Sequence record: NC_028927.1
DNA from: Escherichia phage slur02
Length of the DNA stretch: 64,000 bases
Direction: 5' to 3' (one strand)
In this document: positions 1-64,000 of the stretch, piece after piece
Layout: the number at the start of each line of letters is the position of its first letter
Position numbering within the stretch: position 1 is the first letter of the stretch
Notes under the pieces: model-generated
Databases searched by the model: none
Seen by the model: the letters and a program-made list of their open reading frames with translations, nothing else
What the model was told of the DNA's origin: nothing
Translations under genes and position numbers: made by a program

Positions 1-137
1 AAAGATGTGAAAAAGATTCCTACTGTCGATTTTGACCCACGCATCAAGGCGATAAACCATGGAAGCATGTATATAATAATAGCCAACACACCTGAAACTA
101 AAACCATAAAAATTGAACCTGCTACTAAAGTTTCCAT
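1..137 (-). CDS. imm: superinfection-immunity (Imm)-like small membrane protein; N-terminal part only, gene runs off the window
   Basis: ATG at 135-137 with GAGGA RBS; N-terminus METLVAGSIFMVLVSGVLAIIIYMLPWFIALMRG is a TM helix plus LPWxIAxxR-type motif; sits beside gene 43 as imm does in T4. Confidence 0.45.
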   Translation of the reverse strand, partial: METLVAGSIFMVLVSGVLAIIIYMLPWFIALMRGSKSTVGIFFTS

Positions 138-144
138 GTTTTCC

Positions 145-525
145 TCACTTAGTCAAATTTTTTACACATGAATTATAAGAATTCACTACATACTCCATCG
201 GAGCATTTTTACCAGTACGCCATTGGTAATTATTAGCCCAATTAGCCCAAAGCTCGGCGCAGTAGTTTTCAATTTTTTCTTCGCGTGTAATTACATCCGA
301 ATTACGATATGCTTGAGCAGATTCATCTGGACGAATAGCTTCGTCAAAATTCGCCTGCATTTGTTCTACTGTTTGCTTTGGAGCTTCTTTATAACACTTG
401 ACATTAGGATTATAAAATTTGCTTGAACAGTTTACAATTTTTCCTACATCAGACTGATTTACTACCGGTCCTTGAGCTACACAACCAGTAAGACCTAATG
501 CAATAACCAAAATAGCGATTTTCAT
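145..525 (-). CDS. predicted lipoprotein (lipobox LTGC), function unknown
   Basis: 126-aa ORF; N-terminal MKIAILVIALGLTGC signal/lipobox; 4 further Cys. Confidence 0.6.
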   Translation of the reverse strand: MKIAILVIALGLTGCVAQGPVVNQSDVGKIVNCSSKFYNPNVKCYKEAPKQTVEQMQANFDEAIRPDESAQAYRNSDVITREEKIENYCAELWANWANNYQWRTGKNAPMEYVVNSYNSCVKNLTK

Positions 526-535
526 AATAATTTCC

Positions 536-772
536 TCAAATGCAAGTAGTAATTACTCCAGTAGTGCTTATGCAGGTATTACCCATTTGCACACCTAAAG
601 ATCCATTGGTATTCACATGAAGATTATCATCAATTTTAACTGATATTTTACCATTAGTGTGAATAACGGTGCTAGATTCAATCACAGGTTGAGTATCATT
701 TTCAACACTAACAAATGGAACTGCTGCTAATGCAACTAAACAAACTGCTAAGCATCCCATAACAATTTTCAT
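536..772 (-). CDS. small secreted protein with signal peptide, function unknown
   Basis: ORF 536-784; likely true start ATG at 770-772 (MKIVMGCLAVCLVALAAVPFVS) with GGAG RBS; directly downstream of an early promoter. Confidence 0.5.
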   Translation of the reverse strand: MKIVMGCLAVCLVALAAVPFVSVENDTQPVIESSTVIHTNGKISVKIDDNLHVNTNGSLGVQMGNTCISTTGVITTCI

Positions 773-799
773 TTTATTCTCCAAATCTGTATTAGTTGA

Positions 800-845
800 T
801 AGTTGTATAGTACCATGGAAGAACAGTCTTGTAAACAGTTTTGTG
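800..845 (-). promoter_or_regulatory. T4-type early promoter with conserved leader
   Basis: minus strand: A-rich upstream, GTTTAC (831-836), 17-18 bp spacer, TGGTACTATACAACTATCA extended -10. Confidence 0.6.
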
Positions 846-918
846 AAATTTTTTTAGGGAATCCAAAGGGTCCAGAATCATCTGTTTTTCATAAGTATAG
901 ATTTATATTACTTGTATG

Positions 919-939
919 AAAAAGGGACCCGGAGGTCCC
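919..939 (-). terminator. rho-independent terminator after gene 43
   Basis: minus strand GGGACC-UCCG-GGUCCC hairpin followed by UUUUU. Confidence 0.6.
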
Positions 940-952
940 TAGATTTATTCTA

Positions 953-3649
953 TCAGCCAAACAGGAAGTCTAACGAAGCTTTTTCTTCATAGTCCATACC
1001 AGCCGATTCACACATGCCCGCAAGCGGTTTAACAAACGATTTTTGGAACAAAGTTGAGTAGTCAATCCAAGACAGTACGTCAGAACGAATTTCTTTTGGA
1101 AGTTCTGTTCCCGACGGCCAAGCAATGCACTTGTCACCAAATGGATTTCCTTCACGCAATGGAAGAACCATTACCTTATTTCCATCCAAAATTGGAGCTA
1201 CACCTAAACCGCTAACAGCTCGACGATAAGTTAGCACACCACGAATATGGAACGGACATTTAAATCCTGGCCAACCTTTATCATCATATTTCGCTATATC
1301 GTTCGCAGTTTTTACTTCAGCAATAACTTTATAGTCAAGCTGACGATATTCTTTCTCGAAGTTTTTGTAATATTCTTGGACAGACTCTTCACCTTCCTGA
1401 AGAATACGACGAATACTTTCTTCGAGAGCTTCTTGCACTGCTTTTGGTGTTGAACTCTGCTGAGTTTCCATACCCATGATTTTTAGATGTGGTTCAGCAA
1501 ATCGCTTATCTTCCATATCATAAACGTTCAGAGCATAACGCTTTTTCGCTTTCCAAAATCCGCCAACGCCCTTTGAACCAAGTGGAGGGCAAGAAATAGC
1601 TTCACGGTCCATATGCATCAGATGCTCGCGGTTATTCATATAATCACATAACTCACGATATGCAACATCAATCATAGGTTCCATCTTTTTCTTACCGAAC
1701 TGATTCATGAATTCAACTAAATCATTTTGTTCTTTAAAGCGGTCAAGACCAACTTTTTCAATAACTTTATCTACGCAAACATATACCGAATCAGTATCAC
1801 CTGCCGCGATGAAATCTTCACCATTAGTTCCGCATACTTTATTCAGATATTCATTAATTTTACGAGCAATCCACTGAATACCAACTTGGCCGAAAATTGT
1901 GATAGCAGTAGCATTTCGCAAATCATAGTAACGGAAATGAATATTACCAAGAGCACCATAAAGACTGTTAATGAGAATTTTACGGTTCAGCTGATTTGTG
2001 TTAGCAAGTGTAGCTGCTTTTTCACATTCTTCAATCAGACTATTGAGAACAGATTCAGTATAATTCGATAGTTCATTTAAGAAATCATCACTGAACTTAA
2101 CATATCGTTCAACTTCTGGTTTAGTTGAACAGGACCCTGCGCCTTTCATAATAATCTTTTTAATAGCTTCGGCATTCATTTCTTCAGCGAACATTTTCTT
2201 TTTCCAATCTTTACGCTGGAAAAATACTTTAGCGATTTCCTTTGGAATGATACCTTCTTGATGCTTGTCATACATCCATCCATTCGGAGAACAAGAATAT
2301 TCATCACTCGGTTTAGGAGCTGTTCCTGCGATATATTCATGAATTGGATGAACTTTAAACTGCCCACGAATAGTCTCAGGACTAATGTTAACCTGACGAA
2401 TAATGCTCGGATACAGAGACGTCAAGTCAAAACTCATAATATATCGACGAGCAATTGGTTTAGGTTCAAACACAAATGCACCCGGAAAACTCTGTTTAAC
2501 GTGCGAACCTTGTTGAGGAATAACCTTATGTTCACTTTTCAGTGAGTTAAAAATAATAGCATCCCAAGTTTTAATAGGACTCATTACACCAGAAAAAGGC
2601 ATTTTAGCATAATAAGACATACTTAAAACTAGATCGATAAACCCACGAATTTTATCAATCGCTTGAACTGATTCTACGTCAATGATGTTATAACTAATGT
2701 ATCGTTGATGATTAGTCTCACGAAGTTTATTAATAGGACCGTCGTATGGTAATTTACCTTTTTTGGTTTCATGTTGAGCAACTGATTCCAAAGAGAATGA
2801 CGGCAAATTAGTAAATGCGAATTTCTTATACAAATCTAAATAATCAAGAATAGATACGCCATCAATAGAATAAATTTCTTTGCTGCCGTACATATTTTGA
2901 ATTAGTTTAGATTTTACTCGACCGATTGGAGAGAAGCGTTTCATACTGCGTTCACCGAGAATCATTTTAACACGATTCATAATATACGGAACGTCAAATC
3001 CCTCAATATTCCAACCAGTAAAAATAGCAGGTCGTTTCTGTTCCCAGAGATTGATATATTCCATGAGCATATCACGCTCATTATCGAATGGCATATAAAT
3101 TACTCGGTCAAGAATTTCTTGAGGAACTTCATCACCACCTTCACAGTCAAGCTTAGCAGCTAACTTTGCATCCCATTTTGATACTGAACCGTACATTGAA
3201 TTCAAAAGGTCGAAAACATAAAAACGATCATCAATTGAATCATAATGAGTGATAGCATCAATTTCATATTCTGCTTTCATTGGGTCAGGAAATTTATCGC
3301 CAGTAACCTCAATGTCACAGTTAGCTACACGAACAAATTTTCGGTCATAAACAATTTCTGAACCGTATGTATCACTGATATAAGCGAGTTTAAAATCGTT
3401 CATACCGAGAGCTTCGAGACCGATGTCTTCCATTCGTTTCATCCAATCTCGAGCATCTTTCATTGATGGAAATTTTTGAGGAGCGCAGTTTTTACCATAG
3501 ATGTCTTTGTACTTTGACTCTTCCTTACAATGCCTAAACATAGTTGGAAGATATTCTACTTCACGAGTACGTTCCTTTCCGTTTTCATCAATATAACGTT
3601 CAACAATGTTATTTCCGACTGTTTCGATAGAGATATAAAATTCTTTCAT
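953..3649 (-). CDS. 43: DNA polymerase (family B), gp43
   Basis: 898-aa ORF, near-identical to T4 gp43 as recalled (MKEFYISIETVGNNIVERY...); exonuclease and polymerase motifs. Confidence 0.97.
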   Translation of the reverse strand: MKEFYISIETVGNNIVERYIDENGKERTREVEYLPTMFRHCKEESKYKDIYGKNCAPQKFPSMKDARDWMKRMEDIGLEALGMNDFKLAYISDTYGSEIVYDRKFVRVANCDIEVTGDKFPDPMKAEYEIDAITHYDSIDDRFYVFDLLNSMYGSVSKWDAKLAAKLDCEGGDEVPQEILDRVIYMPFDNERDMLMEYINLWEQKRPAIFTGWNIEGFDVPYIMNRVKMILGERSMKRFSPIGRVKSKLIQNMYGSKEIYSIDGVSILDYLDLYKKFAFTNLPSFSLESVAQHETKKGKLPYDGPINKLRETNHQRYISYNIIDVESVQAIDKIRGFIDLVLSMSYYAKMPFSGVMSPIKTWDAIIFNSLKSEHKVIPQQGSHVKQSFPGAFVFEPKPIARRYIMSFDLTSLYPSIIRQVNISPETIRGQFKVHPIHEYIAGTAPKPSDEYSCSPNGWMYDKHQEGIIPKEIAKVFFQRKDWKKKMFAEEMNAEAIKKIIMKGAGSCSTKPEVERYVKFSDDFLNELSNYTESVLNSLIEECEKAATLANTNQLNRKILINSLYGALGNIHFRYYDLRNATAITIFGQVGIQWIARKINEYLNKVCGTNGEDFIAAGDTDSVYVCVDKVIEKVGLDRFKEQNDLVEFMNQFGKKKMEPMIDVAYRELCDYMNNREHLMHMDREAISCPPLGSKGVGGFWKAKKRYALNVYDMEDKRFAEPHLKIMGMETQQSSTPKAVQEALEESIRRILQEGEESVQEYYKNFEKEYRQLDYKVIAEVKTANDIAKYDDKGWPGFKCPFHIRGVLTYRRAVSGLGVAPILDGNKVMVLPLREGNPFGDKCIAWPSGTELPKEIRSDVLSWIDYSTLFQKSFVKPLAGMCESAGMDYEEKASLDFLFG

Positions 3650-3707
3650 AGATATTCCTTAGTTTATAGCCCGAGTTATTAGGCTCTTGATATATTATAC
3701 TCCAAAT

Positions 3708-3725
3708 AAGGGGCCGAAGCCCCTT
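3708..3725 (-). other. UUCG-tetraloop RNA hairpin between regA and gene 43
   Basis: minus strand AAGGGGC-UUCG-GCCCCUU; weak U-tract. Confidence 0.55.
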
Positions 3726-3727
3726 GC

Positions 3728-4096
3728 TTAATTACCAATCGTATATTTAGGAACGAGTTTCCATTCATGTTTTTGTTTAAAAGAAATAACTCGGAAGTTA
3801 TTAGTTAAATCTTTCATAAAAGTTCTTTGACCAGGAACGATTTCAATCAGTCCCCAATCTTCTAATAGCCATGCAATCGAATCACGACGAACTTCATCTT
3901 CTTCTGTCATTTCAACTTGACGACCATCCATACGAAGCATTTCTTTAAAATGAACGATATAGTATAGTCCTTTTTTCTGAAGAATATGACAGGACTGATA
4001 CAGAACTTTATCTTTATTATTAGCAATTCCCATACGAGTCAAAGTTTCTTTTACTTTCAGAAAATCTTCAGGTTTTTTAAGAGTAATTTCAATCAT
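3728..4096 (-). CDS. regA: translational repressor RegA
   Basis: 122 aa; T4 regA size and position between 62 and 43. Confidence 0.88.
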   Translation of the reverse strand: MIEITLKKPEDFLKVKETLTRMGIANNKDKVLYQSCHILQKKGLYYIVHFKEMLRMDGRQVEMTEEDEVRRDSIAWLLEDWGLIEIVPGQRTFMKDLTNNFRVISFKQKHEWKLVPKYTIGN

Positions 4097-4097
4097 T

Positions 4098-4661
4098 TTA
4101 CCATTCCAATGCTAGTTTTTTGAGTTGTTTCTGTTCTTTTACGTTCTTAGTCACTTCTTTCAAAAAATCATCCGTGACTAAACCTTTTAGTTCTTTTAAT
4201 ACTAAAGGAAGTTTTCCATTTTTAGTAAGAATTGATTTATAGTTAATTGCATCATTTGTATTAACTTGATACCGTTTAGCAAGTAACTTAATAATCAATA
4301 CTTCGGTGGAATCTTCAACCAGTTTTGCCCATTTACCATATCTTTTACCACGAGGAACTGCAGCCATTAGATAATTAAAATGAGCTTCATCACTTAAGCC
4401 TGATCCAATTAAATTCATAGCATATACAGCTGGCATGCACTCTGGAAATTGTGATAATGCATTTTCAACCATGAATTTTGAATAATCTTTTTGAGCAATA
4501 GAGCATTTAGTTTTATTATTAATAGCTCCAATTATTTCAAAAAACTCATTTTCAGCTTTTTCTTTAAAAGAATCAGCAGCGGATTGGACAGCTGTCCAAT
4601 CTTTTGAATACCAAGCAATTTGATGCTCGTTTAATTGAATATCATCTTCAAATAAGCTCAT
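4098..4661 (-). CDS. 62: clamp-loader subunit gp62
   Basis: 187 aa from internal ATG (MSLFEDD...); abuts gp44 stop; T4 synteny. Confidence 0.88.
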
Positions 4662-4662
4662 A

Positions 4663-5622
4663 TCACTTCCACTGCATTTCACATGCTAATTGAATGAAAA
4701 GATAAGCTAAATGTAATTCAGTGTTAGCTGCAATACCATGATACTGATTATTTTCACCAACAATTTCGTACATACGAATAATACTTTGTGGAGTTACACG
4801 TGAATAGATTTCTTCGGCAAGTTTACCCACGAACCACGAATAATCAGCTGCATATTTTGGTGCTAAAGCTCTGAGTTGTTTAACATCTTTATTTTTGAGA
4901 GACTCAAGAACATCATCAATAGCACCACGATCGTTAGTAACCAGTGATAAAATACCAGCATCCAAAACACCTTTAGATGAATAACTATCGAGCTCGCCAA
5001 TAGTTTTACGAAAATCAGGAAAATTCTTTTTAACCAAAGCTGCTACAACTTTCATATCAGCTATAGCAATTCCTTCATGCTTGCAGATTTCAGTCAATCG
5101 ACGAATCATCTGCTTCATCATTTCAATTTTATCTTCATCGGTCGGTTGACCGAATGTAATAACTCGGCAGCGTGACTGAAGCGGTTTAATAATACCATCA
5201 ATATTGTTAGCAGTAATAATAATACTACAGTTTGAACTATAAGCTTCCATAAAGGAACGAAGATGTCGCTGAGACTCTGCTAACCCTGAGCGGTCAAATT
5301 CATCAATAACGATTACTTTTTGACGACCATCAAATGAAGCTGCACTGGCAAAATTAGTCAAAGGACCACGAACGAAATCAATTTTACAATCTGACCCATT
5401 CACAAACATCATATCAGCATTTACATCATGACACAATGCTTTCGCTACAGTTGTTTTACCTGTTCCTGGAGAAGGAGAATGAAGAATAATATGTGGAATC
5501 TTACCTTTACTTGTAATAGATTTAAAGGTTTCTTTATCAAAGGCGGGAAGAATACATTCATCGATAGTAGATGGACGATATTTCTGTTCAAGAATGTGTT
5601 CTTTTTCATTTACGGTAATCAT
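4663..5622 (-). CDS. 44: clamp-loader ATPase gp44
   Basis: 319 aa from MITVNEKEH with GAGGA RBS; Walker A SPGTGKTT; T4 synteny. Confidence 0.93.
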
Positions 5623-5656
5623 AATTTCCTCATTCAAGTTTTAGTGTAAATTATAA

Positions 5657-5670
5657 AGGGCCGAAGCCCT
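5657..5670 (-). other. UUCG-tetraloop RNA hairpin between genes 45 and 44
   Basis: minus strand GGGC-UUCG-GCCC. Confidence 0.55.
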
Positions 5671-5673
5671 CTA

Positions 5674-6360
5674 TTAAAAATCGTGGGTAGAATCAGCTTC
5701 AAGAGCTACTACATAATTCGCGTGTTCACCTTCAAATTTAGCAGCACCTTGTTTACCTTTTGCCCAGAGCAGAAGTTTATAATTTCCTGGTTGCATTTTC
5801 ATATTTGCCATATTGATAATGAAATTAAATGTATTTTCACCATCATAATCACCAAGAGTCAAAGAATATTTAACACGAGTCAAAGCAGAATCTTCTACTT
5901 TATTAAAACCGTTAATTACGATTTTACCTTCTTTTACTGTGATAGCAATTGTATCAATCTGCAGACCACGAGATACACGCAACAGCTGTTGAAGGTCTTC
6001 AGCTTTAATTTCAGTAACAACAGATGCTACCGGGAATGGAATTGGTTTATTAGGAGCAACTACTGTACTCGGATCGGCTGCTGGCCAAAAAATTGTTGAA
6101 CGGGCATCAGCAATTTTAATATTACCATCTTCTGACTGGGAAATTTCTGCATCGTCATTAACTAGAGACAGAATACCGAGAAAACCGTTCAAATCGTAAA
6201 TTGCTACATCAAAATCAATAGTGTCAGAAATATTTGCTTCTGCATAAGTTGTACCATTAACTGCGCGAGTCATAATAAATTGACCGGATTTAAGCATAAT
6301 ACCAGAGTTAATAGTAGCGAAATTTTTAAGCAGAGCAGTAGTATCTTTAGACAGTTTCAT
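5674..6360 (-). CDS. 45: sliding clamp gp45
   Basis: 228 aa; T4 gp45 size and position. Confidence 0.93.
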   Translation of the reverse strand: MKLSKDTTALLKNFATINSGIMLKSGQFIMTRAVNGTTYAEANISDTIDFDVAIYDLNGFLGILSLVNDDAEISQSEDGNIKIADARSTIFWPAADPSTVVAPNKPIPFPVASVVTEIKAEDLQQLLRVSRGLQIDTIAITVKEGKIVINGFNKVEDSALTRVKYSLTLGDYDGENTFNFIINMANMKMQPGNYKLLLWAKGKQGAAKFEGEHANYVVALEADSTHDF

Positions 6361-6415
6361 GTAATTTCCTTCAATTCAAATGAGATTTAATTTTATAACT
6401 AATTTAATAAAGCAA

Positions 6416-6805
6416 TTAACGATTAAAATCAGCAGCAATTGTTTCAGCAACAATTTGAGCAGCAACAATTAGACGTTCATCTGCATTACCGCAATAATCA
6501 TCTTCAAGGCGTTCACCACATGAAGTCATAATAAATTTGGCACCAGCGTTTAGAGATTCTGCCGTATGTTTGCGCATCAGTTCAATCCATTTATCACTCA
6601 CTTCACGATCGATAGCTTCATAATACGCATGACGAGCAGGTGCAGATTTAATTTTATTCTGAATAACTTCCATTGCGTTATCAGAAAGAGACAAAACCCA
6701 TGCTCGACGAATTTTATTTTGGTTTTGTGGATTTGATTCAGAACGCACGTGTTTTGGCTGAATATCTTTTACGTCAACAGTATAATTCACAGTAATTTTA
6801 GTCAT
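6416..6805 (-). CDS. rpbA: RNA polymerase-binding protein RpbA
   Basis: 129 aa; positional ortholog between 45 and 46. Confidence 0.7.
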
Positions 6806-6814
6806 AATACACCT

Positions 6815-7015
6815 TTAGTCATAATAATCAGTAACAGTCCAAGCTTCATTTCTATTGGACATTATTTTTGTATATTCTGATTTAAATGCATTCCTAAGCA
6901 TAGATTCAGTAACTATATGCTCTTCATTAGAAAAATTATTTCTCAGAATATATCGTTTTATTTCAGGAATAGTTAATAGATGCTGTCCAGTTGAATATTC
7001 CATGTTTTCCTCCAT
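6815..7015 (-). CDS. hypothetical protein (45.2-like)
   Basis: 66-aa ORF in the 45-46 interval. Confidence 0.5.
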   Translation of the reverse strand: MEENMEYSTGQHLLTIPEIKRYILRNNFSNEEHIVTESMLRNAFKSEYTKIMSNRNEAWTVTDYYD

Positions 7016-7057
7016 AGAGATTATACTCTAATAAATTAAAGCATAATCTCTTATAAA

Positions 7058-8740
7058 TTAAACCATTACAGTAAATCGACCAACTTTCTTCATTTGAAGA
7101 TGCTGACCATATTCTTGTGGGTCGTGGTCTTTATGCGAAATTATAAAAACATTAGTATTTTTCATTGAATTTATAATATTAGCTACACCTTTAATACCTT
7201 CAGCATCAAATGACCCATCAAACACTTCATCAAGAATTAATGTACTAATACTAACACCAGATACGATAGAAGCAATATCACGCCAAGTAAATAAAAGAGC
7301 AATATCGATTCGTGCTTTTTCACCTTCACTGAATGAAGCATAACTAAAATCTTCACGACCACGGGATTTAATTGTCTCATTAAATTCTTCATCTAATGTA
7401 AACACATAATCCGCTTCCATTATTTTAAGATAATGGTTAATCTGCTTATTAAATAATGGAATGTACTTTTTAATAATAGCACCTTTAATACCAGAATCTT
7501 TGAGCATATCAGTCAAAATTCCTCGGTGGTATTTTTCCATTACTAAATTAGTTTTTGTCTTAACAATTTTATCAAGTTCTTCTTGAAGCAGTGCTATTTC
7601 ATCAGCATGGTCAATAAACTCAGAAGATGCTTTTTCTATAGCCGCTTTAACTTTTTTAGCTTTATCTACTGCTGCGATCAGAGATTGCTTTTTATTGCGA
7701 ATATCATTTGCCAACGACTGCTGAGTTTTAATATTATCTCGGTATTCATCAACAAGAACTTTTAAATTATCACGATGTGTTAAAAGCTGTTCAAACGAAT
7801 GCGTACATTCAGAAACTTTATCTTTAATTTTAGAAACAACTTTATCACCTGAACTTAATTGTGACAAGCAGGTTGGACATAATCCGCCTTCGTGATACAT
7901 ATTAATGACTTTATTATACGAGTCAATTTTTGATTTAATTAAAACTGCTTCTTGACCGATTTTATTAAATGCATCAGTCGGGTCTTCATCTAAAACAATA
8001 TTAACTAATCTTTCATTAGCTTCTTCTATTTCCGATTTTAGCGTTCTAGCTTCTTTTGCCAAATCATCATACATATTTTGCAGACGAGTAAGGTTGTCAC
8101 CAGTTAATTTTTTCTGGCGTTCAACGTTATCATTATATATTTTAATTTGTTGGATAATACTATCTTTTTTAACATCAAGCACTTGGTTCTGCGAATTTAA
8201 TTCGCGTATTAGTGCTTTATTAAGCTTATCCATTTCAGCTAATGTTCCTACCTCAAGCAGGTCTTCCACAAGCTTTCTTCGCGCAGGGGTCGACAAACCC
8301 ATGAAAGGGGTATACCCTGCTGTACCAAGGACAACAATCTGCTTGAAACTGGCATATGACATTCCGATAAGCTGTTCAAATTCTGCTTGGAAATCTTTAC
8401 TGCTGGCAGATTCATTAAGACGTGTACCGTTAACGGTGATTTCGAAAACGTTCGGTTTTTGTCCTCTTTTGATATAGTACTTTTTCTCATCATATTCCAT
8501 CCACAGTTCAACTAAAAGTTCTTTCTTATTTGTGCTGTTTATTAATTGACCTTTCTTTACATCGCGAAATGGCTTACCAAAAAGCCCAAATGTGATGGCT
8601 TCTAACATAGTAGACTTACCACCGCCATTTCGTCCAGTAATAAGAGTTTTTTGAACCTTATCTAGTTGAATGTCAATAGGATTTCCACCTACTGACATTA
8701 TATTTTGATACCTAACTCGGTTTAGTTTAAAATTCTTCAC
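7058..8740 (-). CDS. 46: recombination endonuclease subunit gp46 (Rad50/SbcC-like ATPase)
   Basis: 560 aa; Walker A GRNGGGKST; coiled-coil middle; T4 synteny. Confidence 0.93.
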   Translation of the reverse strand: MKNFKLNRVRYQNIMSVGGNPIDIQLDKVQKTLITGRNGGGKSTMLEAITFGLFGKPFRDVKKGQLINSTNKKELLVELWMEYDEKKYYIKRGQKPNVFEITVNGTRLNESASSKDFQAEFEQLIGMSYASFKQIVVLGTAGYTPFMGLSTPARRKLVEDLLEVGTLAEMDKLNKALIRELNSQNQVLDVKKDSIIQQIKIYNDNVERQKKLTGDNLTRLQNMYDDLAKEARTLKSEIEEANERLVNIVLDEDPTDAFNKIGQEAVLIKSKIDSYNKVINMYHEGGLCPTCLSQLSSGDKVVSKIKDKVSECTHSFEQLLTHRDNLKVLVDEYRDNIKTQQSLANDIRNKKQSLIAAVDKAKKVKAAIEKASSEFIDHADEIALLQEELDKIVKTKTNLVMEKYHRGILTDMLKDSGIKGAIIKKYIPLFNKQINHYLKIMEADYVFTLDEEFNETIKSRGREDFSYASFSEGEKARIDIALLFTWRDIASIVSGVSISTLILDEVFDGSFDAEGIKGVANIINSMKNTNVFIISHKDHDPQEYGQHLQMKKVGRFTVMV

Positions 8741-8952
8741 AAAAGATTCCTTTTAATGTATCTTTTAGACCATTCTATCATATCATCATAATCTAAAAAG
8801 TATTCATCAAATTCAGCCATGCAAACAACGCCTTGTGCTGCTTTTGATGTGATATAAATTATTCCAACATATCTAGAATCTTCTTCGGTGTAATCAATAT
8901 TTGCTATGAATTCATCATTAATGTCAAATGTCGAAAACTTCACAGTATGCAT
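8737..8952 (-). CDS. hypothetical protein (46.1-like)
   Basis: ORF 8737-9000, probably starting at internal Met. Confidence 0.45.
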   Translation of the reverse strand: MHTVKFSTFDINDEFIANIDYTEEDSRYVGIIYITSKAAQGVVCMAEFDEYFLDYDDMIEWSKRYIKRNLL

Positions 8953-9187
8953 CCTTAATACAAGATACAGCCATATCTTGTAATGATTTAGGTGTGTCAT
9001 TATCTAAAATGTTGAAGTTAAAAGATACAGCCCAGTCAGTGCAGACTGTAACCTTTTTAATACAATTATCTTCAACCTCTAACGGTTCAAACCAATATTC
9101 AATAATTTCTTTATGCCCAATATCATCTTTTACTTCGCATTCAAAATGCTGACTCATCATAACATTTTTAAATTCATCAAAAGTCAT
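8924..9187 (-). CDS. hypothetical protein (46.2-like)
   Basis: 87-aa ORF between 46 and 47. Confidence 0.45.
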   Translation of the reverse strand: MTFDEFKNVMMSQHFECEVKDDIGHKEIIEYWFEPLEVEDNCIKKVTVCTDWAVSFNFNILDNDTPKSLQDMAVSCIKDAYCEVFDI

Positions 9188-10203
9188 TGTGTTGCCTCTA
9201 CATATAACTGATTTGCATATTGAATAAGTGCTTCACGGTCAGAATCAGTGATGTCTGGAATTGCATTAATGTATTCTTCCATCAACGTCTGAAGAGATTG
9301 AACTTCAACTTCTTCACTGTCATCTGACTCGACAGAGTTATCAATTTTTGACACAACTCGTAATGAATGCACAACTTTTTCTAGTTCAGATTCGAACTTC
9401 GTTAGATTTTTGTCTACTTCAGTTACTATAACACGTACTGATAGATTTGTAAAATCTTTATAGTCAATTTTTCCTTTAAATGGATAATGAATTCTACGAT
9501 GCCAGGTAGTGTTGTTTGGAATAAATTCCATTCGTTCTGTTTCTGTATCAAACATCCAGAACCCACGAGGGTCATTCTCGTCACCTGCGGTTAGTGTCCA
9601 TGGTGTCCCAATATATCTGACGTTAGCAGCCTCAGAGATAGTATGGAAGTGACCAGACCACACTTCTTTATAAGTCTTAAGGAAATCAGGTTCAAGACCA
9701 TGAGATTTCATTCCTTTATAAAAATAAAATCCGTTCAGTTCCCAGTGACCAACGCAAAAAGAAGCAGATGAAGTTTTGATGTGTTCAAGAATTTCACCAG
9801 TATTTTCTTCACACATCCAAGGAATTAAATCAATTAAACATCCGTCAAAATCTACTGTAGTAGGCTTATCATACACTTTAACATTAGGATATTTAGCCAA
9901 AAGCTCAGTAGAAGCATTTGGAGTTAAAGTATTTTTAAAGTGCATATCATGGTTTCCTACAACAGTATGCAGTGTAATACCAGCATCATCAAGCATTTGA
10001 ACTATTTCACGAGCGAACTCCATAGTTTTATGCGTGATTGCTTTTCGCACATCAAAAATATCGCCGTATTGAATCCATGTAGTAATTCCATTTTTCTTAG
10101 AATATTCTATTGCTTGTTTAATTCCATCCAACTGAATGGATTGAATCCACTCATCATCGGCTTTAACACCTAAATGCCAATCACCTAAATTTAAAATTTT
10201 CAT
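9184..10203 (-). CDS. 47: recombination endonuclease subunit gp47 (Mre11/SbcD-like)
   Basis: 339 aa; phosphoesterase motifs GDWHLG and GNHD; T4 synteny. Confidence 0.93.
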   Translation of the reverse strand: MKILNLGDWHLGVKADDEWIQSIQLDGIKQAIEYSKKNGITTWIQYGDIFDVRKAITHKTMEFAREIVQMLDDAGITLHTVVGNHDMHFKNTLTPNASTELLAKYPNVKVYDKPTTVDFDGCLIDLIPWMCEENTGEILEHIKTSSASFCVGHWELNGFYFYKGMKSHGLEPDFLKTYKEVWSGHFHTISEAANVRYIGTPWTLTAGDENDPRGFWMFDTETERMEFIPNNTTWHRRIHYPFKGKIDYKDFTNLSVRVIVTEVDKNLTKFESELEKVVHSLRVVSKIDNSVESDDSEEVEVQSLQTLMEEYINAIPDITDSDREALIQYANQLYVEATQ

Positions 10204-10340
10204 ATATCAAGAACCGTCATTGAAATGCAAAATAAAATTATTGAAATAAATCCATCTGGAGTGCTAAAGAACCCAATCCAACATGCTCTAGTGAATAGAT
10301 AAAATGCAAGAAAAAGTATCACATATCCAAGAAATATCAT
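10200..10340 (-). CDS. small hydrophobic ORF (46 aa), putative membrane peptide
   Basis: ATG with GGAG RBS; stop overlaps gp47 start (ATGA); not in ORF track (below 60 aa). Confidence 0.3.
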   Translation of the reverse strand: MIFLGYVILFLAFYLFTRACWIGFFSTPDGFISIILFCISMTVLDI

Positions 10341-10364
10341 TATATCAAACTCCGTATAAAGCTA

Positions 10365-10380
10365 AAGGGCCGAAGCCCTT
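10365..10380 (-). other. UUCG-tetraloop RNA hairpin after agt
   Basis: minus strand AAGGGC-UUCG-GCCCUU. Confidence 0.5.
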
Positions 10381-11582
10381 TATTTTGTAATAATGTCAAA
10401 CTGTTCTTTAAAGCAGAAGCTTGAATCTTGATGCTGATACAAAAATTCATACGCTTTTTCTCGCTCACGGTCATAAAGAGCTCGGTCAGATGACAGTTCT
10501 TTAATACGTTCAAACGTTGATTCCATATCATTTTCATCAAACCAAACGATACCGCTATCATGCGAGGTCAAAGGAGTATTATCAACACGGAATTTTAAAT
10601 TTTCGCCAGTAGATTTCCAAAATACCGGAATTGTTCCACATGCACCAAGCTCGAGGTGAGTATATTCTAAAGAGCGCTGTAAATATTTTTTGTCCAACTT
10701 ACTCAACTGATAACCAAATCCGGATTTACTCATACGTTCAAGCATTTCGCTATTTACATAACGGTCAAGAATTTGCGTTGGCAAATTAGGAGCAATTTTA
10801 ATTTGGTCTACTTGATGAAGACGATAATACTCGTATGGAATTCCTTTTTCTTTAATAGGAATGAACGCTGGAGAACGTTCCAGACCTTCCATAATAGTAC
10901 TTAGTCCTGCAGGTTTAAGATGTTTTTCGTGAAAATCAAACATCTGATAAAAACCTTTCCATGTAGTCGTACGACCAATCCAGCGGTTGATATTCATATT
11001 AATTTCAGAAACATCTTTCCAGTAGGTTGACCGAACCTTCGCAATATCCATAGGAGGCTGAAAGTTATATACTGTCGGCGCTTCTTCAATATCATCAAAC
11101 AAAGAAACTGTTTCAGGATACCATTCTTTCATCAGAACTTTATTAAAATCACCATTATCAGAATGGCTAAAAATAACATCAGCTCGACGAACAGTTTCTT
11201 CTAATCCCAAATTTCGACGCAAAGAAAGAGAAGAATGGTCATGCTGATAAACTACAACACGAACAGAAGGTTTAATGTTATCAATAATTTTTTTATAGTT
11301 ATTAATAGTGTCTTCTTCAACCGAAGTAGCAGGAACTGAATTGATAATTAGAATATCACAATCATTTACCAGCTTAAGTGTTTTATCGTATTCTTTTGAC
11401 AATAAAACCGGAATTGAAAATGATTTATAATCATGTGCACAGTTACGAGTAAATGATTTATCTTTAGCATAAACCAAAGTTACTTCATGACCATTTTTAA
11501 TAAACCAATCACGTTGCTCAAGAGAAAATTTAGTTACACCACAACCTTCAAGACCTCGAGCCATAAAAATACATACTTTCAT
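10380..11582 (-). CDS. agt: DNA alpha-glucosyltransferase
   Basis: 400 aa; T4 agt size and position after gene 47. Confidence 0.88.
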   Translation of the reverse strand: MKVCIFMARGLEGCGVTKFSLEQRDWFIKNGHEVTLVYAKDKSFTRNCAHDYKSFSIPVLLSKEYDKTLKLVNDCDILIINSVPATSVEEDTINNYKKIIDNIKPSVRVVVYQHDHSSLSLRRNLGLEETVRRADVIFSHSDNGDFNKVLMKEWYPETVSLFDDIEEAPTVYNFQPPMDIAKVRSTYWKDVSEINMNINRWIGRTTTWKGFYQMFDFHEKHLKPAGLSTIMEGLERSPAFIPIKEKGIPYEYYRLHQVDQIKIAPNLPTQILDRYVNSEMLERMSKSGFGYQLSKLDKKYLQRSLEYTHLELGACGTIPVFWKSTGENLKFRVDNTPLTSHDSGIVWFDENDMESTFERIKELSSDRALYDREREKAYEFLYQHQDSSFCFKEQFDIITK

Positions 11583-11635
11583 TTAATATCCTCTTTGTTT
11601 TGGTTTATTTTACCAAAATTTTATAAAGCAATATA

Positions 11636-11649
11636 GGAGCCGAAGCTCC
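11636..11649 (-). other. UUCG-tetraloop RNA hairpin upstream of agt
   Basis: minus strand GGAGC-UUCG-GCUCC. Confidence 0.5.
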
Positions 11650-11825
11650 TATCCACATAATACGCCATACAGAGGCTCATTAGAACTTTTAAATTTTATG
11701 CGCTTATATTTTATAGTTCCTTCTGCTTTAGCTTTATCATGAGACTCTTTAAAGAGTCTCATCATTTCCTCTTTAGAGGAACGAATTTTATTATAATCTA
11801 TTTCAGAAGTCTGGGTGTTCATCTT

Positions 11826-12032
11826 TCATAACTGCCACCATTTTTTGACTTGATAAGAATCAACCCACACTTTCATATTAGGGTCTGCTCTTACAATAGG
11901 AGGATTAACTTCTTTAATTGAACTATCATGGTATTCTTTTTCAGAAATTTTCACACAAAGATGACCATTCAAAGATTCAGTAAATCCTGCATTAATTTTA
12001 AGACGCTTGAATTTTACGTGTGTAAGCATCAA
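11826..12032 (-). CDS. hypothetical protein
   Basis: 68-aa ORF; overlaps next ORF by 35 nt. Confidence 0.35.
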   Translation of the reverse strand: MMLTHVKFKRLKINAGFTESLNGHLCVKISEKEYHDSSIKEVNPPIVRADPNMKVWVDSYQVKKWWQL

Positions 12033-12315
12033 TCATATCCTCAATTTGCGATCTAGTAGTCTTCCAAAGAATACTGATGAGTTCATCGTTATATGGCTGT
12101 TTTAGAATATCCCGACTTTTCTTGATAGCATATTCGTATTGAGCAAAATTATTGTTTTCAGCTGCAATCTGAGCGTGCTTATAAAGACGATTCAGTTCGC
12201 GTTTGTTTTTAGACAATAACTTATTTGCTTTTCTTTCTGCTTCAAGACGGTTCTTTTCTTCAATAGAAGAAATAAGCTTTTCCACTTCATCATTAATTTC
12301 GGGTTTATCAGTCAT
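11998..12315 (-). CDS. hypothetical coiled-coil protein (47.1-like)
   Basis: 105-aa ORF, charged helical. Confidence 0.45.
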   Translation of the reverse strand: MTDKPEINDEVEKLISSIEEKNRLEAERKANKLLSKNKRELNRLYKHAQIAAENNNFAQYEYAIKKSRDILKQPYNDELISILWKTTRSQIEDMIDAYTRKIQAS

Positions 12316-12316
12316 A

Positions 12317-12535
12317 TTATTTCTCTAATATAAAATAAAAATCATCATCTGTTAAATGATACCTGTAATTTAATTCTACACCATTAGATTTAAAAGCGGT
12401 ATCATACGGATTTTCTGGATCAATATCAATGTCAAGAGCTAAAACTTCCCTGAGATACATTTTAAGTAAATAGGGAATAGCTTCAACTTCAGGTATTTCT
12501 TCCAAGAATCCGGAGAGGTTAATCGTTAGCCTCAT
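12317..12535 (-). CDS. hypothetical protein
   Basis: 72-aa ORF immediately downstream of gene 55. Confidence 0.4.
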
Positions 12536-13076
12536 ATAAAAAATCCAAACTAGGAGAATCGTCTACAACACTTTTCTTTTCAGCCCCCGGTGTTCTATAG
12601 GTTGATTCTTCGTAATGCGTCATTTTATCGTAGATGTCTTGAATAAAAGTTTCATCTACTAACGCAACCATATCGTCGTCACGGCTGTCATAGACATTGT
12701 GAACGAAGTAACTATATTTCTTTGCAACTTCCTTACGTTCTTTTTTAATACGTTGGACGAATGCATTAAAACAAGCTTGAGTTATATATGCATGTGGGTT
12801 TTTATATTTCGTTTCATCAAAATTATGAAGCCCCTTAATAGAAGCTTCTATACCATCTGCAATCATTTCTTGTTTCCAAGACTGGGTGTATCCTGAAAAG
12901 TTGAAACGTTTAGATAAGCCTTCTGCAATAAGCATAATGGCTAATCCGATAGTATCATTCTGACGAACTACTTTATTTGGGTCTTTATTATTTGCTAATT
13001 CTGTTTTCCAATCAATAATAGCTTGTAAAAGCTCTTTATTGTTTACGTAATTATATTTAGGCTTAGTTTCTGACAT
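12519..13076 (-). CDS. 55: late-transcription sigma factor gp55
   Basis: 185 aa from [13 protein letters not shown]; T4 gp55 as recalled. Confidence 0.9.
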
Positions 13077-13099
13077 TTTCACCTCTTAGCTCAATTCAT

Positions 13100-13145
13100 A
13101 GATCTATTATATCATAATATTTGAAGATCTATCTTAAAGCATAGA
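13100..13145 (-). promoter_or_regulatory. putative middle promoter upstream of gene 55
   Basis: TGCTTTA MotA-box-like followed by AT-rich -10 candidates; spacing ambiguous (15 vs 12 bp). Confidence 0.3.
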
Positions 13146-13154
13146 GGATATCAG

Positions 13155-13424
13155 TTATCTAAGTAAACAGTATGCTTGGAATACTTTTTCCATCATCTTT
13201 TTAAATTCATGAATATCTATATAATGACTAGTTAGATCAGCATGATATAAAAAGTCTAAAAACTTTTCATGTGTGCTAACATATTCGCTTTCATTTAATT
13301 CAGAAACATGGCTTTCCCAATATCCAACACCAGTCTTATTTGGGAAAAATGAAATTTTCATGCATTGATCAACATAGAAAATGCCATAATTTTCAATAGT
13401 AATAGAAATATTAATAAATTTCAT
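13155..13424 (-). CDS. hypothetical protein
   Basis: 89-aa ORF. Confidence 0.4.
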   Translation of the reverse strand: MKFINISITIENYGIFYVDQCMKISFFPNKTGVGYWESHVSELNESEYVSTHEKFLDFLYHADLTSHYIDIHEFKKMMEKVFQAYCLLR

Positions 13425-13636
13425 ACATTCATCAGCTTAGCCGCTCCAAGAGCTGCATCTAGTGAATCAAATTGGTCAACATATTCAATCAATTCGCCGT
13501 AATTGGCATATAACCACCATTGGCTAAATTCATACTCAAGGATGAATCCATTTCCTTCAATTTGAGTTAAACCAATGTCATTTGTATTTACTTCATACCC
13601 AGCGAGACGTAAATCGTTAATAAGAGCTTCGTTCAT
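13421..13636 (-). CDS. hypothetical protein
   Basis: 71-aa ORF, translationally coupled. Confidence 0.4.
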   Translation of the reverse strand: MNEALINDLRLAGYEVNTNDIGLTQIEGNGFILEYEFSQWWLYANYGELIEYVDQFDSLDAALGAAKLMNV

Positions 13637-13638
13637 AA

Positions 13639-13965
13639 TTATACCTTAGTAATTTTCAGGTCTGCAAATTTTTTCTTGCGTTGATTTTTCATGCGACGAA
13701 TAGTTTTATCGGAAATTTCATGCTTTTGATAAGCTTTAGATTCTACACCAAAAGCTTTAACATCAAATTCTGACAAGATATATTGAACCAACAATTCACG
13801 GATAGTATTACGTCCAATCTTCTGATCATTCTGTTTCATCGTCTGATGAAGCTCTTTTTCCCATTTATCCAAAATTTGAGGAGTTACAATATCGCCTTTT
13901 TCTAGCAAAGAAACTACTTTATCATATGCGTAAGAATTGATGGCGTTTTTAATTTGAATAGTCAT
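13639..13965 (-). CDS. hypothetical basic protein
   Basis: 108-aa ORF, Lys/Arg-rich C-terminus. Confidence 0.45.
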   Translation of the reverse strand: MTIQIKNAINSYAYDKVVSLLEKGDIVTPQILDKWEKELHQTMKQNDQKIGRNTIRELLVQYILSEFDVKAFGVESKAYQKHEISDKTIRRMKNQRKKKFADLKITKV

Positions 13966-14003
13966 ACATTATCCTCAATTACGTTAAAATTTTATTATCC
14001 AAA

Positions 14004-14019
14004 AAGGGCCGAAGCCCTT
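14004..14019 (-). terminator. UUCG-tetraloop hairpin with U-tract (terminator-like)
   Basis: minus strand AAGGGC-UUCG-GCCCUU then UUUUGG. Confidence 0.5.
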
Positions 14020-14218
14020 AGCTAAACTTTTTGGCACCCTTCCAGCCTTCATACATCATTGCGGCTGATATTAATATTGCTCCTGAGCAACTTGAATATT
14101 TGTGATTCCAAAACCAGTTTAGAAAAACTTCGTCATCAATACCTTGGGCTATCATATTTTCAAAGAACTGACGACGAGCTTCGGCAATTCGCTGCGATAA
14201 TTTAGATTCAGGATTCAT
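14018..14218 (-). CDS. hypothetical protein
   Basis: 66-aa ORF. Confidence 0.4.
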   Translation of the reverse strand: MNPESKLSQRIAEARRQFFENMIAQGIDDEVFLNWFWNHKYSSCSGAILISAAMMYEGWKGAKKFS

Positions 14219-14434
14219 TTAAATTTTCCAATTACCATTTTCATCAATAAATTTAATCCAGTCATTTACTGACCACTTAGTTGTATCACCTTTTGGAGTA
14301 ACATTTAAAGTGTATAACCCCTGCTTAAAAAGCATTCGTTTGATATTCATATTTTCCTCAGCTGTAACGATAACACTCGTTTGATTTACGTTTAGCAACT
14401 CGTTGAGAAGTATTATAATCAAAATCATCGTCAA
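14219..14434 (-). CDS. hypothetical protein
   Basis: 71-aa ORF. Confidence 0.4.
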   Translation of the reverse strand: MTMILIIILLNELLNVNQTSVIVTAEENMNIKRMLFKQGLYTLNVTPKGDTTKWSVNDWIKFIDENGNWKI

Positions 14435-14651
14435 TGTAAACTGATTTTTTCAACTTTCTTACTTCACCGCGTAATTGACGATTTAGCTCATCTTTAACTT
14501 CTGAATCAATACCTTTCATTCTACGCCATTTATCTGAGCGAAAAATGTTTTCAACCATATCTTTATGACTTACACCATCAGGAGCTTTACGCTTTCCGAA
14601 ATAGTCATAATCACGTACTTTTAAATCTTTACGACGATACGTTTTACCCAT
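14358..14651 (-). CDS. hypothetical highly basic protein
   Basis: ORF 14358-14696; likely start ATG 14649-14651 (MGKTYRRKDLK...) overlapping the upstream stop. Confidence 0.45.
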   Translation of the reverse strand: MGKTYRRKDLKVRDYDYFGKRKAPDGVSHKDMVENIFRSDKWRRMKGIDSEVKDELNRQLRGEVRKLKKSVYIDDDFDYNTSQRVAKRKSNECYRYS

Positions 14652-14820
14652 GGAGTTTAATTTCCTTAGCAACTGAACTAAATACAGCACGATCACAAAC
14701 CATGCGTTTGTTCCATTTAATCACAGTATAATGAACATCTAGATCATCGACTGCTGTAACAATAACGATATGTCCGTTAACACGATAGTACTGGTCAATT
14801 TTAATCTCTTTATCAACCAT
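14644..14820 (-). CDS. small hypothetical protein (58 aa)
   Basis: ATG with GAGGAA RBS directly downstream of an early promoter; below track cutoff. Confidence 0.35.
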   Translation of the reverse strand: MVDKEIKIDQYYRVNGHIVIVTAVDDLDVHYTVIKWNKRMVCDRAVFSSVAKEIKLHG

Positions 14821-14847
14821 ATCAATTCCTCAAAGGTAATTCATATG

Positions 14848-14884
14848 TTAATAATACCACGGTTTGAACCTGTTGTAAACAACT
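14848..14884 (-). promoter_or_regulatory. T4-type early promoter
   Basis: GTTTAC (14875-14880), spacer, GTGGTATTATT -10. Confidence 0.55.
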
Positions 14885-14961
14885 TTGTGAAAAATATTTT
14901 AGGGAATGATAAGAAAGGAACGATAGCTTAGAATGGTAATATACAGAATGTGAGAAAGAAA

Positions 14962-14975
14962 GGCCCAGAGGGCCC
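14962..14975 (-). terminator. hairpin with U-rich tail after nrdH
   Basis: minus strand GGGCC-CUCU-GGGCC then UUUCUUUCUC. Confidence 0.45.
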
Positions 14976-14978
14976 GTC

Positions 14979-15431
14979 TTAATCTTCTATGATATCTCTA
15001 TCATATCCAAGTGAAATGAGAGTTTCTTTGAAGTGTTTAATGTTCTTTTGTCTAGAATCATTAATGAAAATGACTGGATAACGAATGTTAAGAGATGTGA
15101 ATCCAGCGCGTTTAGCAAGAGATACAATCAGTGGACGATCATACTCAATCTTACCGTTATTTGTAAGAACTTTATAGAAAGTAAAAGGAGCATTGAGCTC
15201 CTTTAGAAGTTTTGTAACTGATTGACATCCAGGACAACGACCTACTTCATCTGGAATTCCATAGACTTCAATCTTATTCTTTAAGTTCGAGTTTTGTTCC
15301 ACGAGAAATAATTCCTTGGTAAGCCCAATAAGGAGGATTAACAGAATCCTCACCAGAGTTTTCTTCAGGAAAATAAACCTGGATAACAAATCCAGACGCA
15401 TCAAAGGTAAAATAAACCGTAGGTAGTTCAC
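14979..15431 (-). CDS. nrdH: glutaredoxin-like NrdH (true N-terminus uncertain; probably only the last ~95 codons)
   Basis: CPGC redox motif in KIEVYGIPDEVGRCPGCQ; adjacent to nrdG/nrdD; track ORF overlaps upstream ORF, no canonical in-frame start found after 15274. Confidence 0.55.
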   Translation of the reverse strand: MNYLRFILPLMRLDLLSRFIFLKKTLVRILLILLIGLTKELFLVEQNSNLKNKIEVYGIPDEVGRCPGCQSVTKLLKELNAPFTFYKVLTNNGKIEYDRPLIVSLAKRAGFTSLNIRYPVIFINDSRQKNIKHFKETLISLGYDRDIIED

Positions 15432-15585
15432 CTAACAATTCGGCACGAGTATTAATTTCTTCGAGATCTCGTTCACGTCCAGCCCAAAAACTAGGATTTA
15501 GACTACATTCGTAAAAATAATAGTCATTACCGAACATATCAAAACCCTTCCAACTCTCTACCACATACCGCTCAAAACTAATCAT
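15274..15585 (-). CDS. hypothetical protein
   Basis: 103-aa ORF. Confidence 0.45.
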   Translation of the reverse strand: MISFERYVVESWKGFDMFGNDYYFYECSLNPSFWAGRERDLEEINTRAELLGELPTVYFTFDASGFVIQVYFPEENSGEDSVNPPYWAYQGIISRGTKLELKE

Positions 15586-15587
15586 AA

Positions 15588-15803
15588 TTAAGCCTTTTTA
15601 TCAAGAACAGAATTCAGCTTGTTAGTAATTTTATCCAGACGCTCATTAAACTCACTAGAAGATAAGCCCTTTTCTGGAGAAATTAAACTAATAACGAAAA
15701 ATATAGCAATAAAAGGAATAAGGAAAATAGCTCCAACTGCCATAAACAGAAAGAATGTTACAGTTGTAAGAAAATCAGCTAAACCTTTACGAAATTTATA
15801 CAT
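15588..15803 (-). CDS. small membrane protein
   Basis: 71 aa with a long hydrophobic segment. Confidence 0.45.
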   Translation of the reverse strand: MYKFRKGLADFLTTVTFFLFMAVGAIFLIPFIAIFFVISLISPEKGLSSSEFNERLDKITNKLNSVLDKKA

Positions 15804-15918
15804 ATTTTACCCTTAATTAATTAACAAAGCATTGATAAGTACTAAACTATATTGGGAATAAAATTCTGGACCAAAATGAAAAATCATATCATTTATAGTA
15901 TCCATAATGCAATTCAAT

Positions 15919-16389
15919 TTAATCATGTTTCCACACCCCATCGGTATTTGACCAAAGTCGCTGATTATCTGATCCTCGCCACAGCTTTTTAGTCGGAAGA
16001 TTTTTCTCATACTTCCCATCAATAATAACATCAACATATTTAAGCATTTCTAGTTGTTTAATATCTTCAAACTTATATCCTGTCCACAACCAAATGCTTT
16101 TATTGGGATAAAGATTTTTTACTGTTTGAACCACAGAGTGAATCACATCTCTGTTATCAGGATAAAGAGGGTCACCCCCAGTTATAGTTAATCCTTCTAT
16201 ATAATCATTATTCAAACATTCAATTAATTGTTCTAGTGTTTCACCAGTGAATGGAACACCATTTCTAGCATTCCATGTTGATTTATTATAACACCCTTCG
16301 CATTTATGCAAACAACCCGTAACGAAAAGAACGACCCTGCAACCAGGGCCATTCACAAAATCGCAAGGATAAAATCTATCATAATTCAT
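15919..16389 (-). CDS. nrdG: anaerobic ribonucleotide reductase activase NrdG
   Basis: 156 aa; radical-SAM CxxxCxxC (CLHKCEGC); overlaps nrdD stop. Confidence 0.9.
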   Translation of the reverse strand: MNYDRFYPCDFVNGPGCRVVLFVTGCLHKCEGCYNKSTWNARNGVPFTGETLEQLIECLNNDYIEGLTITGGDPLYPDNRDVIHSVVQTVKNLYPNKSIWLWTGYKFEDIKQLEMLKYVDVIIDGKYEKNLPTKKLWRGSDNQRLWSNTDGVWKHD

Positions 16390-18203
16390 TGGTGTTTAAC
16401 CCTATGCATGATTTCTTTATTTTTACCGAGATTAAATCCGCGTTCGTTCGGATTTCCCAAATAACCACATGTTCTTCTTATTGTGTTCATCTTTTTAGGA
16501 TCAGTTTCTCCACAGATAGAACAAACAAATCCGTTTTCAGTAGGAGTCATTTCATGGGTACTTCCGCATGTAAAACATTTATCTACTGGCATATTAACAC
16601 CAAAATAATCTAAATGTTGTGCAGCATAATCCCAGACGGCCTCAAGCCCCTTTAAATTGTTTTTCATATCAGGAAGTTCAACATAAGAAATGTGACCACC
16701 TGTCGCAATGAAATGATATGGCGCTTCACGAGAAATCTTTTCAAACGGAGTAATATTTTCTTCTACTGAAACATGGAAACTGTTAGTGTACCAGCCTTTA
16801 TCGGTAACATCCTTTACATTTCCGTATTTTTCTGTATCGAGTTTACAGAAGCGATAACAAAGGTTTTCAGCAGGAGTAGAATATAAACTAAAAGCAAATC
16901 CGGTTCTTTCAGTCCACTGTTTAAGATGAGCATTCATTTTAGTTAAAATTTCTCGTCCAATATCACGACCGACAAGAATATTCAATTCGTGAATACCAAT
17001 GTATCCTAAAGACACTGAACTTCTACCGTTTTTAAATAACTCAATTATGTCGTCATCAGGTTTAAGACGAACCCCGAATGCACCTTCTTGGTAAAGAATA
17101 GGAGCAACAGTTGCTTTAACTCCTTTTAAGGAACTAATTCTACACATCAAAGCTTCAAAACATAAATCCATTCGTTCATTGAACAATTCGATAAATTTCT
17201 GTTCATTGAACTGTGTTCCAATATAAGAATCTAATGCGATACGAGGAAGATTCAGTGTTACAACACCGAGATTATTACGTCCATCAAGAATTTCATTGCC
17301 AGTCGAATCTTTCCATACGCCCAAGAAACTACGGCAACCCATTGGAGAAACAGGAACAGATGAACCAGTGATAGCTTTATTATTCTTAGCTGAAATAATA
17401 TCAGGATACATCCTTTTGCTTGCGCACTCTAGAGCAAGTTGCTTAATGTCGTAATTCGGATCGTCTTTATAAAGATTAACGCCTTCTTCAACGAACATAA
17501 CAAGCTTAGGGAAAATAGGAGTTATTCCATCACGACCAAGACCTTTAATACGATTTTTCAGAATTGCTTTCTGAATCATTCGTTCAGTCCAGTCAGTTCC
17601 CGTACCAAATGTAATTGTTACAAAAGGAGTTTGTCCGTTTGAACTAAAGAGAGTATTTACTTCATATTCATAAGCTTGGAATGCATCGTATACGTCTTTT
17701 TCTGTTTTAGATTGAGCATAATTCAGTGCATCGGCGATTTGCCATTTTTCTGCATCCTCAATATGTTTTGCATAGGTGCGTTTAACATAAGGAGAAAGTA
17801 CTTTATCTACATTCGCAAAAGTCGTTCCGCCGTATTGGTGAGAAGCAACCTGTGCAGTAATTTGTGCCATAATTGCAGTAGCAACTCCAATTGATTTAGG
17901 AGTTTCAATCTGTGCATTACCAAGCTTAAATCCGTTCTCAAGCATTCCTTTTAAATCTACTAAACAGCAATTAGTAAATGGAAGAGCAGGGGAATAATCA
18001 ATATCATGGAAATGAATAATTCCGCTTTCATGCGCTTTCATAATAAAAGACGGGACCATATTTTTGGCAATGTGTTTAGACACAATACCAGCCATAAGGT
18101 CCCGTTGAGTTGGAAAAACACGAGAATCTTTATTAGCATTCTCGTTTAAAAGGTCTTTATTAGTTTTATGAATCAATCCTTCAATTTCTTTTTCAATTGT
18201 CAT
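16386..18203 (-). CDS. nrdD: anaerobic ribonucleotide reductase NrdD, uninterrupted
   Basis: 605 aa contiguous; glycyl-radical motif RTCGYLG near C-terminus; C-terminal Cys cluster. Confidence 0.95.
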   Translation of the reverse strand: MTIEKEIEGLIHKTNKDLLNENANKDSRVFPTQRDLMAGIVSKHIAKNMVPSFIMKAHESGIIHFHDIDYSPALPFTNCCLVDLKGMLENGFKLGNAQIETPKSIGVATAIMAQITAQVASHQYGGTTFANVDKVLSPYVKRTYAKHIEDAEKWQIADALNYAQSKTEKDVYDAFQAYEYEVNTLFSSNGQTPFVTITFGTGTDWTERMIQKAILKNRIKGLGRDGITPIFPKLVMFVEEGVNLYKDDPNYDIKQLALECASKRMYPDIISAKNNKAITGSSVPVSPMGCRSFLGVWKDSTGNEILDGRNNLGVVTLNLPRIALDSYIGTQFNEQKFIELFNERMDLCFEALMCRISSLKGVKATVAPILYQEGAFGVRLKPDDDIIELFKNGRSSVSLGYIGIHELNILVGRDIGREILTKMNAHLKQWTERTGFAFSLYSTPAENLCYRFCKLDTEKYGNVKDVTDKGWYTNSFHVSVEENITPFEKISREAPYHFIATGGHISYVELPDMKNNLKGLEAVWDYAAQHLDYFGVNMPVDKCFTCGSTHEMTPTENGFVCSICGETDPKKMNTIRRTCGYLGNPNERGFNLGKNKEIMHRVKHQ

Positions 18204-18673
18204 TTTAAACTCTTTCTAAGCTGCTTCTTAAATGAAGCTATTAACTGTGTTTTAGTGTCAGATTCATTATATTCAAATCCTCTTTGAAGCATCTCGGCCA
18301 TCATTTCCTCTTTTCCTAAACGAGAAAATTCCTTTGATTTATCTCCAACAAAGTTAGGGTGAATATTATTTTGGGTGTAATCGGATTTTAAATAAGTAAG
18401 TAAATTTTCTAACCATTCAAGATAATCAACACCCTGTCCCTTTAAGCCAGAACGATTAAATTTATGCTTCATTTGACCTTCTGCGGCATTGCAGAGATTA
18501 CAAAGCAATCCACGTACTTTTCCTGCTTTTGGTCCATTTAATTCATGGTCATGGTCAAGGTGATTAGCTTGAACATCAGGATTTAGTTCTCGTTGGCAAA
18601 TTAAGCATTTACCATTTTGTGCATCATAAAATTTCTGTTTTTCTTCTTTATATAATTTGCCAGTCAATAACAT
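18200..18673 (-). CDS. 49: endonuclease VII (Holliday junction resolvase) gp49
   Basis: 157 aa; matches T4 endo VII as recalled (MLLTGKLYKEEKQKFYDAQNGKCLICQ...). Confidence 0.95.
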   Translation of the reverse strand: MLLTGKLYKEEKQKFYDAQNGKCLICQRELNPDVQANHLDHDHELNGPKAGKVRGLLCNLCNAAEGQMKHKFNRSGLKGQGVDYLEWLENLLTYLKSDYTQNNIHPNFVGDKSKEFSRLGKEEMMAEMLQRGFEYNESDTKTQLIASFKKQLRKSLK

Positions 18674-18714
18674 AATAAACCCTTACCTTAAATAGATAAG
18701 GGTATTTATTATTT

Positions 18715-19200
18715 TCAAGTATTGTAAAACATTTGATTCAATCGCTTATATTGCCGAATCTTTTGGTCAGAAAAAGAAATTTGGGTTTCAAGCCATTCAA
18801 TATATTCTGCCGCAGCTTGCATTAAATTTCCTTCATAGCCATCGTTATTTTCTTGTGCAGCTAATTTAGCTAATGCGTATGAAATACGTTCACCTTGAAA
18901 ATCGGCTTTAGACTTCTGAACAGCTTGATTAGTTCGCTCTACAACTTCTTCAATTTCGCCATTTTCGACTGATTCAGTATTCCACAAGCACCAATACGTA
19001 ATTGGCTTATCATAGATGTTAATAATCTTTCCATCAGAAAGTTCAATTTCAATAATTCCAGTATCAGGTTCTATATCATCTTCACATTCTTTTGCAAGTT
19101 CACGAACTTTAAAGACAGTACCTGCACTAAGTTCCGGCCAGTAATTACATAGCCCTGTATCAGCACGATTAATTCTAAACCACTTATCTACTGTAATCAT
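18715..19200 (-). CDS. pin: Pin-like protein (inhibitor of host Lon protease)
   Basis: positional ortholog downstream of 49; ~161 aa from internal Met. Confidence 0.6.
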   Translation of the reverse strand: MITVDKWFRINRADTGLCNYWPELSAGTVFKVRELAKECEDDIEPDTGIIEIELSDGKIINIYDKPITYWCLWNTESVENGEIEEVVERTNQAVQKSKADFQGERISYALAKLAAQENNDGYEGNLMQAAAEYIEWLETQISFSDQKIRQYKRLNQMFYNT

Positions 19201-19322
19201 GTCCCATCTCCATATCAATTAAGTCATTTATCGTTGGTTCATTATACACCGTTTCTTCATCAGTGTAAACCGGTTCTTCCGGCTCTGGCTCTACAGTTTC
19301 CCATCTAGCCGCCCACCAAGGT

Positions 19323-19532
19323 TTAACCCCGAAGCTTATTAAGTTCTTCATAATCAATCCAGGATTCTAATCCTGATGGCAAATCAGATTCAATTTCCCA
19401 AAGAAGTTCTTCAATTTTCTGAAGACGATCTAGTTCTTCGGCTGGAATAGTAACCATTGACGGAGCTCGTGATACACTAATATCGTAAATCATATTTACC
19501 CCAGTTTGACCATGCAATCGCCGTATTTCCAC
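19323..19532 (-). CDS. hypothetical protein (49.x)
   Basis: 69-aa ORF. Confidence 0.4.
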   Translation of the reverse strand: MEIRRLHGQTGVNMIYDISVSRAPSMVTIPAEELDRLQKIEELLWEIESDLPSGLESWIDYEELNKLRG

Positions 19533-19711
19533 TTAGAAATAGACTTTTCACCGTTAGAATAATAAACTTCGAGTTTAGCACGATTATTTTTAATTTGAAT
19601 AACCTTGGCTGTCATCAAAGTTCCATACCCATAGTAAACTGCAACTTCATCACCTACATATACCGCGCTTCCGCGGTAATCGTGAATATAGTCAGTTCCT
19701 TCGAGCATCAT
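19496..19711 (-). CDS. hypothetical protein (49.x)
   Basis: 71-aa ORF. Confidence 0.4.
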   Translation of the reverse strand: MMLEGTDYIHDYRGSAVYVGDEVAVYYGYGTLMTAKVIQIKNNRAKLEVYYSNGEKSISKWKYGDCMVKLG

Positions 19712-19971
19712 TTAAAATATTCTCGCAGTTGGTCAAATCCACCAATATGACTTCCATCAGGAGCAAATACCTGAGGCATTGTCAAGCCGATTTGAGTATC
19801 ACGACCTAGTTTCGTTAGAAGCTCAGCGATTTTCTCATCATCAAAAACACCTTTTTCCGGCATAATGTTGATAAATTCAAACGGCTGTTTCTTCACGGTC
19901 AAAAGACGTTTTGCATTATCGCAATACACACATTTGTGGATGTTGCTATCATAACCATATACTTTAAACAT
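19708..19971 (-). CDS. nrdC: thioredoxin/glutaredoxin NrdC
   Basis: 87 aa; CVYC active site; matches T4 NrdC as recalled. Confidence 0.92.
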   Translation of the reverse strand: MFKVYGYDSNIHKCVYCDNAKRLLTVKKQPFEFINIMPEKGVFDDEKIAELLTKLGRDTQIGLTMPQVFAPDGSHIGGFDQLREYFK

Positions 19972-19972
19972 A

Positions 19973-20215
19973 TTATTCCTTAATTCCTAGTACTTGTTTA
20001 AAAGTCTCGTCGTAATCAAGACTTTGGCCCGTTTGTTCTTTATGTTTGTATATAATATCACTTACTTCTGATAGCATATTTTTATATGAACGAGTTAAAG
20101 CAGATTTAAGCACACTGTATCTATCAGGAAATTTACCATGTTCATTATAATAAGCTATTGCTAATTCACGGACTGCCTTTTCAGCAGCCTCCATATATTC
20201 TTTACGCTTGGTCAT
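19973..20215 (-). CDS. hypothetical protein (nrdC.1 position)
   Basis: ORF 19973-20374, likely starting at internal Met (MTKRKEY...). Confidence 0.4.
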
Positions 20216-20519
20216 TTTCTTCTCGGTCAAATCGGTGTTTACAATGGCGGCATTTATAACGAAGATTACTAGTCTGCCAATGGACCAATTGCACCTGTTC
20301 AGTTCCACATTCAGGGCAATTAGGAACGTTTTTAGAAGCCCTTTCGCGACGTTTAACCATAGCCATAATGGCATCCCATGCTGGAGGTTTAAAATCTAAA
20401 TCGTCACAACCATGAATCTTTCCACGCATTTCCATATCATCTTCCTCACCAGCCATAATAATTTTAATTAAACTGGAATTACTTGAAGCTGCAATGTCTT
20501 CTAATAGACGCTTTTTCAT
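20202..20519 (-). CDS. zinc-ribbon protein
   Basis: 105 aa; C-terminal CPECG...CRHCKH four-Cys ribbon. Confidence 0.5.
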
Positions 20520-21445
20520 TTCAATACCTCAATAGCATTACGTAAACCATTTGCTTTTGCATTAAGAGCTTTTAACAATTTGGTGTGTTCTGCAATTTGG
20601 GCTTCAACTTCAATCAAACGAGCATTGAGATATTCGCGTTCTTCACTCAGATTATCAACCTTTTCTACTTTAGGCTCTTTTACAACTGTCTTATATGTAT
20701 TAGGGTTCTTCAGTTTAATTAGAATGCGTGAACTGTATAACATTGAACCATTATCTTCGGTTTCGTCATACATTTCTACTACATCCATAATTTTTAACAT
20801 CATGCGGAGTTTATAAGACAACGAACGAATAGTTTTGTTGTGCTTATTAATTTCTTTAGCTGTCATGGTGCCGAGATTACGTGAGTAATAATAAGGAACC
20901 TGGATATTAATTAATACTGATGAACCACCTGGCTTGTGTGTTACTTCATCAGCAATAACCCAATCCTTAACATGAACTGTATTTGTACGGTCATCGCCCG
21001 CGGTAAATAGTTTGCGAGCATGCTTAAAAAGCATATTCACTTGGTCATTGAATTGACAAGCAAATTTATCAGCAAATTTAGTTTCAGGAATGGTAGATAA
21101 CCAATCAGCCAAATGGGTCTTTTTAACATCGTTAACAATAGTAAATTCAACCAAATCAGTTATAGATGTCTCAGATTTAATAAAGCTCGGCTTCATAAAG
21201 TTTTTAATGTTATCGCGAGCTACAGTAGAAGATAACATACGAGAACGTTTAAACCATTGAAGCAAATTGCCCAACGAATGAGAATAAGCGTTTTGAGTAT
21301 CTTTACAGATATGATTTTCCTGGCCAACATATTGAAGGAAATCACGAAGAATATTATTGATTACTGCTCTGTGTCCGATCTGATAATTACGGTGTTTAGT
21401 AATAAGACTGTCAAAATAATCAATATAATGTTTACGAGTTTTCAT
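20516..21445 (-). CDS. hypothetical protein with C-terminal coiled coil (paralog family member 1)
   Basis: 309 aa; N-terminus MKTRKHYIDY; C-terminal heptad-rich segment. Confidence 0.55.
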   Translation of the reverse strand: MKTRKHYIDYFDSLITKHRNYQIGHRAVINNILRDFLQYVGQENHICKDTQNAYSHSLGNLLQWFKRSRMLSSTVARDNIKNFMKPSFIKSETSITDLVEFTIVNDVKKTHLADWLSTIPETKFADKFACQFNDQVNMLFKHARKLFTAGDDRTNTVHVKDWVIADEVTHKPGGSSVLINIQVPYYYSRNLGTMTAKEINKHNKTIRSLSYKLRMMLKIMDVVEMYDETEDNGSMLYSSRILIKLKNPNTYKTVVKEPKVEKVDNLSEEREYLNARLIEVEAQIAEHTKLLKALNAKANGLRNAIEVLK

Positions 21446-21497
21446 ATTCTTCTCACTTGGTTAATGATTTATACTCCGAGCCATCCTTGGCTTTAAA

Positions 21498-22499
21498 TTA
21501 CTTAATTAACTGTAAAGCTTGTTCAAGACGATCAAGACGATTAACGGATTCTTCCCAAATCTTTTTAGCCTGCTCATATTCTTTCTGCGCTTTATTAGAA
21601 ATTTCTAGAACTTCTTTATAAGCTTTTTCTAGTGCAATAACTTCTGGACGAATTTCTACCGGTTCAGGAGAATCATCAAGATTATCCATTAGTTCCTCAA
21701 GGGTAGTTTCTTCTTTAGGAGTATTCACAATTTCATCACATTTTTGTTGGTAAATTTCTTTATCAGTCGGTGAGTACGCACACTTTACTTCACGAAGACT
21801 AACTACAATTTTATATCCTTCCCAACCGCATATATTCTTAAAAGGATATGTATGAATATTTTCTACTGTTTCCATACAAAGTAATGCGGTCTCTAATTGA
21901 CGAGTTATAGTGCTAGCAATTGAGAAAAATTTATTAATGTTCTTTTGGTTAGTTTCTGGTGTAAAAAATCCATAATTCACAAAAATAGCTACTTTATTTT
22001 TATCAAGTTCATATTCTTTTATGATAATCATATCAGAAGCCAAAGGATGAATTTGACGATAATCACCATAACATAATTTAGAAGCTGATTTTAGAATTTG
22101 CTTCTTAAAAAGTCTGAAATTACTAATCCAACGACGAGTAAAAATATTCTCAGGGTCTTCTTTATTATTAAGATGATAAGAATTAACATCACCGAACCAA
22201 TTATATCCTACTACATCTTTGGTTCGTTTAATTTCTTTCCCAAAATTACCAAGAATATCCCGATTAACCAAATATGAAAGAAGACGAGACTCTTTAAAGG
22301 TTTTCTTGATAACATCTTTATCTACACGGCTAGAAATTTTACGAATTTCATGAATAAATTTAGTAGAAGAAACAATACTTGCATCAACACTATTGAGCCA
22401 TTGATTGATAATAGAAAGAACGATATTTTGACCAAACATCGGTATAGCTTTATCATCAATAACGCTATTGAATGATTTGATATATTCGTTACGAGTCAT
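21498..22499 (-). CDS. hypothetical protein with C-terminal coiled coil (paralog family member 2)
   Basis: ORF 21498-22529; start moved to ATG 22497-22499 (MTRNEYIKSF, GAGGAG RBS) because the track start lies inside the promoter -10. Confidence 0.55.
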   Translation of the reverse strand: MTRNEYIKSFNSVIDDKAIPMFGQNIVLSIINQWLNSVDASIVSSTKFIHEIRKISSRVDKDVIKKTFKESRLLSYLVNRDILGNFGKEIKRTKDVVGYNWFGDVNSYHLNNKEDPENIFTRRWISNFRLFKKQILKSASKLCYGDYRQIHPLASDMIIIKEYELDKNKVAIFVNYGFFTPETNQKNINKFFSIASTITRQLETALLCMETVENIHTYPFKNICGWEGYKIVVSLREVKCAYSPTDKEIYQQKCDEIVNTPKEETTLEELMDNLDDSPEPVEIRPEVIALEKAYKEVLEISNKAQKEYEQAKKIWEESVNRLDRLEQALQLIK

Positions 22500-22524
22500 A
22501 TTAATCTCCTCATTAGAAAGTAAG

Positions 22525-22560
22525 AACATTATACCACATCTTTGTGGCGAAGTAAACTAG
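22525..22560 (-). promoter_or_regulatory. T4-type early promoter
   Basis: GTTTAC (22552-22557), 18 bp spacer, TGGTATAATG. Confidence 0.6.
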
Positions 22561-23582
22561 TTTAGTGCATTTAGTGCATTGTTCAGTTTAGAACGTTGCT
22601 TTGTCAGATTTTGAACCCTTGACTGAGCTTGTTCTAACACCTTTTCAGCTTCTAGCACTTCATTGGTCGCTTTAACGAGTTCATCATCTACTGCCTTAAG
22701 AGACTTCTCAATCGCGTCAGCGTGCCATTTTTCTACAGGTTTAAGACTCGGATTTTCAACAGGAAGAAAATTCACTTTATTGAATTTCCATGCATCATTA
22801 TTACCTGAACTATACATCCAAAATTTAGAATCGTTTGATGAGTAATTGGATAAATTTAAATTTAAGTTATCTTGCACTTCTTGCTTTTTCTCTTGCGGGA
22901 CTTCGTCCTTTCTCAAAAAATCGTATTTAAATGAAACGATCATATCAAGTTCATATGTTGTCGTATCTAACTTAAATCGTTCAAAACGAGGTAAAATCTT
23001 AGATTGAACAGCAGCAACAACATCCATATACTTAAATGCTTCTGTCAACTGTGATTTAAGGCATTCACAAATTGAAAGAGAATTTTTTGTATTAGGTTTA
23101 AAGCTAATTCGTGCAGTTCTATTATTTTCTTTTAACGGTCTTACTTCCATCTGAAGAGTATAACCATCAAATTTCAGATTCTTTAAGTTAATATCAGAAC
23201 CTTTTAATCGACTAGCCGTAGACAAAATTTGCTTTAATTGTTTACGGAATAGAGCAATAAATCTCCATTCAAGACGATAATGATTTGGATTAAAAAATCC
23301 TGTTGATAAATCAACCTTACTCTGACCAACGCCTTGAACAAATAGAGGATTTTTATAATCAATAGTTTTACAGAAATCGGTGAGCTGCTCACGAGCAGTC
23401 ATTTGTGTAATATATCCCGCTTTACTAAAATGACGTAACCATTCACTGCTATTCATATATTTAAAGTGAATGGAACTATTAACTCTATCAGGGTCTAAAT
23501 TATTTTGGCACAAAAATGTCATAACATTACGGGTATAGCTAGCATTACGAACCATATCTTCAATTTGAGAACGAGTTTTCAT
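22557..23582 (-). CDS. hypothetical protein with C-terminal coiled coil (paralog family member 3)
   Basis: 341 aa; N-terminus MKTRSQIEDM; C-terminal coiled coil. Confidence 0.55.
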   Translation of the reverse strand: MKTRSQIEDMVRNASYTRNVMTFLCQNNLDPDRVNSSIHFKYMNSSEWLRHFSKAGYITQMTAREQLTDFCKTIDYKNPLFVQGVGQSKVDLSTGFFNPNHYRLEWRFIALFRKQLKQILSTASRLKGSDINLKNLKFDGYTLQMEVRPLKENNRTARISFKPNTKNSLSICECLKSQLTEAFKYMDVVAAVQSKILPRFERFKLDTTTYELDMIVSFKYDFLRKDEVPQEKKQEVQDNLNLNLSNYSSNDSKFWMYSSGNNDAWKFNKVNFLPVENPSLKPVEKWHADAIEKSLKAVDDELVKATNEVLEAEKVLEQAQSRVQNLTKQRSKLNNALNALN

Positions 23583-23590
23583 GGTGTTCC

Positions 23591-24499
23591 TTAAGATTTA
23601 AGTAAATCAACAATTTTAATTAATTTTTCACGCTCAGATTTAGCTTTACTACTCAGTCCAGATAGTCTGAAAATTTCATCGTCATATTGTTGAATAGAAA
23701 TATTCAGCTCTTCAATCTGCTTATTAAAATAATCAATTTGTTCAGAATGTTTTTCGTTACTACGAACTGGTACAGGTTTTGTAGGCAATTTAGTTGAACT
23801 GGATTCATCCGGGCGATAAATTAAAATACAACTTGAACCAATAGGGCATTTAGCACCAGATGAATATTCTAATGTTCCGGCTTCTTTTAAAACTTCAAAA
23901 GCTAAACAGAGATGATGCCCCATATTAACATAATCTGTAGAGTGAGCTCTGATATAATAATCATCGCCGCGAATACTAAATTTAAAGCATTTAAGGTCTT
24001 CTGTATTATTGGTCTTAAAAATCATTTGTTTATCTAGACCTTTAGCTAATCGAGCGCCTAATGCTAATAATCGTCGTTGATTTTCCCACAAATCCGTAAT
24101 CATTTGATCGAATGATAATTTAGGCATTAGTCGACCATAAAGGTCATATCCTTTATTATAATTGCGAAGGATTTCACTCGCATTAATACGAGACAACGCT
24201 CCAATTTTATTAAGGGCTTTCATGATGCGATCAGATAAACTCATTCCAGACCCGTTTGTTCGCTGTAAATGTTTATCTAATCCAAACCCAATATCAACTT
24301 TAAACTTATCTAAAATTTCTGCATGAACATCTCTGTCAATAACATTCAAATCCAAAGTTGGGTTAAATCTATGAAAAAATTTATCTGGCTCTCCACGACG
24401 AAGTACAGTCCATTCATTCAATTTTTTATTAACTAAAGATTTAATTACTGCATTGACATTATTAATTACTACTGACATATTTTCCTCACTCAATTTCAA
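23591..24499 (-). CDS. hypothetical protein with C-terminal coiled coil (paralog family member 4)
   Basis: 302 aa; C-terminal coiled coil. Confidence 0.5.
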   Translation of the reverse strand: MKLSEENMSVVINNVNAVIKSLVNKKLNEWTVLRRGEPDKFFHRFNPTLDLNVIDRDVHAEILDKFKVDIGFGLDKHLQRTNGSGMSLSDRIMKALNKIGALSRINASEILRNYNKGYDLYGRLMPKLSFDQMITDLWENQRRLLALGARLAKGLDKQMIFKTNNTEDLKCFKFSIRGDDYYIRAHSTDYVNMGHHLCLAFEVLKEAGTLEYSSGAKCPIGSSCILIYRPDESSSTKLPTKPVPVRSNEKHSEQIDYFNKQIEELNISIQQYDDEIFRLSGLSSKAKSEREKLIKIVDLLKS

Positions 24500-24893
24500 T
24501 TTTACTAAATACGCAGAATATGATGGAAAAGACTATATAAGCACCGCATACAGATTGAACTAATACCATTCCAAAGAACCAAACAATATTATCAAACAAT
24601 GTCTGTTTTACGTCGAAAGGACGTAAACTTACAGTAATATTATCGCCTTTTTCTATTGATGAATACATCTCTGGGGAAATATATTCACTAAATCTATAAC
24701 CGTCTTTGAGTTCATATACGGCAATAAACGATAAACTAGACCCCTTTCCTTGAGTTCCTGTAAGGGTATTAACTACAGTAACATCATAATCTTTATAATG
24801 CATATAATCATTAATTGCGTAATAACCATATGCAATTACTATACATAAACAACATATCAATAAATTCAATCTTTTAATTATCAACTGTTTCAT
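24486..24893 (-). CDS. membrane protein (two TM segments)
   Basis: 135 aa; N- and C-terminal hydrophobic helices; MotA-type promoter upstream. Confidence 0.5.
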   Translation of the reverse strand: MKQLIIKRLNLLICCLCIVIAYGYYAINDYMHYKDYDVTVVNTLTGTQGKGSSLSFIAVYELKDGYRFSEYISPEMYSSIEKGDNITVSLRPFDVKQTLFDNIVWFFGMVLVQSVCGAYIVFSIIFCVFSKIEIE

Positions 24894-24920
24894 AATAATC
24901 TCAATTAAAAGGGCTTAGAA

Positions 24921-24950
24921 CCATTATACCATCCTTGGTATAAAGCGGTT
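24921..24950 (-). promoter_or_regulatory. MotA-dependent middle promoter (putative)
   Basis: MotA-box-like CCGCTTTA, 12 bp spacer, TATAAT preceded by TGG. Confidence 0.45.
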
Positions 24951-25476
24951 ATGCGAGTACCGTCTTTAACCGTTCTTCAAACTTCCGAAGAGTATTCTGG
25001 CGTTCAGCTCTTTGCTTTTTGTAAGTTTCAATACGCTCTGAAATGAGAGTGTATCGTTCATTTACTGATTCTTTCATAAAATCAGGAATTTCACGAGAAG
25101 CTTTAATCTCGTCAAATTTATCAATAACAGCTTGCTCTTCAGCAATTAAGTTATCATACATCAAAATATCTTTCTTGATGAACTCAATATCTTCTTGAGT
25201 TACACGAGATAATTTAGATGCTTTATCCTTTTTGTACTGTTCGTTAGTATCACGAGACCAGTGTAATGTACGATTTTTATTCGTATTTTTGTAAATTTCT
25301 ACAATACCAATCTCATCAATAATAACGATCCAATTCCAACGAGATTTGTAAATTTGCCCTCCATCAACTGTGATTTCACCTCCGATTGAGATGTCATTAA
25401 AGAACTTGCTTTGTGCTTCTGATTTAAATTTACCATCATTGTAATTTACCAGGTTGAAAATATCTTTAGCGTTCAT
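24949..25476 (-). CDS. hypothetical protein
   Basis: 175 aa; GGAGG RBS; early promoter directly upstream. Confidence 0.55.
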   Translation of the reverse strand: MNAKDIFNLVNYNDGKFKSEAQSKFFNDISIGGEITVDGGQIYKSRWNWIVIIDEIGIVEIYKNTNKNRTLHWSRDTNEQYKKDKASKLSRVTQEDIEFIKKDILMYDNLIAEEQAVIDKFDEIKASREIPDFMKESVNERYTLISERIETYKKQRAERQNTLRKFEERLKTVLA

Positions 25477-25499
25477 TTTCTGTTCCTCCGTAGTTGATA

Positions 25500-25540
25500 G
25501 TTGTATAGTACCACAGAGGAACAGTCTTGTAAACCACTAA
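25500..25540 (-). promoter_or_regulatory. T4-type early promoter with conserved leader
   Basis: GTTTAC (25529-25534), GGTACTATACAACTATCAACT, then GGAGG RBS. Confidence 0.6.
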
Positions 25541-25851
25541 AAGAAACTTCTTTCACAATTTTTTCCACTGAACCACGCGCTCACTGCTTTCTTAGTCTCA
25601 GGAGCAGTGTTATCCATAAACCATTCAAAGGCAGCCTTTTTATGATTCTGGAGGGCTTCTCGGGCTTTAATCTGCTCACGGTCTATTAACACTAACATAT
25701 GAGCCTTTCTTGTCACCAAGGGCTTCTTATGATTTTTTGAATACTCCCAGTCATTTGTCCATCGCATTGTCGTTGCGAATTGAAATACAGCTTCTTTAAT
25801 TTTAGTTTCGTAAATTTCACGAGCCTTTGAGTATAACATCATTACCTCCAT
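25537..25851 (-). CDS. hypothetical protein
   Basis: 104-aa ORF. Confidence 0.45.
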   Translation of the reverse strand: MEVMMLYSKAREIYETKIKEAVFQFATTMRWTNDWEYSKNHKKPLVTRKAHMLVLIDREQIKAREALQNHKKAAFEWFMDNTAPETKKAVSAWFSGKNCERSFF

Positions 25852-25940
25852 TTACCAGTTTAATTCTAGTCATCTTTTTGATGGCAGTCCATATAATCTA
25901 TTTCTGAACTGCCTTTTTATCTTAGAAGTCCTCTTATGAA

Positions 25941-26909
25941 TTATTTCAGAAGAGTAACCTCAGCAATTTCTTCCCAACCGTTTTTGTCGGTCATAATAAA
26001 GTCAGCAAGATAAAGAGCAGTACGCAGTGAAACATTGCGTAAACGATTAACATTGACTTTCATCCATGATAATGCTTTATAAGTTTCTTCATCAGAAAGA
26101 CCGCGCTTTTGCATCATGTCGGTTGAAAGAATAACATCTTCAACCCTGACCATAATTTCTTCATTAGTGTGAACACCCAAATCCAAATAAACTGAGCGGG
26201 ACACTAATGCTTGTAAATGTGGAGCAAGTTTAGTACCACGGTCTAATTCGCGGTCAATGTCAACGTTTGTGATAAAAACAATCGTTCCTTTAAATTCAAA
26301 CTCACGCTCAATGCCTTTTTCTTCTAAGTAAGAAGATGCAGTGCTCCAGCAGACTTTACGGGTCTCTCCAGTGTCCAGAGCAGCTTTCAGAAGATTAAGA
26401 ATGTCCATATCAGAGAAAACATCCACATCATCAATCAAAAGGACAGAATTCTCTTCACGATTATTCCAAAGCTGTTCATAAAGACCGATACCGGAGATTT
26501 TACCGTTAATGCTTTTATATTCAATGTATCCAATATCATTTGCTTTATTTAAAGCTTTATCTAAAGAATACGTTTTACCAATACCTGCCGCACCAGAGAT
26601 AATTAATGAACGAATGTTTCCGTTAATAATACCATTCGTCATCATTCCCATAACATTAAATCTTTTATTAATGCGGGTTTTCATATCTTCATACGATTCT
26701 TTAACTTCTTCAACTTTTACACCATCATATGAAATGTCTGATTTGTAAACCCAAACACCGCGACGTTTACCGTCAATTTCAACAAAAACTTTACCATCTC
26801 CTTGCGCATCTACCGGAGCATTATCTGGGAACCATTCGCCTAAGAGCTCAAAAGTTCCAGAGATTTCTTTACCGAAGTAGATACCCTTATTGATAGTTAC
26901 AGTTTTCAT
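25941..26909 (-). CDS. P-loop NTPase (AAA-like ATPase)
   Basis: ORF 25941-27053; true start ATG 26907-26909 (MKTVTINKG, GGAG RBS) downstream of promoter and terminator; Walker A GAAGIGKT, Walker B LLIDDVD. Confidence 0.6.
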   Translation of the reverse strand: MKTVTINKGIYFGKEISGTFELLGEWFPDNAPVDAQGDGKVFVEIDGKRRGVWVYKSDISYDGVKVEEVKESYEDMKTRINKRFNVMGMMTNGIINGNIRSLIISGAAGIGKTYSLDKALNKANDIGYIEYKSINGKISGIGLYEQLWNNREENSVLLIDDVDVFSDMDILNLLKAALDTGETRKVCWSTASSYLEEKGIEREFEFKGTIVFITNVDIDRELDRGTKLAPHLQALVSRSVYLDLGVHTNEEIMVRVEDVILSTDMMQKRGLSDEETYKALSWMKVNVNRLRNVSLRTALYLADFIMTDKNGWEEIAEVTLLK

Positions 26910-26939
26910 TTTATTCTCCAAATCCGTATCAGTTGATAG

Positions 26940-26980
26940 TTGTATAGTACCATAAAGCTTTATGCTTGTAAACAACTTTG
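26940..26980 (-). promoter_or_regulatory. T4-type early promoter with conserved leader
   Basis: GTTTAC (26968-26973), GGTACTATACAACTATCAACTGATAC, leader near-identical to the 800-845 copy. Confidence 0.6.
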
Positions 26981-26995
26981 TGAAAAATTTTTGAA

Positions 26996-27022
26996 ATAAA
27001 AAAAGGGAGCCCGAAGGCTCCC
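26996..27022 (-). terminator. rho-independent terminator after the nucleotidyltransferase gene
   Basis: minus strand GGGAGCC-UUCG-GGCUCCC then UUUUUUU. Confidence 0.65.
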
Positions 27023-27024
27023 TA

Positions 27025-28038
27025 TCATTTATAATAACTTCGGTGGTTTTCAAGATAAACCTGTTCGAGGAAATTATTCCAAAAGCTCATATCTACTGTT
27101 TTAGGCATACCATTCTTAGAAGCTTCAGTAGATGCTGCTTCTACTTGATCGACCACATCTTCCAAAAACTCTTGAACCGTTTTAAATGGATGTTTACCCA
27201 ACTTCACGTCGAGAATAAATGGAGCGTCTTGAAGTGGATAAACCAAGTCACCAGTTTTGTAAATTTCCAATAGTTGAAGTCCACCACGACAAGCATGGCT
27301 CAGAGCTTTCCAGTCAATGCCTTCATTGGCTTCGGCCTTTCGAGCGCGTTCACCATATTCAGCATCTAATTTGTTCAGTGACTGCTTAAGCTCAATAAGA
27401 GAAAGCGTTGTCTGATATTTACGACCCAACACTGTGTAAAACGTCTGTGGGCCTGTTTTCTCATGATTATGGAACACCCATTCACAGAATTCGTTTTCTG
27501 GAAGACGATGCTTAATATCTTCAACTTTAGTACGACGCTGCTTAATGGAACCGTCTTCTTGGTAATCAACCCATTGCTCAGGGATTTGATTAACTACTTT
27601 CAATACATCACGTAATGCAGCCAAACGAGAACCCTTGACACCGTATTTAGAAGCTTGCTTGCGGACATATCCTAAATAGGATTTCATGTTAGTCGTATAA
27701 AAACGAGAACGGTTGTCTTGAATAAACTTCCACACATCAGGCAAATCTGATTTAACTACTAGCTCAGGTGGAGTGTGAAGCATATCCAATGCTACGGTTT
27801 CACCATCTGCTGCTAATTTAAAGAAATATTTAAGACTGTATAGTTCATGGTCAATATCATCTTTAGTGTTTTTAGATGATGTATTGTTAGTATTTTTACT
27901 CATATGCTCTTTAACATTTCCGATAAGAATATCGCGAGCAGGAGGAACAAAGATTTCTTTAAAATCTACATCAGATTCTGGGGTAGAAGTTCCATAAAGA
28001 TGACTACCAAAATAGCTTTTCATTACTGTTTTCATCAT
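27025..28038 (-). CDS. predicted nucleotidyltransferase (Pol-beta-like fold)
   Basis: 337 aa; N-terminal GSHLYGTSTPESDVD matches the hG[GS]...D.D NTase signature. Confidence 0.5.
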   Translation of the reverse strand: MMKTVMKSYFGSHLYGTSTPESDVDFKEIFVPPARDILIGNVKEHMSKNTNNTSSKNTKDDIDHELYSLKYFFKLAADGETVALDMLHTPPELVVKSDLPDVWKFIQDNRSRFYTTNMKSYLGYVRKQASKYGVKGSRLAALRDVLKVVNQIPEQWVDYQEDGSIKQRRTKVEDIKHRLPENEFCEWVFHNHEKTGPQTFYTVLGRKYQTTLSLIELKQSLNKLDAEYGERARKAEANEGIDWKALSHACRGGLQLLEIYKTGDLVYPLQDAPFILDVKLGKHPFKTVQEFLEDVVDQVEAASTEASKNGMPKTVDMSFWNNFLEQVYLENHRSYYK

Positions 28039-28496
28039 TCAGCCTTATATTCAATAACAGGACATACTTTAGCTTTACGAGCTTTTAAAAATTCGACGAT
28101 AATCGATTTCTTGGGTTGAATAGGAGGTAAACCTTTATACGCTCTATCAATATTTTCTACGTGTAAAGCATAATCCTTTTTCCATTTATAATCTTTATAT
28201 TTTTCACGCAAATGTGCAGGAATAACAAATGAACCGATAATAAGTAAAACAACCAAAAGCGCAAGTATAAATGCTGATGGAAGCAAAGTCCATAAACTAC
28301 CGAAAATAAGCCAACGTTGTAGGCTTTCTGCACAAATAATTGTTAACCCTACGAGTATAGCACACCCAAAAATAGAAACGAAAAATGTAGGAATGGCAAT
28401 AGACCAAAAATATGCGCATAATGTCTTAGGTCGTTGCCATTCATCGTTAAACAATTTGAATAATTTATAGTGCCAAGAGTTTTCATTAATAATCAT
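28035..28496 (-). CDS. integral membrane protein
   Basis: 153 aa; three or four hydrophobic helices. Confidence 0.5.
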   Translation of the reverse strand: MIINENSWHYKLFKLFNDEWQRPKTLCAYFWSIAIPTFFVSIFGCAILVGLTIICAESLQRWLIFGSLWTLLPSAFILALLVVLLIIGSFVIPAHLREKYKDYKWKKDYALHVENIDRAYKGLPPIQPKKSIIVEFLKARKAKVCPVIEYKAE

Positions 28497-28498
28497 AA

Positions 28499-29020
28499 TT
28501 ATCCTTTCATTGAAGGCGTAATGGTTGTTAAATACTTAATCATAGCTTCAGCTTCTGATTTTGATAATGAAATTTCTCCATTGTTTTGACGAATAGAAAT
28601 AAAATCCGGATGACGGTCACCACCAGCTTTTAAAACACACATATAAGTATCAACTTCACCTTCAATATTTGAAATGATTGAAGCAGTTCCACATGAATGT
28701 GGTTTTTGATAAATCAATGCAGCTTTTCTTCCACCATTTGACTGTTCATAGGCTTTTAATACATCAAACAAATCAGTTCTTTTATCAATAGCTAAAATGT
28801 TATTTTCATCTTCAATGTTAAATCCTTCGGATACTTCATAAAGCGTTACCCATAAATCACCGATGTCAATAACAGCATTTACTTTTCCACGGCTTTCAAG
28901 AGTATGACAAATTTTCTTGATTTCGTCATAACTCATTTTAATAATATCATCTCCTTGACTAAGGAAGATGTCATTTTTAAATTCAACACGAATTAAACCA
29001 CTTTCACTTGAAATAAACAT
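28499..29020 (-). CDS. hypothetical protein (tandem paralog A)
   Basis: 173 aa; C-terminus resembles next ORF (EAEAMIKYLTTITPSMKG vs EAIALKTYLDSVIPTMISK). Confidence 0.5.
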   Translation of the reverse strand: MFISSESGLIRVEFKNDIFLSQGDDIIKMSYDEIKKICHTLESRGKVNAVIDIGDLWVTLYEVSEGFNIEDENNILAIDKRTDLFDVLKAYEQSNGGRKAALIYQKPHSCGTASIISNIEGEVDTYMCVLKAGGDRHPDFISIRQNNGEISLSKSEAEAMIKYLTTITPSMKG

Positions 29021-29026
29021 ATTTCC

Positions 29027-29572
29027 TCACTTTGAAATCATAGTTGGAATAACAGAATCAAGATAAGTCTTTAGTGCAATAGCTTCGTCTTTGGTAAATG
29101 TGACAATATGTGCTCGAAAATCATCAATTTGACGAATAGTTAAGACATCTCCATCTTCATAACATTTTGATACGTTTAAAACAGTTTCATCATTCTGATT
29201 GCAAGCGTTAGTAATAATAGCATTGCAATTTTTAAACCATTTTAAACTATGTTTTCTTTCATTAGAATAATAAAAATATTTAATCTTATCTATAAAACTA
29301 TCCCAATGGATAACTGATAAGCATATTGACTCGCTTTCAATATTAAATCCTGGGCATGAAGAATAAAAATGAATTTTATGCTTATCATTAATGCTTACAA
29401 TTTTATCAGTATAAGGATTTTCAATTTTGGTTAAATGAATGATTTCACTAGGCGTAAAATACAGCATATCGTCTTCTTGTGTCAAACGATACATATTATT
29501 TACTTTTTCTATAGCCAATTCACCAAAAAGTGAACTAACTTCTAATACTAATCGTTTCGCCGCTACCGTCAT
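29027..29572 (-). CDS. hypothetical protein (tandem paralog B)
   Basis: 181-aa ORF. Confidence 0.5.
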   Translation of the reverse strand: MTVAAKRLVLEVSSLFGELAIEKVNNMYRLTQEDDMLYFTPSEIIHLTKIENPYTDKIVSINDKHKIHFYSSCPGFNIESESICLSVIHWDSFIDKIKYFYYSNERKHSLKWFKNCNAIITNACNQNDETVLNVSKCYEDGDVLTIRQIDDFRAHIVTFTKDEAIALKTYLDSVIPTMISK

Positions 29573-29699
29573 TACATACTCCTCTGAATCATATCAATAA
29601 TGTTGTTTACCAGATTATAAGTAAACATTGGGTAATTATATTGAATCATCACATACACAACAAACAAAACTTTCATTCTCTTCTCCTTGGCAGTTGACA

Positions 29700-29738
29700 A
29701 GATTACTATACCATAACCTTGCCAACTTGTAAACCATT
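29700..29738 (-). promoter_or_regulatory. T4-type early promoter
   Basis: GTTTAC (29729-29734), spacer, ATGGTATAGTAAT. Confidence 0.55.
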
Positions 29739-29899
29739 AAATGACGTTTTCAATAAAATTCTGAAGCTTTGTATGAGCATCAACCATGATTTTCATTTCT
29801 TCTTTGGCGAAAGCTATACCTCTTTCCCGAGAAGAACACTCATAGTCAGAAACTGCATTAGCATATTCTTCAATTAACTTCATTAAAAACATCTGCTTT

Positions 29900-30094
29900 T
29901 CAGTTTTCATTATTCCACCTAATCATTTCAAGATATTGAACTAACTTAGCTTTAGATTTATCCAAATCCTTTTTAGCTGCTTCTATACCGTCGTATGAAT
30001 ATCCTTCACAATGCTCAACTGCTAATTGATATGAATCTATTTCAATATCACGTGCTAATTTAATGATTTTTTCAAACTGTTCGCGTGTTAGCAT
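29900..30094 (-). CDS. hypothetical protein
   Basis: 64-aa ORF. Confidence 0.4.
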   Translation of the reverse strand: MLTREQFEKIIKLARDIEIDSYQLAVEHCEGYSYDGIEAAKKDLDKSKAKLVQYLEMIRWNNEN

Positions 30095-30096
30095 AC

Positions 30097-30336
30097 TTAA
30101 ACTCTCGTATTATGATCGATAATTTCATCAAGAAACATATCTAACGCTTCTACAGCATTATTAACTTTATCTTCAAGTTCTTCAATACTTTTATTTGCAA
30201 TGCCTGACGAAAACCAAGCAAAGTCACTAAGTTCCTCATCTGCTTTACGAATTAAAGCTACCAATTCCTTAATTTTATCCGCTTGTTCGATACTAATCAT
30301 TATTCCACCACATATGAAAGAGAGAATATTGCACAC
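30097..30336 (-). CDS. hypothetical protein (start possibly at 30300)
   Basis: 79-aa ORF overlapping the next gene. Confidence 0.4.
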
Positions 30337-30488
30337 GCCATGTGAGTTGCAACTTCATCACACATATTATAACGTTTCTTAAGAAATTCTACAAGTTCTT
30401 CACTAGTAACTTCATCCATGTCGACGAAAAAATCACCATTAATGATGACGTAGATATTTCCTTCTTGATTAAGTGCTTCAATTTTCAT
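30300..30488 (-). CDS. hypothetical protein
   Basis: ORF 30300-30533; true start ATG 30486-30488 ([17 protein letters not shown]) downstream of an early promoter. Confidence 0.45.
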
Positions 30489-30511
30489 GATGTTCTCCTC
30501 TTTATCCGATA

Positions 30512-30550
30512 GTTGTATAGTACCACAGCTCAAACGGAAAGTAAACCGGT
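30512..30550 (-). promoter_or_regulatory. T4-type early promoter with conserved leader
   Basis: GTTTAC (30541-30546), TGTGGTACTATACAACTATCGGA. Confidence 0.6.
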
Positions 30551-30554
30551 AAAA

Positions 30555-30579
30555 TGAAAAAAGTCTCCCGAAGGAGACT
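30555..30579 (-). terminator. rho-independent terminator after the rI.-1 ORF
   Basis: minus strand AGUCUCC-UUCG-GGAGACU then UUUUUU. Confidence 0.65.
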
Positions 30580-30583
30580 AATG

Positions 30584-30970
30584 TTATTCGAGGGAAAGAA
30601 GATACTTACTCTGGTAAAACATTCCAGTAATATCATCTATCGTGCTTTGGATGGCTGGAGGCATTTCTTTATAAATGCTGTTAGATTGGTCTAGTATGTG
30701 ATCAATCATTTTAATTGTGTCGGTAGGAAGTTTACTGGCATCTGGAATTGAAGGTGTGTATTTTCTACCAGAATACCCCAAATATTGCTCACCAAATTTA
30801 TCAATCAAATCTGGCAACTCGGAGAAAATAAAATCGTATGCTTTGTGTCTAGCATAACTTTTAGTTTCAAAATGTGCAGAATGAAAATAAGCTTGTGCAG
30901 CCATTAATAAACCTAAGTATTCATCTGCCTTTGAAGGTTTTCCACTTTGTGAAAAGTCGCTGAATTTCAT
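30584..30970 (-). CDS. hypothetical protein (rI.-1 position)
   Basis: 128 aa; immediately downstream of rI. Confidence 0.5.
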
Positions 30971-31260
30971 TCAGTCTCCAATTTAATGTTCATAATTCTA
31001 GCGTATGATTGTGCCATCTCCGCGCCTCGCTCTATACATTCAAAATCAGAAGAGCACGGGTCATTTTTATAGGTCGTTCTCATAAAACTATAGAATTGTT
31101 CAGACGATTCTACGCTTTTATTTTCAAAAAGCATATAAACGTGCCTAATACCAGATTCCATAAATTTATCAAAATGAGGATCGACATTCGCTTCAATCGG
31201 TGGAGATAAAACAAATGACAATCCTAGCATGGCAAATAGTGCCGTTGCTTTTAAGGCCAT
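30967..31260 (-). CDS. rI: lysis-inhibition regulator RI
   Basis: 97 aa with signal-anchor N-terminus; matches T4 RI as recalled. Confidence 0.85.
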   Translation of the reverse strand: MALKATALFAMLGLSFVLSPPIEANVDPHFDKFMESGIRHVYMLFENKSVESSEQFYSFMRTTYKNDPCSSDFECIERGAEMAQSYARIMNIKLETE

Positions 31261-31272
31261 AAAGGCCTCCTA

Positions 31273-31485
31273 TCATTTTTGTCCTGTATTTACTTTATGC
31301 CGATGCACGGCCTTAACTTTATCAAGGTATTTTTCAAAATTTCGCAATCTAGTATAGTCTGCCGGAGATTGGTTGAGTGATACTTCTCGACGCAAAGCTG
31401 AAATGATATTTCCAACTTCCCTACGAATTTCATCTAATTGAAGCACAGTAAGATTGCGAAGTTGCTTTTCAGTTAATTGTAGCAT
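31273..31485 (-). CDS. hypothetical protein (rI.1 position)
   Basis: 70-aa ORF. Confidence 0.45.
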
Positions 31486-31527
31486 ATATACCCCTTTAGT
31501 TAGATAAACCTATTTATAACTTTTGCA

Positions 31528-32109
31528 CTAACCGAGCTTTTTAGTTAATTCATTCCAATGTTTTCTACACAAAGAAACATAAATTTCATCACCAATACAG
31601 ATTTGATTACCTTCTTTAACTGGTGTTCCATCTTCCATTAATCGAGCTGTCATAATCGCTTTTTTACCACAATGACAAACTGCTTTTAATTCAATAAGTT
31701 TATCTGCAATCGCTAAAAGTTCTTTAGAACCTTCAAATAATTTTCCAGCGAAATCAGTCCTTAATCCATAAGCCATAACAGGAACATTATATGTATCAAC
31801 AATTCGGCTCAATTGATGCACTTGTTCAGTTTTTAAAAACTGAGCTTCATCTACAAATACGCAATGAATATCTTTTTGTGCTTCAGCCCATTTATAGAAC
31901 TCGAAAATATCCATATCATCTGTAATAATATTCGCTTCCTGTTTAATTCCAATGCGAGAAACAACTTCACAGACAGAATCGCGAGTATCAATAGCAGGCT
32001 TAAGAACTAATACACTCATTCCACGTTCTTTATAATTATGTGCAGCAGTCAAAAGAGAAGCAGATTTTCCAGCATTCATTGCTGCATAAGTAAAAATTAA
32101 ACTCGCCAT
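31528..32109 (-). CDS. tk: thymidine kinase
   Basis: 193 aa; P-loop NAGKSAS; C-terminal Zn-binding Cys; matches T4 Tk as recalled. Confidence 0.93.
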   Translation of the reverse strand: MASLIFTYAAMNAGKSASLLTAAHNYKERGMSVLVLKPAIDTRDSVCEVVSRIGIKQEANIITDDMDIFEFYKWAEAQKDIHCVFVDEAQFLKTEQVHQLSRIVDTYNVPVMAYGLRTDFAGKLFEGSKELLAIADKLIELKAVCHCGKKAIMTARLMEDGTPVKEGNQICIGDEIYVSLCRKHWNELTKKLG

Positions 32110-32118
32110 ATCACCTTC

Positions 32119-32304
32119 TTAAAGCGTATTCACATAAGCTATTAATTCATTTTCTTTCTTATCAAACCGATCAGCAAATTCTTCCTGCTGTTCGGGAGAT
32201 AGCGGGCCGTATTCATCATAAAAGGTGTTTGCTTCTGTATGCTCATCTAGAAGTTCATGGATAAGCTCAAACAATTTATCTTTTTGTTCTTTACTCAGAC
32301 TCAT
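32119..32304 (-). CDS. hypothetical acidic protein (tk.1 position)
   Basis: 61-aa ORF. Confidence 0.45.
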   Translation of the reverse strand: MSLSKEQKDKLFELIHELLDEHTEANTFYDEYGPLSPEQQEEFADRFDKKENELIAYVNTL

Positions 32305-32470
32305 ATATTAATTTCCAGGAGTTTTAAGATAATTCGCTTTTGCTTAAATATTTCCATCGTTAAATGATCAATATCTTTTTGACCAATTCCAATAGCAAAA
32401 CCCTTATTTACGGCAAGTTCAATTAAATTATCAATATTGCGTAAAACTTCATAACGTAACTCAAAATTAT

Positions 32471-32683
32471 TCATTTTGGTTCACCTTCTTTAACGAAATC
32501 AGGATAAGGATAAAATCCTGAATAAAATCCTTCACCTTTATGATTGATGCATCCTTTATTAGAACAATAGCACCAATAATCGAAATCACAAGCCATTTCA
32601 TCGTTGCATAAAGCAAAAACAACCGGCCACTTACACTTTTCACAGTGGGCATTTTTAAGAATACTAGTTTGGCTCATAACCAT
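32471..32683 (-). CDS. Cys-rich small protein (tk.2 position)
   Basis: ORF 32471-32698, start likely internal Met; about 10 Cys. Confidence 0.45.
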   Translation of the reverse strand: MVMSQTSILKNAHCEKCKWPVVFALCNDEMACDFDYWCYCSNKGCINHKGEGFYSGFYPYPDFVKEGEPK

Positions 32684-32886
32684 GTAACCTTTAAGCAATA
32701 TTCTTCTACATGTTGTTTACGACCTTTCTTATCAATAAAGGTATATTCAACGAATGTTCCAATGTAGTCTTTATCTACATCATGTGGACTATTAATTGGA
32801 CATTTAGTACGGCAAATGCGTTCCCATTGACGAATAATTACTGCTTTGTTTTTAGGATCAAACGGATGTGGGTAATGCACTTTCAT
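32674..32886 (-). CDS. hypothetical protein (tk.3 position)
   Basis: 70-aa ORF. Confidence 0.45.
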   Translation of the reverse strand: MKVHYPHPFDPKNKAVIIRQWERICRTKCPINSPHDVDKDYIGTFVEYTFIDKKGRKQHVEEYCLKVTWL

Positions 32887-33337
32887 AATCCACCACTATT
32901 AAATCAATATCAGGAGTAAACATGTCGATTAATTTAGAAACCTTATCCCAATCGCCGCCAGCAATACCACAACCTATGCGTGGAATGTAAATTACCGGTT
33001 TAAACAAAAGGGTTTCTGCCTGTAGATTTAATTCTATCATGCAGTTTACTAAAGCACCATAATCAAGATTAGGACCTGGTTCGTATTGCGTATACAGGTT
33101 ATAGCATATACCAAAACCATTAGGTTTATGTTTAAAAACAATAGACATATCGCCTAATTTATCACGAGAACCGTACTCAGTAGTGGTTTTATCTATTTCT
33201 AAAATTTTGGGATAGGCTCTTGCTAATTGACCAGCTACACCTGAACCCATAGTATGAAAACAATTGCACCCGTGCGCAATAATATTACCTTGAAGAAATA
33301 GGGCGACAATATCGCCCTTGATATATTTTACAATCAT
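32858..33337 (-). CDS. macro-domain protein (ADP-ribose binding/processing)
   Basis: 159 aa; GDIVA...IIAHGCNCFHTMGSGVAGQLA resembles macro-domain Gly-rich loops. Confidence 0.55.
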   Translation of the reverse strand: MIVKYIKGDIVALFLQGNIIAHGCNCFHTMGSGVAGQLARAYPKILEIDKTTTEYGSRDKLGDMSIVFKHKPNGFGICYNLYTQYEPGPNLDYGALVNCMIELNLQAETLLFKPVIYIPRIGCGIAGGDWDKVSKLIDMFTPDIDLIVVDYESALPTSV

Positions 33338-33675
33338 CTAGTACTCAATCCTCGATTATAAGAATCTACCAAACGGTCAACCATTGAATGACAAGCGGCT
33401 TTATCTTTCTCCTCCGCAACTGAACATTCTAAGGTATTCCACTTTTTAGCATATCGTTTTAACAATGTATCATTTTTGTATCTGCTTGATTTATCTCTTT
33501 CTCCGTCTTTATATGCATATATTAATTTCTGCGCAAATTCAGCTTGGCATGCTTTATTTTTCCCGCAATAATCCGCTGCAGTACGGTTTACATACTCTCT
33601 AATTTCAGTATATGATGTATCTGCTAACGCAGAAAATGAAATTAATCCTATACATAAAACCAAAATTTTAGTCAT
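33334..33675 (-). CDS. secreted protein with signal peptide (vs position)
   Basis: 113 aa; N-terminal MTKILVLCIGLISFSALA. Confidence 0.45.
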   Translation of the reverse strand: MTKILVLCIGLISFSALADTSYTEIREYVNRTAADYCGKNKACQAEFAQKLIYAYKDGERDKSSRYKNDTLLKRYAKKWNTLECSVAEEKDKAACHSMVDRLVDSYNRGLSTR

Positions 33676-34213
33676 TTACTATTTCCAAAAGTTTATTATT
33701 TTTAAGGTAATTAGCCTTTTCTAGGACTTCAGAAGCATATTTAGAACCTGCTTTAACATTCCATCCCGAATTATAAGAGGATATTGCTTTTCTTATATCG
33801 CCCTTATGTATATTTAACCAATAAGAAAGTTCAATGTACGCCCAGGAAGCTGAATTGGACCGTTTATTCAACATTCTTTTTATTTCAGCATCGGTCATAT
33901 TATAACCAAGTTCCTTAACTCTTGCTCGCATAGTAGGCAAATAATTTTGGAACATTCCGTAGGCGTGATGCTTTGCTTTAGATTTTAAATTAACTCCGCC
34001 AGAGCTTTCTTGCCATAAAATAGCAGCCATTATATGACCCAATCCGCTCTTGTGGATATTTTTGTGTGTTTTATATTTTCCATCCTTAGAAAATTGTTCC
34101 CCGAATTGATACGCGTAACGCATGTTATCGAGTTGGACATTACTGAAAGTATGCTCGGAGCTATGTGCCATCATTGAAATGGCCAATAGACCAGCGAGTA
34201 GTGCTTTTCTCAT
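33668..34213 (-). CDS. soluble lytic transglycosylase-like periplasmic protein (vs.1 position)
   Basis: 181 aa; signal peptide; SLT motifs QESSGG and AYGMFQ. Confidence 0.55.
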   Translation of the reverse strand: MRKALLAGLLAISMMAHSSEHTFSNVQLDNMRYAYQFGEQFSKDGKYKTHKNIHKSGLGHIMAAILWQESSGGVNLKSKAKHHAYGMFQNYLPTMRARVKELGYNMTDAEIKRMLNKRSNSASWAYIELSYWLNIHKGDIRKAISSYNSGWNVKAGSKYASEVLEKANYLKNNKLLEIVND

Positions 34214-34220
34214 GCTTACC

Positions 34221-34682
34221 TCATTGAGTTTTAATTACTGCTTTAGAAGCCTTTCCTGGTAAACGACGACTGTTGATAATTGCCATCCTGCATTGAAGTG
34301 ACGGGTCTTTGAACTTCTCATTAGGCTTACAAACCGTAAATCCAAGCCAAAGATTTCCATCTGTGATTTCTAAACGTCCAGGACGATATTCAACCCCATC
34401 AATAAAATCCTCGTCAATGTCAGGACGCGGAGGCATACTCAGGAATTCATTAACTTCTAAAACATGGTCTTTTATTTTATGGAATAATTCAAAAACATAT
34501 GTCTCATCAATCTCCCGTTGAATTGCACGATCAAGAAGATGTTGAGAATATTTTAGATGAAACGATGAGACTCCTGCTGCTTTTGATGCCTCACGAATCT
34601 CATTGTTAATTTGACGAAACTCCGACTCAAAGTGACGACGAAGCTTATTTCGACGGATAAAAACTTCTGTATTGATAGTCAT
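34221..34682 (-). CDS. regB: endoribonuclease RegB
   Basis: 153 aa; T4 regB size/position; early promoter upstream. Confidence 0.85.
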   Translation of the reverse strand: MTINTEVFIRRNKLRRHFESEFRQINNEIREASKAAGVSSFHLKYSQHLLDRAIQREIDETYVFELFHKIKDHVLEVNEFLSMPPRPDIDEDFIDGVEYRPGRLEITDGNLWLGFTVCKPNEKFKDPSLQCRMAIINSRRLPGKASKAVIKTQ

Positions 34683-34707
34683 GTTGTTCTCCTCTTAACT
34701 GATAGAA

Positions 34708-34742
34708 AAATTATACCACAGTCAAGAGGAAAAGTAAACAGT
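34708..34742 (-). promoter_or_regulatory. T4-type early promoter (regB)
   Basis: GTTTAC (34734-34739), spacer, TGTGGTATAATT. Confidence 0.6.
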
Positions 34743-35020
34743 TATTCTTTAAATCTAATCAATTTATTCATAGACTTTGAAACTTCTGCACGAACCTCAT
34801 GTAAGTTTTTAAGCTGTTCAAGACGCTGCTCATAGTAAGCAATTTCATCTTCTTCGAGACAGTCCTGTGAATCTTCTTTAAGATAGCGTGCATAGTCCTG
34901 GAAAGCTTTACGGACTACTTCCTGGAAGTCATCAAGACTTTGAATTTTCTTAGGAGCGGCAGATACACGACGAGGGGCAGTATAATACTCATAACCAAAC
35001 CCTGCACTTAATTGAGCCAT
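34742..35020 (-). CDS. hypothetical protein (vs.3 position)
   Basis: ORF 34742-35062, start likely internal Met. Confidence 0.45.
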
Positions 35021-35322
35021 TAGTATTTTTCCTCTGGTTGGAACACAGCACGGCAAGCCCACATACTTGCTTCTTTGAGTTTCGTTTTAGCAATAGTTAA
35101 CTGATCGAGGCTTTCGGCGTAATTCTTCGCGAGTTCATCATCTTCACAGCTATCAAATGCTTCCCAGAATTCATCGTATAAAGCGTCAAAGATAAGTCCT
35201 AAACGAACTTCAGCGTCTTTGATAGCATTCACTTTACCGATTTTCTCTTCAGTATGCGGCTTATAACCTTTAATGTCTTCAATCATATTTGACTTCCTCA
35301 CCAGTACATAAATCGTATTCAA
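35020..35322 (-). CDS. hypothetical protein (vs.4 position; candidate Acb2-like nucleotide sponge)
   Basis: 100-aa ORF at the position of T4 vs.4; sequence identity to Acb2 not verified. Confidence 0.4.
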
Positions 35323-35500
35323 CTAAACGAATAGGTTCATGAATGCCATATCCCTGAACAGAAATTTCTGTAGTAGGATAAATTCCATCAATATCACCCA
35401 TATTCCAGGCTTCGTTAAATTGCTGTTCGCCTGAATTACTAAACCACTCGGCGAAAGCATTTAGCACATCTTTAGAACCTTCAATAATTATCTTTGCCAT
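35279..35500 (-). CDS. hypothetical protein (vs.5 position)
   Basis: 73-aa ORF. Confidence 0.45.
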   Translation of the reverse strand: MAKIIIEGSKDVLNAFAEWFSNSGEQQFNEAWNMGDIDGIYPTTEISVQGYGIHEPIRLVEYDLCTGEEVKYD

Positions 35501-35862
35501 TATAAGCTCTCAGTAAAGGTACGAGCAATAACGTCGCGCTGCTGTTCCGGAGTCAGAGAGTTAAAGCGAACTGCATAACCGGATACACGGATGGTCAGCT
35601 GCGGATATTTTTCCGGATGCTTAACTGCATCTTCCAGAGTTTCACGACGCAGAACGTTAACGTTCAGGTGTTGACCACCTTCAATTTTAACTGTAGGCTG
35701 TGGCTCAATTTCAATTTCACGAGCATGCAAACCGTAGAAAATTTCTGGGTCTACAAAAGAGTCCTCTTTAAAGGTTTTAGAGACAATAATTCGTGCTTGA
35801 ATACCATCTTCAAAATAAATAGTACCTTTATGTGTGCCTTCAAGAATTTGATATGCTTTCAT
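35500..35862 (-). CDS. GrcA/YfiD-like glycyl-radical spare-part protein
   Basis: 120 aa; C-terminal [25 protein letters not shown] resembles the glycyl-radical motif of E. coli GrcA. Confidence 0.65.
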
Positions 35863-35869
35863 ATAAACC

Positions 35870-36196
35870 TCAATTAGAAAATAAATTTATCCAAGATTGT
35901 TCTTTAATTAAAAATGGCTCAGAATCATATGCCATTAAACTTTGGGTGATTAGTCCTTTAAAAGGTCCATCAATAAATTCCATGGTAAAATATGGAATTT
36001 TATTCATTAACTGTGCGTTAGGAGCAGTGCACAAAACTCTGCATCCTTTGAATACACCTTTTTGTAATTTGTATTGCTTGGGATAAAATTCGCTTAAAAT
36101 GTTGTTATTTGCCAAAATTTCAAAATGATTTACCAATTTATTTTTAATAGTTTTTGGCGAAAAATAGAGATATTCGAAAAGCTGTGTGTCTGTCAT
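35870..36196 (-). CDS. hypothetical protein (vs.7 position)
   Basis: ORF 35870-36250, start likely internal Met. Confidence 0.45.
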
Positions 36197-36735
36197 TATT
36201 GCATTCCGATTACGAAAAACTGTGGACGAGTAATACCACCAATGCAACATTTACTATTACAGCAGTAGTGTACAGTGTCAATATGGACGCTATAAATCTT
36301 ATCCATATCAGGAGATTTGACAGGCTCATCAATTATATACAAAATTCGCGAAAGCGATAAACCTCTGAACTTGCTTCCTTTATTACCAATAAAACTGCGT
36401 ACAGAATCAGTAAATAAACGAAAACGTATATCATCATTAGAATAACGCGAAAATTCCTTTTTAATGTTATTTGCAGAAATTTTAGCGTAAGCTGAAGTAT
36501 TAGAAAGAACAATAACTGTTCCGCCATCATACAGCCAATTAGCAGCAAAGTTAGTCACAGCAATTGATTTACCAGATTGACGTCCACCATCTATACGAAG
36601 TGTGCAGTACTGTTTAAGTAATTCTTCAAATGGCGGGATATATTCGTTTTTACAAATTTCTTCTACTCTAGCATCAGAATGGTGTGTAAAAGCATTCATC
36701 AGGGATAGATACGGGCCAGTTAAAAATGTTCTCAT
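36196..36735 (-). CDS. hypothetical protein (vs.8 position)
   Basis: ORF 36196-36792, start likely ATG 36733-36735. Confidence 0.45.
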   Translation of the reverse strand: MRTFLTGPYLSLMNAFTHHSDARVEEICKNEYIPPFEELLKQYCTLRIDGGRQSGKSIAVTNFAANWLYDGGTVIVLSNTSAYAKISANNIKKEFSRYSNDDIRFRLFTDSVRSFIGNKGSKFRGLSLSRILYIIDEPVKSPDMDKIYSVHIDTVHYCCNSKCCIGGITRPQFFVIGMQ

Positions 36736-36870
36736 ATTTTCTCTCTTAATTTTTGGGCCATTCCATGGCACATGAGTTGTCCATTCCTGCATTACCCATT
36801 ACCGCGCTTTGGCTCGACCTTATCACAGGTTGGCGGGAATACCTCAAATGAGGTCCAGGCTGTTCCCATA

Positions 36871-37344
36871 TTATTTGAACGATTTAACGTACTGAATAGA
36901 ACCTTTACTATTTACAAAGGCAATTTTACCATTTTTATTATACATGGTAGCAGTACGTTGATAACCATAAGTTTGTTTACCAGATTGATAACCAACTAAT
37001 GCGAAATTATCTTCGCCCATTTTATTCTGTTTAGCGCGAATGCGTTCATGACCATGTGCCATAAGAACCTTAGCATCACCGGTTGCAATGGATCGACGAG
37101 TTTTTTCATCTTCAACTGTATTAACAAAGTCGTCAAATGAATCAAATTTAGCATGAGATTTATTATACAGTTTTCCATCTACTGCATAATTATATCCCTG
37201 TACATCCATCTCAACTTCTGTACCATCATCCAATACAGCAGTGATTTTTTGACCTTTTTTAAATTTCAAAAGATCAGTAAAAGATTCAGCAATAATTTGA
37301 GAATTAATAGCTGCTTCAGTGATAAATTCTTGATATGTTTTCAT
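36871..37344 (-). CDS. internal-protein-like packaged protein with capsid-targeting N-terminus
   Basis: 157 aa; N-terminus MKTYQEFITEAA matches the CTS recalled for T4 internal proteins (MKTYQEFIAE); AGGAA RBS. Confidence 0.55.
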   Translation of the reverse strand: MKTYQEFITEAAINSQIIAESFTDLLKFKKGQKITAVLDDGTEVEMDVQGYNYAVDGKLYNKSHAKFDSFDDFVNTVEDEKTRRSIATGDAKVLMAHGHERIRAKQNKMGEDNFALVGYQSGKQTYGYQRTATMYNKNGKIAFVNSKGSIQYVKSFK

Positions 37345-37360
37345 ATGATTCCTTTAATTT

Positions 37361-37678
37361 TTATTCTTTAGGAAAATTTTTAGAATATGCGTCGTAAAGC
37401 TTATTTCCAATACGACGAAAAACTCTAGCTGCAAAACGATTTTCTGGGTTTTTAATCATAATTTGCATCATATAAGTACCCGCGTCTGAAAGAGCTTCTT
37501 CATAGTACCCGTTAATTTCTTTAAGAGTCCTACGTTTACCACCAGGACCATCAACAGTGATTTTCCATTTACCTGTAGAAGTGCGACTCGGCGGCTCAAC
37601 TTGTTCAATCCAAATATAACCGCCTTCTACACGTTGTCCTGCAGCAGATTCTGCAATAAATTCTTGATATGTTTTCAT
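37361..37678 (-). CDS. internal-protein-like packaged protein with capsid-targeting N-terminus
   Basis: 105 aa; N-terminus MKTYQEFIAESA; basic; directly downstream of denV. Confidence 0.55.
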   Translation of the reverse strand: MKTYQEFIAESAAGQRVEGGYIWIEQVEPPSRTSTGKWKITVDGPGGKRRTLKEINGYYEEALSDAGTYMMQIMIKNPENRFAARVFRRIGNKLYDAYSKNFPKE

Positions 37679-37687
37679 ATGTTTCCT

Positions 37688-38104
37688 TTAAATGTAAATA
37701 TTTTTACCGTAATACTTATACCAATGTGGTTTCATTAAAATTTTTTCATCAAGTCGTTGTTGACTCAATTTAATAGCTGATTTGCATGGATTATAATCAT
37801 TTTTCCATTCTACTGGAATATCGCTGATGTCAGGAACTTCAGTATCTTTTATACTGAACCCTCGTTTTAAGCATTCCGTTATAATGTCTAATTGACGCTT
37901 TCGCAAAAATTCTAACTTATCGTAAAAGAACGTAACATGACCAGAACCTAAAATAAACTCGGAAGATATTTTAAAATCTTTAACGCGCTTACCGTTTGCC
38001 ACATGCTTACGAACTATACCAAAAACACGTGGCAATTCACGGTATTCTGCGATTAAATGTTGATCAGCAAGTTCAGATACTAAAGTCAAATTAATACGAG
38101 TCAT
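37688..38104 (-). CDS. denV: endonuclease V (pyrimidine-dimer DNA glycosylase)
   Basis: 138 aa; matches T4 DenV as recalled ([17 protein letters not shown]...). Confidence 0.93.
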
Positions 38105-38121
38105 TTTATCCCTCCAAGTAA

Positions 38122-38162
38122 CTGTGAATATACTATCACAATTCTAGGAGAAAGTAAACAAC
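38122..38162 (-). promoter_or_regulatory. T4-type early promoter (denV operon)
   Basis: GTTTAC (38154-38159), spacer, TGTGATAGTATATTC. Confidence 0.55.
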
Positions 38163-38163
38163 T

Positions 38164-39132
<969 letters not shown>

Positions 39133-39151
<19 letters not shown>

Positions 39152-39621
39152 TCAGTGATAAAGCTATTTAAATTTTGGGTATATTTCTTTTCATCAAAAA
39201 TCTTTTGTTGTCTGCGTAAACGCCATGGCATTTCAATGAACGTGTACCATATCCCAGATAATATTGCTGCTGTAAAAATATTAACAAGTATGGTTAAAAT
39301 AATCCAATCTCCCGTTCTGTCTACTGGACTTTCTCCAAAGAAGCAAAATACAAATGATGTCACAGGAAAACTAATAATGTACCACAGAATCATAATTTTA
39401 TCTGTGAACCAATCAGCATTTGTTAACTTAGCACGACCATTATGAATACACACGAATTTATCATCTGTTATAATAGATGGCTTAGCTGCTTGATATCCCA
39501 TTCTAAACTCCCTAATCAACAAATTTTTCATATCTTCGGAACAACCATTCCAGTCAACTCTATTAACTGAAATGCCATCATCCCCATCATCTAAATCATA
39601 CCAGCGAGTTTTTAAAATCAT
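39133..39621 (-). CDS. membrane protein (e.2 position)
   Basis: 162 aa; TM helices in C-terminal half; C-terminal ECRKLK. Confidence 0.45.
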
Positions 39622-39980
39622 TTAATTTTCCTACAATCACTCACAAACTCTTCCATTGATTCTTTTTCAATATAAGACATGTAGCTATTATATTCCTTTA
39701 ATTGTATTTTGTAATCCTTTTTTCTTTGCCAATTTATTTTAAAATTATCATAATGAAAATATAACATGGTACCAAAGAATGAAAATAATGAAATAATTTT
39801 AGTATAGTGAAGTTCACTCCAAACTTCTATTATATTTACTGTGCCGTCAATGTTTAAAATAAGACAGTCAATTAACAATCCAAAAAGACTACCCGCAAGA
39901 GCTGCAGCCAACGCTACAGCAAAAATTAAAAATGACTCAGGAAGAGAATATTTGACTTTATTTAGTTTTGGCTTTTGCAT
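39618..39980 (-). CDS. membrane protein (e.3 position)
   Basis: 120 aa; two TM helices; C-terminal DCRKIK. Confidence 0.45.
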   Translation of the reverse strand: MQKPKLNKVKYSLPESFLIFAVALAAALAGSLFGLLIDCLILNIDGTVNIIEVWSELHYTKIISLFSFFGTMLYFHYDNFKINWQRKKDYKIQLKEYNSYMSYIEKESMEEFVSDCRKIK

Positions 39981-40375
39981 CGTGATTCCTTAACAAATTT
40001 CATAATTTCATCAAATTCATGCGCAGCAAGTTTAAGCTGATGTTCCTTTTTAATCTTTTTACACTGAGCTTTCCAATCACGTACACGTTTACGATAGTGT
40101 CTTCCTTGATACCAGTATCCTATCCAATTTATAGGTACTAATAAAAGCGGAACTACCAATGGAAGAATTAGTGTTGCTCCAAATATTGCACCAGATTCAA
40201 TATCAGTCATAACGTCTATAACTATTCCAGCAATCAGCAGAATCACAAATGATACGGCTACCACAGGACCTATTAACACATCAGTAGAAATTATCTGACG
40301 CTTTAATTCATACTTCAACGGTTTACTTGGAAGGTATAGTGATGGCTTTGACATATTCTCTACATTCCTTAACAA
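39962..40375 (-). CDS. membrane protein (e.4 position)
   Basis: 137 aa; two TM helices; C-terminal ESRCKSQN. Confidence 0.45.
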   Translation of the reverse strand: MLRNVENMSKPSLYLPSKPLKYELKRQIISTDVLIGPVVAVSFVILLIAGIVIDVMTDIESGAIFGATLILPLVVPLLLVPINWIGYWYQGRHYRKRVRDWKAQCKKIKKEHQLKLAAHEFDEIMKFVKESRCKSQN

Positions 40376-40928
40376 ATTTTTCTAATAATAAATCGCTTTC
40401 AAAATTGGGATTTTCTACGAATTTATCAAAAAGATCATCAACAATAGTTAAGATATTCTTTTTACTAAGAATACGTTTATTTTCATGCTTCGTTTCAGAA
40501 TCAACTATAAGAGTAAAGAAATATTTCTTGCCCTGAAATTTTACAGTAGTATCAATATAGAATAAATTTGACTTTTGTAAATTACGTTTAAACCATGCAT
40601 CACTTAAACTATAAACACCAAGATAATCATAATCGTCGTTTAAATAACATACTGTCCATTCAGGAGAAATGAAATCAGTAAATTCAACATCAAAATCACA
40701 TGTTAATGAATGAATTGATTCAATACTGTTAATAAGTATTCCAGGACGTATTAAAGACTTTTTACCTTTATAAAATCCAGAAAGACTTTCATCAGTTTCA
40801 TATGAAGAACCCCAATAATAATTACGTCCTTCTGCCATACGTTTAAGAGCATTTAATAATTGGTCTGGAACATCAACCTGTCTTTGGAACTCTTCAAACA
40901 TTGAATTGAAATCACTTTGCATTTTCAT
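40323..40928 (-). CDS. hypothetical protein (e.5 position)
   Basis: 201-aa ORF. Confidence 0.5.
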   Translation of the reverse strand: MKMQSDFNSMFEEFQRQVDVPDQLLNALKRMAEGRNYYWGSSYETDESLSGFYKGKKSLIRPGILINSIESIHSLTCDFDVEFTDFISPEWTVCYLNDDYDYLGVYSLSDAWFKRNLQKSNLFYIDTTVKFQGKKYFFTLIVDSETKHENKRILSKKNILTIVDDLFDKFVENPNFESDLLLEKFVKECREYVKAITIPSK

Positions 40929-40948
40929 TCCTACTTACTCCAAGTAAT

Positions 40949-40964
40949 AGGGGCCGAAGCCCCT
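40949..40964 (-). other. UUCG-tetraloop RNA hairpin between e.6 and e.5
   Basis: minus strand AGGGGC-UUCG-GCCCCU. Confidence 0.5.
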
Positions 40965-40969
40965 TATCA

Positions 40970-41563
40970 TTATTTCAGAGAATTAATGTATTCCTGAACA
41001 TCGGCAGAGGTAGTTTCAACCCCAGAAATATTGCCATTAAAGGTTTCAACTCGAGCAAGAGTATCTTCAATATCAACCTTAGTCAGTGCTGCAATTTCAA
41101 CTACATCATCAGCAGTACTAATTCCAAGGGCATTTGCTGCACGAGTTTCACGGATATATTCCAATTTAACTGCAAGTTCTTGGCGAGCATCATCCAATTC
41201 AACTACTTTCTTGGCGATTTCAATTCGCATTTCAGCATAACCATCAGCTTTAGTAGTCAACTGTTCAGCTGTTCGACGATATAGCAAGCCGAGTTTAGCA
41301 TGCATTGTTACATCTTGACCTTCAGAAAGAAGCTTGCGAATTTCACGCTCTTTTGATTCGGCCTGTCGATTCTTTTCGACAATAAGTTCACGAATACGTT
41401 TTTCTTCATTAATAGATTTAACAGAAGCAGTTTTTAGATCTTTAATCTTATCAAGTAGTTTTGCTGCCGCAGCAGTATACTGTTCTTCAACAGATAGATT
41501 TTTAGCCATAGCAGAACCAAGTTTAGTGCGAATAAACTCAACAATTTTCTTCAGTGTGTTCAT
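40970..41563 (-). CDS. coiled-coil protein, possibly PspA/IM30-like (e.6 position)
   Basis: 197 aa, predominantly helical charged heptads; family assignment from sequence character only. Confidence 0.35.
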
Positions 41564-41620
41564 AGTATTTCCTTAGGTTGGTATAATTAGATAATATCAC
41601 GTTTCTAATAGATTGTAAAC

Positions 41621-41956
41621 TTATTCTTCGTCTAGCTCGTCGATAAAGGCGTCGATGGCCTCGACAACGGCATCATTGATAGCCAATAAAATAAAATCAT
41701 CGTCAGTACCTTTAGAAGATTTTAAAGCATTGATATATGCTTGGTTGGCGAGTTCCCAAGCCTTTTTAAAATAAGGAGCTTCATCATCGGGGCCAACGAA
41801 ACGTACGCCTTCAAAGATACGGTTAGCATAATCCAATACCCACTGTACAGGCATGTTTTGAGAACGTTCGTTAAACTCTTTAAATTCCTTAGATTCAAAA
41901 AGCTCTTCAGGATAATCATTTCTATTACAAAAAGCTTTACTAAAGTTACGTTTCAT
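41621..41956 (-). CDS. hypothetical acidic protein (e.7 position)
   Basis: 111 aa; early promoter upstream. Confidence 0.45.
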   Translation of the reverse strand: MKRNFSKAFCNRNDYPEELFESKEFKEFNERSQNMPVQWVLDYANRIFEGVRFVGPDDEAPYFKKAWELANQAYINALKSSKGTDDDFILLAINDAVVEAIDAFIDELDEE

Positions 41957-41977
41957 AATGTTTTCCTTGTGATGATA

Positions 41978-42015
41978 AGTCTATAGTAACGCCTTCATAC
42001 TTAGATGTAAACTAT
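41978..42015 (-). promoter_or_regulatory. T4-type early promoter
   Basis: GTTTAC (42007-42012), spacer, GTTACTATAGACT. Confidence 0.5.
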
Positions 42016-42165
42016 TTCAACATCGCCTTTTGCTGTTTTATAACCTTCAGCCCAAGATACAACCGAGTTTTTATCTGAAGATTCAAATTCTGGCATTGGG
42101 CTTTCGCCAATGTTCACGCAGTATGTTTCTTCATTTTCGTCGAACCAAATAATTAAAGTAGTCAT
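42001..42165 (-). CDS. small hypothetical protein (54 aa)
   Basis: ATG with GGAG RBS; promoter-like sequence upstream; below track cutoff. Confidence 0.3.
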   Translation of the reverse strand: MTTLIIWFDENEETYCVNIGESPMPEFESSDKNSVVSWAEGYKTAKGDVEIVYI

Positions 42166-42233
42166 TTATTTCTCCGTTTCTGTATTTGTTTTGATAAGTC
42201 TATAATAACACCATCCTTGGTGTTTGTACACAA

Positions 42234-42497
42234 TTATTTCATATTATTGAAATATTCTTCTGCGATTTCGTCGTTATCATGGTAAACTTTAGAAGACAGT
42301 TTAACATAACCTTCAGCAGTGAACATGTTAATCACAACCTTTACAGTATACCACTGACCATCTTCATTACCCATTACTGCGTAAGTTTCAAACATCGGAT
42401 GGTCAGGACCGATAACTTTAATATCATTCACTGTACGACCGAAATCTTCTGAAACACATTTCATAAAGAAGTTGAACAGCTCACCGTAATTATCCAT
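42234..42497 (-). CDS. hypothetical protein (e.8 position)
   Basis: ORF 42234-42560; true start ATG 42495-42497 (MDNYGELF, GGAG RBS) downstream of an early promoter. Confidence 0.45.
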   Translation of the reverse strand: MDNYGELFNFFMKCVSEDFGRTVNDIKVIGPDHPMFETYAVMGNEDGQWYTVKVVINMFTAEGYVKLSSKVYHDNDEIAEEYFNNMK

Positions 42498-42535
42498 TTC
42501 ATTCTCCAAGTTGTTTTCTGTATCAGTAGTTGATA

Positions 42536-42575
42536 GTTGTATAGTACCATGGAAGGGCAAGGATGTAAACCGTTT
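42536..42575 (-). promoter_or_regulatory. T4-type early promoter with conserved leader
   Basis: GTTTAC (42565-42570), ATGGTACTATACAACTATCAACTACTGATACAGA. Confidence 0.6.
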
Positions 42576-42696
42576 TGTGAAAAAATTTTTAAAAAGTTTT
42601 GGGGAATTCTAGGGCAGGAAGGGGAAATCAAAGGATAGGATAATATATTATAAAGGGTAGAAACTAAATGATGTCTAGAGAGGCCTGGAAAGGCCT

Positions 42697-42734
42697 AGAT
42701 ACCAAAAAGCCCCAACCTTTCGGTCGGGGCTAAG
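42697..42734. repeat. direct repeat copy 1 (34 bp, terminator-containing)
   Basis: ACCAAAAAGCCCCAACCTTTCGGTCGGGGCTAAG identical at 42701-42734 and 43260-43293. Confidence 0.75.
42704..42731 (-). terminator. rho-independent terminator (copy 1 of repeat), downstream of the internal-protein-like gene
   Basis: minus strand GCCCCGACC-GAAA-GGUUGGGGC then UUUUU; identical to copy at 43263-43290. Confidence 0.7.
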
Positions 42735-42738
42735 AATG

Positions 42739-43212
42739 TTATTTGATTTGTTTAGCAGACCAAATGCGATCTTTAATAATTTTTTGGATGTCTTCAACAT
42801 ACTCTAGGTCATGAGCATGTGGATTATCTTTGAAACTATAAGCACGAGCTAGTTTTTGGCCTTCAGTTTTGATTACTAAAAGCTCTTTAAGGATAGCTTC
42901 ATATTTGGAGATAATTCCTTTAACAATATTTTTTTCTTGTGCAGCTTTAGGATCTGCTTTAGGAGCAGGTTTACCCGAAGCCTTTGCAAAAGCAGCGCCA
43001 GTAGCAACTAAACTTTTCCAGGCCATACTAACTGCATTTCCCGTAAATCCTTCCGCTTTCATGTCGCGTGCGAACTGGAATCGCGATTCATCAGAAGCAT
43101 CTTTATAGGAATATTTACCCGCTGTAATGGCTGCTTTTGCGACAGCTTGAATTTCGGTGCTAGATGCTTCATTTAACACCGCTTCATTTAAAAATTGAGT
43201 ATATGATTTCAT
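42739..43212 (-). CDS. internal-protein-like late protein with CTS-like N-terminus
   Basis: 157 aa; N-terminus MKSYTQFLNEAV resembles the capsid-targeting sequence; TATAAATA late promoter upstream; flanked by identical terminators. Confidence 0.55.
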   Translation of the reverse strand: MKSYTQFLNEAVLNEASSTEIQAVAKAAITAGKYSYKDASDESRFQFARDMKAEGFTGNAVSMAWKSLVATGAAFAKASGKPAPKADPKAAQEKNIVKGIISKYEAILKELLVIKTEGQKLARAYSFKDNPHAHDLEYVEDIQKIIKDRIWSAKQIK

Positions 43213-43252
43213 CTTATTTCCTGTTTTAATTCGTGGATTTAATATACTACTA

Positions 43253-43260
43253 TATTTATA
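43253..43260 (-). promoter_or_regulatory. late promoter for the internal-protein-like gene
   Basis: TATAAATA on minus strand about 40 bp upstream of ATG 43212. Confidence 0.6.
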
Positions 43261-43293
43261 CCAAAAAGCCCCAACCTTTCGGTCGGGGCTAAG
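43258..43293. repeat. direct repeat copy 2 (34 bp, terminator-containing)
   Basis: identical to copy 1; the two copies bracket the late promoter and internal-protein-like gene. Confidence 0.75.
43263..43290 (-). terminator. rho-independent terminator (copy 2 of repeat), ending the tRNA/stable-RNA transcription unit
   Basis: same 9-bp stem, GAAA loop and U5 tail; 34/34 nt identical to copy 1. Confidence 0.7.
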
Positions 43294-43599
43294 CCTTGCG
43301 GCAACCTTGTCGGGGTTCCACCTGCTAAGGCAAGTGTTTGTACGAAACGCCGGGATTCGAACCCGGTTATTAAGCAGTTGACGCTACTCAATATTTTTAA
43401 AAGGCCATATCTCGACCATATCCGAACGTTCCGTCAAAAACGCTACTCGGCTTACGGCAAAGATATTTCCTCGAATCGATAATTCGGTGCGCCGTTTCTG
43501 CTGTGATGTAAGAGGGCATCAATAAACGCAAAGATTATTAACGCAATTCCTTACTCAGGGAACATCAGTCCGACGACTTACCGGTAGCGACCCGGTTTC
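43292..43599 (-). ncRNA. non-coding region with a tRNA-like element (about 43342-43433); probable counterpart of the T4 stable RNAs (species 1/2)
   Basis: no ORF; acceptor-like stem CGGAACG/CGTTTCG plus canonical T-arm CCGGG-TTCGAAT-CCCGG, but no canonical anticodon arm; ends at a strong terminator. Confidence 0.4.
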
Positions 43600-43950
43600 T
43601 TAATATTCTTTTAAAGCATCAATCTGTTTACGGCGTTCACGCCATAAATCAATTGCTTCATACGCGGATTCAACATTTCGAATTGGACGGCATTTATATA
43701 AAGATTTGTGATTTTGATATTGCGTAGATAACGGAATTTTATCTAAAAGGTCTTTACGTTCAAAGTATTCGTAACCATCTAAGCCAAATGAACGATTTTT
43801 GAGAAATTGCCAATGACCAAATTCGTTTTGAATATAAATATAATCCGCATGTTGATAAAGTAAATTAATTTCACGAAATGAGATATGTTTTTCATATTCA
43901 TTGAAGTAAAATGTTAAATCATGAACTACTAAATAAACATTACCTTTCAT
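43600..43950 (-). CDS. hypothetical protein inside the tRNA/stable-RNA region
   Basis: 116 aa; GAGGAA RBS; between tRNA-Arg and the stable-RNA region, where T4 carries segB. Confidence 0.45.
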   Translation of the reverse strand: MKGNVYLVVHDLTFYFNEYEKHISFREINLLYQHADYIYIQNEFGHWQFLKNRSFGLDGYEYFERKDLLDKIPLSTQYQNHKSLYKCRPIRNVESAYEAIDLWRERRKQIDALKEY

Positions 43951-43968
43951 ATTTTCCTCACTTATAAT

Positions 43969-44044
43969 TGGTCGAGGCAGTAGGGATCGAACCTACGACC
44001 TAGGACTTAGAAGGTCCTTGCTCTTCCTTCTGAGCTATGCCCCG
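43969..44044 (-). tRNA. tRNA-Arg (anticodon UCU), CCA encoded
   Basis: manual cloverleaf: acceptor CGGGGCA/TGCCTCG, anticodon loop CTTCTAA, T-arm GTAGG-TTCGATC-CCTAC. Confidence 0.85.
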
Positions 44045-44048
44045 TAAT

Positions 44049-44124
44049 TGGGGTGACCGATGGGAGTCGAACCCATGACTACGAGAATCACAATCTCGAG
44101 TTCTACCAACTGAACTACGGCCAC
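44049..44124 (-). tRNA. tRNA-His (anticodon GUG), CCA encoded, no G-1 encoded
   Basis: manual cloverleaf: acceptor GTGGCCG/CGGTCAC, discriminator C, anticodon loop TTGTGAT; resembles E. coli tRNA-His as recalled. Confidence 0.8.
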
Positions 44125-44238
44125 ATTAATACCTACTCCAACAATCAAGATGTCTTCACACGAAATTAAGAGAAGAGTGATCAGTTCAACCCCTATAATC
44201 GCGTCAAGTAGATATTAATGTGACAGTTGTCACAAATT

Positions 44239-44313
44239 TGGCGGACGTGATAGGATTCGAACCTATAACCAATCGCTTAACAGGCGATCGCTCTACCATT
44301 GAGCTACACATCC
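44239..44313 (-). tRNA. tRNA-Asn (anticodon GUU), CCA encoded
   Basis: manual cloverleaf: acceptor GGATGTG/CACGTCC, anticodon stem ATCGC/GCGAT, loop CTGTTAA. Confidence 0.8.
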
Positions 44314-44317
44314 AAAT

Positions 44318-44404
44318 TGGTGGGGAGTGGTGGAGTCGAACCACCCGAGTCGCAATGACAATGAATTTACAGTCCACACCGCTACCTCTACGGGATAACT
44401 CCCC
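44318..44404 (-). tRNA. tRNA-Tyr (anticodon GUA), type II, CCA encoded
   Basis: acceptor GGGGAGT/ACTCCCC, anticodon loop CTGTAAA, long variable arm, T-arm GGTGG-TTCGACT-CCACC; anticodon stem has two G-U pairs. Confidence 0.7.
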
Positions 44405-44417
44405 TAATTCATAATTT

Positions 44418-44491
44418 GGTGGCCCTGGGTGGAATTGAACCACCATCTGGCGATTATGAGTCGCTTGCTTGAACCTTCCAGCTACAGGGCC
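44418..44491 (-). tRNA. tRNA with CAU anticodon (T4 tRNA-Ile-like, or Met), CCA encoded
   Basis: acceptor GGCCCTG/CAGGGCC, anticodon loop CTCATAA; occupies the Ile position of the T4 cluster order. Confidence 0.7.
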
Positions 44492-44492
44492 T

Positions 44493-44568
44493 TGGTGCTG
44501 ATTGACGGAATCGAACCGCCGACGTCCTCATTACAAGTGAGTTGCTCTACCTACTGAGCTAAATCAGC
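44493..44568 (-). tRNA. tRNA-Thr (anticodon UGU), CCA encoded
   Basis: acceptor GCTGATT/AATCAGC, anticodon loop CTTGTAA. Confidence 0.85.
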
Positions 44569-44574
44569 AAAAAC

Positions 44575-44664
44575 TGGCGGAGGCGATAGGATTTGAACCT
44601 ATGAGTCGCCGGAGCGACTGCCGGTTTTCAAGACCGGTGCATTAAACCACTCTGCCACGCCTCC
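44575..44664 (-). tRNA. tRNA-Ser (anticodon UGA), type II, CCA encoded
   Basis: acceptor GGAGGCG/CGCCTCC, anticodon stem CCGGT/ACCGG, loop CTTGAAA, long variable arm. Confidence 0.85.
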
Positions 44665-44666
44665 AG

Positions 44667-44740
44667 TCTCCATACAAGGATTTGAACCTTGGACCTCCTG
44701 ATCCCAAATCAGGCGCTCTACCAAACTGAGCTACACGGAG
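44667..44740 (-). tRNA. tRNA-Pro (anticodon UGG), CCA not encoded
   Basis: acceptor CTCCGTG/TATGGAG, anticodon loop TTTGGGA; 2 nt from tRNA-Ser. Confidence 0.8.
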
Positions 44741-44750
44741 TAAATTAAAT

Positions 44751-44824
<74 letters not shown>

Positions 44825-44829
44825 AAATT

Positions 44830-44916
44830 TGGTGCGAGAAGTGGGACTCGAACCCACAAGGAAATCATTCCGCAGCATTTTAAGTGCTGTGCCTTTACCA
44901 ATTTGACCATTCTCGC
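44830..44916 (-). tRNA. tRNA-Leu (anticodon UAA), type II, CCA encoded
   Basis: acceptor GCGAGAA/TTCTCGC, anticodon stem CAGCA/TGCTG, loop CTTAAAA, long variable arm. Confidence 0.85.
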
Positions 44917-44917
44917 G

Positions 44918-44990
44918 CTGGGAATAAAGGACTCGAACCTTTGCATCCTGGAATCAAAATCCAGTGCCTTACCAACTTGGCTAATTCCCA
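44918..44990 (-). tRNA. tRNA-Gln (anticodon UUG), CCA not encoded
   Basis: acceptor TGGGAAT/ATTCCCA, anticodon loop TTTTGAT; 1 nt from tRNA-Leu. Confidence 0.8.
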
Positions 44991-45059
44991 ATTATTAACA
45001 AAGGCTCTTTAGCAAGAACCCTTGATGATAGAGGGTATTAATCAGTGCGGTATGAGTTA

Positions 45060-45085
45060 ATAATAACAAATAATTCTTAAAGCAT
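45060..45085 (-). promoter_or_regulatory. MotA-dependent middle promoter for the tRNA cluster (putative)
   Basis: MotA box ATGCTTTA (45078-45084), 12 bp spacer, -10 TATTAT (45060-45065); 70 bp upstream of tRNA-Gln. Confidence 0.5.
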
Positions 45086-45087
45086 AT

Positions 45088-45381
45088 TTACCATTTATGA
45101 TAATACATATTTACGATGCATTCAAGACCCAAAGGATTCTTGAAAATATCATATTCAAGAGGACCTTTTTCTGTTTCAATAAAGAAATCAAAATTTACTG
45201 TATTAAATTTACGGTCTTCCTTCACTAATTTAACTTGAGAAGATGAACGGTCAACATAAACCTTTTCAACTTCAAAACATGTTAAAATGCCATAATCATC
45301 AATCAAGGCTTTAGCTGCTTCTTGATCATATTTATATCCATTTTCAATGGATGATACTTTAGCATAAAGAATCATTATCAA
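45088..45381 (-). CDS. hypothetical protein
   Basis: 97-aa ORF upstream of the tRNA cluster; no CTS. Confidence 0.45.
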   Translation of the reverse strand: MIMILYAKVSSIENGYKYDQEAAKALIDDYGILTCFEVEKVYVDRSSSQVKLVKEDRKFNTVNFDFFIETEKGPLEYDIFKNPLGLECIVNMYYHKW

Positions 45382-45761
45382 CCTTCATCAACAATAGTAT
45401 GAGTATGGGCATTTACAATTTGCCACCAATCAAAGCGATTAGAACCATACATCGGTTTGTTTTCATTTTCTTTGATAATATCACGAAGTTCATCTTCAGT
45501 AGCGGCTTTCGCGATTAAATCAGCATATCCACCACGAGGATAATAATTATCACCTGCAAAAAGTAAAAAGTTTGGTTTAATGTTATTGAACTCTTCAAGA
45601 GTAATAACTGTTCCTGATGGTAGTTGAACAATCTCTACATATTTATATCCTAATTTTTGAGCAGCATCTACTGCTTCAAGCAAAGTATCATGAGCCCATC
45701 CAATTTGACAACCTGGCTTTTCAGATGGATTAGCCTGATAATCCGCGTACACTTTATACAT
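45378..45761 (-). CDS. hypothetical protein
   Basis: ORF 45378-45800, start likely internal Met (MYKVYADYQ). Confidence 0.45.
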   Translation of the reverse strand: MYKVYADYQANPSEKPGCQIGWAHDTLLEAVDAAQKLGYKYVEIVQLPSGTVITLEEFNNIKPNFLLFAGDNYYPRGGYADLIAKAATEDELRDIIKENENKPMYGSNRFDWWQIVNAHTHTIVDEG

Positions 45762-45762
45762 T

Positions 45763-45948
45763 CTATTCACCTTTAGAAATTTTATCCGTAACGACAGCAA
45801 TTAAACCAATTAAAAATGCTACTACAAGTGAAAAAACATTTTCTGCTGTAGTTAATAATCCGCATATAAATCCAACAAACATTGAAAAACTAAAAGCAGA
45901 AGCAGAAATTGCAATAGCAACATTTCGAATTAATTCACAGCGTTTCAT
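45763..45948 (-). CDS. small membrane protein
   Basis: 61 aa, hydrophobic; early promoter upstream. Confidence 0.45.
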   Translation of the reverse strand: MKRCELIRNVAIAISASAFSFSMFVGFICGLLTTAENVFSLVVAFLIGLIAVVTDKISKGE

Positions 45949-45971
45949 TTTATTCTCCTCAGTAGTTGATA

Positions 45972-46010
45972 GGGTAATAGTATCACTACTAAAACCCTAT
46001 GTAAACAACT
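45972..46010 (-). promoter_or_regulatory. T4-type early promoter
   Basis: GTTTAC (46001-46006), spacer, GTGATACTATTACC. Confidence 0.5.
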
Positions 46011-46018
46011 TTGTGAAA

Positions 46019-46715
<697 letters not shown>

Positions 46716-46716
<1 letters not shown>

Positions 46717-47441
46717 TATAGTACCTTTAGTGTATTTTTAATTTTAGAAAAAAGTTCTTCAAGAGAACCATCGTTTGTAATTACTAAATCGCCATCACGA
46801 ATTGGCAATCCAGCTTCTGTAATATGTGTATCATTGGATTTTTGACCAGGACGAACTACATGAATTACTGTAGCACCCATCGCCCTAGCCGCATCCATTT
46901 CATGATCTTGACGAGTATCAGGAACGATATAATAATCATAACCTGAGTTAAATTTATCAAGATAATCTAAAGCAAATAATTTTACCCAGTACATGCGGTC
47001 GAAGTTATTAACAATCAAATCCGTACCTAGGGCTTGCATCAGACGACGGACTGACCATTGATCTTCAATATTATTTATAACGTCAATAATCTTGTTAATT
47101 GCTACAGAATTAACTGATTCTTGTCCTTCGTCATCAAAAACAAACACACCCTTAATTGGGCTTTTACCGTTAAGATAGCAAAATGCTTGTTCCATAATCG
47201 TGATTACTTCTGATTTAGTCAGATTTAAATTAGTCTCACGATCATAGTCAATTCCTTCAAACTCTTTACGAGTTAAGCAAGGATAGTCAGTGTTTTCTGC
47301 AAATACGCCCCATGCATAAGCCAATGCATCCTTAATAGGACCAGCAAGTTGGTATTTAACTGCAGAATAATTGCTCATGATAAAATCAGCAGTAGTATCT
47401 TTTCCACTACGCTTTACACCGCTTAAAAAGATTAGTTTCAT
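46716..47441 (-). CDS. 1: deoxynucleoside monophosphate kinase gp1
   Basis: 241 aa from MKLIFLSGVKRSGKDTT (P-loop); GAGGAG RBS. Confidence 0.9.
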
Positions 47442-47490
47442 GTGTTTCTCCTCAAATTTAATTAAGATTATAACACACAAAACTGAAGCA

Positions 47491-48021
47491 TTAAACTTCT
47501 GCTATAATTTTTCCATCTTTTTCTACTTGAAAATATGTGTAAGGAATCGTTGCAGTACATACTAAAGCCGGGTCTGAATCTTCTGTGTAGCTAAATTCTA
47601 CTTCAGATAGGTCAGAAACCCAAGGCTTATAAAAATTTATTGACATCACGATTTCAGTTTTGCTATTATCTAAGATGTAAAGCGTAATGTACTCAGGACC
47701 TGTTTTTTGGGCAGTATTTTCACCTGTAAGATAGTTGCTAGTTCCTAGCATCCATTCATACATTCCTATCCACGACTTAAGTTCTTCATCAACTATAAAT
47801 CTCACAATGAGTGGATCATACTCAAATGTAACACCTGGACGTTGTGCTCGGCCCAGTCCAAACGGCCCAGTCACGGTATCAGTAACAGGTATTCTAATTC
47901 CTGGAATAGGAACTGACTGAGCATTTAAAGTAAAAGCAGATGTAGTATTACTATGTGGTATTGATACTACAAAGTTAGTTGTATTTGCTTGGTTAAAAAT
48001 TTGTTGCAGAGCTTGCGACAT
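47491..48021 (-). CDS. 3: tail completion / sheath stabiliser gp3
   Basis: 176 aa from internal Met with GAGGAA RBS; T4 synteny. Confidence 0.8.
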   Translation of the reverse strand: MSQALQQIFNQANTTNFVVSIPHSNTTSAFTLNAQSVPIPGIRIPVTDTVTGPFGLGRAQRPGVTFEYDPLIVRFIVDEELKSWIGMYEWMLGTSNYLTGENTAQKTGPEYITLYILDNSKTEIVMSINFYKPWVSDLSEVEFSYTEDSDPALVCTATIPYTYFQVEKDGKIIAEV

Positions 48022-48127
48022 ATATTCCTCATAATGCTTTATAACTGTTGGTGGTATAATGGGTCTAAGTCCCTTCCATTCAATTCCATTTAGAACAAAC
48101 AACAGAAAAGAATGGAAGATAATAGAA

Positions 48128-48952
48128 TTAAATATTTGACCAGACTTTGTTTGCAGAGAAACGTTTTCCTTTTGAAACGAACTGCTGAAGTGGCATCAAC
48201 ACAACGTTCGCCCAGTCTTTCGGGGCGATTTCAACAAGGCTACCCATAATATTACCAGGTATATATGCCTTAATCATTTGGTCTGCGCCCCTAAATCCTT
48301 TCACTTGACTCCAATCAATTTTTAATTTCGTTTTATTAGTAATAGTAGGTGTATTTGCATATTGCTTTAAAAGCTCTTCTAGGAATTGCTGACGAGCTTT
48401 AGGTGGAATATAGTGCAAGTTTAATCCGTACATTAAGTTATGCTTACCTAAACCAAGATAAATTATCAAAGGAAATTTATCCCAGTAAGGAAGAGTTTCC
48501 TTGTGTTTAGCATCATAAGCAAAAGCATATATTCGTCCCGGCTGCGGGCGAACAACTTTATGTCCTTTTACTTGCTTAATAGTTTCAGCAAACCATTTTC
48601 TGGTTTTATTATTAATTGCTGCGCCTTCATTACGAATTTTATCACGCAATGTTTGTCTGAATGAATTTATCATAAGCAGTTGTCTTTCTTGCTTATTGAG
48701 CTTATTCATTGGTTTTGATTCAAGCTTTTGAATCTTTTCAGCCGTTTTAATTCCCGAAGCATATTTTGACATTGCCGAAGTAAACGTAGAGTATTTGATT
48801 CCTCTTTCTTCAGCAAATTGCTTTCCTGTCATTCCTTTTGCTTTGGCCTTTTTATATTCAAGACCTATTTGAATCCATTTCTTTTCGTTTAATGATTGCT
48901 TAACCTTTGGAACTTGGGGAGTGCTTTCATTAATTATTTGAAAAATAGCCAT
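48128..48952 (-). CDS. 2: DNA end-protector protein gp2
   Basis: 274 aa; T4 synteny. Confidence 0.85.
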
Positions 48953-49404
48953 TATGCCCCCTTAAAGCCAAGAGCTCGTAATCCATCTTCTGTTAGAATT
49001 CTAAATTTTATTCCACGCTTTTCAGCTAAAGATTGTGCTGCTTTCCATTTGTCGGTATTAACGGAATATGTATAAATTTCATTCATAAATCTTTTCTTCG
49101 CTGCAGTTGTTAGATGTGCTGGTTTAACTGGTGGTTGTGTTTCTTTTTTAGGTTTTATTTCAATAAAAAATTCTTGTCCAGAAGAATCTTTCATCCAAAT
49201 ATCCATGAAGTATCTACGTTTTTTCCCTTCGGCATTACAAAAATAAGGAATTACTGCTGTTTCACTACCCCATGCAATAATTTCTGGATTTTTATCTAAC
49301 CATTCAAAAAAGAATTTTTCCCAATTTGATCTATACGTAATTTTTTTAGGGTCACCTCTATACTTTGATATATTTTTAGGAACCCATTTTCCAGAATATG
49401 CCAT
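48952..49404 (-). CDS. 4: head completion protein gp4
   Basis: 150 aa; T4 synteny; late promoter upstream. Confidence 0.85.
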
Positions 49405-49415
49405 TGGATTCTCCT

Positions 49416-49423
49416 TATAAATA
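49416..49423 (+). promoter_or_regulatory. late promoter for gene 53
   Basis: TATAAATA on plus strand, followed by AGGAGGG RBS and ATG 49452. Confidence 0.65.
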
Positions 49424-49430
49424 GATAATA

Positions 49431-49438
49431 TATTTATA
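49431..49438 (-). promoter_or_regulatory. late promoter for gene 4
   Basis: TATAAATA on minus strand, 27 bp upstream of gp4 ATG. Confidence 0.6.
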
Positions 49439-49451
49439 AACAGGAGGGCCC

Positions 49452-50042
49452 ATGCTCTTTACATTTTTTGATCCGATTGAATATGCGGCCAAAACGGTGA
49501 ATAAAAACGCGCCGACTATTCCTATGACAGATATTTTTAGAAACTATAAAGACTATTTCAAACGTGCTCTTGCGGGATACCGCTTACGTACTTATTATAT
49601 TAAAGGTTCACCTCGTCCCGAAGAATTAGCAAATACTATATATGGAAATCCACAGTTGTATTGGGTTTTATTGATGTGTAATGATAATTATGACCCGTAT
49701 TATGGATGGATTACTTCGCAAGAAGCTGCTTATCAAGCATCTATACAAAAATACAAAAATGTAGGTGGAGACCAAATAGTATATCATGTGAATGAGAATG
49801 GTGAAAAATTTTATAATTTAATATCATACGATGATAATCCATATGTTTGGTATGATAAAGGCGATAAAGCTAGAAAATATCCTCAATACGAAGGAGCACT
49901 TGCTGCGGTCGATACGTATGAAGCTGCTGTTCTTGAAAATGAAAAACTTCGTCAAATAAAAATAATAGCAAAATCAGACATTAATTCATTTATGAACGAC
50001 CTTATACGTATAATGGAGAAATCTTATGGAAATGATAAGTAA
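49452..50042 (+). CDS. 53: baseplate wedge protein gp53
   Basis: 196 aa; TATAAATA late promoter and GGAGG RBS upstream. Confidence 0.9.
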   Translation: MLFTFFDPIEYAAKTVNKNAPTIPMTDIFRNYKDYFKRALAGYRLRTYYIKGSPRPEELANTIYGNPQLYWVLLMCNDNYDPYYGWITSQEAAYQASIQKYKNVGGDQIVYHVNENGEKFYNLISYDDNPYVWYDKGDKARKYPQYEGALAAVDTYEAAVLENEKLRQIKIIAKSDINSFMNDLIRIMEKSYGNDK

Positions 50043-51753
50043 TAACCTTAATTGGTTTGTTGGTGTTGTTGAAGATAGAATGGACCCATTAAAATTAGGT
50101 CGTGTTCGTGTTCGTGTTGTTGGTCTGCATCCACCTCAAAGAGCACAAGGTGATGTAATGGGTATTCCAACTGAAAAATTACCATGGATGTCAGTTATTC
50201 AACCTATAACTTCTGCAGCAATGTCTGGAATTGGAGGCTCCGTTACTGGACCGGTAGAAGGAACTAGAGTTTATGGTCATTTTTTAGACAAATGGAAAAC
50301 TAACGGAATTGTCCTTGGCACGTATGGTGGAATAGTTCGCGAAAAACCGAATAGACTTGAAGGATTTTCTGACCCAACTGGGCAATATCCTAGACGTTTA
50401 GGAAATGATACTAACGTACTAAACCAAGGCGGAGAAGTAGGATATGATTCGTCTTCTAACGTTATCCAAGATAGTAACTTAGACACCGCAATAAATCCCG
50501 ATGATAGACCACTATCAGAGATTCCAACTGATGATAATCCAAACATGTCAATGGCTGAAATGCTTCGCCGTGATGAAGGATTAAGACTAAAAGTTTATTG
50601 GGATACCGAAGGATATCCCACAATTGGTATTGGTCATCTTATCATGAAGCAGCCAGTTCGTGATATGGCTCAAATTAATAAAGTTTTATCAAAACAAGTT
50701 GGTCGTGAAATTACTGGAAACCCAGGTTCTATTACAATGGAAGAAGCGACGACTTTATTTGAGCGTGATTTGGCTGATATGCAACGTGACATTAAATCAC
50801 ATTCTAAAGTAGGACCAGTCTGGCAAGCTGTCAACCGTTCTCGTCAAATGGCATTAGAAAATATGGCATTTCAGATGGGTGTTGGCGGTGTAGCTAAATT
50901 TAACACAATGTTAACTGCCATGTTAGCAGGAGATTGGGAAAAAGCATATAAAGCCGGTCGTGATTCATTGTGGTATCAACAAACAAAAGGCCGTGCATCC
51001 CGTGTTACCATGATTATTCTTACGGGGAATTTGGAATCATATGGTGTTGAAGTGAAAACTCCAGCTAGGTCTTTATCGGCAATGGCTGCGACTGTAGCTA
51101 AATCTTCTGACCCTGCTGACCCTCCTATTCCAAATGACTCGAGAATTTTATTCAAAGAACCAGTTTCTTCATATAAAGGCGAATATCCTTATGTGCATAC
51201 AATGGAAACTGAAAGCGGACATATTCAGGAATTTGATGATACCCCTGGGCAAGAACGATACAGATTAGTTCATCCAACTGGAACTTATGAAGAAGTATCA
51301 CCGTCAGGAAGAAGAACAAGAAAAACTGTTGATAATTTGTATGATATAACCAACGCTGATGGTAATTTTTTGGTAGCCGGTGATAAAAAGACTAACGTCG
51401 GTGGATCAGAAATTTATTACAACATGGATAATCGTCTTCACCAAATAGATGGAAGCAATACGATATTTGTTCGAGGCGATGAAACTAAGACGGTTGAAGG
51501 TAATGGAACTATCCTAGTTAAAGGTAATGTTACTATTGTAGTTGAAGGTAATGCTGACATTACAGTTAAAGGAGATGCTACCACTTTAGTTGAAGGTAAT
51601 CAAACTAATACAGTAAATGGAAATCTTTCTTGGAAAGTTGCTGGGACAGTTGATTGGGACGTTGGTGGTGATTGGACAGAAAAAATGGCATCTATGAGTT
51701 CTATTTCATCTGGTCAATACACAATTGATGGATCGAGGATTGACATTGGCTAA
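50026..51753 (+). CDS. 5: baseplate hub / cell-puncturing protein gp5 with lysozyme domain
   Basis: 575 aa; N-terminal OB domain, lysozyme domain similar to gpe, C-terminal VxGxxxxx beta-helix repeats. Confidence 0.95.
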   Translation: MEMISNNLNWFVGVVEDRMDPLKLGRVRVRVVGLHPPQRAQGDVMGIPTEKLPWMSVIQPITSAAMSGIGGSVTGPVEGTRVYGHFLDKWKTNGIVLGTYGGIVREKPNRLEGFSDPTGQYPRRLGNDTNVLNQGGEVGYDSSSNVIQDSNLDTAINPDDRPLSEIPTDDNPNMSMAEMLRRDEGLRLKVYWDTEGYPTIGIGHLIMKQPVRDMAQINKVLSKQVGREITGNPGSITMEEATTLFERDLADMQRDIKSHSKVGPVWQAVNRSRQMALENMAFQMGVGGVAKFNTMLTAMLAGDWEKAYKAGRDSLWYQQTKGRASRVTMIILTGNLESYGVEVKTPARSLSAMAATVAKSSDPADPPIPNDSRILFKEPVSSYKGEYPYVHTMETESGHIQEFDDTPGQERYRLVHPTGTYEEVSPSGRRTRKTVDNLYDITNADGNFLVAGDKKTNVGGSEIYYNMDNRLHQIDGSNTIFVRGDETKTVEGNGTILVKGNVTIVVEGNADITVKGDATTLVEGNQTNTVNGNLSWKVAGTVDWDVGGDWTEKMASMSSISSGQYTIDGSRIDIG

Positions 51754-51787
51754 TATACTTCCAATGAGCGCTGATTTAGGAGAATCC

Positions 51788-52282
51788 ATGGAAGGTTCTT
51801 CTATCGACGTCACCTTTACCGCTCAATTAGAAACAGGTGAAACGTTAGTATCTATAAATATAACTAGTTACGAAGAAACTCCTGGGGTTTTAGTAGAAGA
51901 AAATCGCTTATACGGAACATATGAATCTGTGTTTGGATTTGGAAATGACGCGTTGAAATATCGTTTAGGTGATGAATTTAAAACTGCTGCTTCATGGGAA
52001 GAACTTCCTACTGATTCTGACACTCAGTTGTATTTGTGGAAAGCTCCTAAAAACCTCCAGAAGACATTCACTTACGAAGTAACATTAATATATGACTACC
52101 AAGAACAAAGTGAATCTGGAGGTTCTGGCAGTAATTCTAGGTCATCTTCTGATACTACTGAACCAACGGATCCTCCTGCTCCAATAAGAAAAACTCTCGT
52201 TAAAAATTATACTAAAACTATAGTTGGAAATTGGAGTCGTTGGGCTAATAAACTGAGAAGCTATGTGTATGAGAGGCCATAA
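51788..52282 (+). CDS. hypothetical protein gp5.1
   Basis: ORF 51725-52282; start likely ATG 51788 with AGGAG RBS. Confidence 0.6.
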
Positions 52283-52576
52283 ATGTCAGGATTAAGTTAT
52301 GATAAGTGTGTTACTGCTGGCCATGAAGCGTGGCCTCCAACAGTTGTGAATGCTACACAAAGTAAAGTATTCACTGGAGGAATTGCTGTTCTAGTAGCAG
52401 GCGATCCAATTACAGAACATACAGAAATTAAAAAGCCATATGAAACACATGGCGGAGTGACACAACCTAGAACTTCTAAGGTATATGTCACAGGAAAGAA
52501 AGCTGTTCAAATGGCTGATCCAATATCATGCGGTGATACTGTGGCTCAGGCATCATCTAAAGTATTCATTAAATAG
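52283..52576 (+). CDS. 5.4: PAAR-repeat spike-tip protein gp5.4
   Basis: 97 aa; matches T4 gp5.4 as recalled. Confidence 0.85.
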
Positions 52577-52584
52577 GATTTAAA

Positions 52585-54567
52585 ATGGCAAATACCCCTG
52601 TAAATTATCAATTAACAAGAACAGCAAATGCTATTCCCGAGATATTCGTCGGGGGTACGTTTGCTGAAATAAAACAAAACCTCATTGAATGGCTTAATGG
52701 CCAAAATGAATTTTTGGATTATGATTTTGAAGGCTCAAGATTAAACGTTCTGTGTGACCTTTTGGCTTATAATACGCTGTACATTCAACAGTTTGGTAAT
52801 GCTGCTGTGTATGAAAGCTTTATGCGTACTGCTAACTTACGAAGTTCAGTTGTTCAAGCTGCACAAGATAACGGATATTTACCTACTTCAAAATCCGCTG
52901 CGCAGACCGAAATTATGTTAACATGCACCGACGCATTGAATAGGAATTACATTACTATTCCTCGCGGAACTCGCTTTTTAGCATATGCAAAAGATACTTC
53001 TGTTAATCCATATAACTTCGTTTCTACCGAAGACGTTATTGCCATTCGTGATAAAAATAACCAATATTTTCCGCGTTTAAAATTGGCCCAGGGACGTATA
53101 GTAAGAACTGAAATCATTTATGATAAATTAACACCTATTATCATTTATGATAAAAATATTGATAGAAACCAGGTTAAATTATATGTTGATGGAGCGGAAT
53201 GGATTAACTGGACGAGAAAGTCAATGGTTCATGCTGGTTCAACATCAACGATTTACTATATGCGTGAAACTATTGATGGAAACACTGAATTCTATTTTGG
53301 CGAAGGTGAAATTTCTGTTAATGCTTCTGAAGGAGCTTTGACCGCTAATTATATCGGAGGTCTTAAACCTACCCAGAACTCTACGATTGTTATTGAGTAC
53401 ATCAGTACTAACGGTGCAGATGCGAATGGCGCAGTCGGATTTTCATATGCAGATACATTAACAAATATAACTGTCATCAATATTAATGAAAATCCAAACG
53501 ACGACCCAGATTTTGTCGGAGCAGATGGCGGCGGTGATCCAGAAGATATTGAGCGTATTCGCGAATTGGGTACTATTAAACGCGAAACTCAGCAACGATG
53601 CGTAACTGCGACTGACTACGATACATTCGTTTCAGAGAGATTTGGTTCTATTATTCAAGCTGTTCAGACTTTCACTGATTCTACTAAACCTGGGTATGCA
53701 TTTATTGCTGCTAAACCTAAATCAGGATTGTATTTAACTACTGTGCAACGTGAAGATATTAAAAATTATCTCAAAGACTATAATTTAGCTCCTATTACGC
53801 CATCAATTATTTCTCCTAATTATCTTTTTATTAAGACTAATTTAAAAGTCACATATGCTTTAAATAAACTACAAGAATCCGAGCAGTGGCTTGAAGGTCA
53901 AATAATTGATAAAATTGATCGTTATTATACCGAAGATGTAGAAATTTTTAACTCGTCTTTCGCTAAATCTAAGATGTTAACTTATGTAGATGATGCAGAT
54001 CATTCTGTCATTGGTTCATCAGCGACTATTCAAATGGTTCGTGAAGTACAAAACTTCTATAAAACACCTGAAGCAGGTATTAAATACAATAATCAAATAA
54101 AAGATCGTTCTATGGAATCTAATACGTTTTCATTTAATTCTGGACAAAAGGTTGTAAATCCTGATACTGGTTTAGAAGAAGATGTATTATATGACGTTCG
54201 TATAGTATCAACAGACCGAGATTCTAAAGGAATTGGTAAAGTTATTATTGGTCCATTTGCTTCTGGCGATGTTACAGAAAATGAAAACATTCAGCCATAT
54301 ACAGGCAATGATTTTAATAAATTAGCAAATTCTGATGGACGCGACAAATACTATGTTATCGGTGAAATAAATTATCCGGCTGACATGATTTATTGGAATA
54401 TCGCTAAAATTAATTTAACATCTGAAAAATTTGAAGTTCAGACTATTGAATTATATTCTGACCCAACCGATGATGTTATCTTTACTCGCGATGGTTCACT
54501 GATTGTATTTGAAAATGACTTACGTCCACAATACTTAACTATCGATTTGGAGCCTATATCACAATGA
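52585..54567 (+). CDS. 6: baseplate wedge protein gp6
   Basis: 660 aa; T4 synteny. Confidence 0.92.
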   Translation: MANTPVNYQLTRTANAIPEIFVGGTFAEIKQNLIEWLNGQNEFLDYDFEGSRLNVLCDLLAYNTLYIQQFGNAAVYESFMRTANLRSSVVQAAQDNGYLPTSKSAAQTEIMLTCTDALNRNYITIPRGTRFLAYAKDTSVNPYNFVSTEDVIAIRDKNNQYFPRLKLAQGRIVRTEIIYDKLTPIIIYDKNIDRNQVKLYVDGAEWINWTRKSMVHAGSTSTIYYMRETIDGNTEFYFGEGEISVNASEGALTANYIGGLKPTQNSTIVIEYISTNGADANGAVGFSYADTLTNITVININENPNDDPDFVGADGGGDPEDIERIRELGTIKRETQQRCVTATDYDTFVSERFGSIIQAVQTFTDSTKPGYAFIAAKPKSGLYLTTVQREDIKNYLKDYNLAPITPSIISPNYLFIKTNLKVTYALNKLQESEQWLEGQIIDKIDRYYTEDVEIFNSSFAKSKMLTYVDDADHSVIGSSATIQMVREVQNFYKTPEAGIKYNNQIKDRSMESNTFSFNSGQKVVNPDTGLEEDVLYDVRIVSTDRDSKGIGKVIIGPFASGDVTENENIQPYTGNDFNKLANSDGRDKYYVIGEINYPADMIYWNIAKINLTSEKFEVQTIELYSDPTDDVIFTRDGSLIVFENDLRPQYLTIDLEPISQ

Positions 54568-57500
54568 CAGTAAAAGCACCTTCAGTCACTAGTCTCAGAA
54601 TTTCCAAGTTATCCGCAAATCAGGTGCAAGTACGCTGGGATGACGTTGGTGCTAATTTCTACTATTTTGTAGAAATCGCTGAGACAAAAACAGACTCGGG
54701 GGAAAATCTCCCGAGTAATCAATACAGATGGATTAACTTAGGATATACTGCAAATAACAGCTTCTTTTTTGATGATGCTGATCCATTGACATCATACATT
54801 ATCAGAGTAGCTACAGCTGCGCAAGATTTTGAGCAGTCTGATTGGATTTATACCGAAGAGTTTGAAACTTTTGCTACAAATGCTTATACATTTCAAAACA
54901 TGATTGAAATGCAATTAGCCAATAAATTCATTCAGGAAAAATTTACTCTTAATAATTCTGATTATGTTAATTTTAATAATGACACTATAATGGCTGCATT
55001 GATGAATGAATCATTTCAATTCAGCCCATCGTATGTTGATGTTTCATCAATAAGTAATTTTATTATTGGTGAAAATGAGTATCATGAAATACAAGGTTCC
55101 ATTCAGCAAGTATGTAAGGATATTAACCGAGTTTATTTGATGGAATCAGAAGGGATTCTATATCTTTTTGAGCGTTATCAACCCGTGGTTAAAGTATCTA
55201 ATGATAAAGGACAAACCTGGAAAGCTGTAAAGCTCTTCAATGACCGTGTAGGATATCCTTTATCTAAGACAGTATATTACCAATCTGCGAACACTACATA
55301 CGTTCTAGGATACGACAAGATTTTCTATGGCCGCAAATCTACTGATGTTAGATGGTCAGCCGATGATGTCAGATTTAGTTCTCAGGATATAACATTTGCT
55401 AAACTTGGCGACCAACTTCATTTAGGATTTGATGTAGAAATTTTTGCCACTTACGCGACTTTGCCAGCGAATGTATACCGCATTGCAGAAGCTATTACTT
55501 GCACCGATGATTACATTTACGTTGTCGCCAGAGACAAAGTTAGATACATAAAAACGAGTAATGCACCTATAGATTCTGATCCATTATCTCCAACATATTC
55601 GGAAAGACTTTTTGAACCTGATACTATGACTATAACCGGAAATCCTAAAGCGGTATGCTATAAAATGGATTCTATCGGTGATAAAGTTTTTGCTCTTATT
55701 ATTGGTGAAGTTGAAACATTAAATGCTAATCCTAGAACATCAAAAATAATTGATTCCGCTGATAAAGGAATATATGTTTTAAATCATGACGAAAAAACAT
55801 GGAAAAGAGTTTTTGGTAATACCGAAGAAGAAAGAAGACGTATTCAACCCGGATATGCGAATATGTCAACTGACGGTAAATTAGTTTCTCTGTCTTCGAG
55901 TAATTTTAAATTTTTAAGTGATAATGTTGTTAATGACACTGAAACTGCAGCAAAATATCAGTTAATTGGTGCTGTCAAATATGAATTTCCTCGTGAATGG
56001 CTAGCTGATAAGCATTATCATATGATGGCATTTATAGCGGATGAAAAATCTGATTGGGAGACTTTTACTCCTCAACCAATGAAATACTACGCAGAACCGT
56101 TCTTTAACTGGTCTAAAAAATCTAACACACGCTGTTGGATAAACAACTCCGATAGGGTTGTAGTAGTTTATGCTGATTTAAAATACACTAAAGTTATAGA
56201 AAATATTCCGGAAACATCACCAGATAGATTAGTTCATGAATACTGGGATGATGGCGATTGTACTATAGTAATGCCAAATGTTAAATTCACTGGATTTAAA
56301 AAATATGCATCTGGGATGCTTTTCTATAAAGCCTCTGGTGAAATAATTTCTTACTATGATTTTAACTATCGTGTGAGAGATACAGTAGAAATTATTTGGA
56401 AGCCAACTGAAGTATTTTTAAAAGCATTTTTACAAAACCAAGAGCATGAAACTCCTTGGTCGCCTGAAGAAGAGCGTGGATTGGCTGACCCTGATTTAAG
56501 ACCATTGATTGGCACAATGATGCCTGATTCTTATTTGTTGCAGGATTCGAATTTTGAGGCATTTTGCGAAGCATATATTCAGTATCTTTCTGATGGATAT
56601 GGAACTCAGTATAACAATTTACGAAATTTAATTCGTAACAAATATCCACGAGAAGAGCATGCATGGGAATATTTGTGGTCAGAGATATATAAAAGAAACA
56701 TTTATTTAAATGCTGACAAACGTGATGCTGTTGCAAGATTTTTCGAATCACGTAGCTATGATTTTTATTCTACTAAAGGAATTGAAGCATCATACAAGTT
56801 TCTTTTTAAAGTTCTTTATAATGAAGAAGTTGAAATTGAAATTGAATCTGGGGCTGGTACTGAATATGACATAATCGTTCAATCTGATTCTTTGACTGAA
56901 GATTTAGTAGGACAAACGATTTATACAGCCACAGGAAGATGTAATGTTACTTATATAGAAAGAAGTTATTCTAATGGTAAATTGCAATGGACCGTAACTA
57001 TTCATAATCTTTTGGGAAGATTAATTGCTGGTCAAGAAGTTAAAGCAGAAAGACTCCCTAGTTTTGAAGGCGAAATTATTCGTGGAGTTAAAGGAAAGGA
57101 TTTGCTTCAAAACAATATAGACTATATTAATAGAAGTCGATCATATTATGTAATGAAAATTAAATCCAATTTACCTTCTTCCCGTTGGAAATCTGACGTT
57201 ATTCGTTTTGTTCATCCAGTAGGATTTGGATTTATAGCAATTACACTTTTAACAATGTTTATTAATGTTGGTTTAACTCTTAAACATACAGAGACTATAA
57301 TTAATAAATACAAAAACTATAAATGGGATTCTGGATTGCCTACTGAATATGCTGATAGAGTAGCTAAATTAACTCCAGCTGGTGAAATTGAGCATGATTC
57401 AGTAACAGGCGAAGCAATTTATGAGCCTGGCCCAATGGCTGGTGTAGAATATCCTCTTCCTGATGACTATAATGCTGAAAATAATAATTCAATATTTCAA

Positions 57501-57662
57501 GGTCAATTGCCGTCTGAACGACGTAAATTAATGAGTCCTTTATTTGATGCATCTGGAACAACATTTGCGCAATTTAGAGATTTAGTTAATAAACGTCTAA
57601 AAGACAATATAGGAAATCCAAGAGACCCTGAAAATCCAACACAGGTTAAAATAGATGAATGA
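54564..57662 (+). CDS. 7: baseplate wedge protein gp7
   Basis: 1032 aa; T4 synteny. Confidence 0.92.
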   Translation: MTVKAPSVTSLRISKLSANQVQVRWDDVGANFYYFVEIAETKTDSGENLPSNQYRWINLGYTANNSFFFDDADPLTSYIIRVATAAQDFEQSDWIYTEEFETFATNAYTFQNMIEMQLANKFIQEKFTLNNSDYVNFNNDTIMAALMNESFQFSPSYVDVSSISNFIIGENEYHEIQGSIQQVCKDINRVYLMESEGILYLFERYQPVVKVSNDKGQTWKAVKLFNDRVGYPLSKTVYYQSANTTYVLGYDKIFYGRKSTDVRWSADDVRFSSQDITFAKLGDQLHLGFDVEIFATYATLPANVYRIAEAITCTDDYIYVVARDKVRYIKTSNAPIDSDPLSPTYSERLFEPDTMTITGNPKAVCYKMDSIGDKVFALIIGEVETLNANPRTSKIIDSADKGIYVLNHDEKTWKRVFGNTEEERRRIQPGYANMSTDGKLVSLSSSNFKFLSDNVVNDTETAAKYQLIGAVKYEFPREWLADKHYHMMAFIADEKSDWETFTPQPMKYYAEPFFNWSKKSNTRCWINNSDRVVVVYADLKYTKVIENIPETSPDRLVHEYWDDGDCTIVMPNVKFTGFKKYASGMLFYKASGEIISYYDFNYRVRDTVEIIWKPTEVFLKAFLQNQEHETPWSPEEERGLADPDLRPLIGTMMPDSYLLQDSNFEAFCEAYIQYLSDGYGTQYNNLRNLIRNKYPREEHAWEYLWSEIYKRNIYLNADKRDAVARFFESRSYDFYSTKGIEASYKFLFKVLYNEEVEIEIESGAGTEYDIIVQSDSLTEDLVGQTIYTATGRCNVTYIERSYSNGKLQWTVTIHNLLGRLIAGQEVKAERLPSFEGEIIRGVKGKDLLQNNIDYINRSRSYYVMKIKSNLPSSRWKSDVIRFVHPVGFGFIAITLLTMFINVGLTLKHTETIINKYKNYKWDSGLPTEYADRVAKLTPAGEIEHDSVTGEAIYEPGPMAGVEYPLPDDYNAENNNSIFQGQLPSERRKLMSPLFDASGTTFAQFRDLVNKRLKDNIGNPRDPENPTQVKIDE

Positions 57663-58659
57663 TTCAAGTGTTATCTATCGTGCGATAGTTACTTCAAAAT
57701 TTAGAACAGAAAAAATGTTGAATTTTTATAATTCAATTGGAAGTGGTCCGGATAAAAACACTATCTTTATCACATTTGGAAGATCAGAACCGTGGTCATC
57801 AAATGAAAATGAGGTGGGCTTTGCCCCACCTTATCCAACCGATTCTGTATTAGGCGTAACTGACATGTGGACGCATATGATGGGAACAGTAAAGGTTCTT
57901 CCATCAATGCTTGATGCTGTTATTCCTCGCAGAGATTGGGGAGATACTAGATATCCGGATCCATACACATTTAGAATTAACGATATTGTAGTGTGTAACT
58001 CAGCTCCTTACAACGCTACTGAATCTGGCGCGGGTTGGTTAGTGTATCGTTGTTTAGATGTTCCTGATACCGGAATGTGTTCAATAGCATCTTTAACTGA
58101 TAAGGATGAATGCCTTAAATTAGGCGGAAAATGGACACCTTCTGTTAGGTCAATGACTCCTCCTGAAGGTCGAGGAGATGCTGAAGGAACAATTGAACCT
58201 GGGGACGGATATGTTTGGGAATATCTTTTTGAGATTCCGCCTGATGTATCTATAAATAGATGCACGAATGAATATATCGTGGTTCCTTGGCCTGAGGAAT
58301 TAAAAGAAGACCCGACTAGATGGGGATATGAAGATAATCTCACTTGGCAACAAGATGATTTTGGATTAATTTACCGTGTTAAGGCAAATACTATCCGTTT
58401 TAAAGCATATTTAGATTCAGTTTATTTTCCTGAAGCTGCATTGCCAGGAAATAAAGGATTTAGACAAATATCAATAATCACGAATCCTCTTGAAGCTAAA
58501 GCTCATCCAAATGACCCAAACGTTAAAGCTGAAAAGGATTATTATGACCCAGAAGATTTAATGAGGCATTCGGGTGAAATGATTTATATGGAAAATAGGC
58601 CACCTATTATTATGGCAATGGATCAGACAGAAGAAATCAATATTCTGTTTACATTTTAA
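57655..58659 (+). CDS. 8: baseplate wedge protein gp8
   Basis: 334 aa; T4 synteny. Confidence 0.92.
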   Translation: MNDSSVIYRAIVTSKFRTEKMLNFYNSIGSGPDKNTIFITFGRSEPWSSNENEVGFAPPYPTDSVLGVTDMWTHMMGTVKVLPSMLDAVIPRRDWGDTRYPDPYTFRINDIVVCNSAPYNATESGAGWLVYRCLDVPDTGMCSIASLTDKDECLKLGGKWTPSVRSMTPPEGRGDAEGTIEPGDGYVWEYLFEIPPDVSINRCTNEYIVVPWPEELKEDPTRWGYEDNLTWQQDDFGLIYRVKANTIRFKAYLDSVYFPEAALPGNKGFRQISIITNPLEAKAHPNDPNVKAEKDYYDPEDLMRHSGEMIYMENRPPIIMAMDQTEEINILFTF

Positions 58660-58664
58660 ATTAA

Positions 58665-58688
58665 GGGAGCCCATGGGCTCCCTTTTTC
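58665..58688 (+). terminator. rho-independent terminator after gene 8
   Basis: plus strand GGGAGCCC-AU-GGGCUCCC then UUUUUC. Confidence 0.65.
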
Positions 58689-58690
58689 TT

Positions 58691-58698
58691 TATAAATA
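58691..58698 (+). promoter_or_regulatory. late promoter for gene 9
   Basis: TATAAATA immediately after the gp8 terminator; ATG at 58723. Confidence 0.65.
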
Positions 58699-58722
58699 CT
58701 ATAAACTCATAAGGAAACCGCT

Positions 58723-59589
58723 ATGTTCATTCAAGAACCAAAGAAATTGATTGATACCGGCGAAATTGGTAACGCTTCTACTGGTGATATCTTATTCGAC
58801 GGTGGTAATAAAATTAATAGTGATTTTAATGCAATTTATAATGCGTTTGGCGATCAACGTAAAATGGCAGTAGCAAATGGCACCGGAGCAGATGGTCAAA
58901 TTATCCATGCTACTGGATATTATCAAAAACACTCTATTGCTGAGTATGCAACTCCAGTAAAAGTTGGCACTAGACATGATATTGATACCTCTACTGTAGG
59001 TGTTAAAGTTATCATTGAAAGAGGAGAACTTGGCGATTGTGTTGAATTCATTAATTCTAATGGATCAATATCAGTTACTAATCCTTTAACGATTCAGGCT
59101 ATTGATTCAATTAAAGGTGTTTCAGGTAATTTGGTAGTAACTACTCCATATAGTAAAGTTACTTTACGCTGTATTTCATCTGATAATTCTACGTCGGTTT
59201 GGAATTATTCTATTGAAAGCATGTTTGGTCAAAAGGAATCACCAGTTGAAGGTACGTGGAATATTTCTACATCTGGATCAGTTGACATTCCATTGTTTCA
59301 TCGCACTGAATATAACATGGCTAAATTGTTAGTTACATGCCAGTCAGCAGATGGAAGAAAAATTAAAACAGCAGAAATAAATATTCTTGTGGATATTGTT
59401 AATTCAGAGGTCATTTCTTCTGAATATGCTGTCATGCGAGTTGGGAATGAAACCGAAGAAGACGAAATCGCTAATATTGCATTTAGTATTAAAGAAAATT
59501 ATGTAACGGCGACTATAAGTTCTTCAACTGTCGGTATGAGAGCAGCAGTTAAAGTTATCGCTACGCAGAAAATCGGGGTGGCTCAATAA
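58723..59589 (+). CDS. 9: baseplate protein gp9 (long tail-fibre socket)
   Basis: 288 aa; late promoter and RBS upstream. Confidence 0.92.
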   Translation: MFIQEPKKLIDTGEIGNASTGDILFDGGNKINSDFNAIYNAFGDQRKMAVANGTGADGQIIHATGYYQKHSIAEYATPVKVGTRHDIDTSTVGVKVIIERGELGDCVEFINSNGSISVTNPLTIQAIDSIKGVSGNLVVTTPYSKVTLRCISSDNSTSVWNYSIESMFGQKESPVEGTWNISTSGSVDIPLFHRTEYNMAKLLVTCQSADGRKIKTAEINILVDIVNSEVISSEYAVMRVGNETEEDEIANIAFSIKENYVTATISSSTVGMRAAVKVIATQKIGVAQ

Positions 59590-61397
59590 TGAAACAAAAT
59601 ATTAATATCGGTAATGTTGTAGATGATGGTACCGGTGACTACCTGCGTAAAGGTGGTATAAAAATAAATGAAAACTTTGATGAGCTTTATTACGAGCTTG
59701 GTGACGGTGATGTTCCATATTCAGCTGGTGCCTGGAAAACTTATAATGCTTCATCAGGACAAACATTAACAGCAGAATGGGGAAAATCATACGCTATTAA
59801 TACATCTTCTGGAAGAGTGACTATAAATCTTCCAAAGGGTACAGTTAATGATTACAACAAGGTAATTAGAGCTAGAGACGTATTTGCTACATGGAACGTC
59901 AACCCAGTTACACTAGTAGCTGCTTCCGGCGATACGATTAAAGGGTCTGCAGTACCAGTTGAAATTAATGTTCAATTCAGCGATTTAGAACTAGTGTATT
60001 GTGCCCCAGGACGTTGGGAATATGTCAAAAATAAACAAATTGACAAAATTACCAGTTCAGACATTAGTAATGTAGCTCGTAAAGAATTTTTAGTCGAAGT
60101 CCAAGGACAAACGGACTTTTTAGATGTTTTCCGTGGAACTAGTTATAATGTAAATAACATCAGAGTAAAACATCGCGGTAACGAATTGTATTACGGTGAC
60201 GTGTTTAGCGAAAACAGCGATTTTGGCTCTCCAGGTGAAAATGAAGGAGAACTGGTTCCTCTTGATGGATTTAATATTCGATTAAGACAGCCTTGTAATA
60301 TTGGTGACACTGTTCAAATTGAAACATTTATGGATGGTGTATCGCAGTGGAGAAGTTCATATACAAGACGTCAAATTAGATTGTTAGATTCAAAATTAAC
60401 GTCAAAAACTTCTTTAGAAGGAAGCATTTACGTTACTGATTTATCAACAATGAAATCAATTCCATTTTCTGCTTTTGGATTAATTCCAGGAGAACCTATT
60501 AATCCCAACTCTCTTGAGGTTCGTTTTAATGGGATTTTGCAGGAATTGGCTGGAACAGTTGGAATGCCATTATTTCATTGTGTTGGTGCCGATTCAGACG
60601 ATGAAGTAGAATGCTCTGTTTTAGGTGGAACTTGGGAACAATCTCATACCGATTATTCAGTTGAAACTGATGAAAACGGCATACCGGAAATTTTACATTT
60701 CGATAGAGTATTTGAGCATGGTGACATTATCAATATCACCTGGTTTAATAATGATTTGGGTACATTATTAACGAAAGATGAGATTATTGATGAAACTGAT
60801 AATCTCTATGTATCGCAAGGACCAGGGGTAGATATTTCAGGTGATGTAAATTTAACAGACTTCGATAAAATTGGTTGGCCAAATGTAGAAGCAGTTCAAT
60901 CTTATCAACGCGAATTTAATGCTGTTTCAAATATCTTTGATACGATTTATCCTATTGGAACTATATATGAAAACGCTGTTAATCCAAACAACCCTGTTAC
61001 ATATATGGGATTCGGCTCATGGAAATTATTTGGGCAAGGAAAAGTTTTAGTTGGATGGAATGAAGATATTTCGGACCCTAACTTTGCTCTAAATAACAAC
61101 GATTTAGATTCGGGTGGAAATCCTTCACATACTGCAGGTGGAACAGGCGGTTCTACTTCTGTTACATTGGAAAATGCTAATCTTCCTGCAACTGAAACAG
61201 ATGAAGAAGTTCTAATAGTTGATGAAAATGGATCAGTCATTGTTGGTGGGTGTCAATACGATCCAGATGAATCCGGTCCAATTTACACTAAATACCGTGA
61301 AGCTAAAGCATCTACTAACTCTACTCACACTCCGCCAACATCAATAACTAACATTCAACCATATATTACAGTTTATCGTTGGATAAGGATTGCATAA
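59589..61397 (+). CDS. 10: baseplate protein gp10
   Basis: 602 aa; T4 synteny. Confidence 0.92.
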
Positions 61398-62056
61398 TGA
61401 GTTTACTTAATAATAAAGCGGGAGTTATTTCCCGCTTAGCCGATTTTCTTGGTTTTAGACCTAAAGCTGGTAATATAGATGTAATGAATCGTCAATCAGT
61501 TGGGTCAGTGACAATTTCTCAATTAGCGAAAGGATTTTATGAACCAAACGTAGAATCAGCTATTAATGACGTTCATAATTTTTCTATAAAAGACGTTGGT
61601 ACAATTATTACTAATAAAACTGGTGTTTCTCCTGAAGGTGTTTCTCAAACTGATTATTGGGCATTTTCTGGAACTGTAACAGACGATTCTCTTCCTCCTG
61701 GTTCGCCTGTTACGGTATTAGTATTTGGTCTTCCAGTTTCAGCAACAACTGGAATGACGGCAATTGAGTTTGTTGCAAAAGTTCGTGTTGCCCTTCAAGA
61801 AGCTATTGCGTCATTTACTGCTATCAACTCATATAAAGACCATCCAACAGATGGTAGTAAATTAGAAGTTACTTATTTAGATAATCAAAAACATGTATTA
61901 AGCACATATTCTACATATGGAATAACTATTTCGCAGGAAATTATTTCTGAGTCTAAACCTGGCTACGGTACATGGAATTTATTAGGCGCACAAACTGTAA
62001 CTTTAGATAATCAGCAGACTCCTACAGTATTTTATCATTTTGAGAGAACAGCATGA
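61397..62056 (+). CDS. 11: baseplate protein gp11 (short tail-fibre attachment)
   Basis: 219 aa from ATG overlapping the gp10 stop (TAATG). Confidence 0.9.
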
Positions 62057-63636
62057 GTAATAATACATATCAACACGTTTCTAATGAATCTCGTTATGTA
62101 AAATTTGATCCAACTGGTACAAATTTTCCGGAAGAGATTACTGATGTTCAGGCTGCTATAGCAGCCATTTCTCCTGCTGGCGTAAATGGAGTTCCTGATG
62201 CATCGTCAACAACAAAGGGAATTTTATTTCTTGCCACTGAACAGGAAGTTATAGATGGAACTAATAATACCAAAGCAGTTACACCAGCAACGTTGGCAAC
62301 AAGATTATCATATCCAAACGCAACTGAAACTGTTTACGGATTAACAAGATATTCAACCAATGATGAAGCCATTGCCGGAGTTAATAACGAATCTTCTATA
62401 ACTCCGGCTAAATTTACTACAGCAATTAATCACATTTTTGATACACGAATTTCTTCTGAAAGTTCACTTGGCGTTATTAAGTTATCATCTCTACCGCAAG
62501 CATTAGCTGGTGCAGATGATACTACTGCAATGACTCCATTAAAAACGCAGCAGTTAGCTATTAAATTAATTGCGCAAATTGCTCCTTCTGAAACCACAGC
62601 TACCGAATCGGACCAAGGTGTTGTTCAATTAGCAACAGTAGCGCAGGTTCGTCAGGGAACTTTAAGAGAAGGCTATGCAATTTCTCCTTATACGTTTATG
62701 AATTCATCTGCTACTGAAGAATATAAAGGCGTAATTAAATTAGGAACACAGTCAGAAGTTAACTCGAATAATGCTTCTGTTGCTGTTACTGGTGCAACTC
62801 TTAATGGTCGTGGTTCTACAACGTCAATGAGAGGCGTAGTTAAATTAACTACAACTGCCGGCTCACAGAGTGGAGGTGATGCTTCATCAGCACTAGCTTG
62901 GAATGCTGACGTTATCCATCAAAGAGGCGGTCAAACTATTAATGGAACACTCCGCATTAATAACACGCTTACAATAGCTTCAGGTGGAGCAAATATTACC
63001 GGAACAGTTAACATGACCGGTGGTTATATTCAAGGTAAGCGTGTCGTAACACAAAATGAAATTGATAGAACTATTCCTGTCGGAGCTATTATGATGTGGG
63101 CCGCTGATAGTCTTCCTAGTGATGCTTGGCGTTTTTGCCACGGTGGAACTGTTTCAGCATCAGATTGTCCATTATATGCTTCTAGAATTGGAACAAGATA
63201 CGGCGGAAGTTCATCAAATCCTGGATTACCTGATATGCGTGGTCTTTTTGTTCGCGGCTCTGGTCGTGGCTCTCACTTAACAAATCCAAATGTTAATGGT
63301 AATGACCAGTTTGGTAAGCCTAGATTAGGTGTAGGTTGTACTGGTGGATATGTTGGTGAAGTACAAAAACAGCAGATGTCTTATCATAAACATGCTGGTG
63401 GATTTGGTGAGCATGATGATTCTGGAGCATTCGGTAATACCCGTAGATCAAATTTTGTTGGTACACGTAAAGGACTTGACTGGGATAACCGTTCATACTT
63501 CACCAATGACGGATATGAAATTGACCCGGCATCACAACGAAATTCCAAATATACATTAAATCGTCCTGAATTAATTGGAAATGAAACACGTCCATGGAAC
63601 ATTTCTTTAAACTACATAATTAAGGTAAAAGAATGA
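62053..63636 (+). CDS. 12: short tail fibre gp12
   Basis: 527 aa; T4 synteny. Confidence 0.92.
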
Positions 63637-64000
63637 CAGATATTGTACTGAATGACTTACCATTCGTTGACGGCCCTCCTACAGAGGGCCAGAGCCGCAT
63701 TTCCTGGATTAAAAACGGCGAAGAAATATTAGGAGCTGACACACAGTATGGAAGCGAAGGTTCAATGAATAGACCTACAGTTTCTGTACTAAGAAATGTT
63801 GAAGTTCTTGATAAAAACATTGGAATACTTAAAACATCTTTAGAAACCGCAAATAGTGATATTAAAACCATCCAGGGCATCTTAGATGTATCTGGTGATA
63901 TAGAAGCTTTAGCACAAATAAGTATCAATAAAAAGGATATTTCTGATCTCAAAACGCTAACCAGTGAACATACAGAAATATTAAATGGAACTAATAGTAC
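63633..64000 (+). CDS. wac: fibritin (whisker) Wac, N-terminal part; gene runs off the window
   Basis: [43 protein letters not shown] matches the T4 fibritin N-terminus as recalled. Confidence 0.9.
   Translation, partial: MTDIVLNDLPFVDGPPTEGQSRISWIKNGEEILGADTQYGSEGSMNRPTVSVLRNVEVLDKNIGILKTSLETANSDIKTIQGILDVSGDIEALAQISINKKDISDLKTLTSEHTEILNGTNS

What the first reader, a model, noticed from the sequence alone, without database searches (positions are those of the whole stretch)
145..850. Early-promoter-driven lipoprotein and secreted small protein between imm and gene 43
Immediately upstream of the Imm-like gene are a 126-aa lipoprotein (lipobox LTGC) and a ~78-aa signal-peptide protein, under a strong early promoter at 800-845. 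I recall at most one small ORF here in T4. Envelope-targeted early proteins beside imm are good candidates for superinfection exclusion or receptor masking, analogous to T5 Llp or T4 Imm/Sp.
Basis: inference. Interest (0 to 1): 0.5.

Follow-up and report, generated by a model that had tools for sequence, protein, structure and literature searches.

The report
T4 imm.1 lipoprotein plus accessory ORF
The two small genes are real: one is this phage's copy of T4's uncharacterised early lipoprotein gene imm.1, which sits next to the superinfection-immunity gene imm in every T4-like genus sampled, and the other is a common accessory gene in a variable slot; both were already annotated and neither has a known function.

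Summary
The window matches Escherichia phage slur04 (a Tequatrovirus) at 100% over bases 1-960. On the minus strand, after the gene 43 terminator, an early-type promoter (835..807) precedes three closely spaced genes: a 78-aa ORF (772..536), a 126-aa ORF (525..145) and imm (137..).

**The 126-aa ORF.** It is the orthologue of T4 Imm.1 (one substitution plus one extra C-terminal residue; Pfam DUF5481, phrog_1754). It has a canonical lipobox (LTGC, Cys15, Val at +2).
- T4 Imm.1 was classed as early at RNA and protein level.
- Knocking it down gave no fitness defect.
- I found no paper on its function.
- New here: phrog_1754 lipoprotein genes are adjacent to imm in all eight T4-like genera sampled. 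They lie upstream in six and downstream in two. In Mosigvirus the pair is relocated next to spackle.
- Imm.1 is nearly identical in T2, T4 and T6. That argues against Llp-like receptor masking and for a post-adsorption role alongside Imm. This is inference only.

**The 78-aa ORF.** It belongs to phrog_4189 and is a real, faster-evolving gene (dN/dS about 0.14-0.57, with one pair at 0). It has a 21-residue N-terminal hydrophobic segment and no valid lipobox. It occurs in 324 phage records. The slot is empty in T4 and T6 and holds an unrelated ORF in T2.

Interest is moderate to low.

The parts
918..940 (-). Intrinsic terminator after gene 43 (stem-loop 940..923 followed by a T-run)
   Evidence: 7-bp stem with 5 G-C pairs, 4-nt loop, TTTTT tail. 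Conserved in T4. Annotated as a terminator in DalCa and other records.
807..836 (-). Early-type sigma-70 promoter: (G)TTTACA, 17-nt spacer, TACTAT, with TG upstream of the -10 hexamer
   Evidence: Site found. Almost unchanged in T4. The same extended sequence recurs at window 26910-26992, 42517-42582 and 25491-25534. T4 imm.1 is classed as early RNA and early protein. The consensus scan alone is not above chance.
779..782 (-). Shine-Dalgarno GGAG, 6 nt upstream of the ATG of the 78-aa ORF
   Evidence: Read directly from the sequence. The TTG at 784 overlaps this site, so the ATG at 772 is the likely start.
536..772 (-). 78-aa ORF (slur04 gp023, phrog_4189): N-terminal hydrophobic segment (residues 3-23) followed by a roughly 55-residue domain, predicted beta-rich at low confidence, ending in the Cys67/Cys77 pair
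   Evidence: Present in 324 phage records, one copy each. dN/dS about 0.14-0.57 (one pair 0). The AF2 model has low confidence (pLDDT 52.9).
145..525 (-). imm.1 orthologue (slur04 gp022; Pfam DUF5481, phrog_1754): 126-aa prolipoprotein with signal peptide residues 1-14, lipobox LTGC, lipid-attachment Cys15 and Val at +2. Conserved features are YNPNVKxY, AQAYRxSD and the Cys89-Cys120 helical hairpin.
   Evidence: One substitution (T13A) and one extra C-terminal Lys relative to T4 NP_049661. DUF5481 scores 239 bits against a cut-off of 27.
1..137 (-). 5' part of imm (superinfection immunity protein, PF14373). It starts 7 nt after the imm.1 stop and runs off the window.

Best explanation
**Shown.** Bases 145-850 are the front of one early transcription unit on the minus strand: promoter, 78-aa ORF, imm.1, imm. 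The genes are 7-10 nt apart with no convincing terminator between them. The 126-aa product is slur04's Imm.1. It is a prolipoprotein whose lipobox is present in all but two family members examined. Its mature part has a poorly modelled N-terminal half carrying the invariant YNP..K.Y motif. Its C-terminal half is a confidently modelled helical hairpin containing the two invariant cysteines. The T4 orthologue is made early and is dispensable for growth in the laboratory.

**Inferred from established lipoprotein rules.** After Lgt/LspA processing, the absence of Asp at +2 sends the protein by the Lol pathway to the periplasmic face of the outer membrane. The paired cysteines fit an oxidising periplasmic location.

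**Inferred from gene neighbourhood.** Lipoprotein genes of this family stay beside imm in all eight T4-like genera sampled, whatever their order or genome position. In Mosigvirus they also lie beside spackle. Imm.1 is therefore most likely the outer-membrane-side component of the T-even superinfection-immunity apparatus. It would act after adsorption on the incoming phage's envelope penetration or DNA delivery, together with inner-membrane Imm and periplasmic Spackle. It would not act by masking a receptor.

**The 78-aa ORF.** It is a real accessory gene. It encodes either a signal-anchored inner-membrane protein or a secreted protein, with a roughly 55-residue periplasmic domain. It sits in a polymorphic slot, and its link to immunity is only positional.
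For: **Identity and anatomy**
- The window matches slur04 at 100%.
- Imm.1 differs from T4 by one substitution and one C-terminal residue; the 78-aa ORF is a clean indel relative to T4.
- DUF5481 scores 239 bits; phrog_1754 E = 5e-44.
- The PS51257 lipobox rule is met, with Cys15 and Val at +2.
- The lipobox is present in all members examined except P0018 and P0022; Y38, C89 and C120 are invariant across 12 diverse members.
- The AF2 helical hairpin has pLDDT about 93.

**Expression**
- Promoter evidence.
- T4 imm.1 is classed as early RNA and early protein (PMC9697503 supplements).
- CRISPRi-ART knockdown of T4 imm.1 was scored 'Not Fit' (score -0.77, p 0.98) (PMC11879866 supplement).

**Linkage to imm**
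- Tequatrovirus.
- Divergent metagenomic relatives at 29-41% identity.
- Mosigvirus, where the pair is relocated as dmd, DUF7279, imm.1, imm, spackle.
- Gelderland-, Jiaoda-, Moon- and Muldoonvirus, upstream of imm; Dhaka- and Gaprivervirus, downstream of imm. All fall in phrog_1754 with E between 1e-15 and 1e-52 and all have a lipobox.

**Against receptor specificity**
- Imm.1 is nearly identical in T2, T4 and T6.

**The 78-aa ORF is real**
-.
Against: - There is no experimental evidence for any function of Imm.1. I found no paper addressing it.
- From memory of Lu and Henning 1989 (not retrievable here), plasmid-borne imm alone excludes T4, and disrupting imm abolishes immunity. If so, Imm.1 is neither sufficient nor strictly required.
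- Imm homologues in non-T4-like phages have no phrog_1754 neighbour.
- Two family members (P0018, P0022) have no lipobox Cys; P0018 has an AHA|S-type site instead, so lipid anchoring is not universal.
- Neighbourhood conservation inside a largely syntenic phage group is weaker evidence than it looks. The two order changes and one relocation are the informative events.
- No fold or sequence similarity to any characterised protein was found.
- For the 78-aa ORF, the slot is empty in T4 and T6 and holds an unrelated cytoplasmic-looking ORF in T2.
Confidence: 0.4

Rival explanations
1. Receptor masking. Imm.1 or the 78-aa protein would bind and block the phage's outer-membrane receptor, as T5 Llp does with FhuA or Cor does in T1/phi80. 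This would prevent adsorption of superinfecting phage, or loss of progeny on cell debris.
For: Imm.1 is a predicted outer-membrane lipoprotein made early, like Llp. One distant homologue (PS2) gives a weak match to the Cor PHROG, but only over its signal peptide.
Against: Imm.1 is nearly identical in T2, T4, T6 and slur04. It is at least 95% identical across about 500 Tequatrovirus records from Escherichia, Shigella, Yersinia, Salmonella and Citrobacter hosts. From textbook knowledge, T2, T4 and T6 use different receptors and superinfecting T-even phages still adsorb to infected cells. There is no sequence similarity to Llp or Cor.
Confidence: 0.07
2. Imm.1 is an envelope-maintenance factor rather than an exclusion factor. 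It would stabilise the outer membrane or peptidoglycan of the infected cell. Examples are protection against lysis from without, against the phage's own gp5 or gp e lysozymes, or during lysis inhibition. It would travel with imm and sp only because all three serve envelope integrity.
For: The predicted periplasmic location, early expression and dispensability for growth fit. It clusters with sp in Mosigvirus. From published knowledge, Spackle is a lysozyme inhibitor.
Against: There is no similarity to known lysozyme inhibitors or to peptidoglycan-binding domains. This rival overlaps heavily with the best explanation and cannot be separated from it by sequence.
Confidence: 0.2
3. Imm.1 targets a host periplasmic or outer-membrane protein for a purpose unrelated to Imm, such as counter-defence or host takeover. 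Possible targets include a nuclease, a protease, Tol-Pal or Lpp, or vesiculation. Adjacency to imm would simply reflect inherited synteny of early accessory genes.
For: The family is confined to T4-like phages: six representatives among 1.8 billion proteins. It is highly conserved within a genus, as expected for a binder of a conserved host protein. Imm occurs without it in other phage groups.
Against: The pair stays together through an order inversion (Dhaka- and Gaprivervirus) and a relocation (Mosigvirus), while surrounding genes differ. PADLOC gave only one weak match for Imm.1 (RT_UG34, E 0.0044, 14 bits), which I disregard.
Confidence: 0.15
4. The 78-aa ORF has nothing to do with imm. 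It would be a small accessory gene picked up in a hyperplastic slot just downstream of a strong early promoter, with an independent and unknown envelope function.
For: The slot has three states: the 78-aa ORF in 324 records, the unrelated ORF phrog_18567 in T2-type phages (31 records at 95% identity or more), and empty in T4 and T6. The 78-aa ORF evolves much faster than its neighbours, and its dS is also higher, which suggests a separate history. The indel is bounded by an 8-bp repeat, ATGAAAAT.
Against: It is exported or membrane-anchored and co-transcribed with imm.1 and imm. It was found at this position in all loci examined, one copy per genome.
Confidence: 0.5

Closest known systems
T4 Imm.1 (NP_049661, UniProt P18057; Pfam DUF5481; phrog_1754)
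   Same: The 126-aa ORF is this gene. It differs by one substitution (LTGC versus LAGC in the lipobox) and one extra C-terminal Lys. It has the same position directly upstream of imm and the same promoter and ribosome-binding context.
   Different: Nothing of substance differs. The family itself has no assigned function. RefSeq's name 'iduronate sulfatase' is not supported by any domain match.
T4 Imm and Spackle (Sp, gp61.3), the two known T-even superinfection-exclusion proteins
   Same: All are small, early, envelope-located proteins that are dispensable for growth. Imm.1 is co-transcribed with imm. In Mosigvirus its homologue is contiguous with both imm and sp.
   Different: There is no sequence relationship: neither ORF matches PF14373 or PF25676. 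Imm is a polytopic inner-membrane protein and Sp is a soluble periplasmic lysozyme inhibitor. Imm.1 is predicted to be lipid-anchored to the outer membrane. No exclusion phenotype is known for it.
T5 Llp and the Cor proteins of T1, phi80 and N15 (phage lipoproteins that block FhuA)
   Same: These are small phage-encoded outer-membrane lipoproteins with disulfide bonds, made early and acting in the periplasm.
   Different: There is no sequence similarity. Llp and Cor are receptor-specific, whereas Imm.1 is nearly invariant across phages with different receptors.
phrog_4189 (hypothetical small proteins of Tequatrovirus)
   Same: The 78-aa ORF is a full-length member (E = 4e-30). There are 14 clusters at 90% identity and 324 phage records.
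   Different: No function is assigned. Some members carry 7-residue duplications in the hydrophobic segment. In the HY01 type this creates a formal lipobox, LAAC, which slur04 lacks.

Membership tests
Pfam DUF5481 / T4 Imm.1 | Match to the family profile above the curated cut-off | tested here: met
   239.2 bits against a cut-off of 27, covering profile positions 1-103 of 103. phrog_1754 E = 5e-44.
Pfam DUF5481 / T4 Imm.1 | Orthologous position: immediately upstream of imm, between genes 43 and 42 | tested here: met
   Alignment with T4 and the annotations of T4 and slur04.
Bacterial lipoprotein (Lgt/LspA substrate; PROSITE PS51257) | Lipobox pattern with Cys at residues 15-35 and a K/R within the first 7 residues | tested here: met
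   126-aa ORF: ILVIALGLTGC, Cys15, Lys2. The lipobox is present in all family members examined except P0018 and P0022.
Bacterial lipoprotein (Lgt/LspA substrate; PROSITE PS51257) | Actual lipidation, cleavage by signal peptidase II and outer-membrane sorting | not testable with these tools
   This needs palmitate labelling, globomycin treatment and membrane fractionation. Val at +2 only predicts Lol export.
Bacterial lipoprotein, applied to the 78-aa ORF | Lipobox pattern with Cys at residues 15-35 | tested here: not met
   Only VMGC (Cys7) and LAVC (Cys11) are present. Both lie too near the N-terminus, and LAVC has Val at -1. The HY01-type variant P0011 meets the rule, by my reading of the aligned sequence, only because of a 7-residue duplication.
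Sec signal peptide or signal anchor, applied to the 78-aa ORF | Positive N-region, hydrophobic core, and small residues at -3 and -1 of a cleavage site | tested here: inconclusive
   Lys2, a 21-residue hydrophobic stretch and one ALA|A site after residue 16. The stretch is long enough to be an uncleaved transmembrane anchor. AF2 models residues 3-16 as a helix at low confidence. SignalP was not available.
T5 Llp / Cor receptor-blocking lipoproteins | Sequence membership in the Llp or Cor family | tested here: not met
   No Pfam or PHROG match to Llp or Cor for either ORF.
T5 Llp / Cor receptor-blocking lipoproteins | Binds and inactivates the phage's own receptor | not testable with these tools
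   Indirect evidence is against it: near-identity of Imm.1 across T2, T4 and T6.
T4 Imm (PF14373) and Spackle (PF25676) | Profile match | tested here: not met
   Neither ORF matches either family. The neighbouring gene does match PF14373.
Superinfection-exclusion system (functional class) | Expression reduces infection or DNA entry by a second phage | not testable with these tools
   Only gene-neighbourhood evidence is available.

The most novel reading that the evidence does not exclude
Imm.1 (phrog_1754) is an overlooked third component of T-even superinfection immunity. It would be an outer-membrane lipoprotein that cooperates with inner-membrane Imm, and with periplasmic Spackle, to derail genome delivery by an incoming phage across the periplasm. 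That would explain why the pair has stayed together through rearrangements in all eight T4-like genera sampled, and it would give a handle on the still-unknown mechanism of Imm.
Probability: 0.3. Interest if true: 0.6.

Novelty: new member of a known kind. Interest (0 to 1): 0.35.

Why it matters
How T4 Imm stops DNA entry has been unresolved for decades. It is usually discussed as a one-protein effect, with Spackle as a separate factor. A lipoprotein gene that stays coupled to imm across the T4-like phages points to a specific candidate partner on the outer-membrane side. The candidate can be tested cheaply with deletion mutants, plasmid expression and pull-downs. If the test is negative, Imm.1 remains one of many conserved early T4 genes of unknown function, and the 78-aa ORF remains an ordinary accessory gene in a plastic slot.

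Tried and rejected
- **Literature.** Searches for Imm.1 or DUF5481 function found nothing relevant. The Miller 2003 T4 genome review is not held.
- **Structure of the 78-aa ORF.** The AF2 model is unusable (pLDDT 52.9), so I ran no fold search on it.
- **Sequence libraries.** PDB profile searches gave nothing significant. PADLOC gave one weak match for Imm.1 (RT_UG34, E 0.0044), which I disregard, and none for the 78-aa ORF. NCBIfam gave nothing significant, and Rfam found nothing in bases 1-1200.
- **Homologue searches.** The exhaustive protein search found only six 50%-identity representatives of Imm.1. The word-index searches found 8 and 14 clusters.
- **Distant homology.** A profile-profile comparison of mature Imm.1-type against the longer Moon/KP1/QL01-type lipoproteins was inconclusive: 42.7% probability over 28 columns. 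Pfam DUF5481 does not catch the longer type. Their relationship therefore rests on the shared PHROG profile.
- **Related loci.** The search for related loci failed on the broad alignment. With the narrow alignment it returned only 7 IMG/VR loci, which I did not use further.
- **Ideas rejected.**
  - The 82-aa TTG start, because it overlaps the ribosome-binding site.
  - A lipobox in the 78-aa ORF.
  - The weak terminator-like site at 736..723 inside the 78-aa ORF (5-bp stem, poor T-tail).
  - The antisense plus-strand ORFs 7..171 and 223..426, which are mechanical by-products.

Full report
**1. What is there**

Window bases 1-960 are 100% identical to Escherichia phage slur04 (Tequatrovirus), and 513 phage records match in near mode. 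On the minus strand the order is as follows:

| Feature | Coordinates (minus strand) |
|---|---|
| Gene 43 (DNA polymerase) | 3649..953 |
| Intrinsic terminator | 940..923 plus T-run |
| Promoter-like site TTTACA-17-TACTAT, with TG | 835..807 |
| GGAG ribosome-binding site | 782..779 |
| 78-aa ORF | 772..536 |
| 126-aa ORF | 525..145 |
| imm | from 137, running off the window |

- The genes are 10 and 7 nt apart, and each stop codon overlaps the next ribosome-binding site. They therefore form one transcription unit.
- The 82-aa form listed mechanically starts at a TTG inside the Shine-Dalgarno sequence, so I discount it.
- No Rfam family matches bases 1-1200.

**2. The 126-aa ORF is T4 imm.1**

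T4 (NC_000866) carries imm.1 (NP_049661, 125 aa) at the same place. Its product differs from the window's only by LAGC versus LTGC in the lipobox and one extra C-terminal Lys, which a 1-nt indel causes.

- It matches Pfam DUF5481 at 239 bits (cut-off 27) and phrog_1754, both of unknown function.
- It satisfies the PROSITE lipoprotein rule: ILVIALGLTGC, Cys15, Lys2.
- Residue +2 is Val. By the established +2 rule for Enterobacteriaceae, that predicts Lol export to the outer membrane.
- The other four cysteines (33/44 and 89/120) fit a periplasmic, disulfide-bonded protein.
- AlphaFold2 on a 7-sequence alignment gives mean pLDDT 69.9. Only a C-terminal helical hairpin that contains Cys89 and Cys120 is confident, at about 93.
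- Profile searches of PDB sequences and NCBIfam find nothing significant, and PADLOC gives only one weak match that I disregard.

**3. Expression and dispensability, taken from T4 literature supplements**

- T4 imm.1 is listed as 'early' for both RNA and protein in the time-resolved omics study (PMC9697503, supplement files 4 and 6).
- In the CRISPRi-ART screen its knockdown is scored 'Not Fit' (score -0.77, p 0.98), and its function is recorded as unknown (PMC11879866, supplement files 8 and 15).
- I found no paper on Imm.1 function.

**4. The promoter**

The consensus scan is not above chance (4 sites found, 4.6 expected). Three observations support the site anyway:
- The promoter and leader sequence is almost unchanged in T4.
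- The same extended sequence (TTTTTCACAAA..GTTTACA...ATGGTACTATACAACTATCAACTA) recurs at window 26910-26992, 42517-42582 and 25491-25534. This is the behaviour expected of T4 early promoters.
- It agrees with the early expression data in section 3.

**5. Distribution and linkage of Imm.1**

tblastn finds Imm.1 in 655 phage records. About 500 are Tequatrovirus at 95% identity or more, and 155 are Mosigvirus at about 33%. An exhaustive HMMER scan of 1.8 billion representative proteins finds only six representatives. The family is therefore confined to T4-like phages.

Every context I examined places the gene next to imm:
- **Tequatrovirus:**
- **Two divergent metagenomic relatives** (29-41% identity).
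- **Mosigvirus:** the pair has moved to the gene 41-61 region and reads dmd, DUF7279, imm.1 homologue, imm, spackle. Pfam assignments are and the context.

Imm itself occurs in 1014 phage records. In genera where Pfam DUF5481 finds nothing, a lipoprotein gene of 146-167 aa still sits beside imm:
- **Upstream of imm:** Gelderlandvirus, Jiaodavirus, Moonvirus and Muldoonvirus.
- **Downstream of imm:** Dhakavirus and Gaprivervirus.

All of these satisfy the lipobox rule. All match phrog_1754 over its full length, with E between 1e-15 and 1e-52. In a 12-sequence alignment, Tyr38, Cys89 and Cys120 are invariant and the lipobox is nearly so. A direct profile-profile comparison of the mature parts is inconclusive (42.7% probability). 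The homology claim therefore rests on the PHROG profile and the shared architecture.

In three non-T4-like phages that have Imm homologues, no such lipoprotein is adjacent.

**6. What this implies for Imm.1**

The pair has survived one relocation and one inversion of gene order. It sits next to spackle in Mosigvirus. That is the strongest available evidence that Imm.1 works with Imm.

- Imm.1 is nearly identical in T2, T6 and slur04, and differs from T4 only at one residue and by one C-terminal residue. From textbook knowledge these phages use different outer-membrane receptors, and superinfecting T-even phages still adsorb. An Llp-like receptor block is therefore unlikely.
- My preferred model is an outer-membrane-anchored periplasmic partner of the Imm/Sp immunity apparatus, acting after adsorption. 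I put this at about 0.4.
- Against it, from memory of Lu and Henning 1989, imm alone on a plasmid excludes T4, and imm disruption abolishes immunity. Imm.1 would then be at most an auxiliary factor.

**7. The 78-aa ORF**

It belongs to phrog_4189, of unknown function. There are 14 clusters at 90% identity and 324 phage records, one copy each, from Escherichia, Shigella, Yersinia and related hosts.

*It is a real gene.*
- dN/dS is about 0.14-0.57 (one pair 0), and the indels seen are in frame.
- It evolves much faster than imm.1 and imm in the same genomes, which show dN/dS of 0-0.15. Its dS is also higher.

*Export signals.*
- The N-terminus has Lys2, a 21-residue hydrophobic run, then acidic residues, with one ALA|A candidate cleavage site.
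- It could be a cleaved signal peptide or an N-in/C-out anchor. The hydrophobic run varies by 7-residue tandem duplications.
- There is no valid lipobox in slur04. The HY01-type variant gains one, LAAC, through a duplication; that is my reading of the aligned sequence.
- The remaining 55 or so residues are predicted beta-rich and end in a Cys67/Cys77 pair, but the model is poor (pLDDT 52.9).

*The slot is plastic.*
- T4 and T6 lack the ORF through a clean indel of about 247 bp bounded by the 8-bp repeat ATGAAAAT.
- T2, RB27, RB51 and others carry instead an unrelated 83-aa ORF without export signals (phrog_18567; 31 records at 95% identity or more). Its Dhakavirus homologues lie at coordinates far from the imm region.
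- Its position beside imm is therefore weak evidence of function.

**8. Verdict**

- Envelope targeting and early expression hold.
- The 'extra' gene relative to T4 is the 78-aa ORF, not the lipoprotein.
- The exclusion hypothesis gains real comparative support for Imm.1 but none beyond position for the 78-aa ORF.
- The receptor-masking analogy is unlikely.

Both genes were already annotated, as hypothetical or as imm.1, in the records examined. The value added here is the conserved imm / phrog_1754 pairing, which turns an old uncharacterised T4 ORF into a specific, testable candidate partner of Imm.

Noticed in passing
window 773-782 / 526-535 (the slot between the early promoter and imm.1); L030 1480-1731; L031 2511-2691: The slot is polymorphic in Tequatrovirus. 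It holds the 78-aa ORF in 324 records and an unrelated, non-exported 83-aa ORF (phrog_18567) in T2, RB27, RB51 and others (31 records at 95% identity or more). It is empty in T4 and T6. The T4-type deletion is bounded by the 8-bp repeat ATGAAAAT.
   Followed up: partly
L003 2222-3530 (Mosigvirus vB_Eco_NicPhage): The imm.1 homologue, imm and spackle are contiguous and are preceded by dmd and a DUF7279 gene. This is in the gene 41-61 region rather than next to gene 43.
   Followed up: partly
L001 4637-5014 (T4 imm.1); also the T2 and RB3 RefSeq records: RefSeq names imm.1 'iduronate sulfatase'. The 125-aa protein has no sulfatase domain; it matches only DUF5481. The name looks like a propagated misannotation.
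   Followed up: partly
window 700-760 (N-terminal coding part of the 78-aa ORF); P0005, P0011, P0012; L011 926-1183: The hydrophobic segment of the 78-aa protein varies between phages by in-frame 7-residue (21-nt) tandem duplications. In the HY01 type this creates a formal lipobox, LAAC, and UniRef labels that variant 'Lipoprotein'.
   Followed up: partly
window 26910-26992, 42517-42582, 25491-25534, 14873-14907: Copies (82-93% identical) of the extended promoter and leader sequence found upstream of the 78-aa ORF. The copy at 26910-26992 even shares the GGAGAATAAAATGAA ribosome-binding site and start context.
   Followed up: partly
L013 1740-1883 (Gaprivervirus TH55): A 47-aa very hydrophobic ORF (phrog_3610, unknown function) lies between imm and the downstream phrog_1754 lipoprotein gene.
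   Followed up: no
L019 395-799 (Serratia phage PS2_049) and L020 1181-1474 (Shigella siphovirus Sf11 gp20): Other small proteins with signal-peptide-like N-termini lie close upstream of imm homologues. PS2_049 matches no PHROG. Sf11 gp20 is phrog_2315, not phrog_1754.
   Followed up: partly
L002 1153-1995 versus L001 1571-3456: Downstream of gene 42, slur04 carries a gene annotated beta-glucosyl-HMC-alpha-glucosyltransferase, where T4 has beta-gt and segA. T6 carries a gene with the same annotation (ggt) at this position. slur04 therefore resembles T6 rather than T4 here.
   Followed up: no
L012 709-1546 (Shigella phage CT01): The 78-aa ORF and imm.1 are annotated as differently framed or fused ORFs, and the tblastn match covers only residues 28-64. 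This suggests frameshifts or sequencing errors in that record.
   Followed up: no

Follow-up and report, generated by a model that had tools for sequence, protein, structure and literature searches.

Why should an early promoter, together with the start of its transcript, recur at distant sites of one phage genome? The question is raised by the window analysed here (64,000 nucleotides from Escherichia phage slur02, NC_028927.1), in which the initial annotation described a promoter and leader reused nearly verbatim at five or more sites, implying either selection on the leader RNA itself or a recent spread of promoter cassettes by recombination. The repeats are a real feature, and one that is already known: they are strong T4-type early promoters followed by short ribosome-binding leaders. 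We consider it very probable that they form a consensus-perfect subclass of the T4-type early promoters, read by the host sigma-70 RNA polymerase, with RegB-site leaders and with copies that recombine with each other.

The part of the window between 25000 and 31000 (6,001 bp tested) is a 100% match to phage slur04, a T4-like Tequatrovirus. All five proposed sites were recovered on the minus strand by the exact 17-mer GGTACTATACAACTATC, which has 5 matches in the window against 0.09 expected; none of 100 shuffled sequences reached five. A diverged sixth relative is also present. In total, about 14 T4-type early promoters lie on this strand of the window. The coordinates are collected in Table 1, where the copies are named by their approximate positions.

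Table 1. Early promoter-leader modules and related features in the window (position 1 is its first letter).
Feature	Position	Strand	Parts and remarks
Exact 17-mer GGTACTATACAACTATC	798-814, 25496-25512, 26935-26951, 30508-30524, 42532-42548	minus	exact match
Module, copy 800	770-860	minus	before slur04 gp023, an additional ORF inserted before imm.1; UP 837-860; -35 GTTTAC 831-836; TGGTACTAT 807-815; +1 800; RegB/SD site GGAGAATAAAA 772-782; ATG 770-772
Module, copy 25500	25474-25558	minus	before nrdC.8 ortholog; +1 25498; leader ATCAACTACGGAGGAACAGAAA; ATG 25474-25476; no adjoining terminator found
Module, copy 26940	26907-27023	minus	before nrdC.10 ortholog; full promoter/stem-loop composite; terminator stem-loop 27004-27023; +1 26937; perfect RegB site 26909-26919; ATG 26907-26909
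Module, copy 30510	30486-30579	minus	before mobD.5 ortholog; terminator stem-loop 30562-30579; +1 30510; leader ATCGGATAAAGAGGAGAACATC; ATG 30486-30488
Module, copy 42535	42495-42594	minus	before e.8 ortholog; +1 42534; leader 37 nt, ATCAACTACTGATACAGAAAACAACTTGGAGAATGAA, 1 mismatch to RegB consensus; ATG 42495-42497; no adjoining stem-loop found
Diverged sixth module (45970)	45946-46030	minus	before trna.4; TGATACTATTACCCT ATCAACTACTGAGGAGAATAAA ATG
Two early promoters flanking extra ORF gp107	41953-42255	minus	+1 at 42195 and 41976; gp107 absent from T4
Early promoter before denV	38102-38183	minus	+1 38123; ortholog of the T4 promoter before ipIII
regB gene with its own early promoter	34221-34763	minus	gene 34221-34682; +1 34703

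The extent of the likeness was determined from a multiple alignment of the five copies. Only 34 of its 177 columns are invariant, and all copies have in common only GGTTTAC at the -35 and an 18-bp block, TGGTACTATACAACTATC, that runs from -15 to +3 and covers the extended -10, the -10, the discriminator and the first three transcribed bases. Pairwise identity is 100% from -15 to -1 and 76% from +1 to +9 (41% among the other early promoters); it is 37% from +10 to +22 and 39% in the spacer, values that are not above those of other early promoters. The likeness thus goes beyond the -35 and -10 hexamers, which rules out the reading that it is limited to them. "Nearly verbatim" reuse holds for pairs of copies, i.e. 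for copies 800 and 26940 between -15 and +39 and for copies 800 and 25500 between -36 and +8 (3 mismatches in each case), but not across all five. Likewise, the leader quoted in the initial annotation, AACTGATACAGA...GGAG, is nearly verbatim only between copies 800 and 26940, and it is a composite that is identical to no single copy. The leader segment ATACRGA occurs in three copies (800, 26940 and 42535); divergence of the leader begins after +9 in copy 25500 and after +3 in copy 30510. In each of the five copies the peptide GTIQLS, said to recur as an extension of unrelated genes, shares the reading frame of the start codon, but it lies within a mechanically called ORF in only three; spurious N-terminal ORF extensions of this kind are a consequence of the modules.

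The interpretation of the sites as early promoters with a transcribed leader was correct, as they are orthologous to early promoters of T4. The core recurs in T4 at the orthologous imm.1, nrdC.8, nrdC.10, mobD.5 and e.8 sites, upstream of early genes and on the coding strand. Besides these sites, T4 has copies at motA, frd.3 and ndd.6; its exact copies number seven, that of the motA promoter included. In the window, all five copies have the -35 GTTTAC at -36 to -31, a 17-bp spacer, an invariant extended -10 TGG (TGn at -15 to -13), the -10 TACTAT and, as A/T-rich discriminator, ACAACT; +1 was assigned to the A of ATCAAC. The UP region (-40 to -60) is A/T-rich (A+T fraction 0.64-0.91), and TTTCACAAA(A/G)(C/T)(T/G) stands immediately 5' of the -35 in three copies. 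A GGAG-containing Shine-Dalgarno sequence is present in every copy, and the ATG follows 22-37 nt past +1.

T4 early promoters are known to combine UP, -35, TGn and -10 elements with extra regions of consensus (Hinton 2010, PMC2988021). The copies show the same elements at the same spacing (UP, GTTTAC at -36 to -31, TGn, -10 TAYWAT, start at A) and differ from the T4 Pe promoters in nothing essential; they are a subclass with the -10 TACTAT and the discriminator ACAACT, while the other early promoters in the window have TATAAT, TATTAT or TAGTAT and other discriminators. For comparison, a consensus was derived from 30 early promoters found by scanning the T4 genome. It already contains TG at -15/-14 and, at -2 to +8, cT joined to ATCAAcTa; the rule by which +1 was assigned reproduces the GenBank promoter name Pe133295. 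An early-promoter and ribosome-binding-site consensus was reportedly given by Liebig and Ruger in 1989, and Miller and co-workers (2003) are said to provide the primary list of T4 early promoters. For this phage, we infer from T4 that the promoters are active, where exactly +1 lies and that RegB cleaves the leaders. In a genome this rich in A/T, a generic sigma-70 scan did not discriminate (29 sites, 25 expected): of its matches, only those flagged for TG are the real modules, and copy 30510 was missed.

Whether the leader RNA itself is under selection has to be answered separately for its parts. Such selection holds for two parts only: the first nine or so transcribed bases, a stretch included in the general consensus of T4 early promoters, and the 3' part, GGAGAATAAAATG, in which the optimal RegB/S1 site known from the literature runs directly into the Shine-Dalgarno sequence and start codon. 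The target site of RegB/S1 is GGAGRAYARAA (Durand 2006, PMC1702504; Uzan & Miller 2010, PMC3014915). This motif has exactly three perfect matches in the 64 kb, against 0.38 expected, and all of them are within module leaders: copies 800 and 26940 and the sixth module use GGAGAATAAAA as their Shine-Dalgarno sequence. A search of the remaining leaders, as proposed earlier, gave one mismatch in copy 42535 and poorer fits in copies 25500 and 30510. In T4 the optimal site is GGAGAAUAAAA, and the nrdC.8 site is cut only moderately (Durand 2006, PMC1702504). The regB gene is itself inside the window; by analogy with T4, its endoribonuclease would be expected to cleave the leaders at GGAG.

The middle of the leader does not bear out the claim. 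Between slur04 and T4 the stretch from +10 to the ATG has diverged by 3.4% and the adjoining coding DNA by 3.3%; in comparison, the -35 has no substitutions, the core (-15 to +9) has 1.1% and the spacer 6.5%. In more distant lineages the mid-leader is substituted by other sequences. The leaders are predicted to be essentially unfolded with a single-stranded RegB site (minimum free energy 0 to -2.6 kcal/mol). They fold no better than shuffled sequences (z -0.26 to +1.5), and the Rfam search returned only tRNAs and no match in the leaders, so an explanation of the likeness by RNA structure was rejected. In other words, these comparisons give no sign of a special constraint on the mid-leader.

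The second suggestion, a spread by recombination, was right as to exchange and wrong as to its recency: T4 has these copies too, at the same loci, which rules out a recent spread within slur04. What the sequence comparisons support is a continuing exchange among old copies, indicated by hybrid junctions, by swaps of cassettes before identical genes and by paralogs that are closer than orthologs. The sixth promoter, at 45970, is a hybrid in which the upstream half corresponds to T4 P-ipI and the downstream half to T4 P-trna.4, with the crossover within ATTTCACAAAGTTGTTTACATA; ipI is absent. Modules are also the points at which the gp107 and gp023 cassettes are joined, and the outer flanks of the gp107 promoter pair match the single T4 e.7 promoter. 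A breakpoint of synteny with T4 (38108-38115) lies inside the leader of promoter 38123. Six of the 34 T4 synteny boundaries are in modules, which make up about 2% of the window, an excess that is relative to the whole window and would be much weaker against intergenic DNA only; among indel events relative to T4, 4 of 17 have boundaries in modules. The differences at mobB, mobC, mobD, I-TevII, segB and segC are separate events with other boundaries, i.e. homing endonucleases were rejected as the cause of the module-linked indels.

The comparison was extended to distant lineages sampled from IMG/VR, with RB69 itself outside the sample and slur04 covered within the window only. At orthologous sites in other phages, the variants of spacer and leader are also seen among paralogs. 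In different phages, motA genes and nrdC.10 genes whose products are 98-100% identical in amino acids are preceded by entirely different cassettes, joined at GGAGAATAAA-ATG. Identity of motA versus nrdC.10 within a genome is 0.77-0.91, and that of orthologs across lineages 0.65-0.76; this comparison, which indicates lineage-specific homogenisation (concerted evolution), covers two genes and a few lineages.

This pattern matches the published PeSL (promoter-early stem-loop) model, in which the elements of the PST/T4 pair end, on their 3' side, in a Shine-Dalgarno sequence and ATG, with crossovers located to the stretch from the -10 to the ATG (Arbiol et al. 2010, PMC2839356; Comeau, Arbiol & Krisch 2014, PMC4122927). 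The modules share with PeSLs the composite of early promoter, Shine-Dalgarno sequence and ATG, headed by a terminator stem-loop in some copies, the location beside indels in hyperplastic regions, the chimeric elements where ORFs are gained or lost, and a fit to the PST/T4 consensus TTTACW-N17-TAYWAT. A terminator stem-loop is directly upstream in only two of the five (26940 and 30510), so not every copy is a complete PeSL; the stem-loop of copy 800 is about 130 nt upstream, and copies 25500 and 42535 have none. At the nrdC.10 site, the record of a related phage carries annotations of both a terminator and a promoter.

Could the likeness have arisen otherwise? The mid-leader AUCAACUACUGAUACRGA might be a functional RNA element, i.e. 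a binding or processing site for a phage or host factor that is kept by RNA selection and marks motA, imm.1/gp023, nrdC.10, e.8 and ndd.6 as co-regulated early mRNAs. We regard this as unlikely. The excess identity from +1 to +9 over other early promoters speaks for it, as do the six of six T4 occurrences of CTGATACRGA directly after an early promoter core, inside early leaders only, and its recurrence before different genes in several Tequatrovirus-like contigs. That restriction is explained by linkage to the promoter, although a function would explain it equally. Against such an element, it is absent from two of the five copies, its orthologs show 3-nt indels and A/G changes, and the same genes have unrelated A/C-rich leaders in other lineages; the background-rate divergence and the lack of predicted structure or an Rfam match count against it too. 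RegB/S1, moreover, requires nothing specific 5' of GGAG (Durand 2006, PMC1702504). In T4 the full AUCAACUACUGAUACRGA is common to motA, imm.1, nrdC.10, e.8 and ndd.6 and is found nowhere else in the genome. That this subclass-specific transcript start is a functional signal and not a passenger of recombination seems to us quite improbable; it could be the recognition sequence of a factor that binds or processes RNA, or else a DNA sequence that the recombination machinery prefers, and in either case, if true, it would mark out a hidden regulon within the set of earliest genes.

Pure convergence, each promoter being optimised for the host polymerase independently and without exchange, would account for the invariant positions (-35, TGn, -10, discriminator, +1 to +3), all of which are polymerase contacts, and for the low divergence of the -35 and the core relative to the spacer. 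It is nevertheless highly improbable, for spacers that are free of sequence constraint are common to paralogs: copies 800 and 25500 agree at 11 of 14 positions, and T4 frd.3 and nrdC.10 have an identical 15-nt spacer. Hybrid promoters at indel junctions and the replacement of entire cassettes before identical genes also contradict it. Hardly credible at all is that the modules are a true mobile element, the targets of a dedicated site-specific recombinase or nuclease instead of substrates of general homologous recombination. Junctions are indeed concentrated in a few short segments (the UP/-35 and SD-ATG regions), but the crossover points vary by event (UP/-35 in 45970, the ATG in gp023, the -10 or leader in others) and always fall inside stretches of shared sequence, as expected of homology-driven exchange. 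The modules have no associated recombinase, and indels that involve homing endonucleases are events of their own.

We therefore return to promoters that share a function and continue to recombine with each other, which is why the copies would look alike. From the array of A/T-rich UP region, GTTTAC, 17-bp spacer, TGG, TACTAT, ACAACT and the start A of ATCAAC, each module would produce a short unstructured leader of 22-37 nt that ends in a GGAG Shine-Dalgarno sequence at which the phage RegB/S1 endoribonuclease would also cut. The promoter would give immediate expression of the early gene downstream, whose mRNA RegB would switch off a few minutes later. Three causes probably keep the copies similar: the constraint of polymerase contacts from about -60 to about +9, a constraint on the 11-nt RegB site and its distance to the ATG, and repeated homologous recombination or gene conversion, which would homogenise unconstrained positions and move ORF cassettes as in the PeSL model.

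The modules are a clean textbook example of something already described and not a discovery. For annotation, they mark early transcription units. A lytic phage reuses one optimised on/off cassette before many early genes, and by analogy with T4 this cassette would unite a host-type promoter of very high strength with a ribosome-binding site that stays open and a RegB cut site of its own. The short repeats that result serve as recombination points at which accessory genes are shifted in and out.

It is conspicuous that the 17-mer GGTACTATACAACTATC occurs exactly five times in the window, always on the minus strand, where 0.09 occurrences are expected and all 100 shuffles stayed below five. Since nearly all genes of the window lie on this strand, the repeats read as reverse complements. 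Over 25000-31000 (6,001 bp compared) the window is a 100% match to phage slur04 (NC_042130.1, genus Tequatrovirus), whose coordinates minus 10513 give window positions. The initial annotation had described these five sites as early promoters with a transcribed leader, reused almost verbatim over ~45 bp. The kind of element was identified correctly and the feature is well above chance, but the extent of identity was overstated. In an alignment with flanks, all copies share GGTTTAC, containing the -35 element, and the 18-bp block TGGTACTATACAACTATC, which with a 17-bp spacer parses as extended -10 TGG, -10 TACTAT, discriminator ACAACT and A(+1)TC. As the block runs from the extended -10 to +3, the likeness clearly exceeds two hexamers. 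Longer identities are only pairwise, i.e. the copies at 800 and 26940 differ by 3 mismatches from -15 through the fourth codon, and those at 800 and 25500 by 3 mismatches over -36 to +8, spacer included. The leader quoted earlier is a composite, with its ATACRGA segment present in three of the five copies.

Pairwise identity among the five copies was compared with that among other early promoters. It is 100% from -15 to -1 (others: 79% at -15 to -7, 40% at -6 to -1), 76% versus 41% at +1 to +9, 37% versus 42% at +10 to +22, and 39% versus 34% in the spacer (-29 to -16). The peptide GTIQLS, reported as a recurrent N-terminal extension, arises by translating GGTACTATACAACTATCA; all five copies have it in the reading frame of the real ATG, and the mechanical ORF includes it in only three. 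From the core's GGT to the ATG, the distance (42, 36, 42, 36 and 51 nt in order of position) is always a multiple of three with no in-frame stop, which may be due to chance or common descent. Ortholog leader length variants AACTAATAC, AACTGATAC and AACTACTGATAC differ by 3 nt, and T4 motA breaks the rule.

Coordinates of the promoter modules and of associated features in the window
Feature	Position	Strand	Remark
GGTACTATACAACTATC, copy 1	798-814	minus	exact match; GGT-to-ATG 770-815
GGTACTATACAACTATC, copy 2	25496-25512	minus	exact match; GGT-to-ATG 25474-25512
GGTACTATACAACTATC, copy 3	26935-26951	minus	exact match; GGT-to-ATG 26907-26951
GGTACTATACAACTATC, copy 4	30508-30524	minus	exact match; GGT-to-ATG 30486-30524
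GGTACTATACAACTATC, copy 5	42532-42548	minus	exact match; GGT-to-ATG 42495-42548
Diverged relative	45946-46030	minus	
Perfect RegB/S1 pattern	772-782, 26909-26919, 45948-45958		module leaders
regB gene	34221-34763		with own early promoter
Homing endonuclease/intron differences vs T4	11573-11598, 16369-16389, 17665-17668, 28039-29002, 43600-44472, 52279-52284		
Other insertions/replacements	13149-13410, 15278-15603, 19324-19707, 32109-32673		near gene 55/55.1, nrdH/55.8, 49.2-49.3, tk.1-tk.2
Terminator repeat AGCCCCGACCGAAAGGTTGGGGCTTTTTGGTAT	42699-42731, 43258-43290	minus	33 nt
tRNA cluster	43972-44990	minus	

About 14 promoters of this build, including the diverged relative, lie on the minus strand. 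The complete T4 genome has the identical core at the orthologous imm.1, nrdC.8, nrdC.10 and e.8 sites and a one-mismatch core at mobD.5; additional exact copies precede motA, frd.3 and ndd.6, which brings the exact ones in T4 to seven, not counting the variant at mobD.5. T4 early promoters are of the UP/-35/TGn/-10 type with further consensus regions (Hinton 2010, PMC2988021), GTTTAC being placed at -36 to -31 (Nolan 2006). The consensus of 30 T4 promoters from our own scan, tttaaAAAAtaTTTcA.AAAgTtGTTTACAt...TGTGgTAtTATA...cTATCAAcTa, includes ATCAAcTa, so that conservation to about +8 belongs to the whole class. Judged by their sequence, the five copies are a consensus-perfect subclass of T4-type early promoters. 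With +1 set seven bases downstream of the -10, the promoter named Pe133295 in the T4 GenBank record comes out at 133295, and the record of a related phage has independent terminator and promoter annotations at the nrdC.10 site. An extra T4 module between motB and cef (~6555-6640, minus strand) combines a degenerate -35 with a spacer, CATCAGTAGTTGAT, that repeats the start of the module's leader (ATCAACTACTGATG-like) in inverted orientation; the resulting inverted repeat surrounds the -10, and an e.8-type leader with GGAGAATAAAATG follows.

Two causes had been proposed for the conserved leader, selection on the RNA itself or recent spread of promoter cassettes by recombination, and each holds in part. 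The leader has three parts. Its start, +1 to about +9 (ATCAACTAC), lies within the general early-promoter consensus, and its 3' end is GGAGAATAAAATG. The RegB/S1 consensus is GG*AGRAYARAA, with GGAGAAUAAAA as the optimal T4 site (Uzan & Miller 2010, PMC3014915; Durand 2006, PMC1702504). The perfect pattern occurs exactly three times in the 64-kb window (0.38 expected), each time in a module leader. The suggested search for RegB sites thus succeeded at 800 and 26940; the e.8 leader has one mismatch and those of nrdC.8 and mobD.5 fit more poorly, the T4 nrdC.8 site being cut only moderately (Durand 2006, PMC1702504). Selection on the leader is therefore plausible for the RegB/ribosome-binding site but not for the middle (TGATACRGA...). 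Across 11 orthologous promoter pairs of slur04 and T4, substitution rates were 0% in the -35, 1.1% from -15 to +9, 3.4% from +10 to ATG, 3.3% in the first codons, 3.7% in the UP element and 6.5% in the spacer; in other words, the middle changes roughly as fast as the local background. All six T4 occurrences of the middle lie within early leaders. No result points to a role as an RNA element: folding predictions leave the leaders essentially without structure (minimum free energy from 0 down to -2.6 kcal/mol, z between -0.26 and +1.5), the Rfam search returned tRNA genes only and no leader element, and no specific sequence is required 5' of GGAG (Durand 2006, PMC1702504). A function of its own for this subclass-specific segment is very improbable.

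Recombination is suggested by the junctions. Blastn against T4 gave 17 indel or replacement events, four with boundaries within early-promoter modules. Slur04 lacks ipI, and the one promoter remaining at this locus (45970) joins the upstream half of T4 P-ipI to the downstream half of P-trna.4, the crossover lying inside the shared ATTTCACAAAGTTGTTTACATA. Two promoters enclose the extra ORF gp107, and their outer flanks correspond to the one e.7 promoter of T4; the extra ORF gp023 directly follows the module at 800, with its junction at ATGAAAAT; and the break at the internal-protein/denV locus falls within the leader of the 38123 promoter. Six of 34 boundaries thus fall in modules forming ~2% of the window, an enrichment that an intergenic-only background would weaken much.

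Another six events concern an intron or homing endonuclease genes (mobB, mobC, I-TevII, mobD, segB, segC): slur04 lacks mobB, mobC, mobD, segB, segC and the nrdD intron that carries I-TevII, and two other ORFs replace mobD. Other insertions and replaced segments have boundaries away from the modules. The terminator stem-loop AGCCCCGACCGAAAGGTTGGGGCTTTTTGGTAT, single in T4, is here a direct repeat flanking a ~525-bp insertion missing from T4 (ORF gp109, preceded by the T4 late-promoter motif TATAAATA); the recombination site appears to be the terminator repeat, not a promoter. For the tRNA cluster, Rfam gives 10 matches and the RefSeq annotation 11 (T4: 8); these include His, Asn, Tyr and Met tRNAs, which the T4 record does not list.

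In the IMG/VR scan the 18-mer was found only in T4-like contigs; together with T4 and the window, 43 modules precede at least 13 different genes. Spacer types vary among orthologous sites: the frd.3 spacer is nrdC.10-type in T4 and e.8-type elsewhere, and two types occur at the gp023-like gene, whose leader also shows length variants that recur among paralogs. Among motA and nrdC.10 orthologs from IMG/VR, genes whose products share 98-100% identity with the query from T4 or the window follow entirely different promoter-leader cassettes, joined at GGAGAATAAA-ATG. Distant lineages have a common leader of their own, e.g. TATTACYTCATACCAAACAAATAGAAAYTCGGAGAA. Within one genome, motA and nrdC.10 have an identity of 0.77-0.91 between the extended -10 and the ATG, and orthologs across lineages one of 0.65-0.76; for these two genes and few lineages, this is what concerted evolution should produce. 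Two degraded modules (L019, ~3250-3301, and L032, ~2790-2836; IMG/VR contig 2974787500) have lost UP and -35, a terminator stem-loop being fused straight to leftover spacer and an intact -10/leader; they resemble the 'half PeSLs' of Comeau 2014 (PMC4122927).

PeSLs (promoter-early stem-loops) are composite terminator/early-promoter elements ending in a Shine-Dalgarno sequence and start codon, with the PST/T4 consensus TTTACW-N17-TAYWAT; they adjoin indels in hyperplastic regions, with crossovers mapped between -10 and ATG (Arbiol 2010, PMC2839356; Comeau 2014, PMC4122927). The window modules match this model. A stem-loop with a T-run lies directly upstream, as in PeSLs, only at 26940 and 30510, so full membership applies to part of the set; in one copy the stem-loop lies ~130 nt upstream, and the other two lack it. 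All five nevertheless belong, on sequence grounds, to the T4 early-promoter class. As these features are established in T4 and relatives, they are nothing new here, and reused early promoter-leader modules are already known for this group. Selection probably acts on the region contacted by polymerase and on the RegB/ribosome-binding site, and the rest of the identity, together with the mosaicism, is best explained by recombination.

Follow-up and report, generated by a model that had tools for sequence, protein, structure and literature searches.

Tk.4 of Escherichia phage slur02: a divergent allele of the T4 AdfM macro domain with a putative Gln-type active site

The gene between vs and tk.3 of Escherichia phage slur02 (NC_028927.1; the window, i.e., the whole stretch of DNA analysed, comprises 64,000 nucleotides) encodes a macro domain protein and is the Tequatrovirus gene tk.4 (adfM), present as an allele that is unlike that of T4; its orthology is shown by synteny. 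The most probable reading (probability about 0.78) is that slur02 Tk.4 would be a stand-alone TARG1/ALC1-like macrodomain, acting as a DNA ADP-ribosylglycohydrolase in the manner of an orphan antitoxin, with an active site like that of SCO6735. Neither the tk.4/adfM family nor its macro fold nor its anti-DarTG2 role is new, since T4 tk.4 is the adfM of a recent preprint (10.1101/2025.11.20.689424) and the exact ORF is annotated in GenBank. The published findings on AdfM thus agree in essence with what had been proposed from the letters of the DNA (a macro domain, an action against ADP-ribosylating toxins, an infection experiment with DarTG hosts). The modest additions made here are the Gln-type active site, the observation that the name 'AdfM' spans two macrodomain subfamilies, and the discrete replacement of the tk.4 allele.

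The coordinates of the features at the locus are summarized in Table 1. The ORF, together with the Gly-rich string quoted for it, was present as described in the original prediction. The minus strand carries the whole closely packed run of regB, vs.1, vs, tk.4, tk.3 and the ORFs that follow as far as tk, and 'in the tk operon', the placement that had been given to the gene, is therefore fair as a description. A scan for sigma-70-type promoters over positions 31400-35200 yielded 12 sites, as compared to 16.3 expected by chance; because the sites were no more frequent than chance, the scan neither favours nor disfavours an operon. The overlap of the vs stop codon with the tk.4 start codon, a layout that is annotated in T4 as well, makes translational coupling of the two genes possible.

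Table 1. Features of tk.4 and its surroundings in slur02 (positions refer to the window)
Feature	Coordinates	Strand	Basis
tk.4 / adfM CDS, 159 aa, one macro domain	32858..33337	(-)	ATG-started ORF; Pfam, AF2, Foldseek and T4 homology
vs (valyl-tRNA synthetase modifier), upstream syntenic anchor	33334..33675	(-)	97% identical to T4 Vs
tk.3 (DUF7202), downstream syntenic anchor	32674..32886	(-)	96% identical to T4 Tk.3
ATGA, overlap of vs stop codon and tk.4 start codon	33334..33337	(-)	coordinates and sequence
Overlap of tk.4 3' end with tk.3 start, 29 nt	32858..32886	(-)	ORF coordinates
RegB homologue ORF	34221-34682	(-), same as tk.4	
Thymidine kinase (tk) ORF	31528-32109	(-), same as tk.4	
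Residues 19-39 IIAHGCNCFHTMGSGVAGQLA, strand 2 and ADP-ribose-binding loop 1 (His22, Asn25, G-x-G)	33221..33283	(-)	family alignment
Residues 119-130 PRIGCGIAGGDW, second loop (PB-loop of the SCO6735 paper)	32948..32983	(-)	alignments
Gln84 codon CAA, catalytic-Lys position of DarG/TARG1	33086..33088	(-)	read from sequence and alignment

Over a tested span of 2.3 kb around tk.4, the DNA showed no difference from Escherichia phage slur04 (a Tequatrovirus; 100% identity), and about 400 further T4-like phages matched it at 95-99%. The exact ORF is labelled 'Macro domain protein' in GenBank and 'phosphatase' in RefSeq. The T4 record places tk.4, annotated as 'phosphatase; contains A1pp phosphatase motif', between vs and tk.3; the identity with this long-annotated T4 gene had been missed in the original prediction. 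The tk.4 slot, with its vs and tk.3 flanks and its position upstream of tk, matches the T4 gene order; in Gelderlandvirus the macro gene is likewise found upstream of tdk, and in Vibrio phages a homologue adjoins a ribose-phosphate pyrophosphokinase gene. The ORF is not a chance ORF, because it matched the Pfam Macro family and PHROG 335 (E 1.6e-71 for the latter), had 794 homologues in a database search (E<=1e-3), and was matched by tblastn in 2,851 records of a phage collection of 50,697.

The product of the ORF is confirmed to be a real macro domain. The Pfam Macro model (PF01661) matched it with 33.1 bits (E 6e-8; gathering score 22), and the match spans positions 2-117 of the 118 in the profile. 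When the sequence itself was searched against the PDB, the matches included BT1257 (E 1e-10), yeast Poa1p (1e-9), SCO6735 (1e-7), the DarG macrodomain of M. tuberculosis (2e-5) and TARG1 (9e-3). With a profile built from 82 members of the Tk.4 family this set of proteins rose to E values between 8e-19 and 1e-10; BT1257 was the best PDB match by profile as well as by sequence, and by profile score the family was nearer to BT1257, TARG1, SCO6735 and Poa1p than to DarG. The AlphaFold2 (AF2) model of the ORF, computed with the 82-sequence family alignment as input, had a pLDDT of 93.7 and a pTM of 0.89; residues 157-159 were below 50, the extra C-terminal residues being disordered in the model. 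Regarding the comparison of the model with the PDB by Foldseek, the top matches were TARG1, BT1257, Poa1p, the DarG macrodomains of T. aquaticus and M. tuberculosis, and SCO6735 (probability 1.00, TM 0.7-0.8), and viral Mac1-type macrodomains were placed lower than these. Model and structure search show the three-layer alpha/beta/alpha macro fold, and the best structural matches being TARG1, BT1257, Poa1p, DarG and SCO6735, the protein is therefore assigned to the TARG1/ALC1-like macrodomain class. The proposal of a macro domain, for which a missing profile match or missing binding residues in a structural model had been named as grounds for rejection, withstands all of these tests: the Pfam hit is above the curated cutoff, the confident model matches solved macrodomains, and the residues of the ligand loops are conserved.

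For the comparison of individual residues, the PDB chains of TARG1, BT1257, Poa1p, SCO6735 and the DarG macrodomains MtDarG and TaqDarG, together with PhiKZ gp104 taken from its genome record, were aligned with the ORF and 81 further family members, and the family counts given below are out of 83 members. The alignment reproduced the published residue numbers of TARG1 (K84/D125), DarG (N22/K29/K80/G119), SCO6735 (H24/N27/K34/Q85/K89/G128) and Poa1p (H23/F152). The Gly-rich segment that had been likened to an ADP-ribose loop is loop 1, in which H22, N25 and G33 were invariant and G31 nearly so (82-sequence alignment). The Gly-rich loop 2 (PRIGCGIAGG, residues 119-128) contains G122 and G124, which were invariant in the family alignment, and the loops align with those of TARG1, DarG and SCO6735.

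The position of the catalytic lysine (DarG K80, TARG1 K84, PhiKZ gp104 K78) is taken by Gln84, as it is by Q85 in SCO6735 and Q82 in BT1257, and all 83 members of the Tk.4 family carry Gln there. Equally invariant (83/83 each) were His22 (opposite SCO6735 H24 and Poa1p H23), Asn25 (opposite DarG N22 and SCO6735 N27) and Gly124 (opposite DarG G119 and SCO6735 G128). Ala126, opposite TARG1 D125 and Poa1p F152, is Ala in 76 and Gly in 7 sequences; the Lys84/Asp125 catalytic dyad of TARG1 is accordingly absent at the aligned positions (Gln84, Ala126). At Ser32, opposite DarG K29 and SCO6735 K34, all 83 sequences have Ala, Ser or Gly, and Gly88, opposite SCO6735 K89, is Gly in 81 of 83.

SCO6735 likewise carries Gln in place of the catalytic lysine, and it nevertheless cleaves thymidine-linked ADP-ribose off DNA efficiently and protects against DarT; its Q85A and Q85E variants are dead, a water-initiated mechanism has been proposed by its authors, and K34 and K89 were mutated in the same study (PMC9411070). 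Gln84 is invariant and a Gln-type protein of this kind is active, so the active site of T4-type AdfM is predicted, from its aligned residues, to be SCO6735-like (Gln-type) in composition and not DarG-like. The Gln and the His, Asn and Gly equivalents are common to slur02 Tk.4, SCO6735 (PDB 5e3b) and BT1257 (2fg1/2afc), the latter two being Gln-type ALC1-like proteins with about 25-26% identity to the phage protein (Foldseek). The equivalents of SCO6735 K34 and K89 are absent from the phage family, SCO6735 is basic and the phage protein acidic, and SCO6735 is a cellular, DNA-damage-inducible protein whereas Tk.4 is the product of a phage gene.

Several features are at odds with a glycohydrolase reading, i.e., the family is devoid of the essential Lys of DarG (PMC5179494) and of lysines equivalent to DarG K29/SCO6735 K34 and to SCO6735 K89, the slur02 protein is acidic, unlike SCO6735, and the profile is closer to BT1257, TARG1, SCO6735 and Poa1p than to DarG. 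The predicted pI was 5.25 for the ORF product, 9.5 for SCO6735 and 5.05 for PhiKZ AdfM. A low pI as an argument against DNA binding was dropped, as PhiKZ AdfM has been proven to de-ADP-ribosylate DNA and is just as acidic.

The DarG macrodomain (M. tuberculosis 5m3i, T. aquaticus 5m31) has the same fold as Tk.4 (TM about 0.72-0.77) and presumably the same substrate, and the equivalents of DarG Asn22 and Gly119 are kept in Tk.4. DarG Lys80 is replaced by Gln, however, and DarG Lys29 by Ser or Ala; in DarG, K80A abolished activity and antitoxin function, and K29E was markedly inhibitory (PMC5179494). Unlike DarG, slur02 Tk.4 has neither a C-terminal DarT-binding domain nor an adjacent darT, its neighbours being vs and tk.3. 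Tk.4 was also considered as a DarG antitoxin and rejected: NCBIfam NF048014 reached 27.6 bits where its cutoff is 250, and both this model and the PADLOC DarG model (E 4.5e-7) matched weakly and over the macro domain only. Annotated DarG was not found on plasmids by tblastn, where the matches were generic macro-domain and SLOG-family proteins.

The database labels ('phosphatase', 'A1pp phosphatase motif') suggest another function, in which the protein would be a Poa1p-like small-molecule enzyme, i.e., an ADP-ribose-1''-phosphate phosphatase or a processor of soluble derivatives, serving metabolic clean-up or signal destruction and not DNA repair. Yeast Poa1p was among the top matches by sequence and by structure, the H-x-C-N-C motif is common to the ORF and Poa1p, and the neighbourhood of a ribose-phosphate pyrophosphokinase gene in Vibrio phages would be in line with such a role. 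The residues of Poa1p that were mutated in deposited structures are nevertheless kept only in part: His23 corresponds to H22, but Ser30 to Thr29 (Thr in 53/83, variable across the family) and Phe152 to Ala126. Moreover, Poa1p carries Ser where Tk.4 has Gln84. Many macrodomains have a weak Appr-1''-p phosphatase activity in vitro that is not their biological role. The 2022 survey that reported macro domains in 41% of myoviruses holds that those of phages act mostly on low-molecular-weight ADP-ribose derivatives (Iyer et al. 2022; PMC9503650), whereas the sole recorded phenotype of the T4 orthologue is a specific sensitisation to DarTG2, which modifies DNA (10.1101/2025.11.20.689424). A Poa1p-like function is considered improbable. 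Nothing spoke for degradation of NAD-derived or Thoeris signals, the second role that had been suggested for the gene; the host ThsA sensor was the sole Thoeris macrodomain in the literature found.

The suggestion of a counter to ADP-ribosylating toxins (DarTG) is supported by the genetics of the T4 orthologue. With a T4 transposon library on a DarTG2-expressing host, tk.4 was the single significant hit, and a clean deletion of tk.4 made T4 sensitive to DarTG2 (HIDEN-SEQ preprint, Nov 2025; bioRxiv 10.1101/2025.11.20.689424). The gene was renamed adfM (anti-DarT factor Macrodomain) in that work, in which removal of ADP-ribose from DNA by T4 AdfM is an inference worded as 'seems likely'; the same screen with DarTG1 is reported to have recovered adfN and not tk.4 (10.1101/2025.11.20.689424). 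T4 gp30.3 (AdfN, a NADAR protein) is an orphan antitoxin against DarTG1 (PMC11825919), and T4 without adfN is still resistant to DarTG2 (PMC11825919; 10.1101/2025.11.20.689424). AdfN thus represents the same strategy as that proposed for Tk.4, a toxin-less, phage-borne, antitoxin-like ADP-ribosylglycohydrolase (PMC11825919), but has the unrelated NADAR fold, and its substrate is the guanine-linked ADP-ribose that DarT1 makes, whereas DarT2 makes the thymine-linked form.

The macrodomain gp104 of PhiKZ, also named AdfM, strips the ADP-ribose made by DarT2 from TNTC DNA in vitro (Cell Rep 2026; PMC13309987). This chimallivirus protein is stand-alone like slur02 Tk.4, of similar size, counters DarTG2 and bears the same gene name. 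It belongs to a separate subfamily, however, which is of the DarG type (FPTK, Lys78), and it could hardly be aligned with slur02 Tk.4 (27% identity over 33 residues, E 0.001). PhiKZ gp104 is imported into the phage nucleus, whereas T4-like phages are devoid of such a nucleus.

We infer a glycohydrolase activity for the proteins of the Tk.4 family. The role in DarTG2 resistance is known for the T4 allele alone and is transferred to the slur02 allele by homology; slur02 Tk.4, only 57% identical to the T4 protein, would share this function. In the proposed mechanism, DarT2 freed in a DarTG2-carrying host would attack single-stranded phage DNA and ADP-ribosylate its thymidines. Tk.4 would grip the ADP-ribose via its two Gly-rich loops and hydrolyse the thymine-ribose bond, whereupon replication could go on. 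Gln84, aided by His22, Asn25 and Gly124 (all invariant), would stand in for the catalytic Lys; catalysis would probably proceed through an activated water, with the Gln positioning the substrate and no lysine taking part.

Protection could alternatively be achieved chiefly by binding, either by direct inhibition of DarT2 or by shielding or sequestration of ADP-ribosylated sites, with hydrolysis being secondary or absent. SCO6735 also inhibits DarT through direct interaction, and its catalytically dead Q85A variant is a strong inhibitor of DarT in vitro, beyond DarG K80A or TARG1 K84A (PMC9411070). The missing catalytic Lys of the Tk.4 family would agree with such a function, as would a swapped cassette that diverges mainly outside the N-terminal ligand loop, a pattern in keeping with a surface that evolves jointly with the protein it binds. 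On the other hand, all 83 family sequences keep the residues used by SCO6735 for hydrolysis (His, Asn, Gln, Gly), a constancy for which pure binding has no obvious need, the isolated DarG macrodomain K80A did not inhibit DarT (PMC5179494), and both phage anti-DarT enzymes assayed, T4 AdfN and PhiKZ AdfM, de-ADP-ribosylate DNA (PMC11825919, PMC13309987). Protection mainly by binding is regarded as quite unlikely; binding of DarT2 as a layer additional to glycohydrolysis is plausible by the precedent of SCO6735.

It is also conceivable that the DarTG2 phenotype is a side activity and that Tk.4 removes ADP-ribose from protein or RNA, either tuning the marks set by phage Alt, ModA and ModB or countering defences that rely on RNA-targeting ADP-ribosyltransferases. 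T4-like phages encode three ADP-ribosyltransferases. SCO6735 and TARG1 de-modify proteins, too (PMC9411070), and the AdfN paper speculates on the detoxification of further DNA- or RNA-ADP-ribosylating systems (PMC11825919). Yet in the literature found tk.4 has no link to protein or RNA substrates, and its sole defence-specific phenotype there is the one with DarTG2. The mRNA ADP-ribosylating defence CmdTAC is robust against T-even phages, which would be unexpected if Tk.4 removed that mark; in the CmdTAC paper, macrodomains appear in the reference list only and no link to Tk.4 is made (PMC11618068). A primary role on protein or RNA is therefore judged very remote, and DNA de-ADP-ribosylation is retained as the preferred reading.

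Regarding the comparison with the T4 allele, slur02 and T4 Tk.4 agree in the vs/tk.3 slot, in length class, in the single macro domain and in full-length homology (57% identity over 155/155 aa, E 1e-69), and H22, N25, Q84, G124 and W130 are identical in the two proteins. The remaining 43% of residues differ despite near-identical flanks: the flanking proteins Tk, Tk.3, Vs, Vs.1, RegB, rI, rI.1 and rI.-1 of slur02 were 96-100% identical to those of T4. In a sliding DNA comparison with T4, identity was 98-100% in the 3' part of vs, 33-65% in tk.4 and 97-100% in tk.3; the fall occurs inside tk.4, after roughly its first 40 nt, and a 13-nt gap relative to T4 is found just ahead of the tk.3 start. 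The slur02 protein is 4 residues longer than that of T4, and the overlap with tk.3 is 29 nt instead of 4 nt. By segment, the stretch with ligand loop 1 (residues 1-40) was the most conserved (34/40 identical), and residues 61-80 (6/20) and 141-155 (4/15) the most diverged; loop 2 reads GCGIAGGDW in slur02 and GAGIGKGNW in T4.

Within the phage collection, 311 records carried the slur02-type allele (>=90% identity) and 224 the T4-type allele at >=90%, and a further type, 80-90% identical to T4, was found in 159 records; T4-like phages have at least three tk.4 allele groups. By these comparisons tk.4 is a discrete swapped cassette among near-identical phages, and a cassette-like polymorphism of this kind would fit a gene under pressure from host defence. 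A more far-reaching view would regard the two 'AdfM' macrodomain subfamilies (Lys-type in chimalliviruses, Gln-type in T4-like phages) as independently recruited and the tk.4 swaps as an arms race, with alleles perhaps differing in specificity, either for DarT2 variants by contacting the toxin directly or for other ADP-ribosylated substrates; this view is advanced with considerable doubt.

T4-type AdfM is devoid of the catalytic lysine of DarG and TARG1, and biochemistry on this family should therefore target Gln84, His22 and Asn25 and not a lysine. For therapeutic T4-like phages, the exchangeable tk.4 cassette has a bearing on forecasts of their resistance to particular DarTG2 hosts.

A hairpin was detected by the terminator scan, on both strands, near the 5' end of tk.4 (adfM in T4), the macro-domain ORF, and lies within the first 40 nt of the gene, about 20 nt downstream of the start codon (sequence with U-rich tail: AGGGCGAUAUUGUCGCCCU AUUUCUUC). 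The predicted folding energy was -14.3 kcal/mol, with a z-score of -2.05, and the DNA of T4 and of the window is 98% identical at this site. In one GenBank record, OL631480, the features annotated under the tk.4 match include a 'terminator'. Between vs and tk.4, the hairpin could serve in attenuation or in RNA processing. The features are listed in the table.

Features of the tk.4 region and its surroundings (window coordinates unless a locus is named; L001, slur04 locus; L002, T4 locus)
Feature	Position	Strand	Remarks
tk.4 hairpin	33300-33318	minus	GC-rich, 8-bp stem, 3-nt loop, U-rich tail; terminator scan and RNA fold
vs.1	33668-34213	minus	181 aa; annotated 'hypothetical' in T4 and slur04
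Small ORF	within 32119-32698		61 aa; 54% identity to T4 Tk.2
Small ORF	within 32119-32698		57 aa
Small ORF	within 32119-32698		75 aa; PF23895 'phage zinc binding domain' protein
slur04 gp072	L001 28-573		suspect RefSeq name
slur04 gp077	L001 1301-1489		suspect RefSeq name
T4 mobD.4	L002 2353-2535		suspect RefSeq name
ORF	L001 5743-6021		suspect RefSeq name

The segment directly downstream of tk.3 is another mosaic cassette, in which the window carries three small ORFs, whereas T4 has tk.1 and tk.2 only; below about position 32680 the DNA identity to T4 falls steeply, to 18-38%. The vs.1 product has a hydrophobic, signal-peptide-like N-terminus and matched the SLT lytic transglycosylase domain at 25.4 bits, above the Pfam cutoff of 21.3. 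Several RefSeq product names in the slur04 and T4 loci look like artefacts: small T4 'mobD.x' ORFs, whose names derive from the MobD homing endonuclease, bear the label 'molybdopterin-guanine dinucleotide biosynthesis protein MobD', and the vs.3 homologue is labeled 'Endoribonuclease RegB'.

Regarding homologues in other genomes, the search of plasmids for DarG sequences placed the homologous macro region inside CDSs annotated 'SLOG family protein' on plasmids of Bacillus thuringiensis, B. velezensis and Cytobacillus (plasmid hits H76-H83, H87, H89), which suggests macro-SLOG fusions on Bacillus plasmids. In the Vibrio phages Rocket24, Kronos, Ceto and VPMCC14 (tblastn phage hits H39, H44, H46 and H55) a gene with the annotation 'ribose-phosphate pyrophosphokinase' adjoins the macro-domain homologue or shares sequence with it, an arrangement which hints that in this lineage the homologue may be linked to ADP-ribose or NAD salvage rather than to DNA repair.

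Follow-up and report, generated by a model that had tools for sequence, protein, structure and literature searches.

The window, that is, the whole stretch of 64 kb analysed here, derives from a Tequatrovirus and shows 100% identity to Escherichia phage slur04. Region 33334-36792 lies on the minus strand and spans vs, vs.1, regB, vs.3, vs.4, vs.5, vs.6, vs.7 and vs.8, a gene order collinear with that of T4. It is the conserved early accessory block already described in T4-type coliphages, and the functions of the cluster have been published (Wagner 2001; Nolan 2006; Jenson 2023). The block holds three mechanistically separate functions, a spare part (Vs.6), a sponge (Vs.4) and an enzyme (Vs.1), and is not one system. 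The genes and the feature within vs.6 discussed below are as follows.

33334..33675, minus strand: vs ("valyl-tRNA synthetase modifier"), 113 aa, 97% identical to T4 Vs; PHROG 1256, E 5e-40
33668..34213, minus strand: vs.1, predicted exported SLT/GH23-fold lytic transglycosylase, 181 aa; candidate catalytic E69, codon 34007-34009
34221..34682, minus strand: regB, sequence-specific endoribonuclease, 153 aa; Pfam REGB_T4, E 8e-69
34742..35020, minus strand: vs.3, 92 aa, 97% identical to T4 Vs.3; PHROG 2037
35020..35286, minus strand: vs.4, Acb2-family cyclic-oligonucleotide sponge (anti-CBASS), 88 aa, ATG start at 35286
35279..35500, minus strand: vs.5, 73 aa; full-length match to PHROG 1986, E 1e-43
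35500..35862, minus strand: vs.6 (Y06I), GrcA-like autonomous glycyl-radical "spare part", 120 aa; radical glycine G95, codon 35578-35580
35510..35684, minus strand: host-identical tract in vs.6 (gene nt 179-353, codons 60-118), encoding the structured glycyl-radical domain
35870..36196, minus strand: vs.7, 108 aa, 98% identical to T4 Vs.7; PHROG 2049
36196..36735, minus strand: vs.8, P-loop NTPase-like, 179 aa, 98% identical to T4 Vs.8 residues 41-219; PHROG 1488

The ORFs that the initial annotation had placed at 33668-34213, 35020-35322 and 35500-35862 are all present on the minus strand at those coordinates. The identities proposed for them (SLT-like, Acb2 and GrcA-like, respectively) are borne out, but the repair link drawn between Vs.6 and NrdD is not. 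The comparison with T4 that had been recommended gave 180/181 identical residues (99%) for Vs.1, 84/88 for Vs.4 and 119/120 for Vs.6. For the upper limit of the cluster, 36735 is probably the start of vs.8, and not 36792.

RegB is 100% identical to T4 RegB across all 153 aa. The T4 reference copy of vs.5 is frameshifted by a 1-nt indel relative to the window, in which vs.5 has its intact form. Vs has a Sec-type signal-peptide-like N-terminus and a mature part with four cysteines (C37, C43, C84 and C95); in a small alignment of the family, C37, C84 and C95 are kept in all full-length homologues and C43 is replaced by Ser in one. Vs.8 contains a Walker A motif (GGRQSGKS) and a Walker B-like motif (YIIDE), and it weakly matches the terminase-ATPase PHROG 2. 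A promoter and terminator scan returned promoter-like counts equal to the shuffled expectation. When the ORFs of the cluster were searched against NCBIfam, Vs.6 alone had a match.

Vs.1 and Vs.4

The N-terminus of Vs.1, MRKALLAGLLAISMMAHS followed by SE, is signal-peptide-like, and this character is conserved throughout the family. Residues 61-154 match Pfam SLT (PF01464) with a marginal but passing score (25.4 bits, cut-off 21.3, E 1.1e-5). Among 34 homologues with identities down to 41%, E69 (in WQES) is invariant, as are G86-x-F88-Q89 and Y147-N148-x-G150, and S70 is conserved in at least 90%. The ES, GxxQ and YNxG motifs are common to Vs.1 and the family 1 lytic transglycosylases of GH23 (Slt70, MltC, MltE, MltF, EtgA). 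Because phmmer matched Vs.1 to no PDB sequence, structure prediction and a fold search were used; the predicted structure has a lysozyme-like alpha-helical fold that is superposable on known lytic transglycosylases (Foldseek E 0.009-0.07), with a sequence identity to the cellular enzymes of just 13-20%. Unlike cellular GH23 enzymes, Vs.1 consists of a single domain (~160 aa) that stands alone; its signal peptide looks cleavable, and it has neither a lipobox nor accessory domains. The signal peptide and SLT motifs noted earlier in this ORF thus agree with the Pfam match and the conserved motifs, which point to an SLT-like protein with predicted export. Vs.1 would be exported by the Sec pathway to the periplasm, where its SLT/GH23 domain, with E69 as the predicted catalytic residue, would cut the glycan strands of peptidoglycan. 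The marginal Pfam score and the weak Foldseek E-values would also suit a protein that has the lysozyme fold but no catalytic activity (for instance, one that acts as a binder or decoy in the periplasm), or one that stays in the cytoplasm and has a hydrophobic N-terminus; in addition, T4 already has the gp5 and gpe lysozymes, and a literature search found no experiment on Vs.1. However, the invariance of E69, GxFQ and YNxG in such distant homologues and the family-wide retention of the signal-like N-terminus make this unlikely, and favor an exported enzyme.

The ORF at 35020-35322, which had been noted to sit in the position of T4 vs.4 (Acb2), is the maximal TTG-initiated ORF of 100 aa. An ATG at 35286 is preceded by a GAGGAAG Shine-Dalgarno sequence and gives a product of 88 aa, the length of T4 Vs.4 and of the crystallised protein, so that the upper coordinate was 36 nt too far. 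The suspected identity itself is confirmed by alignment to the Acb2 structure (PDB 7UQ2, E 1.7e-53) and by matches to Pfam PF24729, Acb2_Tad1_hairpin (E 1.2e-19, 70.6 bits against a cut-off of 27), and PHROG 717 (E 6e-32). The protein is 95% identical to T4 Vs.4 and occupies the same slot between vs.3 and vs.5. The four substitutions relative to T4 (L44F, N46S, C50D, F52L) are all situated between two helices, away from the published functional residues, 13/13 of which are kept (Y8, H11, T12, K23, L29, F33, L60, A66, A73, S74, A77, R79, F82). In Acb2, cGAMP is contacted by Y8, H11, K23, S74, R79 and F82, and the hexamer interface includes L29, F33, A66, A73 and A77 (PMC10097602). T4 Vs.4 binds cyclic oligonucleotides with a Kd of ~30 nM, and its knockout makes the phage ~50-fold more sensitive to CBASS (PMC10097602). 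By analogy, a Vs.4 hexamer of the present phage would sequester 3'3'-cGAMP and thereby blunt the CBASS defence.

The practical value of these assignments is in annotation. In the RefSeq record of slur04, Vs.1 and Vs.4 are each a "hypothetical protein" and Vs.3 is wrongly labelled RegB; names can now be given to Vs.1 and Vs.4, the Vs.3 label corrected and the start of vs.4 set to 35286.

Vs.6 and its relation to pyruvate formate-lyase and NrdD

vs.6 is a small stand-alone ORF between vs.7 and vs.5, with its own Shine-Dalgarno sequence and start codon and without a catalytic barrel. Its product matches Pfam Gly_radical (E 2.8e-18) and E. coli GrcA (PDB 6OWR, E 8.6e-42), and residues 58-120 align with residues 697-759 of PflB (E 5e-26, ~85% identical). 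The C-terminal sequence is GrcA-like and as quoted in the initial annotation: the C-terminal 61 residues of E. coli GrcA (YfiD), including the radical glycine and RVSGYAVRF, are identical in Vs.6, and a proper alignment sets G95, within this motif, against the radical glycine of PflB and GrcA. The sole substitution relative to T4 Vs.6 is R73, which is H73 in T4. GrcA and Vs.6 have a common layout: the structured radical domain comes after an N-terminal half that is variable and, in YfiD, disordered. The two N-terminal halves are homologous (35% identity, E 5e-6), that of Vs.6 being 7 residues shorter than in bacterial GrcA. Against the NCBIfam GrcA equivalog TIGR04365, Vs.6 scored 153.3 bits, below the cut-off of 170, and was matched only at residues 20-120, because its N-terminal half is so divergent. 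Judged by its sequence, Vs.6 is a phage-type GrcA homologue and not a strict equivalog.

T4 Y06I is reported, in a passage of PMC8683613 that cites Wagner 2001, to restore oxygen-cleaved pyruvate formate-lyase (PFL) after activation by PFL-AE, and the same paper describes Y06I and YfiD as validated PFL spare parts activated by PFL-AE (PMC8683613). By inference from the T4 orthologue, G95 of Vs.6 would receive the glycyl radical from the host activase PflA, and the activated protein would insert into oxygen-cleaved host PFL in place of the lost C-terminal radical domain. Rescued PFL would then restore the production of acetyl-CoA, ATP and formate in microaerobic hosts. YfiD's N-terminal half is important both in the binding of cleaved PFL and in activation (PMC8683613), so the divergence of this half could mean that binding or regulation differs in Vs.6.

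The initial annotation had also pointed to a functional link with NrdD, encoded 18 kb away. The class III ribonucleotide reductase (RNR) genes of the window are the following.

15919..16389, minus strand: nrdG, class III RNR activase; Pfam Fer4_12, E 4e-49; Radical_SAM
16386..18203, minus strand: nrdD, class III RNR; Pfam NRDD, E 5e-171; radical site IRRTCG580YLG

The distance was nearly right, nrdD being 17.3 kb from vs.6, but a separation of 17 kb inside one large early-gene region is not evidence of a link. Two glycyl-radical proteins, Vs.6 and NrdD, do occur in one phage, and in principle Vs.6 could serve the phage's own enzyme as its spare part: perhaps activated by NrdG, it would provide a new radical domain after oxygen has cleaved NrdD at G580. 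Nolan et al. (2006) already raised the NrdD idea, and reviews leave room for spare parts of other glycyl-radical enzymes. The GrcA-like gene of the jumbo phage SE_PL is flanked by nrdD and nrdG, its end overlapping the nrdG start, and that of Krischvirus adjoins nrdC. On the other hand, BLASTP of Vs.6 against the NrdD of the window found nothing at the radical site (best E 2.7, elsewhere in the protein), and in NrdD the radical loop reads IRRTCGYLG, comes after a Zn-ribbon and does not resemble RVSGYAVRF. The Vs.6 domain is of the PFL/GrcA type, identical to that of E. coli GrcA and close to PflB, and it is host PFL that the near-identical T4 Y06I is reported to rescue, with host PFL-AE. The SE_PL protein is likewise PFL-type, and T5-like phages have a GrcA-like gene without a nearby nrdD. 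Direct repair of NrdD by Vs.6 is thus very improbable, and PFL is the favored target.

An indirect, metabolic link is plausible. Formate is the reductant of class III RNR (PMC4493059), so that formate made by rescued PFL may feed the phage NrdD, and any link would lie there and not in direct repair. The nrdD-grcA-like-nrdG operon of SE_PL lends some support to this possibility. The neighbourhood was found in SE_PL but is absent in a T5-like phage, and in the window the two genes are 17 kb apart, so that it is not general.

The host-identical tract of vs.6

The tract at 35510-35684 is identical to E. coli grcA at 174/175 nt and is the sole host-identical DNA of the window, no other megablast match having been found in all 5,426 E. 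coli genomes. The identity boundary is sharp at both ends. The tract has a GC content of ~0.47-0.49 and a GC3 of 0.41, against ~0.34-0.345 and 0.20 in the 5' half of the gene. Outside Escherichia, the grcA nearest to the phage block has an identity of only 90.6% with it. Across ten alleles of Tequatrovirus and Mosigvirus, 0-4 of the 175 positions depart from the E. coli sequence, and none of the differences is fixed between the genera, whereas the 177-nt 5' half shows 17-25 differences (10-14%) between the two genera (Fisher p ~9e-5, one pair).

These features indicate that host DNA makes up the 3' half of vs.6, E. coli grcA having overwritten codons 60-118 of an old, diverged phage grcA homologue. 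In favor of another origin, in which the near-identity comes not from a recent host transfer but from strong purifying selection acting on a phage gene of ancient date, or from an artefact of assembly or contamination, the segment measures just 175 nt and the protein domain is extremely conserved across the phage lineages (80-100% identity to E. coli GrcA in all of them). Synonymous sites match as well, however: 57 of the 60 same-amino-acid codons are identical to E. coli, whereas Pseudotevenvirus, with the same 60 residues encoded, has 34/60. The host-like GC and GC3 and the sharp boundaries are likewise at odds with selection, and the occurrence of the tract at >=95% identity in 637 independently sequenced phage genomes, the T4 reference included, rules out an artefact. 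Such an origin is therefore extremely improbable, and overwriting by host grcA is preferred.

The near-identity of the tract across two genera with divergent 5' halves suggests that the overwriting was recent or recurrent, through host-templated gene conversion; a single capture followed by spread of the tract from phage to phage may fit the data as well as repeated conversion from the host. Overwriting would keep the phage radical domain matched to host PFL and activase. A more specific proposal, which we put forward tentatively as possible but less than even in probability, is that homology-driven conversion from the host chromosome during infection, comparable to "marker rescue", continues to hold the radical half identical to the grcA of the current host, leaving the N-terminal half to evolve freely. 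The tract of Klebsiella phages has a GC content like that of Klebsiella/Enterobacter, and the process may extend to them; among 80 bacterial loci, which did not include K. pneumoniae, no near-identical donor for their tracts was found (best 161/175 core positions).

Taken as a whole, the locus is very probably a Tequatrovirus accessory block with three functions, their biochemistry transferred from T4 orthologues, and with a host-derived 3' half of vs.6. Vs.6/Y06I, Vs.4/Acb2 and the SLT-like Vs.1 are known from T4, and the near-identical copies here add nothing new to them; the new detail is the 175-nt tract within vs.6 that is almost identical to E. coli grcA. Literature searches of incomplete coverage found no earlier description of a DNA-level mosaic in vs.6, although one may exist. 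The presence of the tract in two genera points to host sequence having been taken up, recently or recurrently, by T-even phages, which are strictly lytic, and suggests that the spare part needs an exact fit to host PFL and activase. If conversion is indeed ongoing, coliphages of different genera would always carry a radical domain matched to E. coli PFL and PflA, and they would rank among the rare documented examples of lytic phages in which an auxiliary metabolic gene keeps being homogenised with that of the host. Both ideas, uptake of host sequence and the exact match, have a bearing on the maintenance of auxiliary metabolic genes and could be of modest importance in that context.

Gene content of the vs-regB cluster

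The region at 33000-37400 is matched by 890 phage records (megablast), the best being the Tequatrovirus slur04 (100% identity over the full query). The minus-strand gene order tk, tk.1-tk.4, vs, vs.1, regB, vs.3, vs.4, vs.5, vs.6, vs.7, vs.8 is common to the RefSeq records of slur04 and T4 (NC_000866), and the span 33334-36792 therefore corresponds to vs through vs.8. The ORFs proposed for this cluster in the initial annotation are all present in the window.

Genes of the cluster (window coordinates, strand) and identity of their products to T4
33334-33675, minus: vs, annotated as 'valyl-tRNA synthetase modifier'; 97%
33668-34213, minus: vs.1, SLT-like protein; 99.4% (180/181)
minus: regB; 100%
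34742-35020, minus: vs.3; 97%
35020-35286, minus: vs.4 (acb2); 95% (84/88)
35279-35500, minus: vs.5, 73-aa form
35500-35862, minus: vs.6, GrcA-like protein; 99% (119/120)
minus: vs.7; 98%
36196-36792, minus: vs.8; 98% across the shared 179 aa

The ORF 35020-35322, initially singled out as lying where Acb2 would be expected, is vs.4: its product matches Pfam Acb2_Tad1_hairpin (E 1.2e-19) and PDB entry 7UQ2, which is named 'Vs.4' (E 1.7e-53). The upper coordinate did not hold, being that of the longest frame with a TTG start. In the annotation, the gene begins at the ATG of 35286, with GAGGAAG upstream, and gives a product of 88 aa, the length of both T4 Vs.4 and the crystallised protein. Jenson et al. 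(2023) showed T4 Vs.4 to be hexameric, with three cGAMP molecules bound per hexamer (Kd ~30 nM), and to antagonise CBASS; the residues that they list comprise contacts (Y8, F82, H11, K23, R79, S74) and interface or stability positions (L29, F33, A66, A73, A77, T12, L60). All 13 are kept in the window protein, and its four differences from T4 Vs.4 (L44F, N46S, C50D, F52L) all fall between helices.

Vs.1 has a signal-peptide-like N-terminus and a match to Pfam SLT (25.4 bits against a gathering score of 21.3), in agreement with the initial annotation. Because a sequence search of the PDB gave no match for Vs.1, homologues were gathered for alignment; 77 were collected, and 34, down to 41% identity, were aligned. 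Across these 34, E69 (in W-Q-E-S), G86-x-F88-Q89 and Y147-N148-x-G150 are invariant and the hydrophobic N-terminus is kept. We take the invariant motifs to correspond to ES, GLMQ and AYNAG of the family-1 lytic transglycosylases. The AlphaFold model (pLDDT 87.7) finds MltD and Slt as its top Foldseek matches, with modest E-values. Given the invariant motifs, the conserved N-terminus, the model and its structural matches, the SLT-like call is sound, with activity and export as predictions. It was suggested before, as a marginal match, by Nolan et al. (2006; PMC1524935).

The start of vs overlaps the stop of vs.1, whose product is predicted to be exported, and Vs itself carries a putative signal peptide of the classic Sec type (MTKILVLCIGLISFSALA, with cleavage before DT). 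Its mature part has four cysteines, three of which are kept in all full-length homologues, C43 being Ser in one. A signal peptide of this kind would not be expected on a protein whose stated target is a cytoplasmic synthetase. In a 2025 preprint, no other T4 gene is depleted as strongly as vs in minimal medium.

In both RefSeq and GenBank versions of the slur04 record (L001, 3243-3521), Vs.3 is named 'Endoribonuclease RegB T4-bacteriophage encoded'. A Pfam profile search gave no RegB match for Vs.3, and the label is an annotation error that has spread to several records. The window form of vs.5 matches the full PHROG 1986 profile. Compared with it, the 58-aa vs.5 of the T4 record (L002, 4382-4558) lacks 1 nt after codon 17, which shifts its frame, and what the T4 reference describes is probably a gene with a frameshift or a sequencing error. 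Vs.8 has a Walker A motif (GGRQSGKS), a Walker B-like YIIDE and a weak match to a terminase-large ATPase PHROG; the T4 annotation adds 40 aa at the N-terminus that are not in frame in the window, so the conserved start is at 36735.

Divergent segments beside the cluster

The tk.4 homologue (32858-33337), a macro-domain protein, is 57% identical to T4 Tk.4, whereas its neighbours are 95-100% identical. T4 tk.4 has recently been named adfM, an anti-DarTG2 factor (bioRxiv 10.1101/2025.11.20.689424), and the window homologue is a divergent allele of this anti-defence gene, beside acb2.

Beyond the other end of the cluster, the ORFs 36871-37344 and 37361-37678 (the latter 'hypothetical' in RefSeq) both start with MKTYQEFI(T/A)E, like the T4 internal proteins IPII and IPIII, and past this start show little or no relation to them. 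In IPII and IPIII this start is the capsid-targeting sequence. These two ORFs lie between vs.8 and denV, whereas in T4 ipII and ipIII lie between denV and e. DenV (37688-38104) is 78% identical to its T4 counterpart, against 97% for the flanking e (lysozyme); denV is thus another locally divergent segment, adjoining the rearranged internal-protein genes.

The Vs.6 protein and its relation to NrdD

The reading of Vs.6 as a GrcA-like protein was borne out. Its C-terminal end is exactly as first quoted, and the radical glycine, G95 (codon 35578-35580), is kept in a proper alignment. Vs.6 matches E. coli GrcA (YfiD; PDB 6OWR; E 8.6e-42), the C-terminus of PflB, the pyruvate formate-lyase (PFL; residues 697-759; E 5e-26), and Pfam Gly_radical (E 2.8e-18). 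At 153 bits it falls below the NCBIfam GrcA equivalog threshold of 170 because its N-terminal half is only ~35% identical to that of GrcA, a similarity that is still significant (E 5e-6); the radical domain is of the PFL/GrcA type. In YfiD, the N-terminal half is disordered, yet contributes to activation and to the binding of cleaved PFL, according to PMC8683613. The same source, citing Wagner et al. (2001), describes just two 'spare part' proteins as validated, YfiD and Y06I, the T4 orthologue of Vs.6. Each is activated by the PFL activating enzyme and returns oxygen-cleaved PFL to activity. The match of vs.6 to Gly_radical, with a speculated role in nucleotide metabolism, was already given by Nolan et al. 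(2006; PMC1524935).

It had been proposed that Vs.6 repairs the cleaved class III ribonucleotide reductase of the phage. NrdD (16386-18203) and its activase NrdG (15919-16389) are indeed encoded in the window, 17.3 kb away, in line with the 18 kb first given. BLASTP of Vs.6 against this NrdD aligned nothing significantly, at the radical site or elsewhere, and the loops are unlike: IRRTCG580YLG after a Zn-ribbon in NrdD, against IRVSG95YAVRF in Vs.6. For these reasons Vs.6 is, as judged from sequence, a PFL-type module that is unlikely to replace the radical domain of NrdD directly, and direct repair is unsupported. An indirect link is kept alive by two points, formate as a reductant and the gene neighbourhood in the Salmonella jumbo phage SE_PL. 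Class III reductases take reducing equivalents from formate, the product of PFL, and T4 NrdD has been discussed as having a site for formate (PMC4493059, citing Mulliez 1995). In SE_PL (MT001829.1, 199880-202527), nrdD, a grcA-like gene and nrdG form a tight operon, in which the stop of the grcA-like gene, also PFL-type, overlaps the nrdG start.

The SE_PL operon is the only neighbourhood evidence seen that ties a phage spare-part protein to a class III reductase. In one T5-like phage, the grcA-like gene is surrounded by tRNA genes, and nrdD is absent from its vicinity.

A host-identical tract in vs.6

What the initial annotation reported here is as a whole already in the literature for T4, and the host-identical tract in the 3' part of vs.6 is the sole element that might repay further work. 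By blastn, vs.6 matches grcA in every one of 5,426 complete E. coli genomes at 95-99% identity (97.8% for the best matches listed), and the match is limited to gene nt 179-363. A three-way alignment places a sharp boundary here: upstream of codon 60, identity is at the background level of ~45%, and at the other end it stops at the stop codon. Of the 175 positions in nt 179-353 (window 35510-35684), 174 agree with E. coli grcA in the window, and likewise 174 in T4; the tract seems to end before the final 10 nt, where variants specific to the phages occur. GC content is 0.345 (GC3 0.20) in the 5' part against 0.47 (GC3 0.41) in the 3' part. When the whole 64-kb window was compared with all E. 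coli genomes (megablast), nothing but the tract was matched in every genome. Also shown was a tRNA-Tyr segment, 89% identical, on an E. coli plasmid record, one of 219 plasmid places in all (80-90% identity).

The E. coli block is 92.8% identical to grcA of Citrobacter amalonaticus and at most 92% identical to other enterobacterial grcA, and the phage block is nearer to E. coli grcA than that of any non-Escherichia species is. Because the E. coli block fits within the enterobacterial series and the phage block is nearest to E. coli, the direction of transfer is from host to phage. In Klebsiella phages, GC content rises from 0.37-0.38 in the 5' half to a high, host-like 0.55-0.56 in the tract, for which the best bacterial match in a limited comparison set is 161/175.

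Among ten sampled alleles from Tequatrovirus and Mosigvirus, the tract differs from E. coli at 0-4 of 175 positions; almost all changes are private and none is fixed between the two genera. The adjoining 177-nt 5' half, in contrast, differs between the genera at 17-25 positions (10-14%; Fisher p ~9e-5 for one allele pair). Identity to the E. coli block across the phage collection is bimodal: 637 records at 95% or above and 8 at 90-95%, then 298 at 80-90% and 566 at 60-80%. A single capture of the tract, followed by spread from phage to phage, is possible. No earlier description of this DNA mosaic was found in the searchable literature, a body that excludes key subscription papers.

These comparisons suggest recent or recurrent host-templated gene conversion. 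An old, diverged phage homologue of grcA would have been the starting point, and E. coli sequence would have replaced its radical-domain half, either after Tequatrovirus and Mosigvirus had split or repeatedly from then on. In T-even phages, recombination with short homologous DNA inside the cell happens readily, as in T4 marker rescue, which makes ongoing homogenisation of the tract against the host gene plausible.
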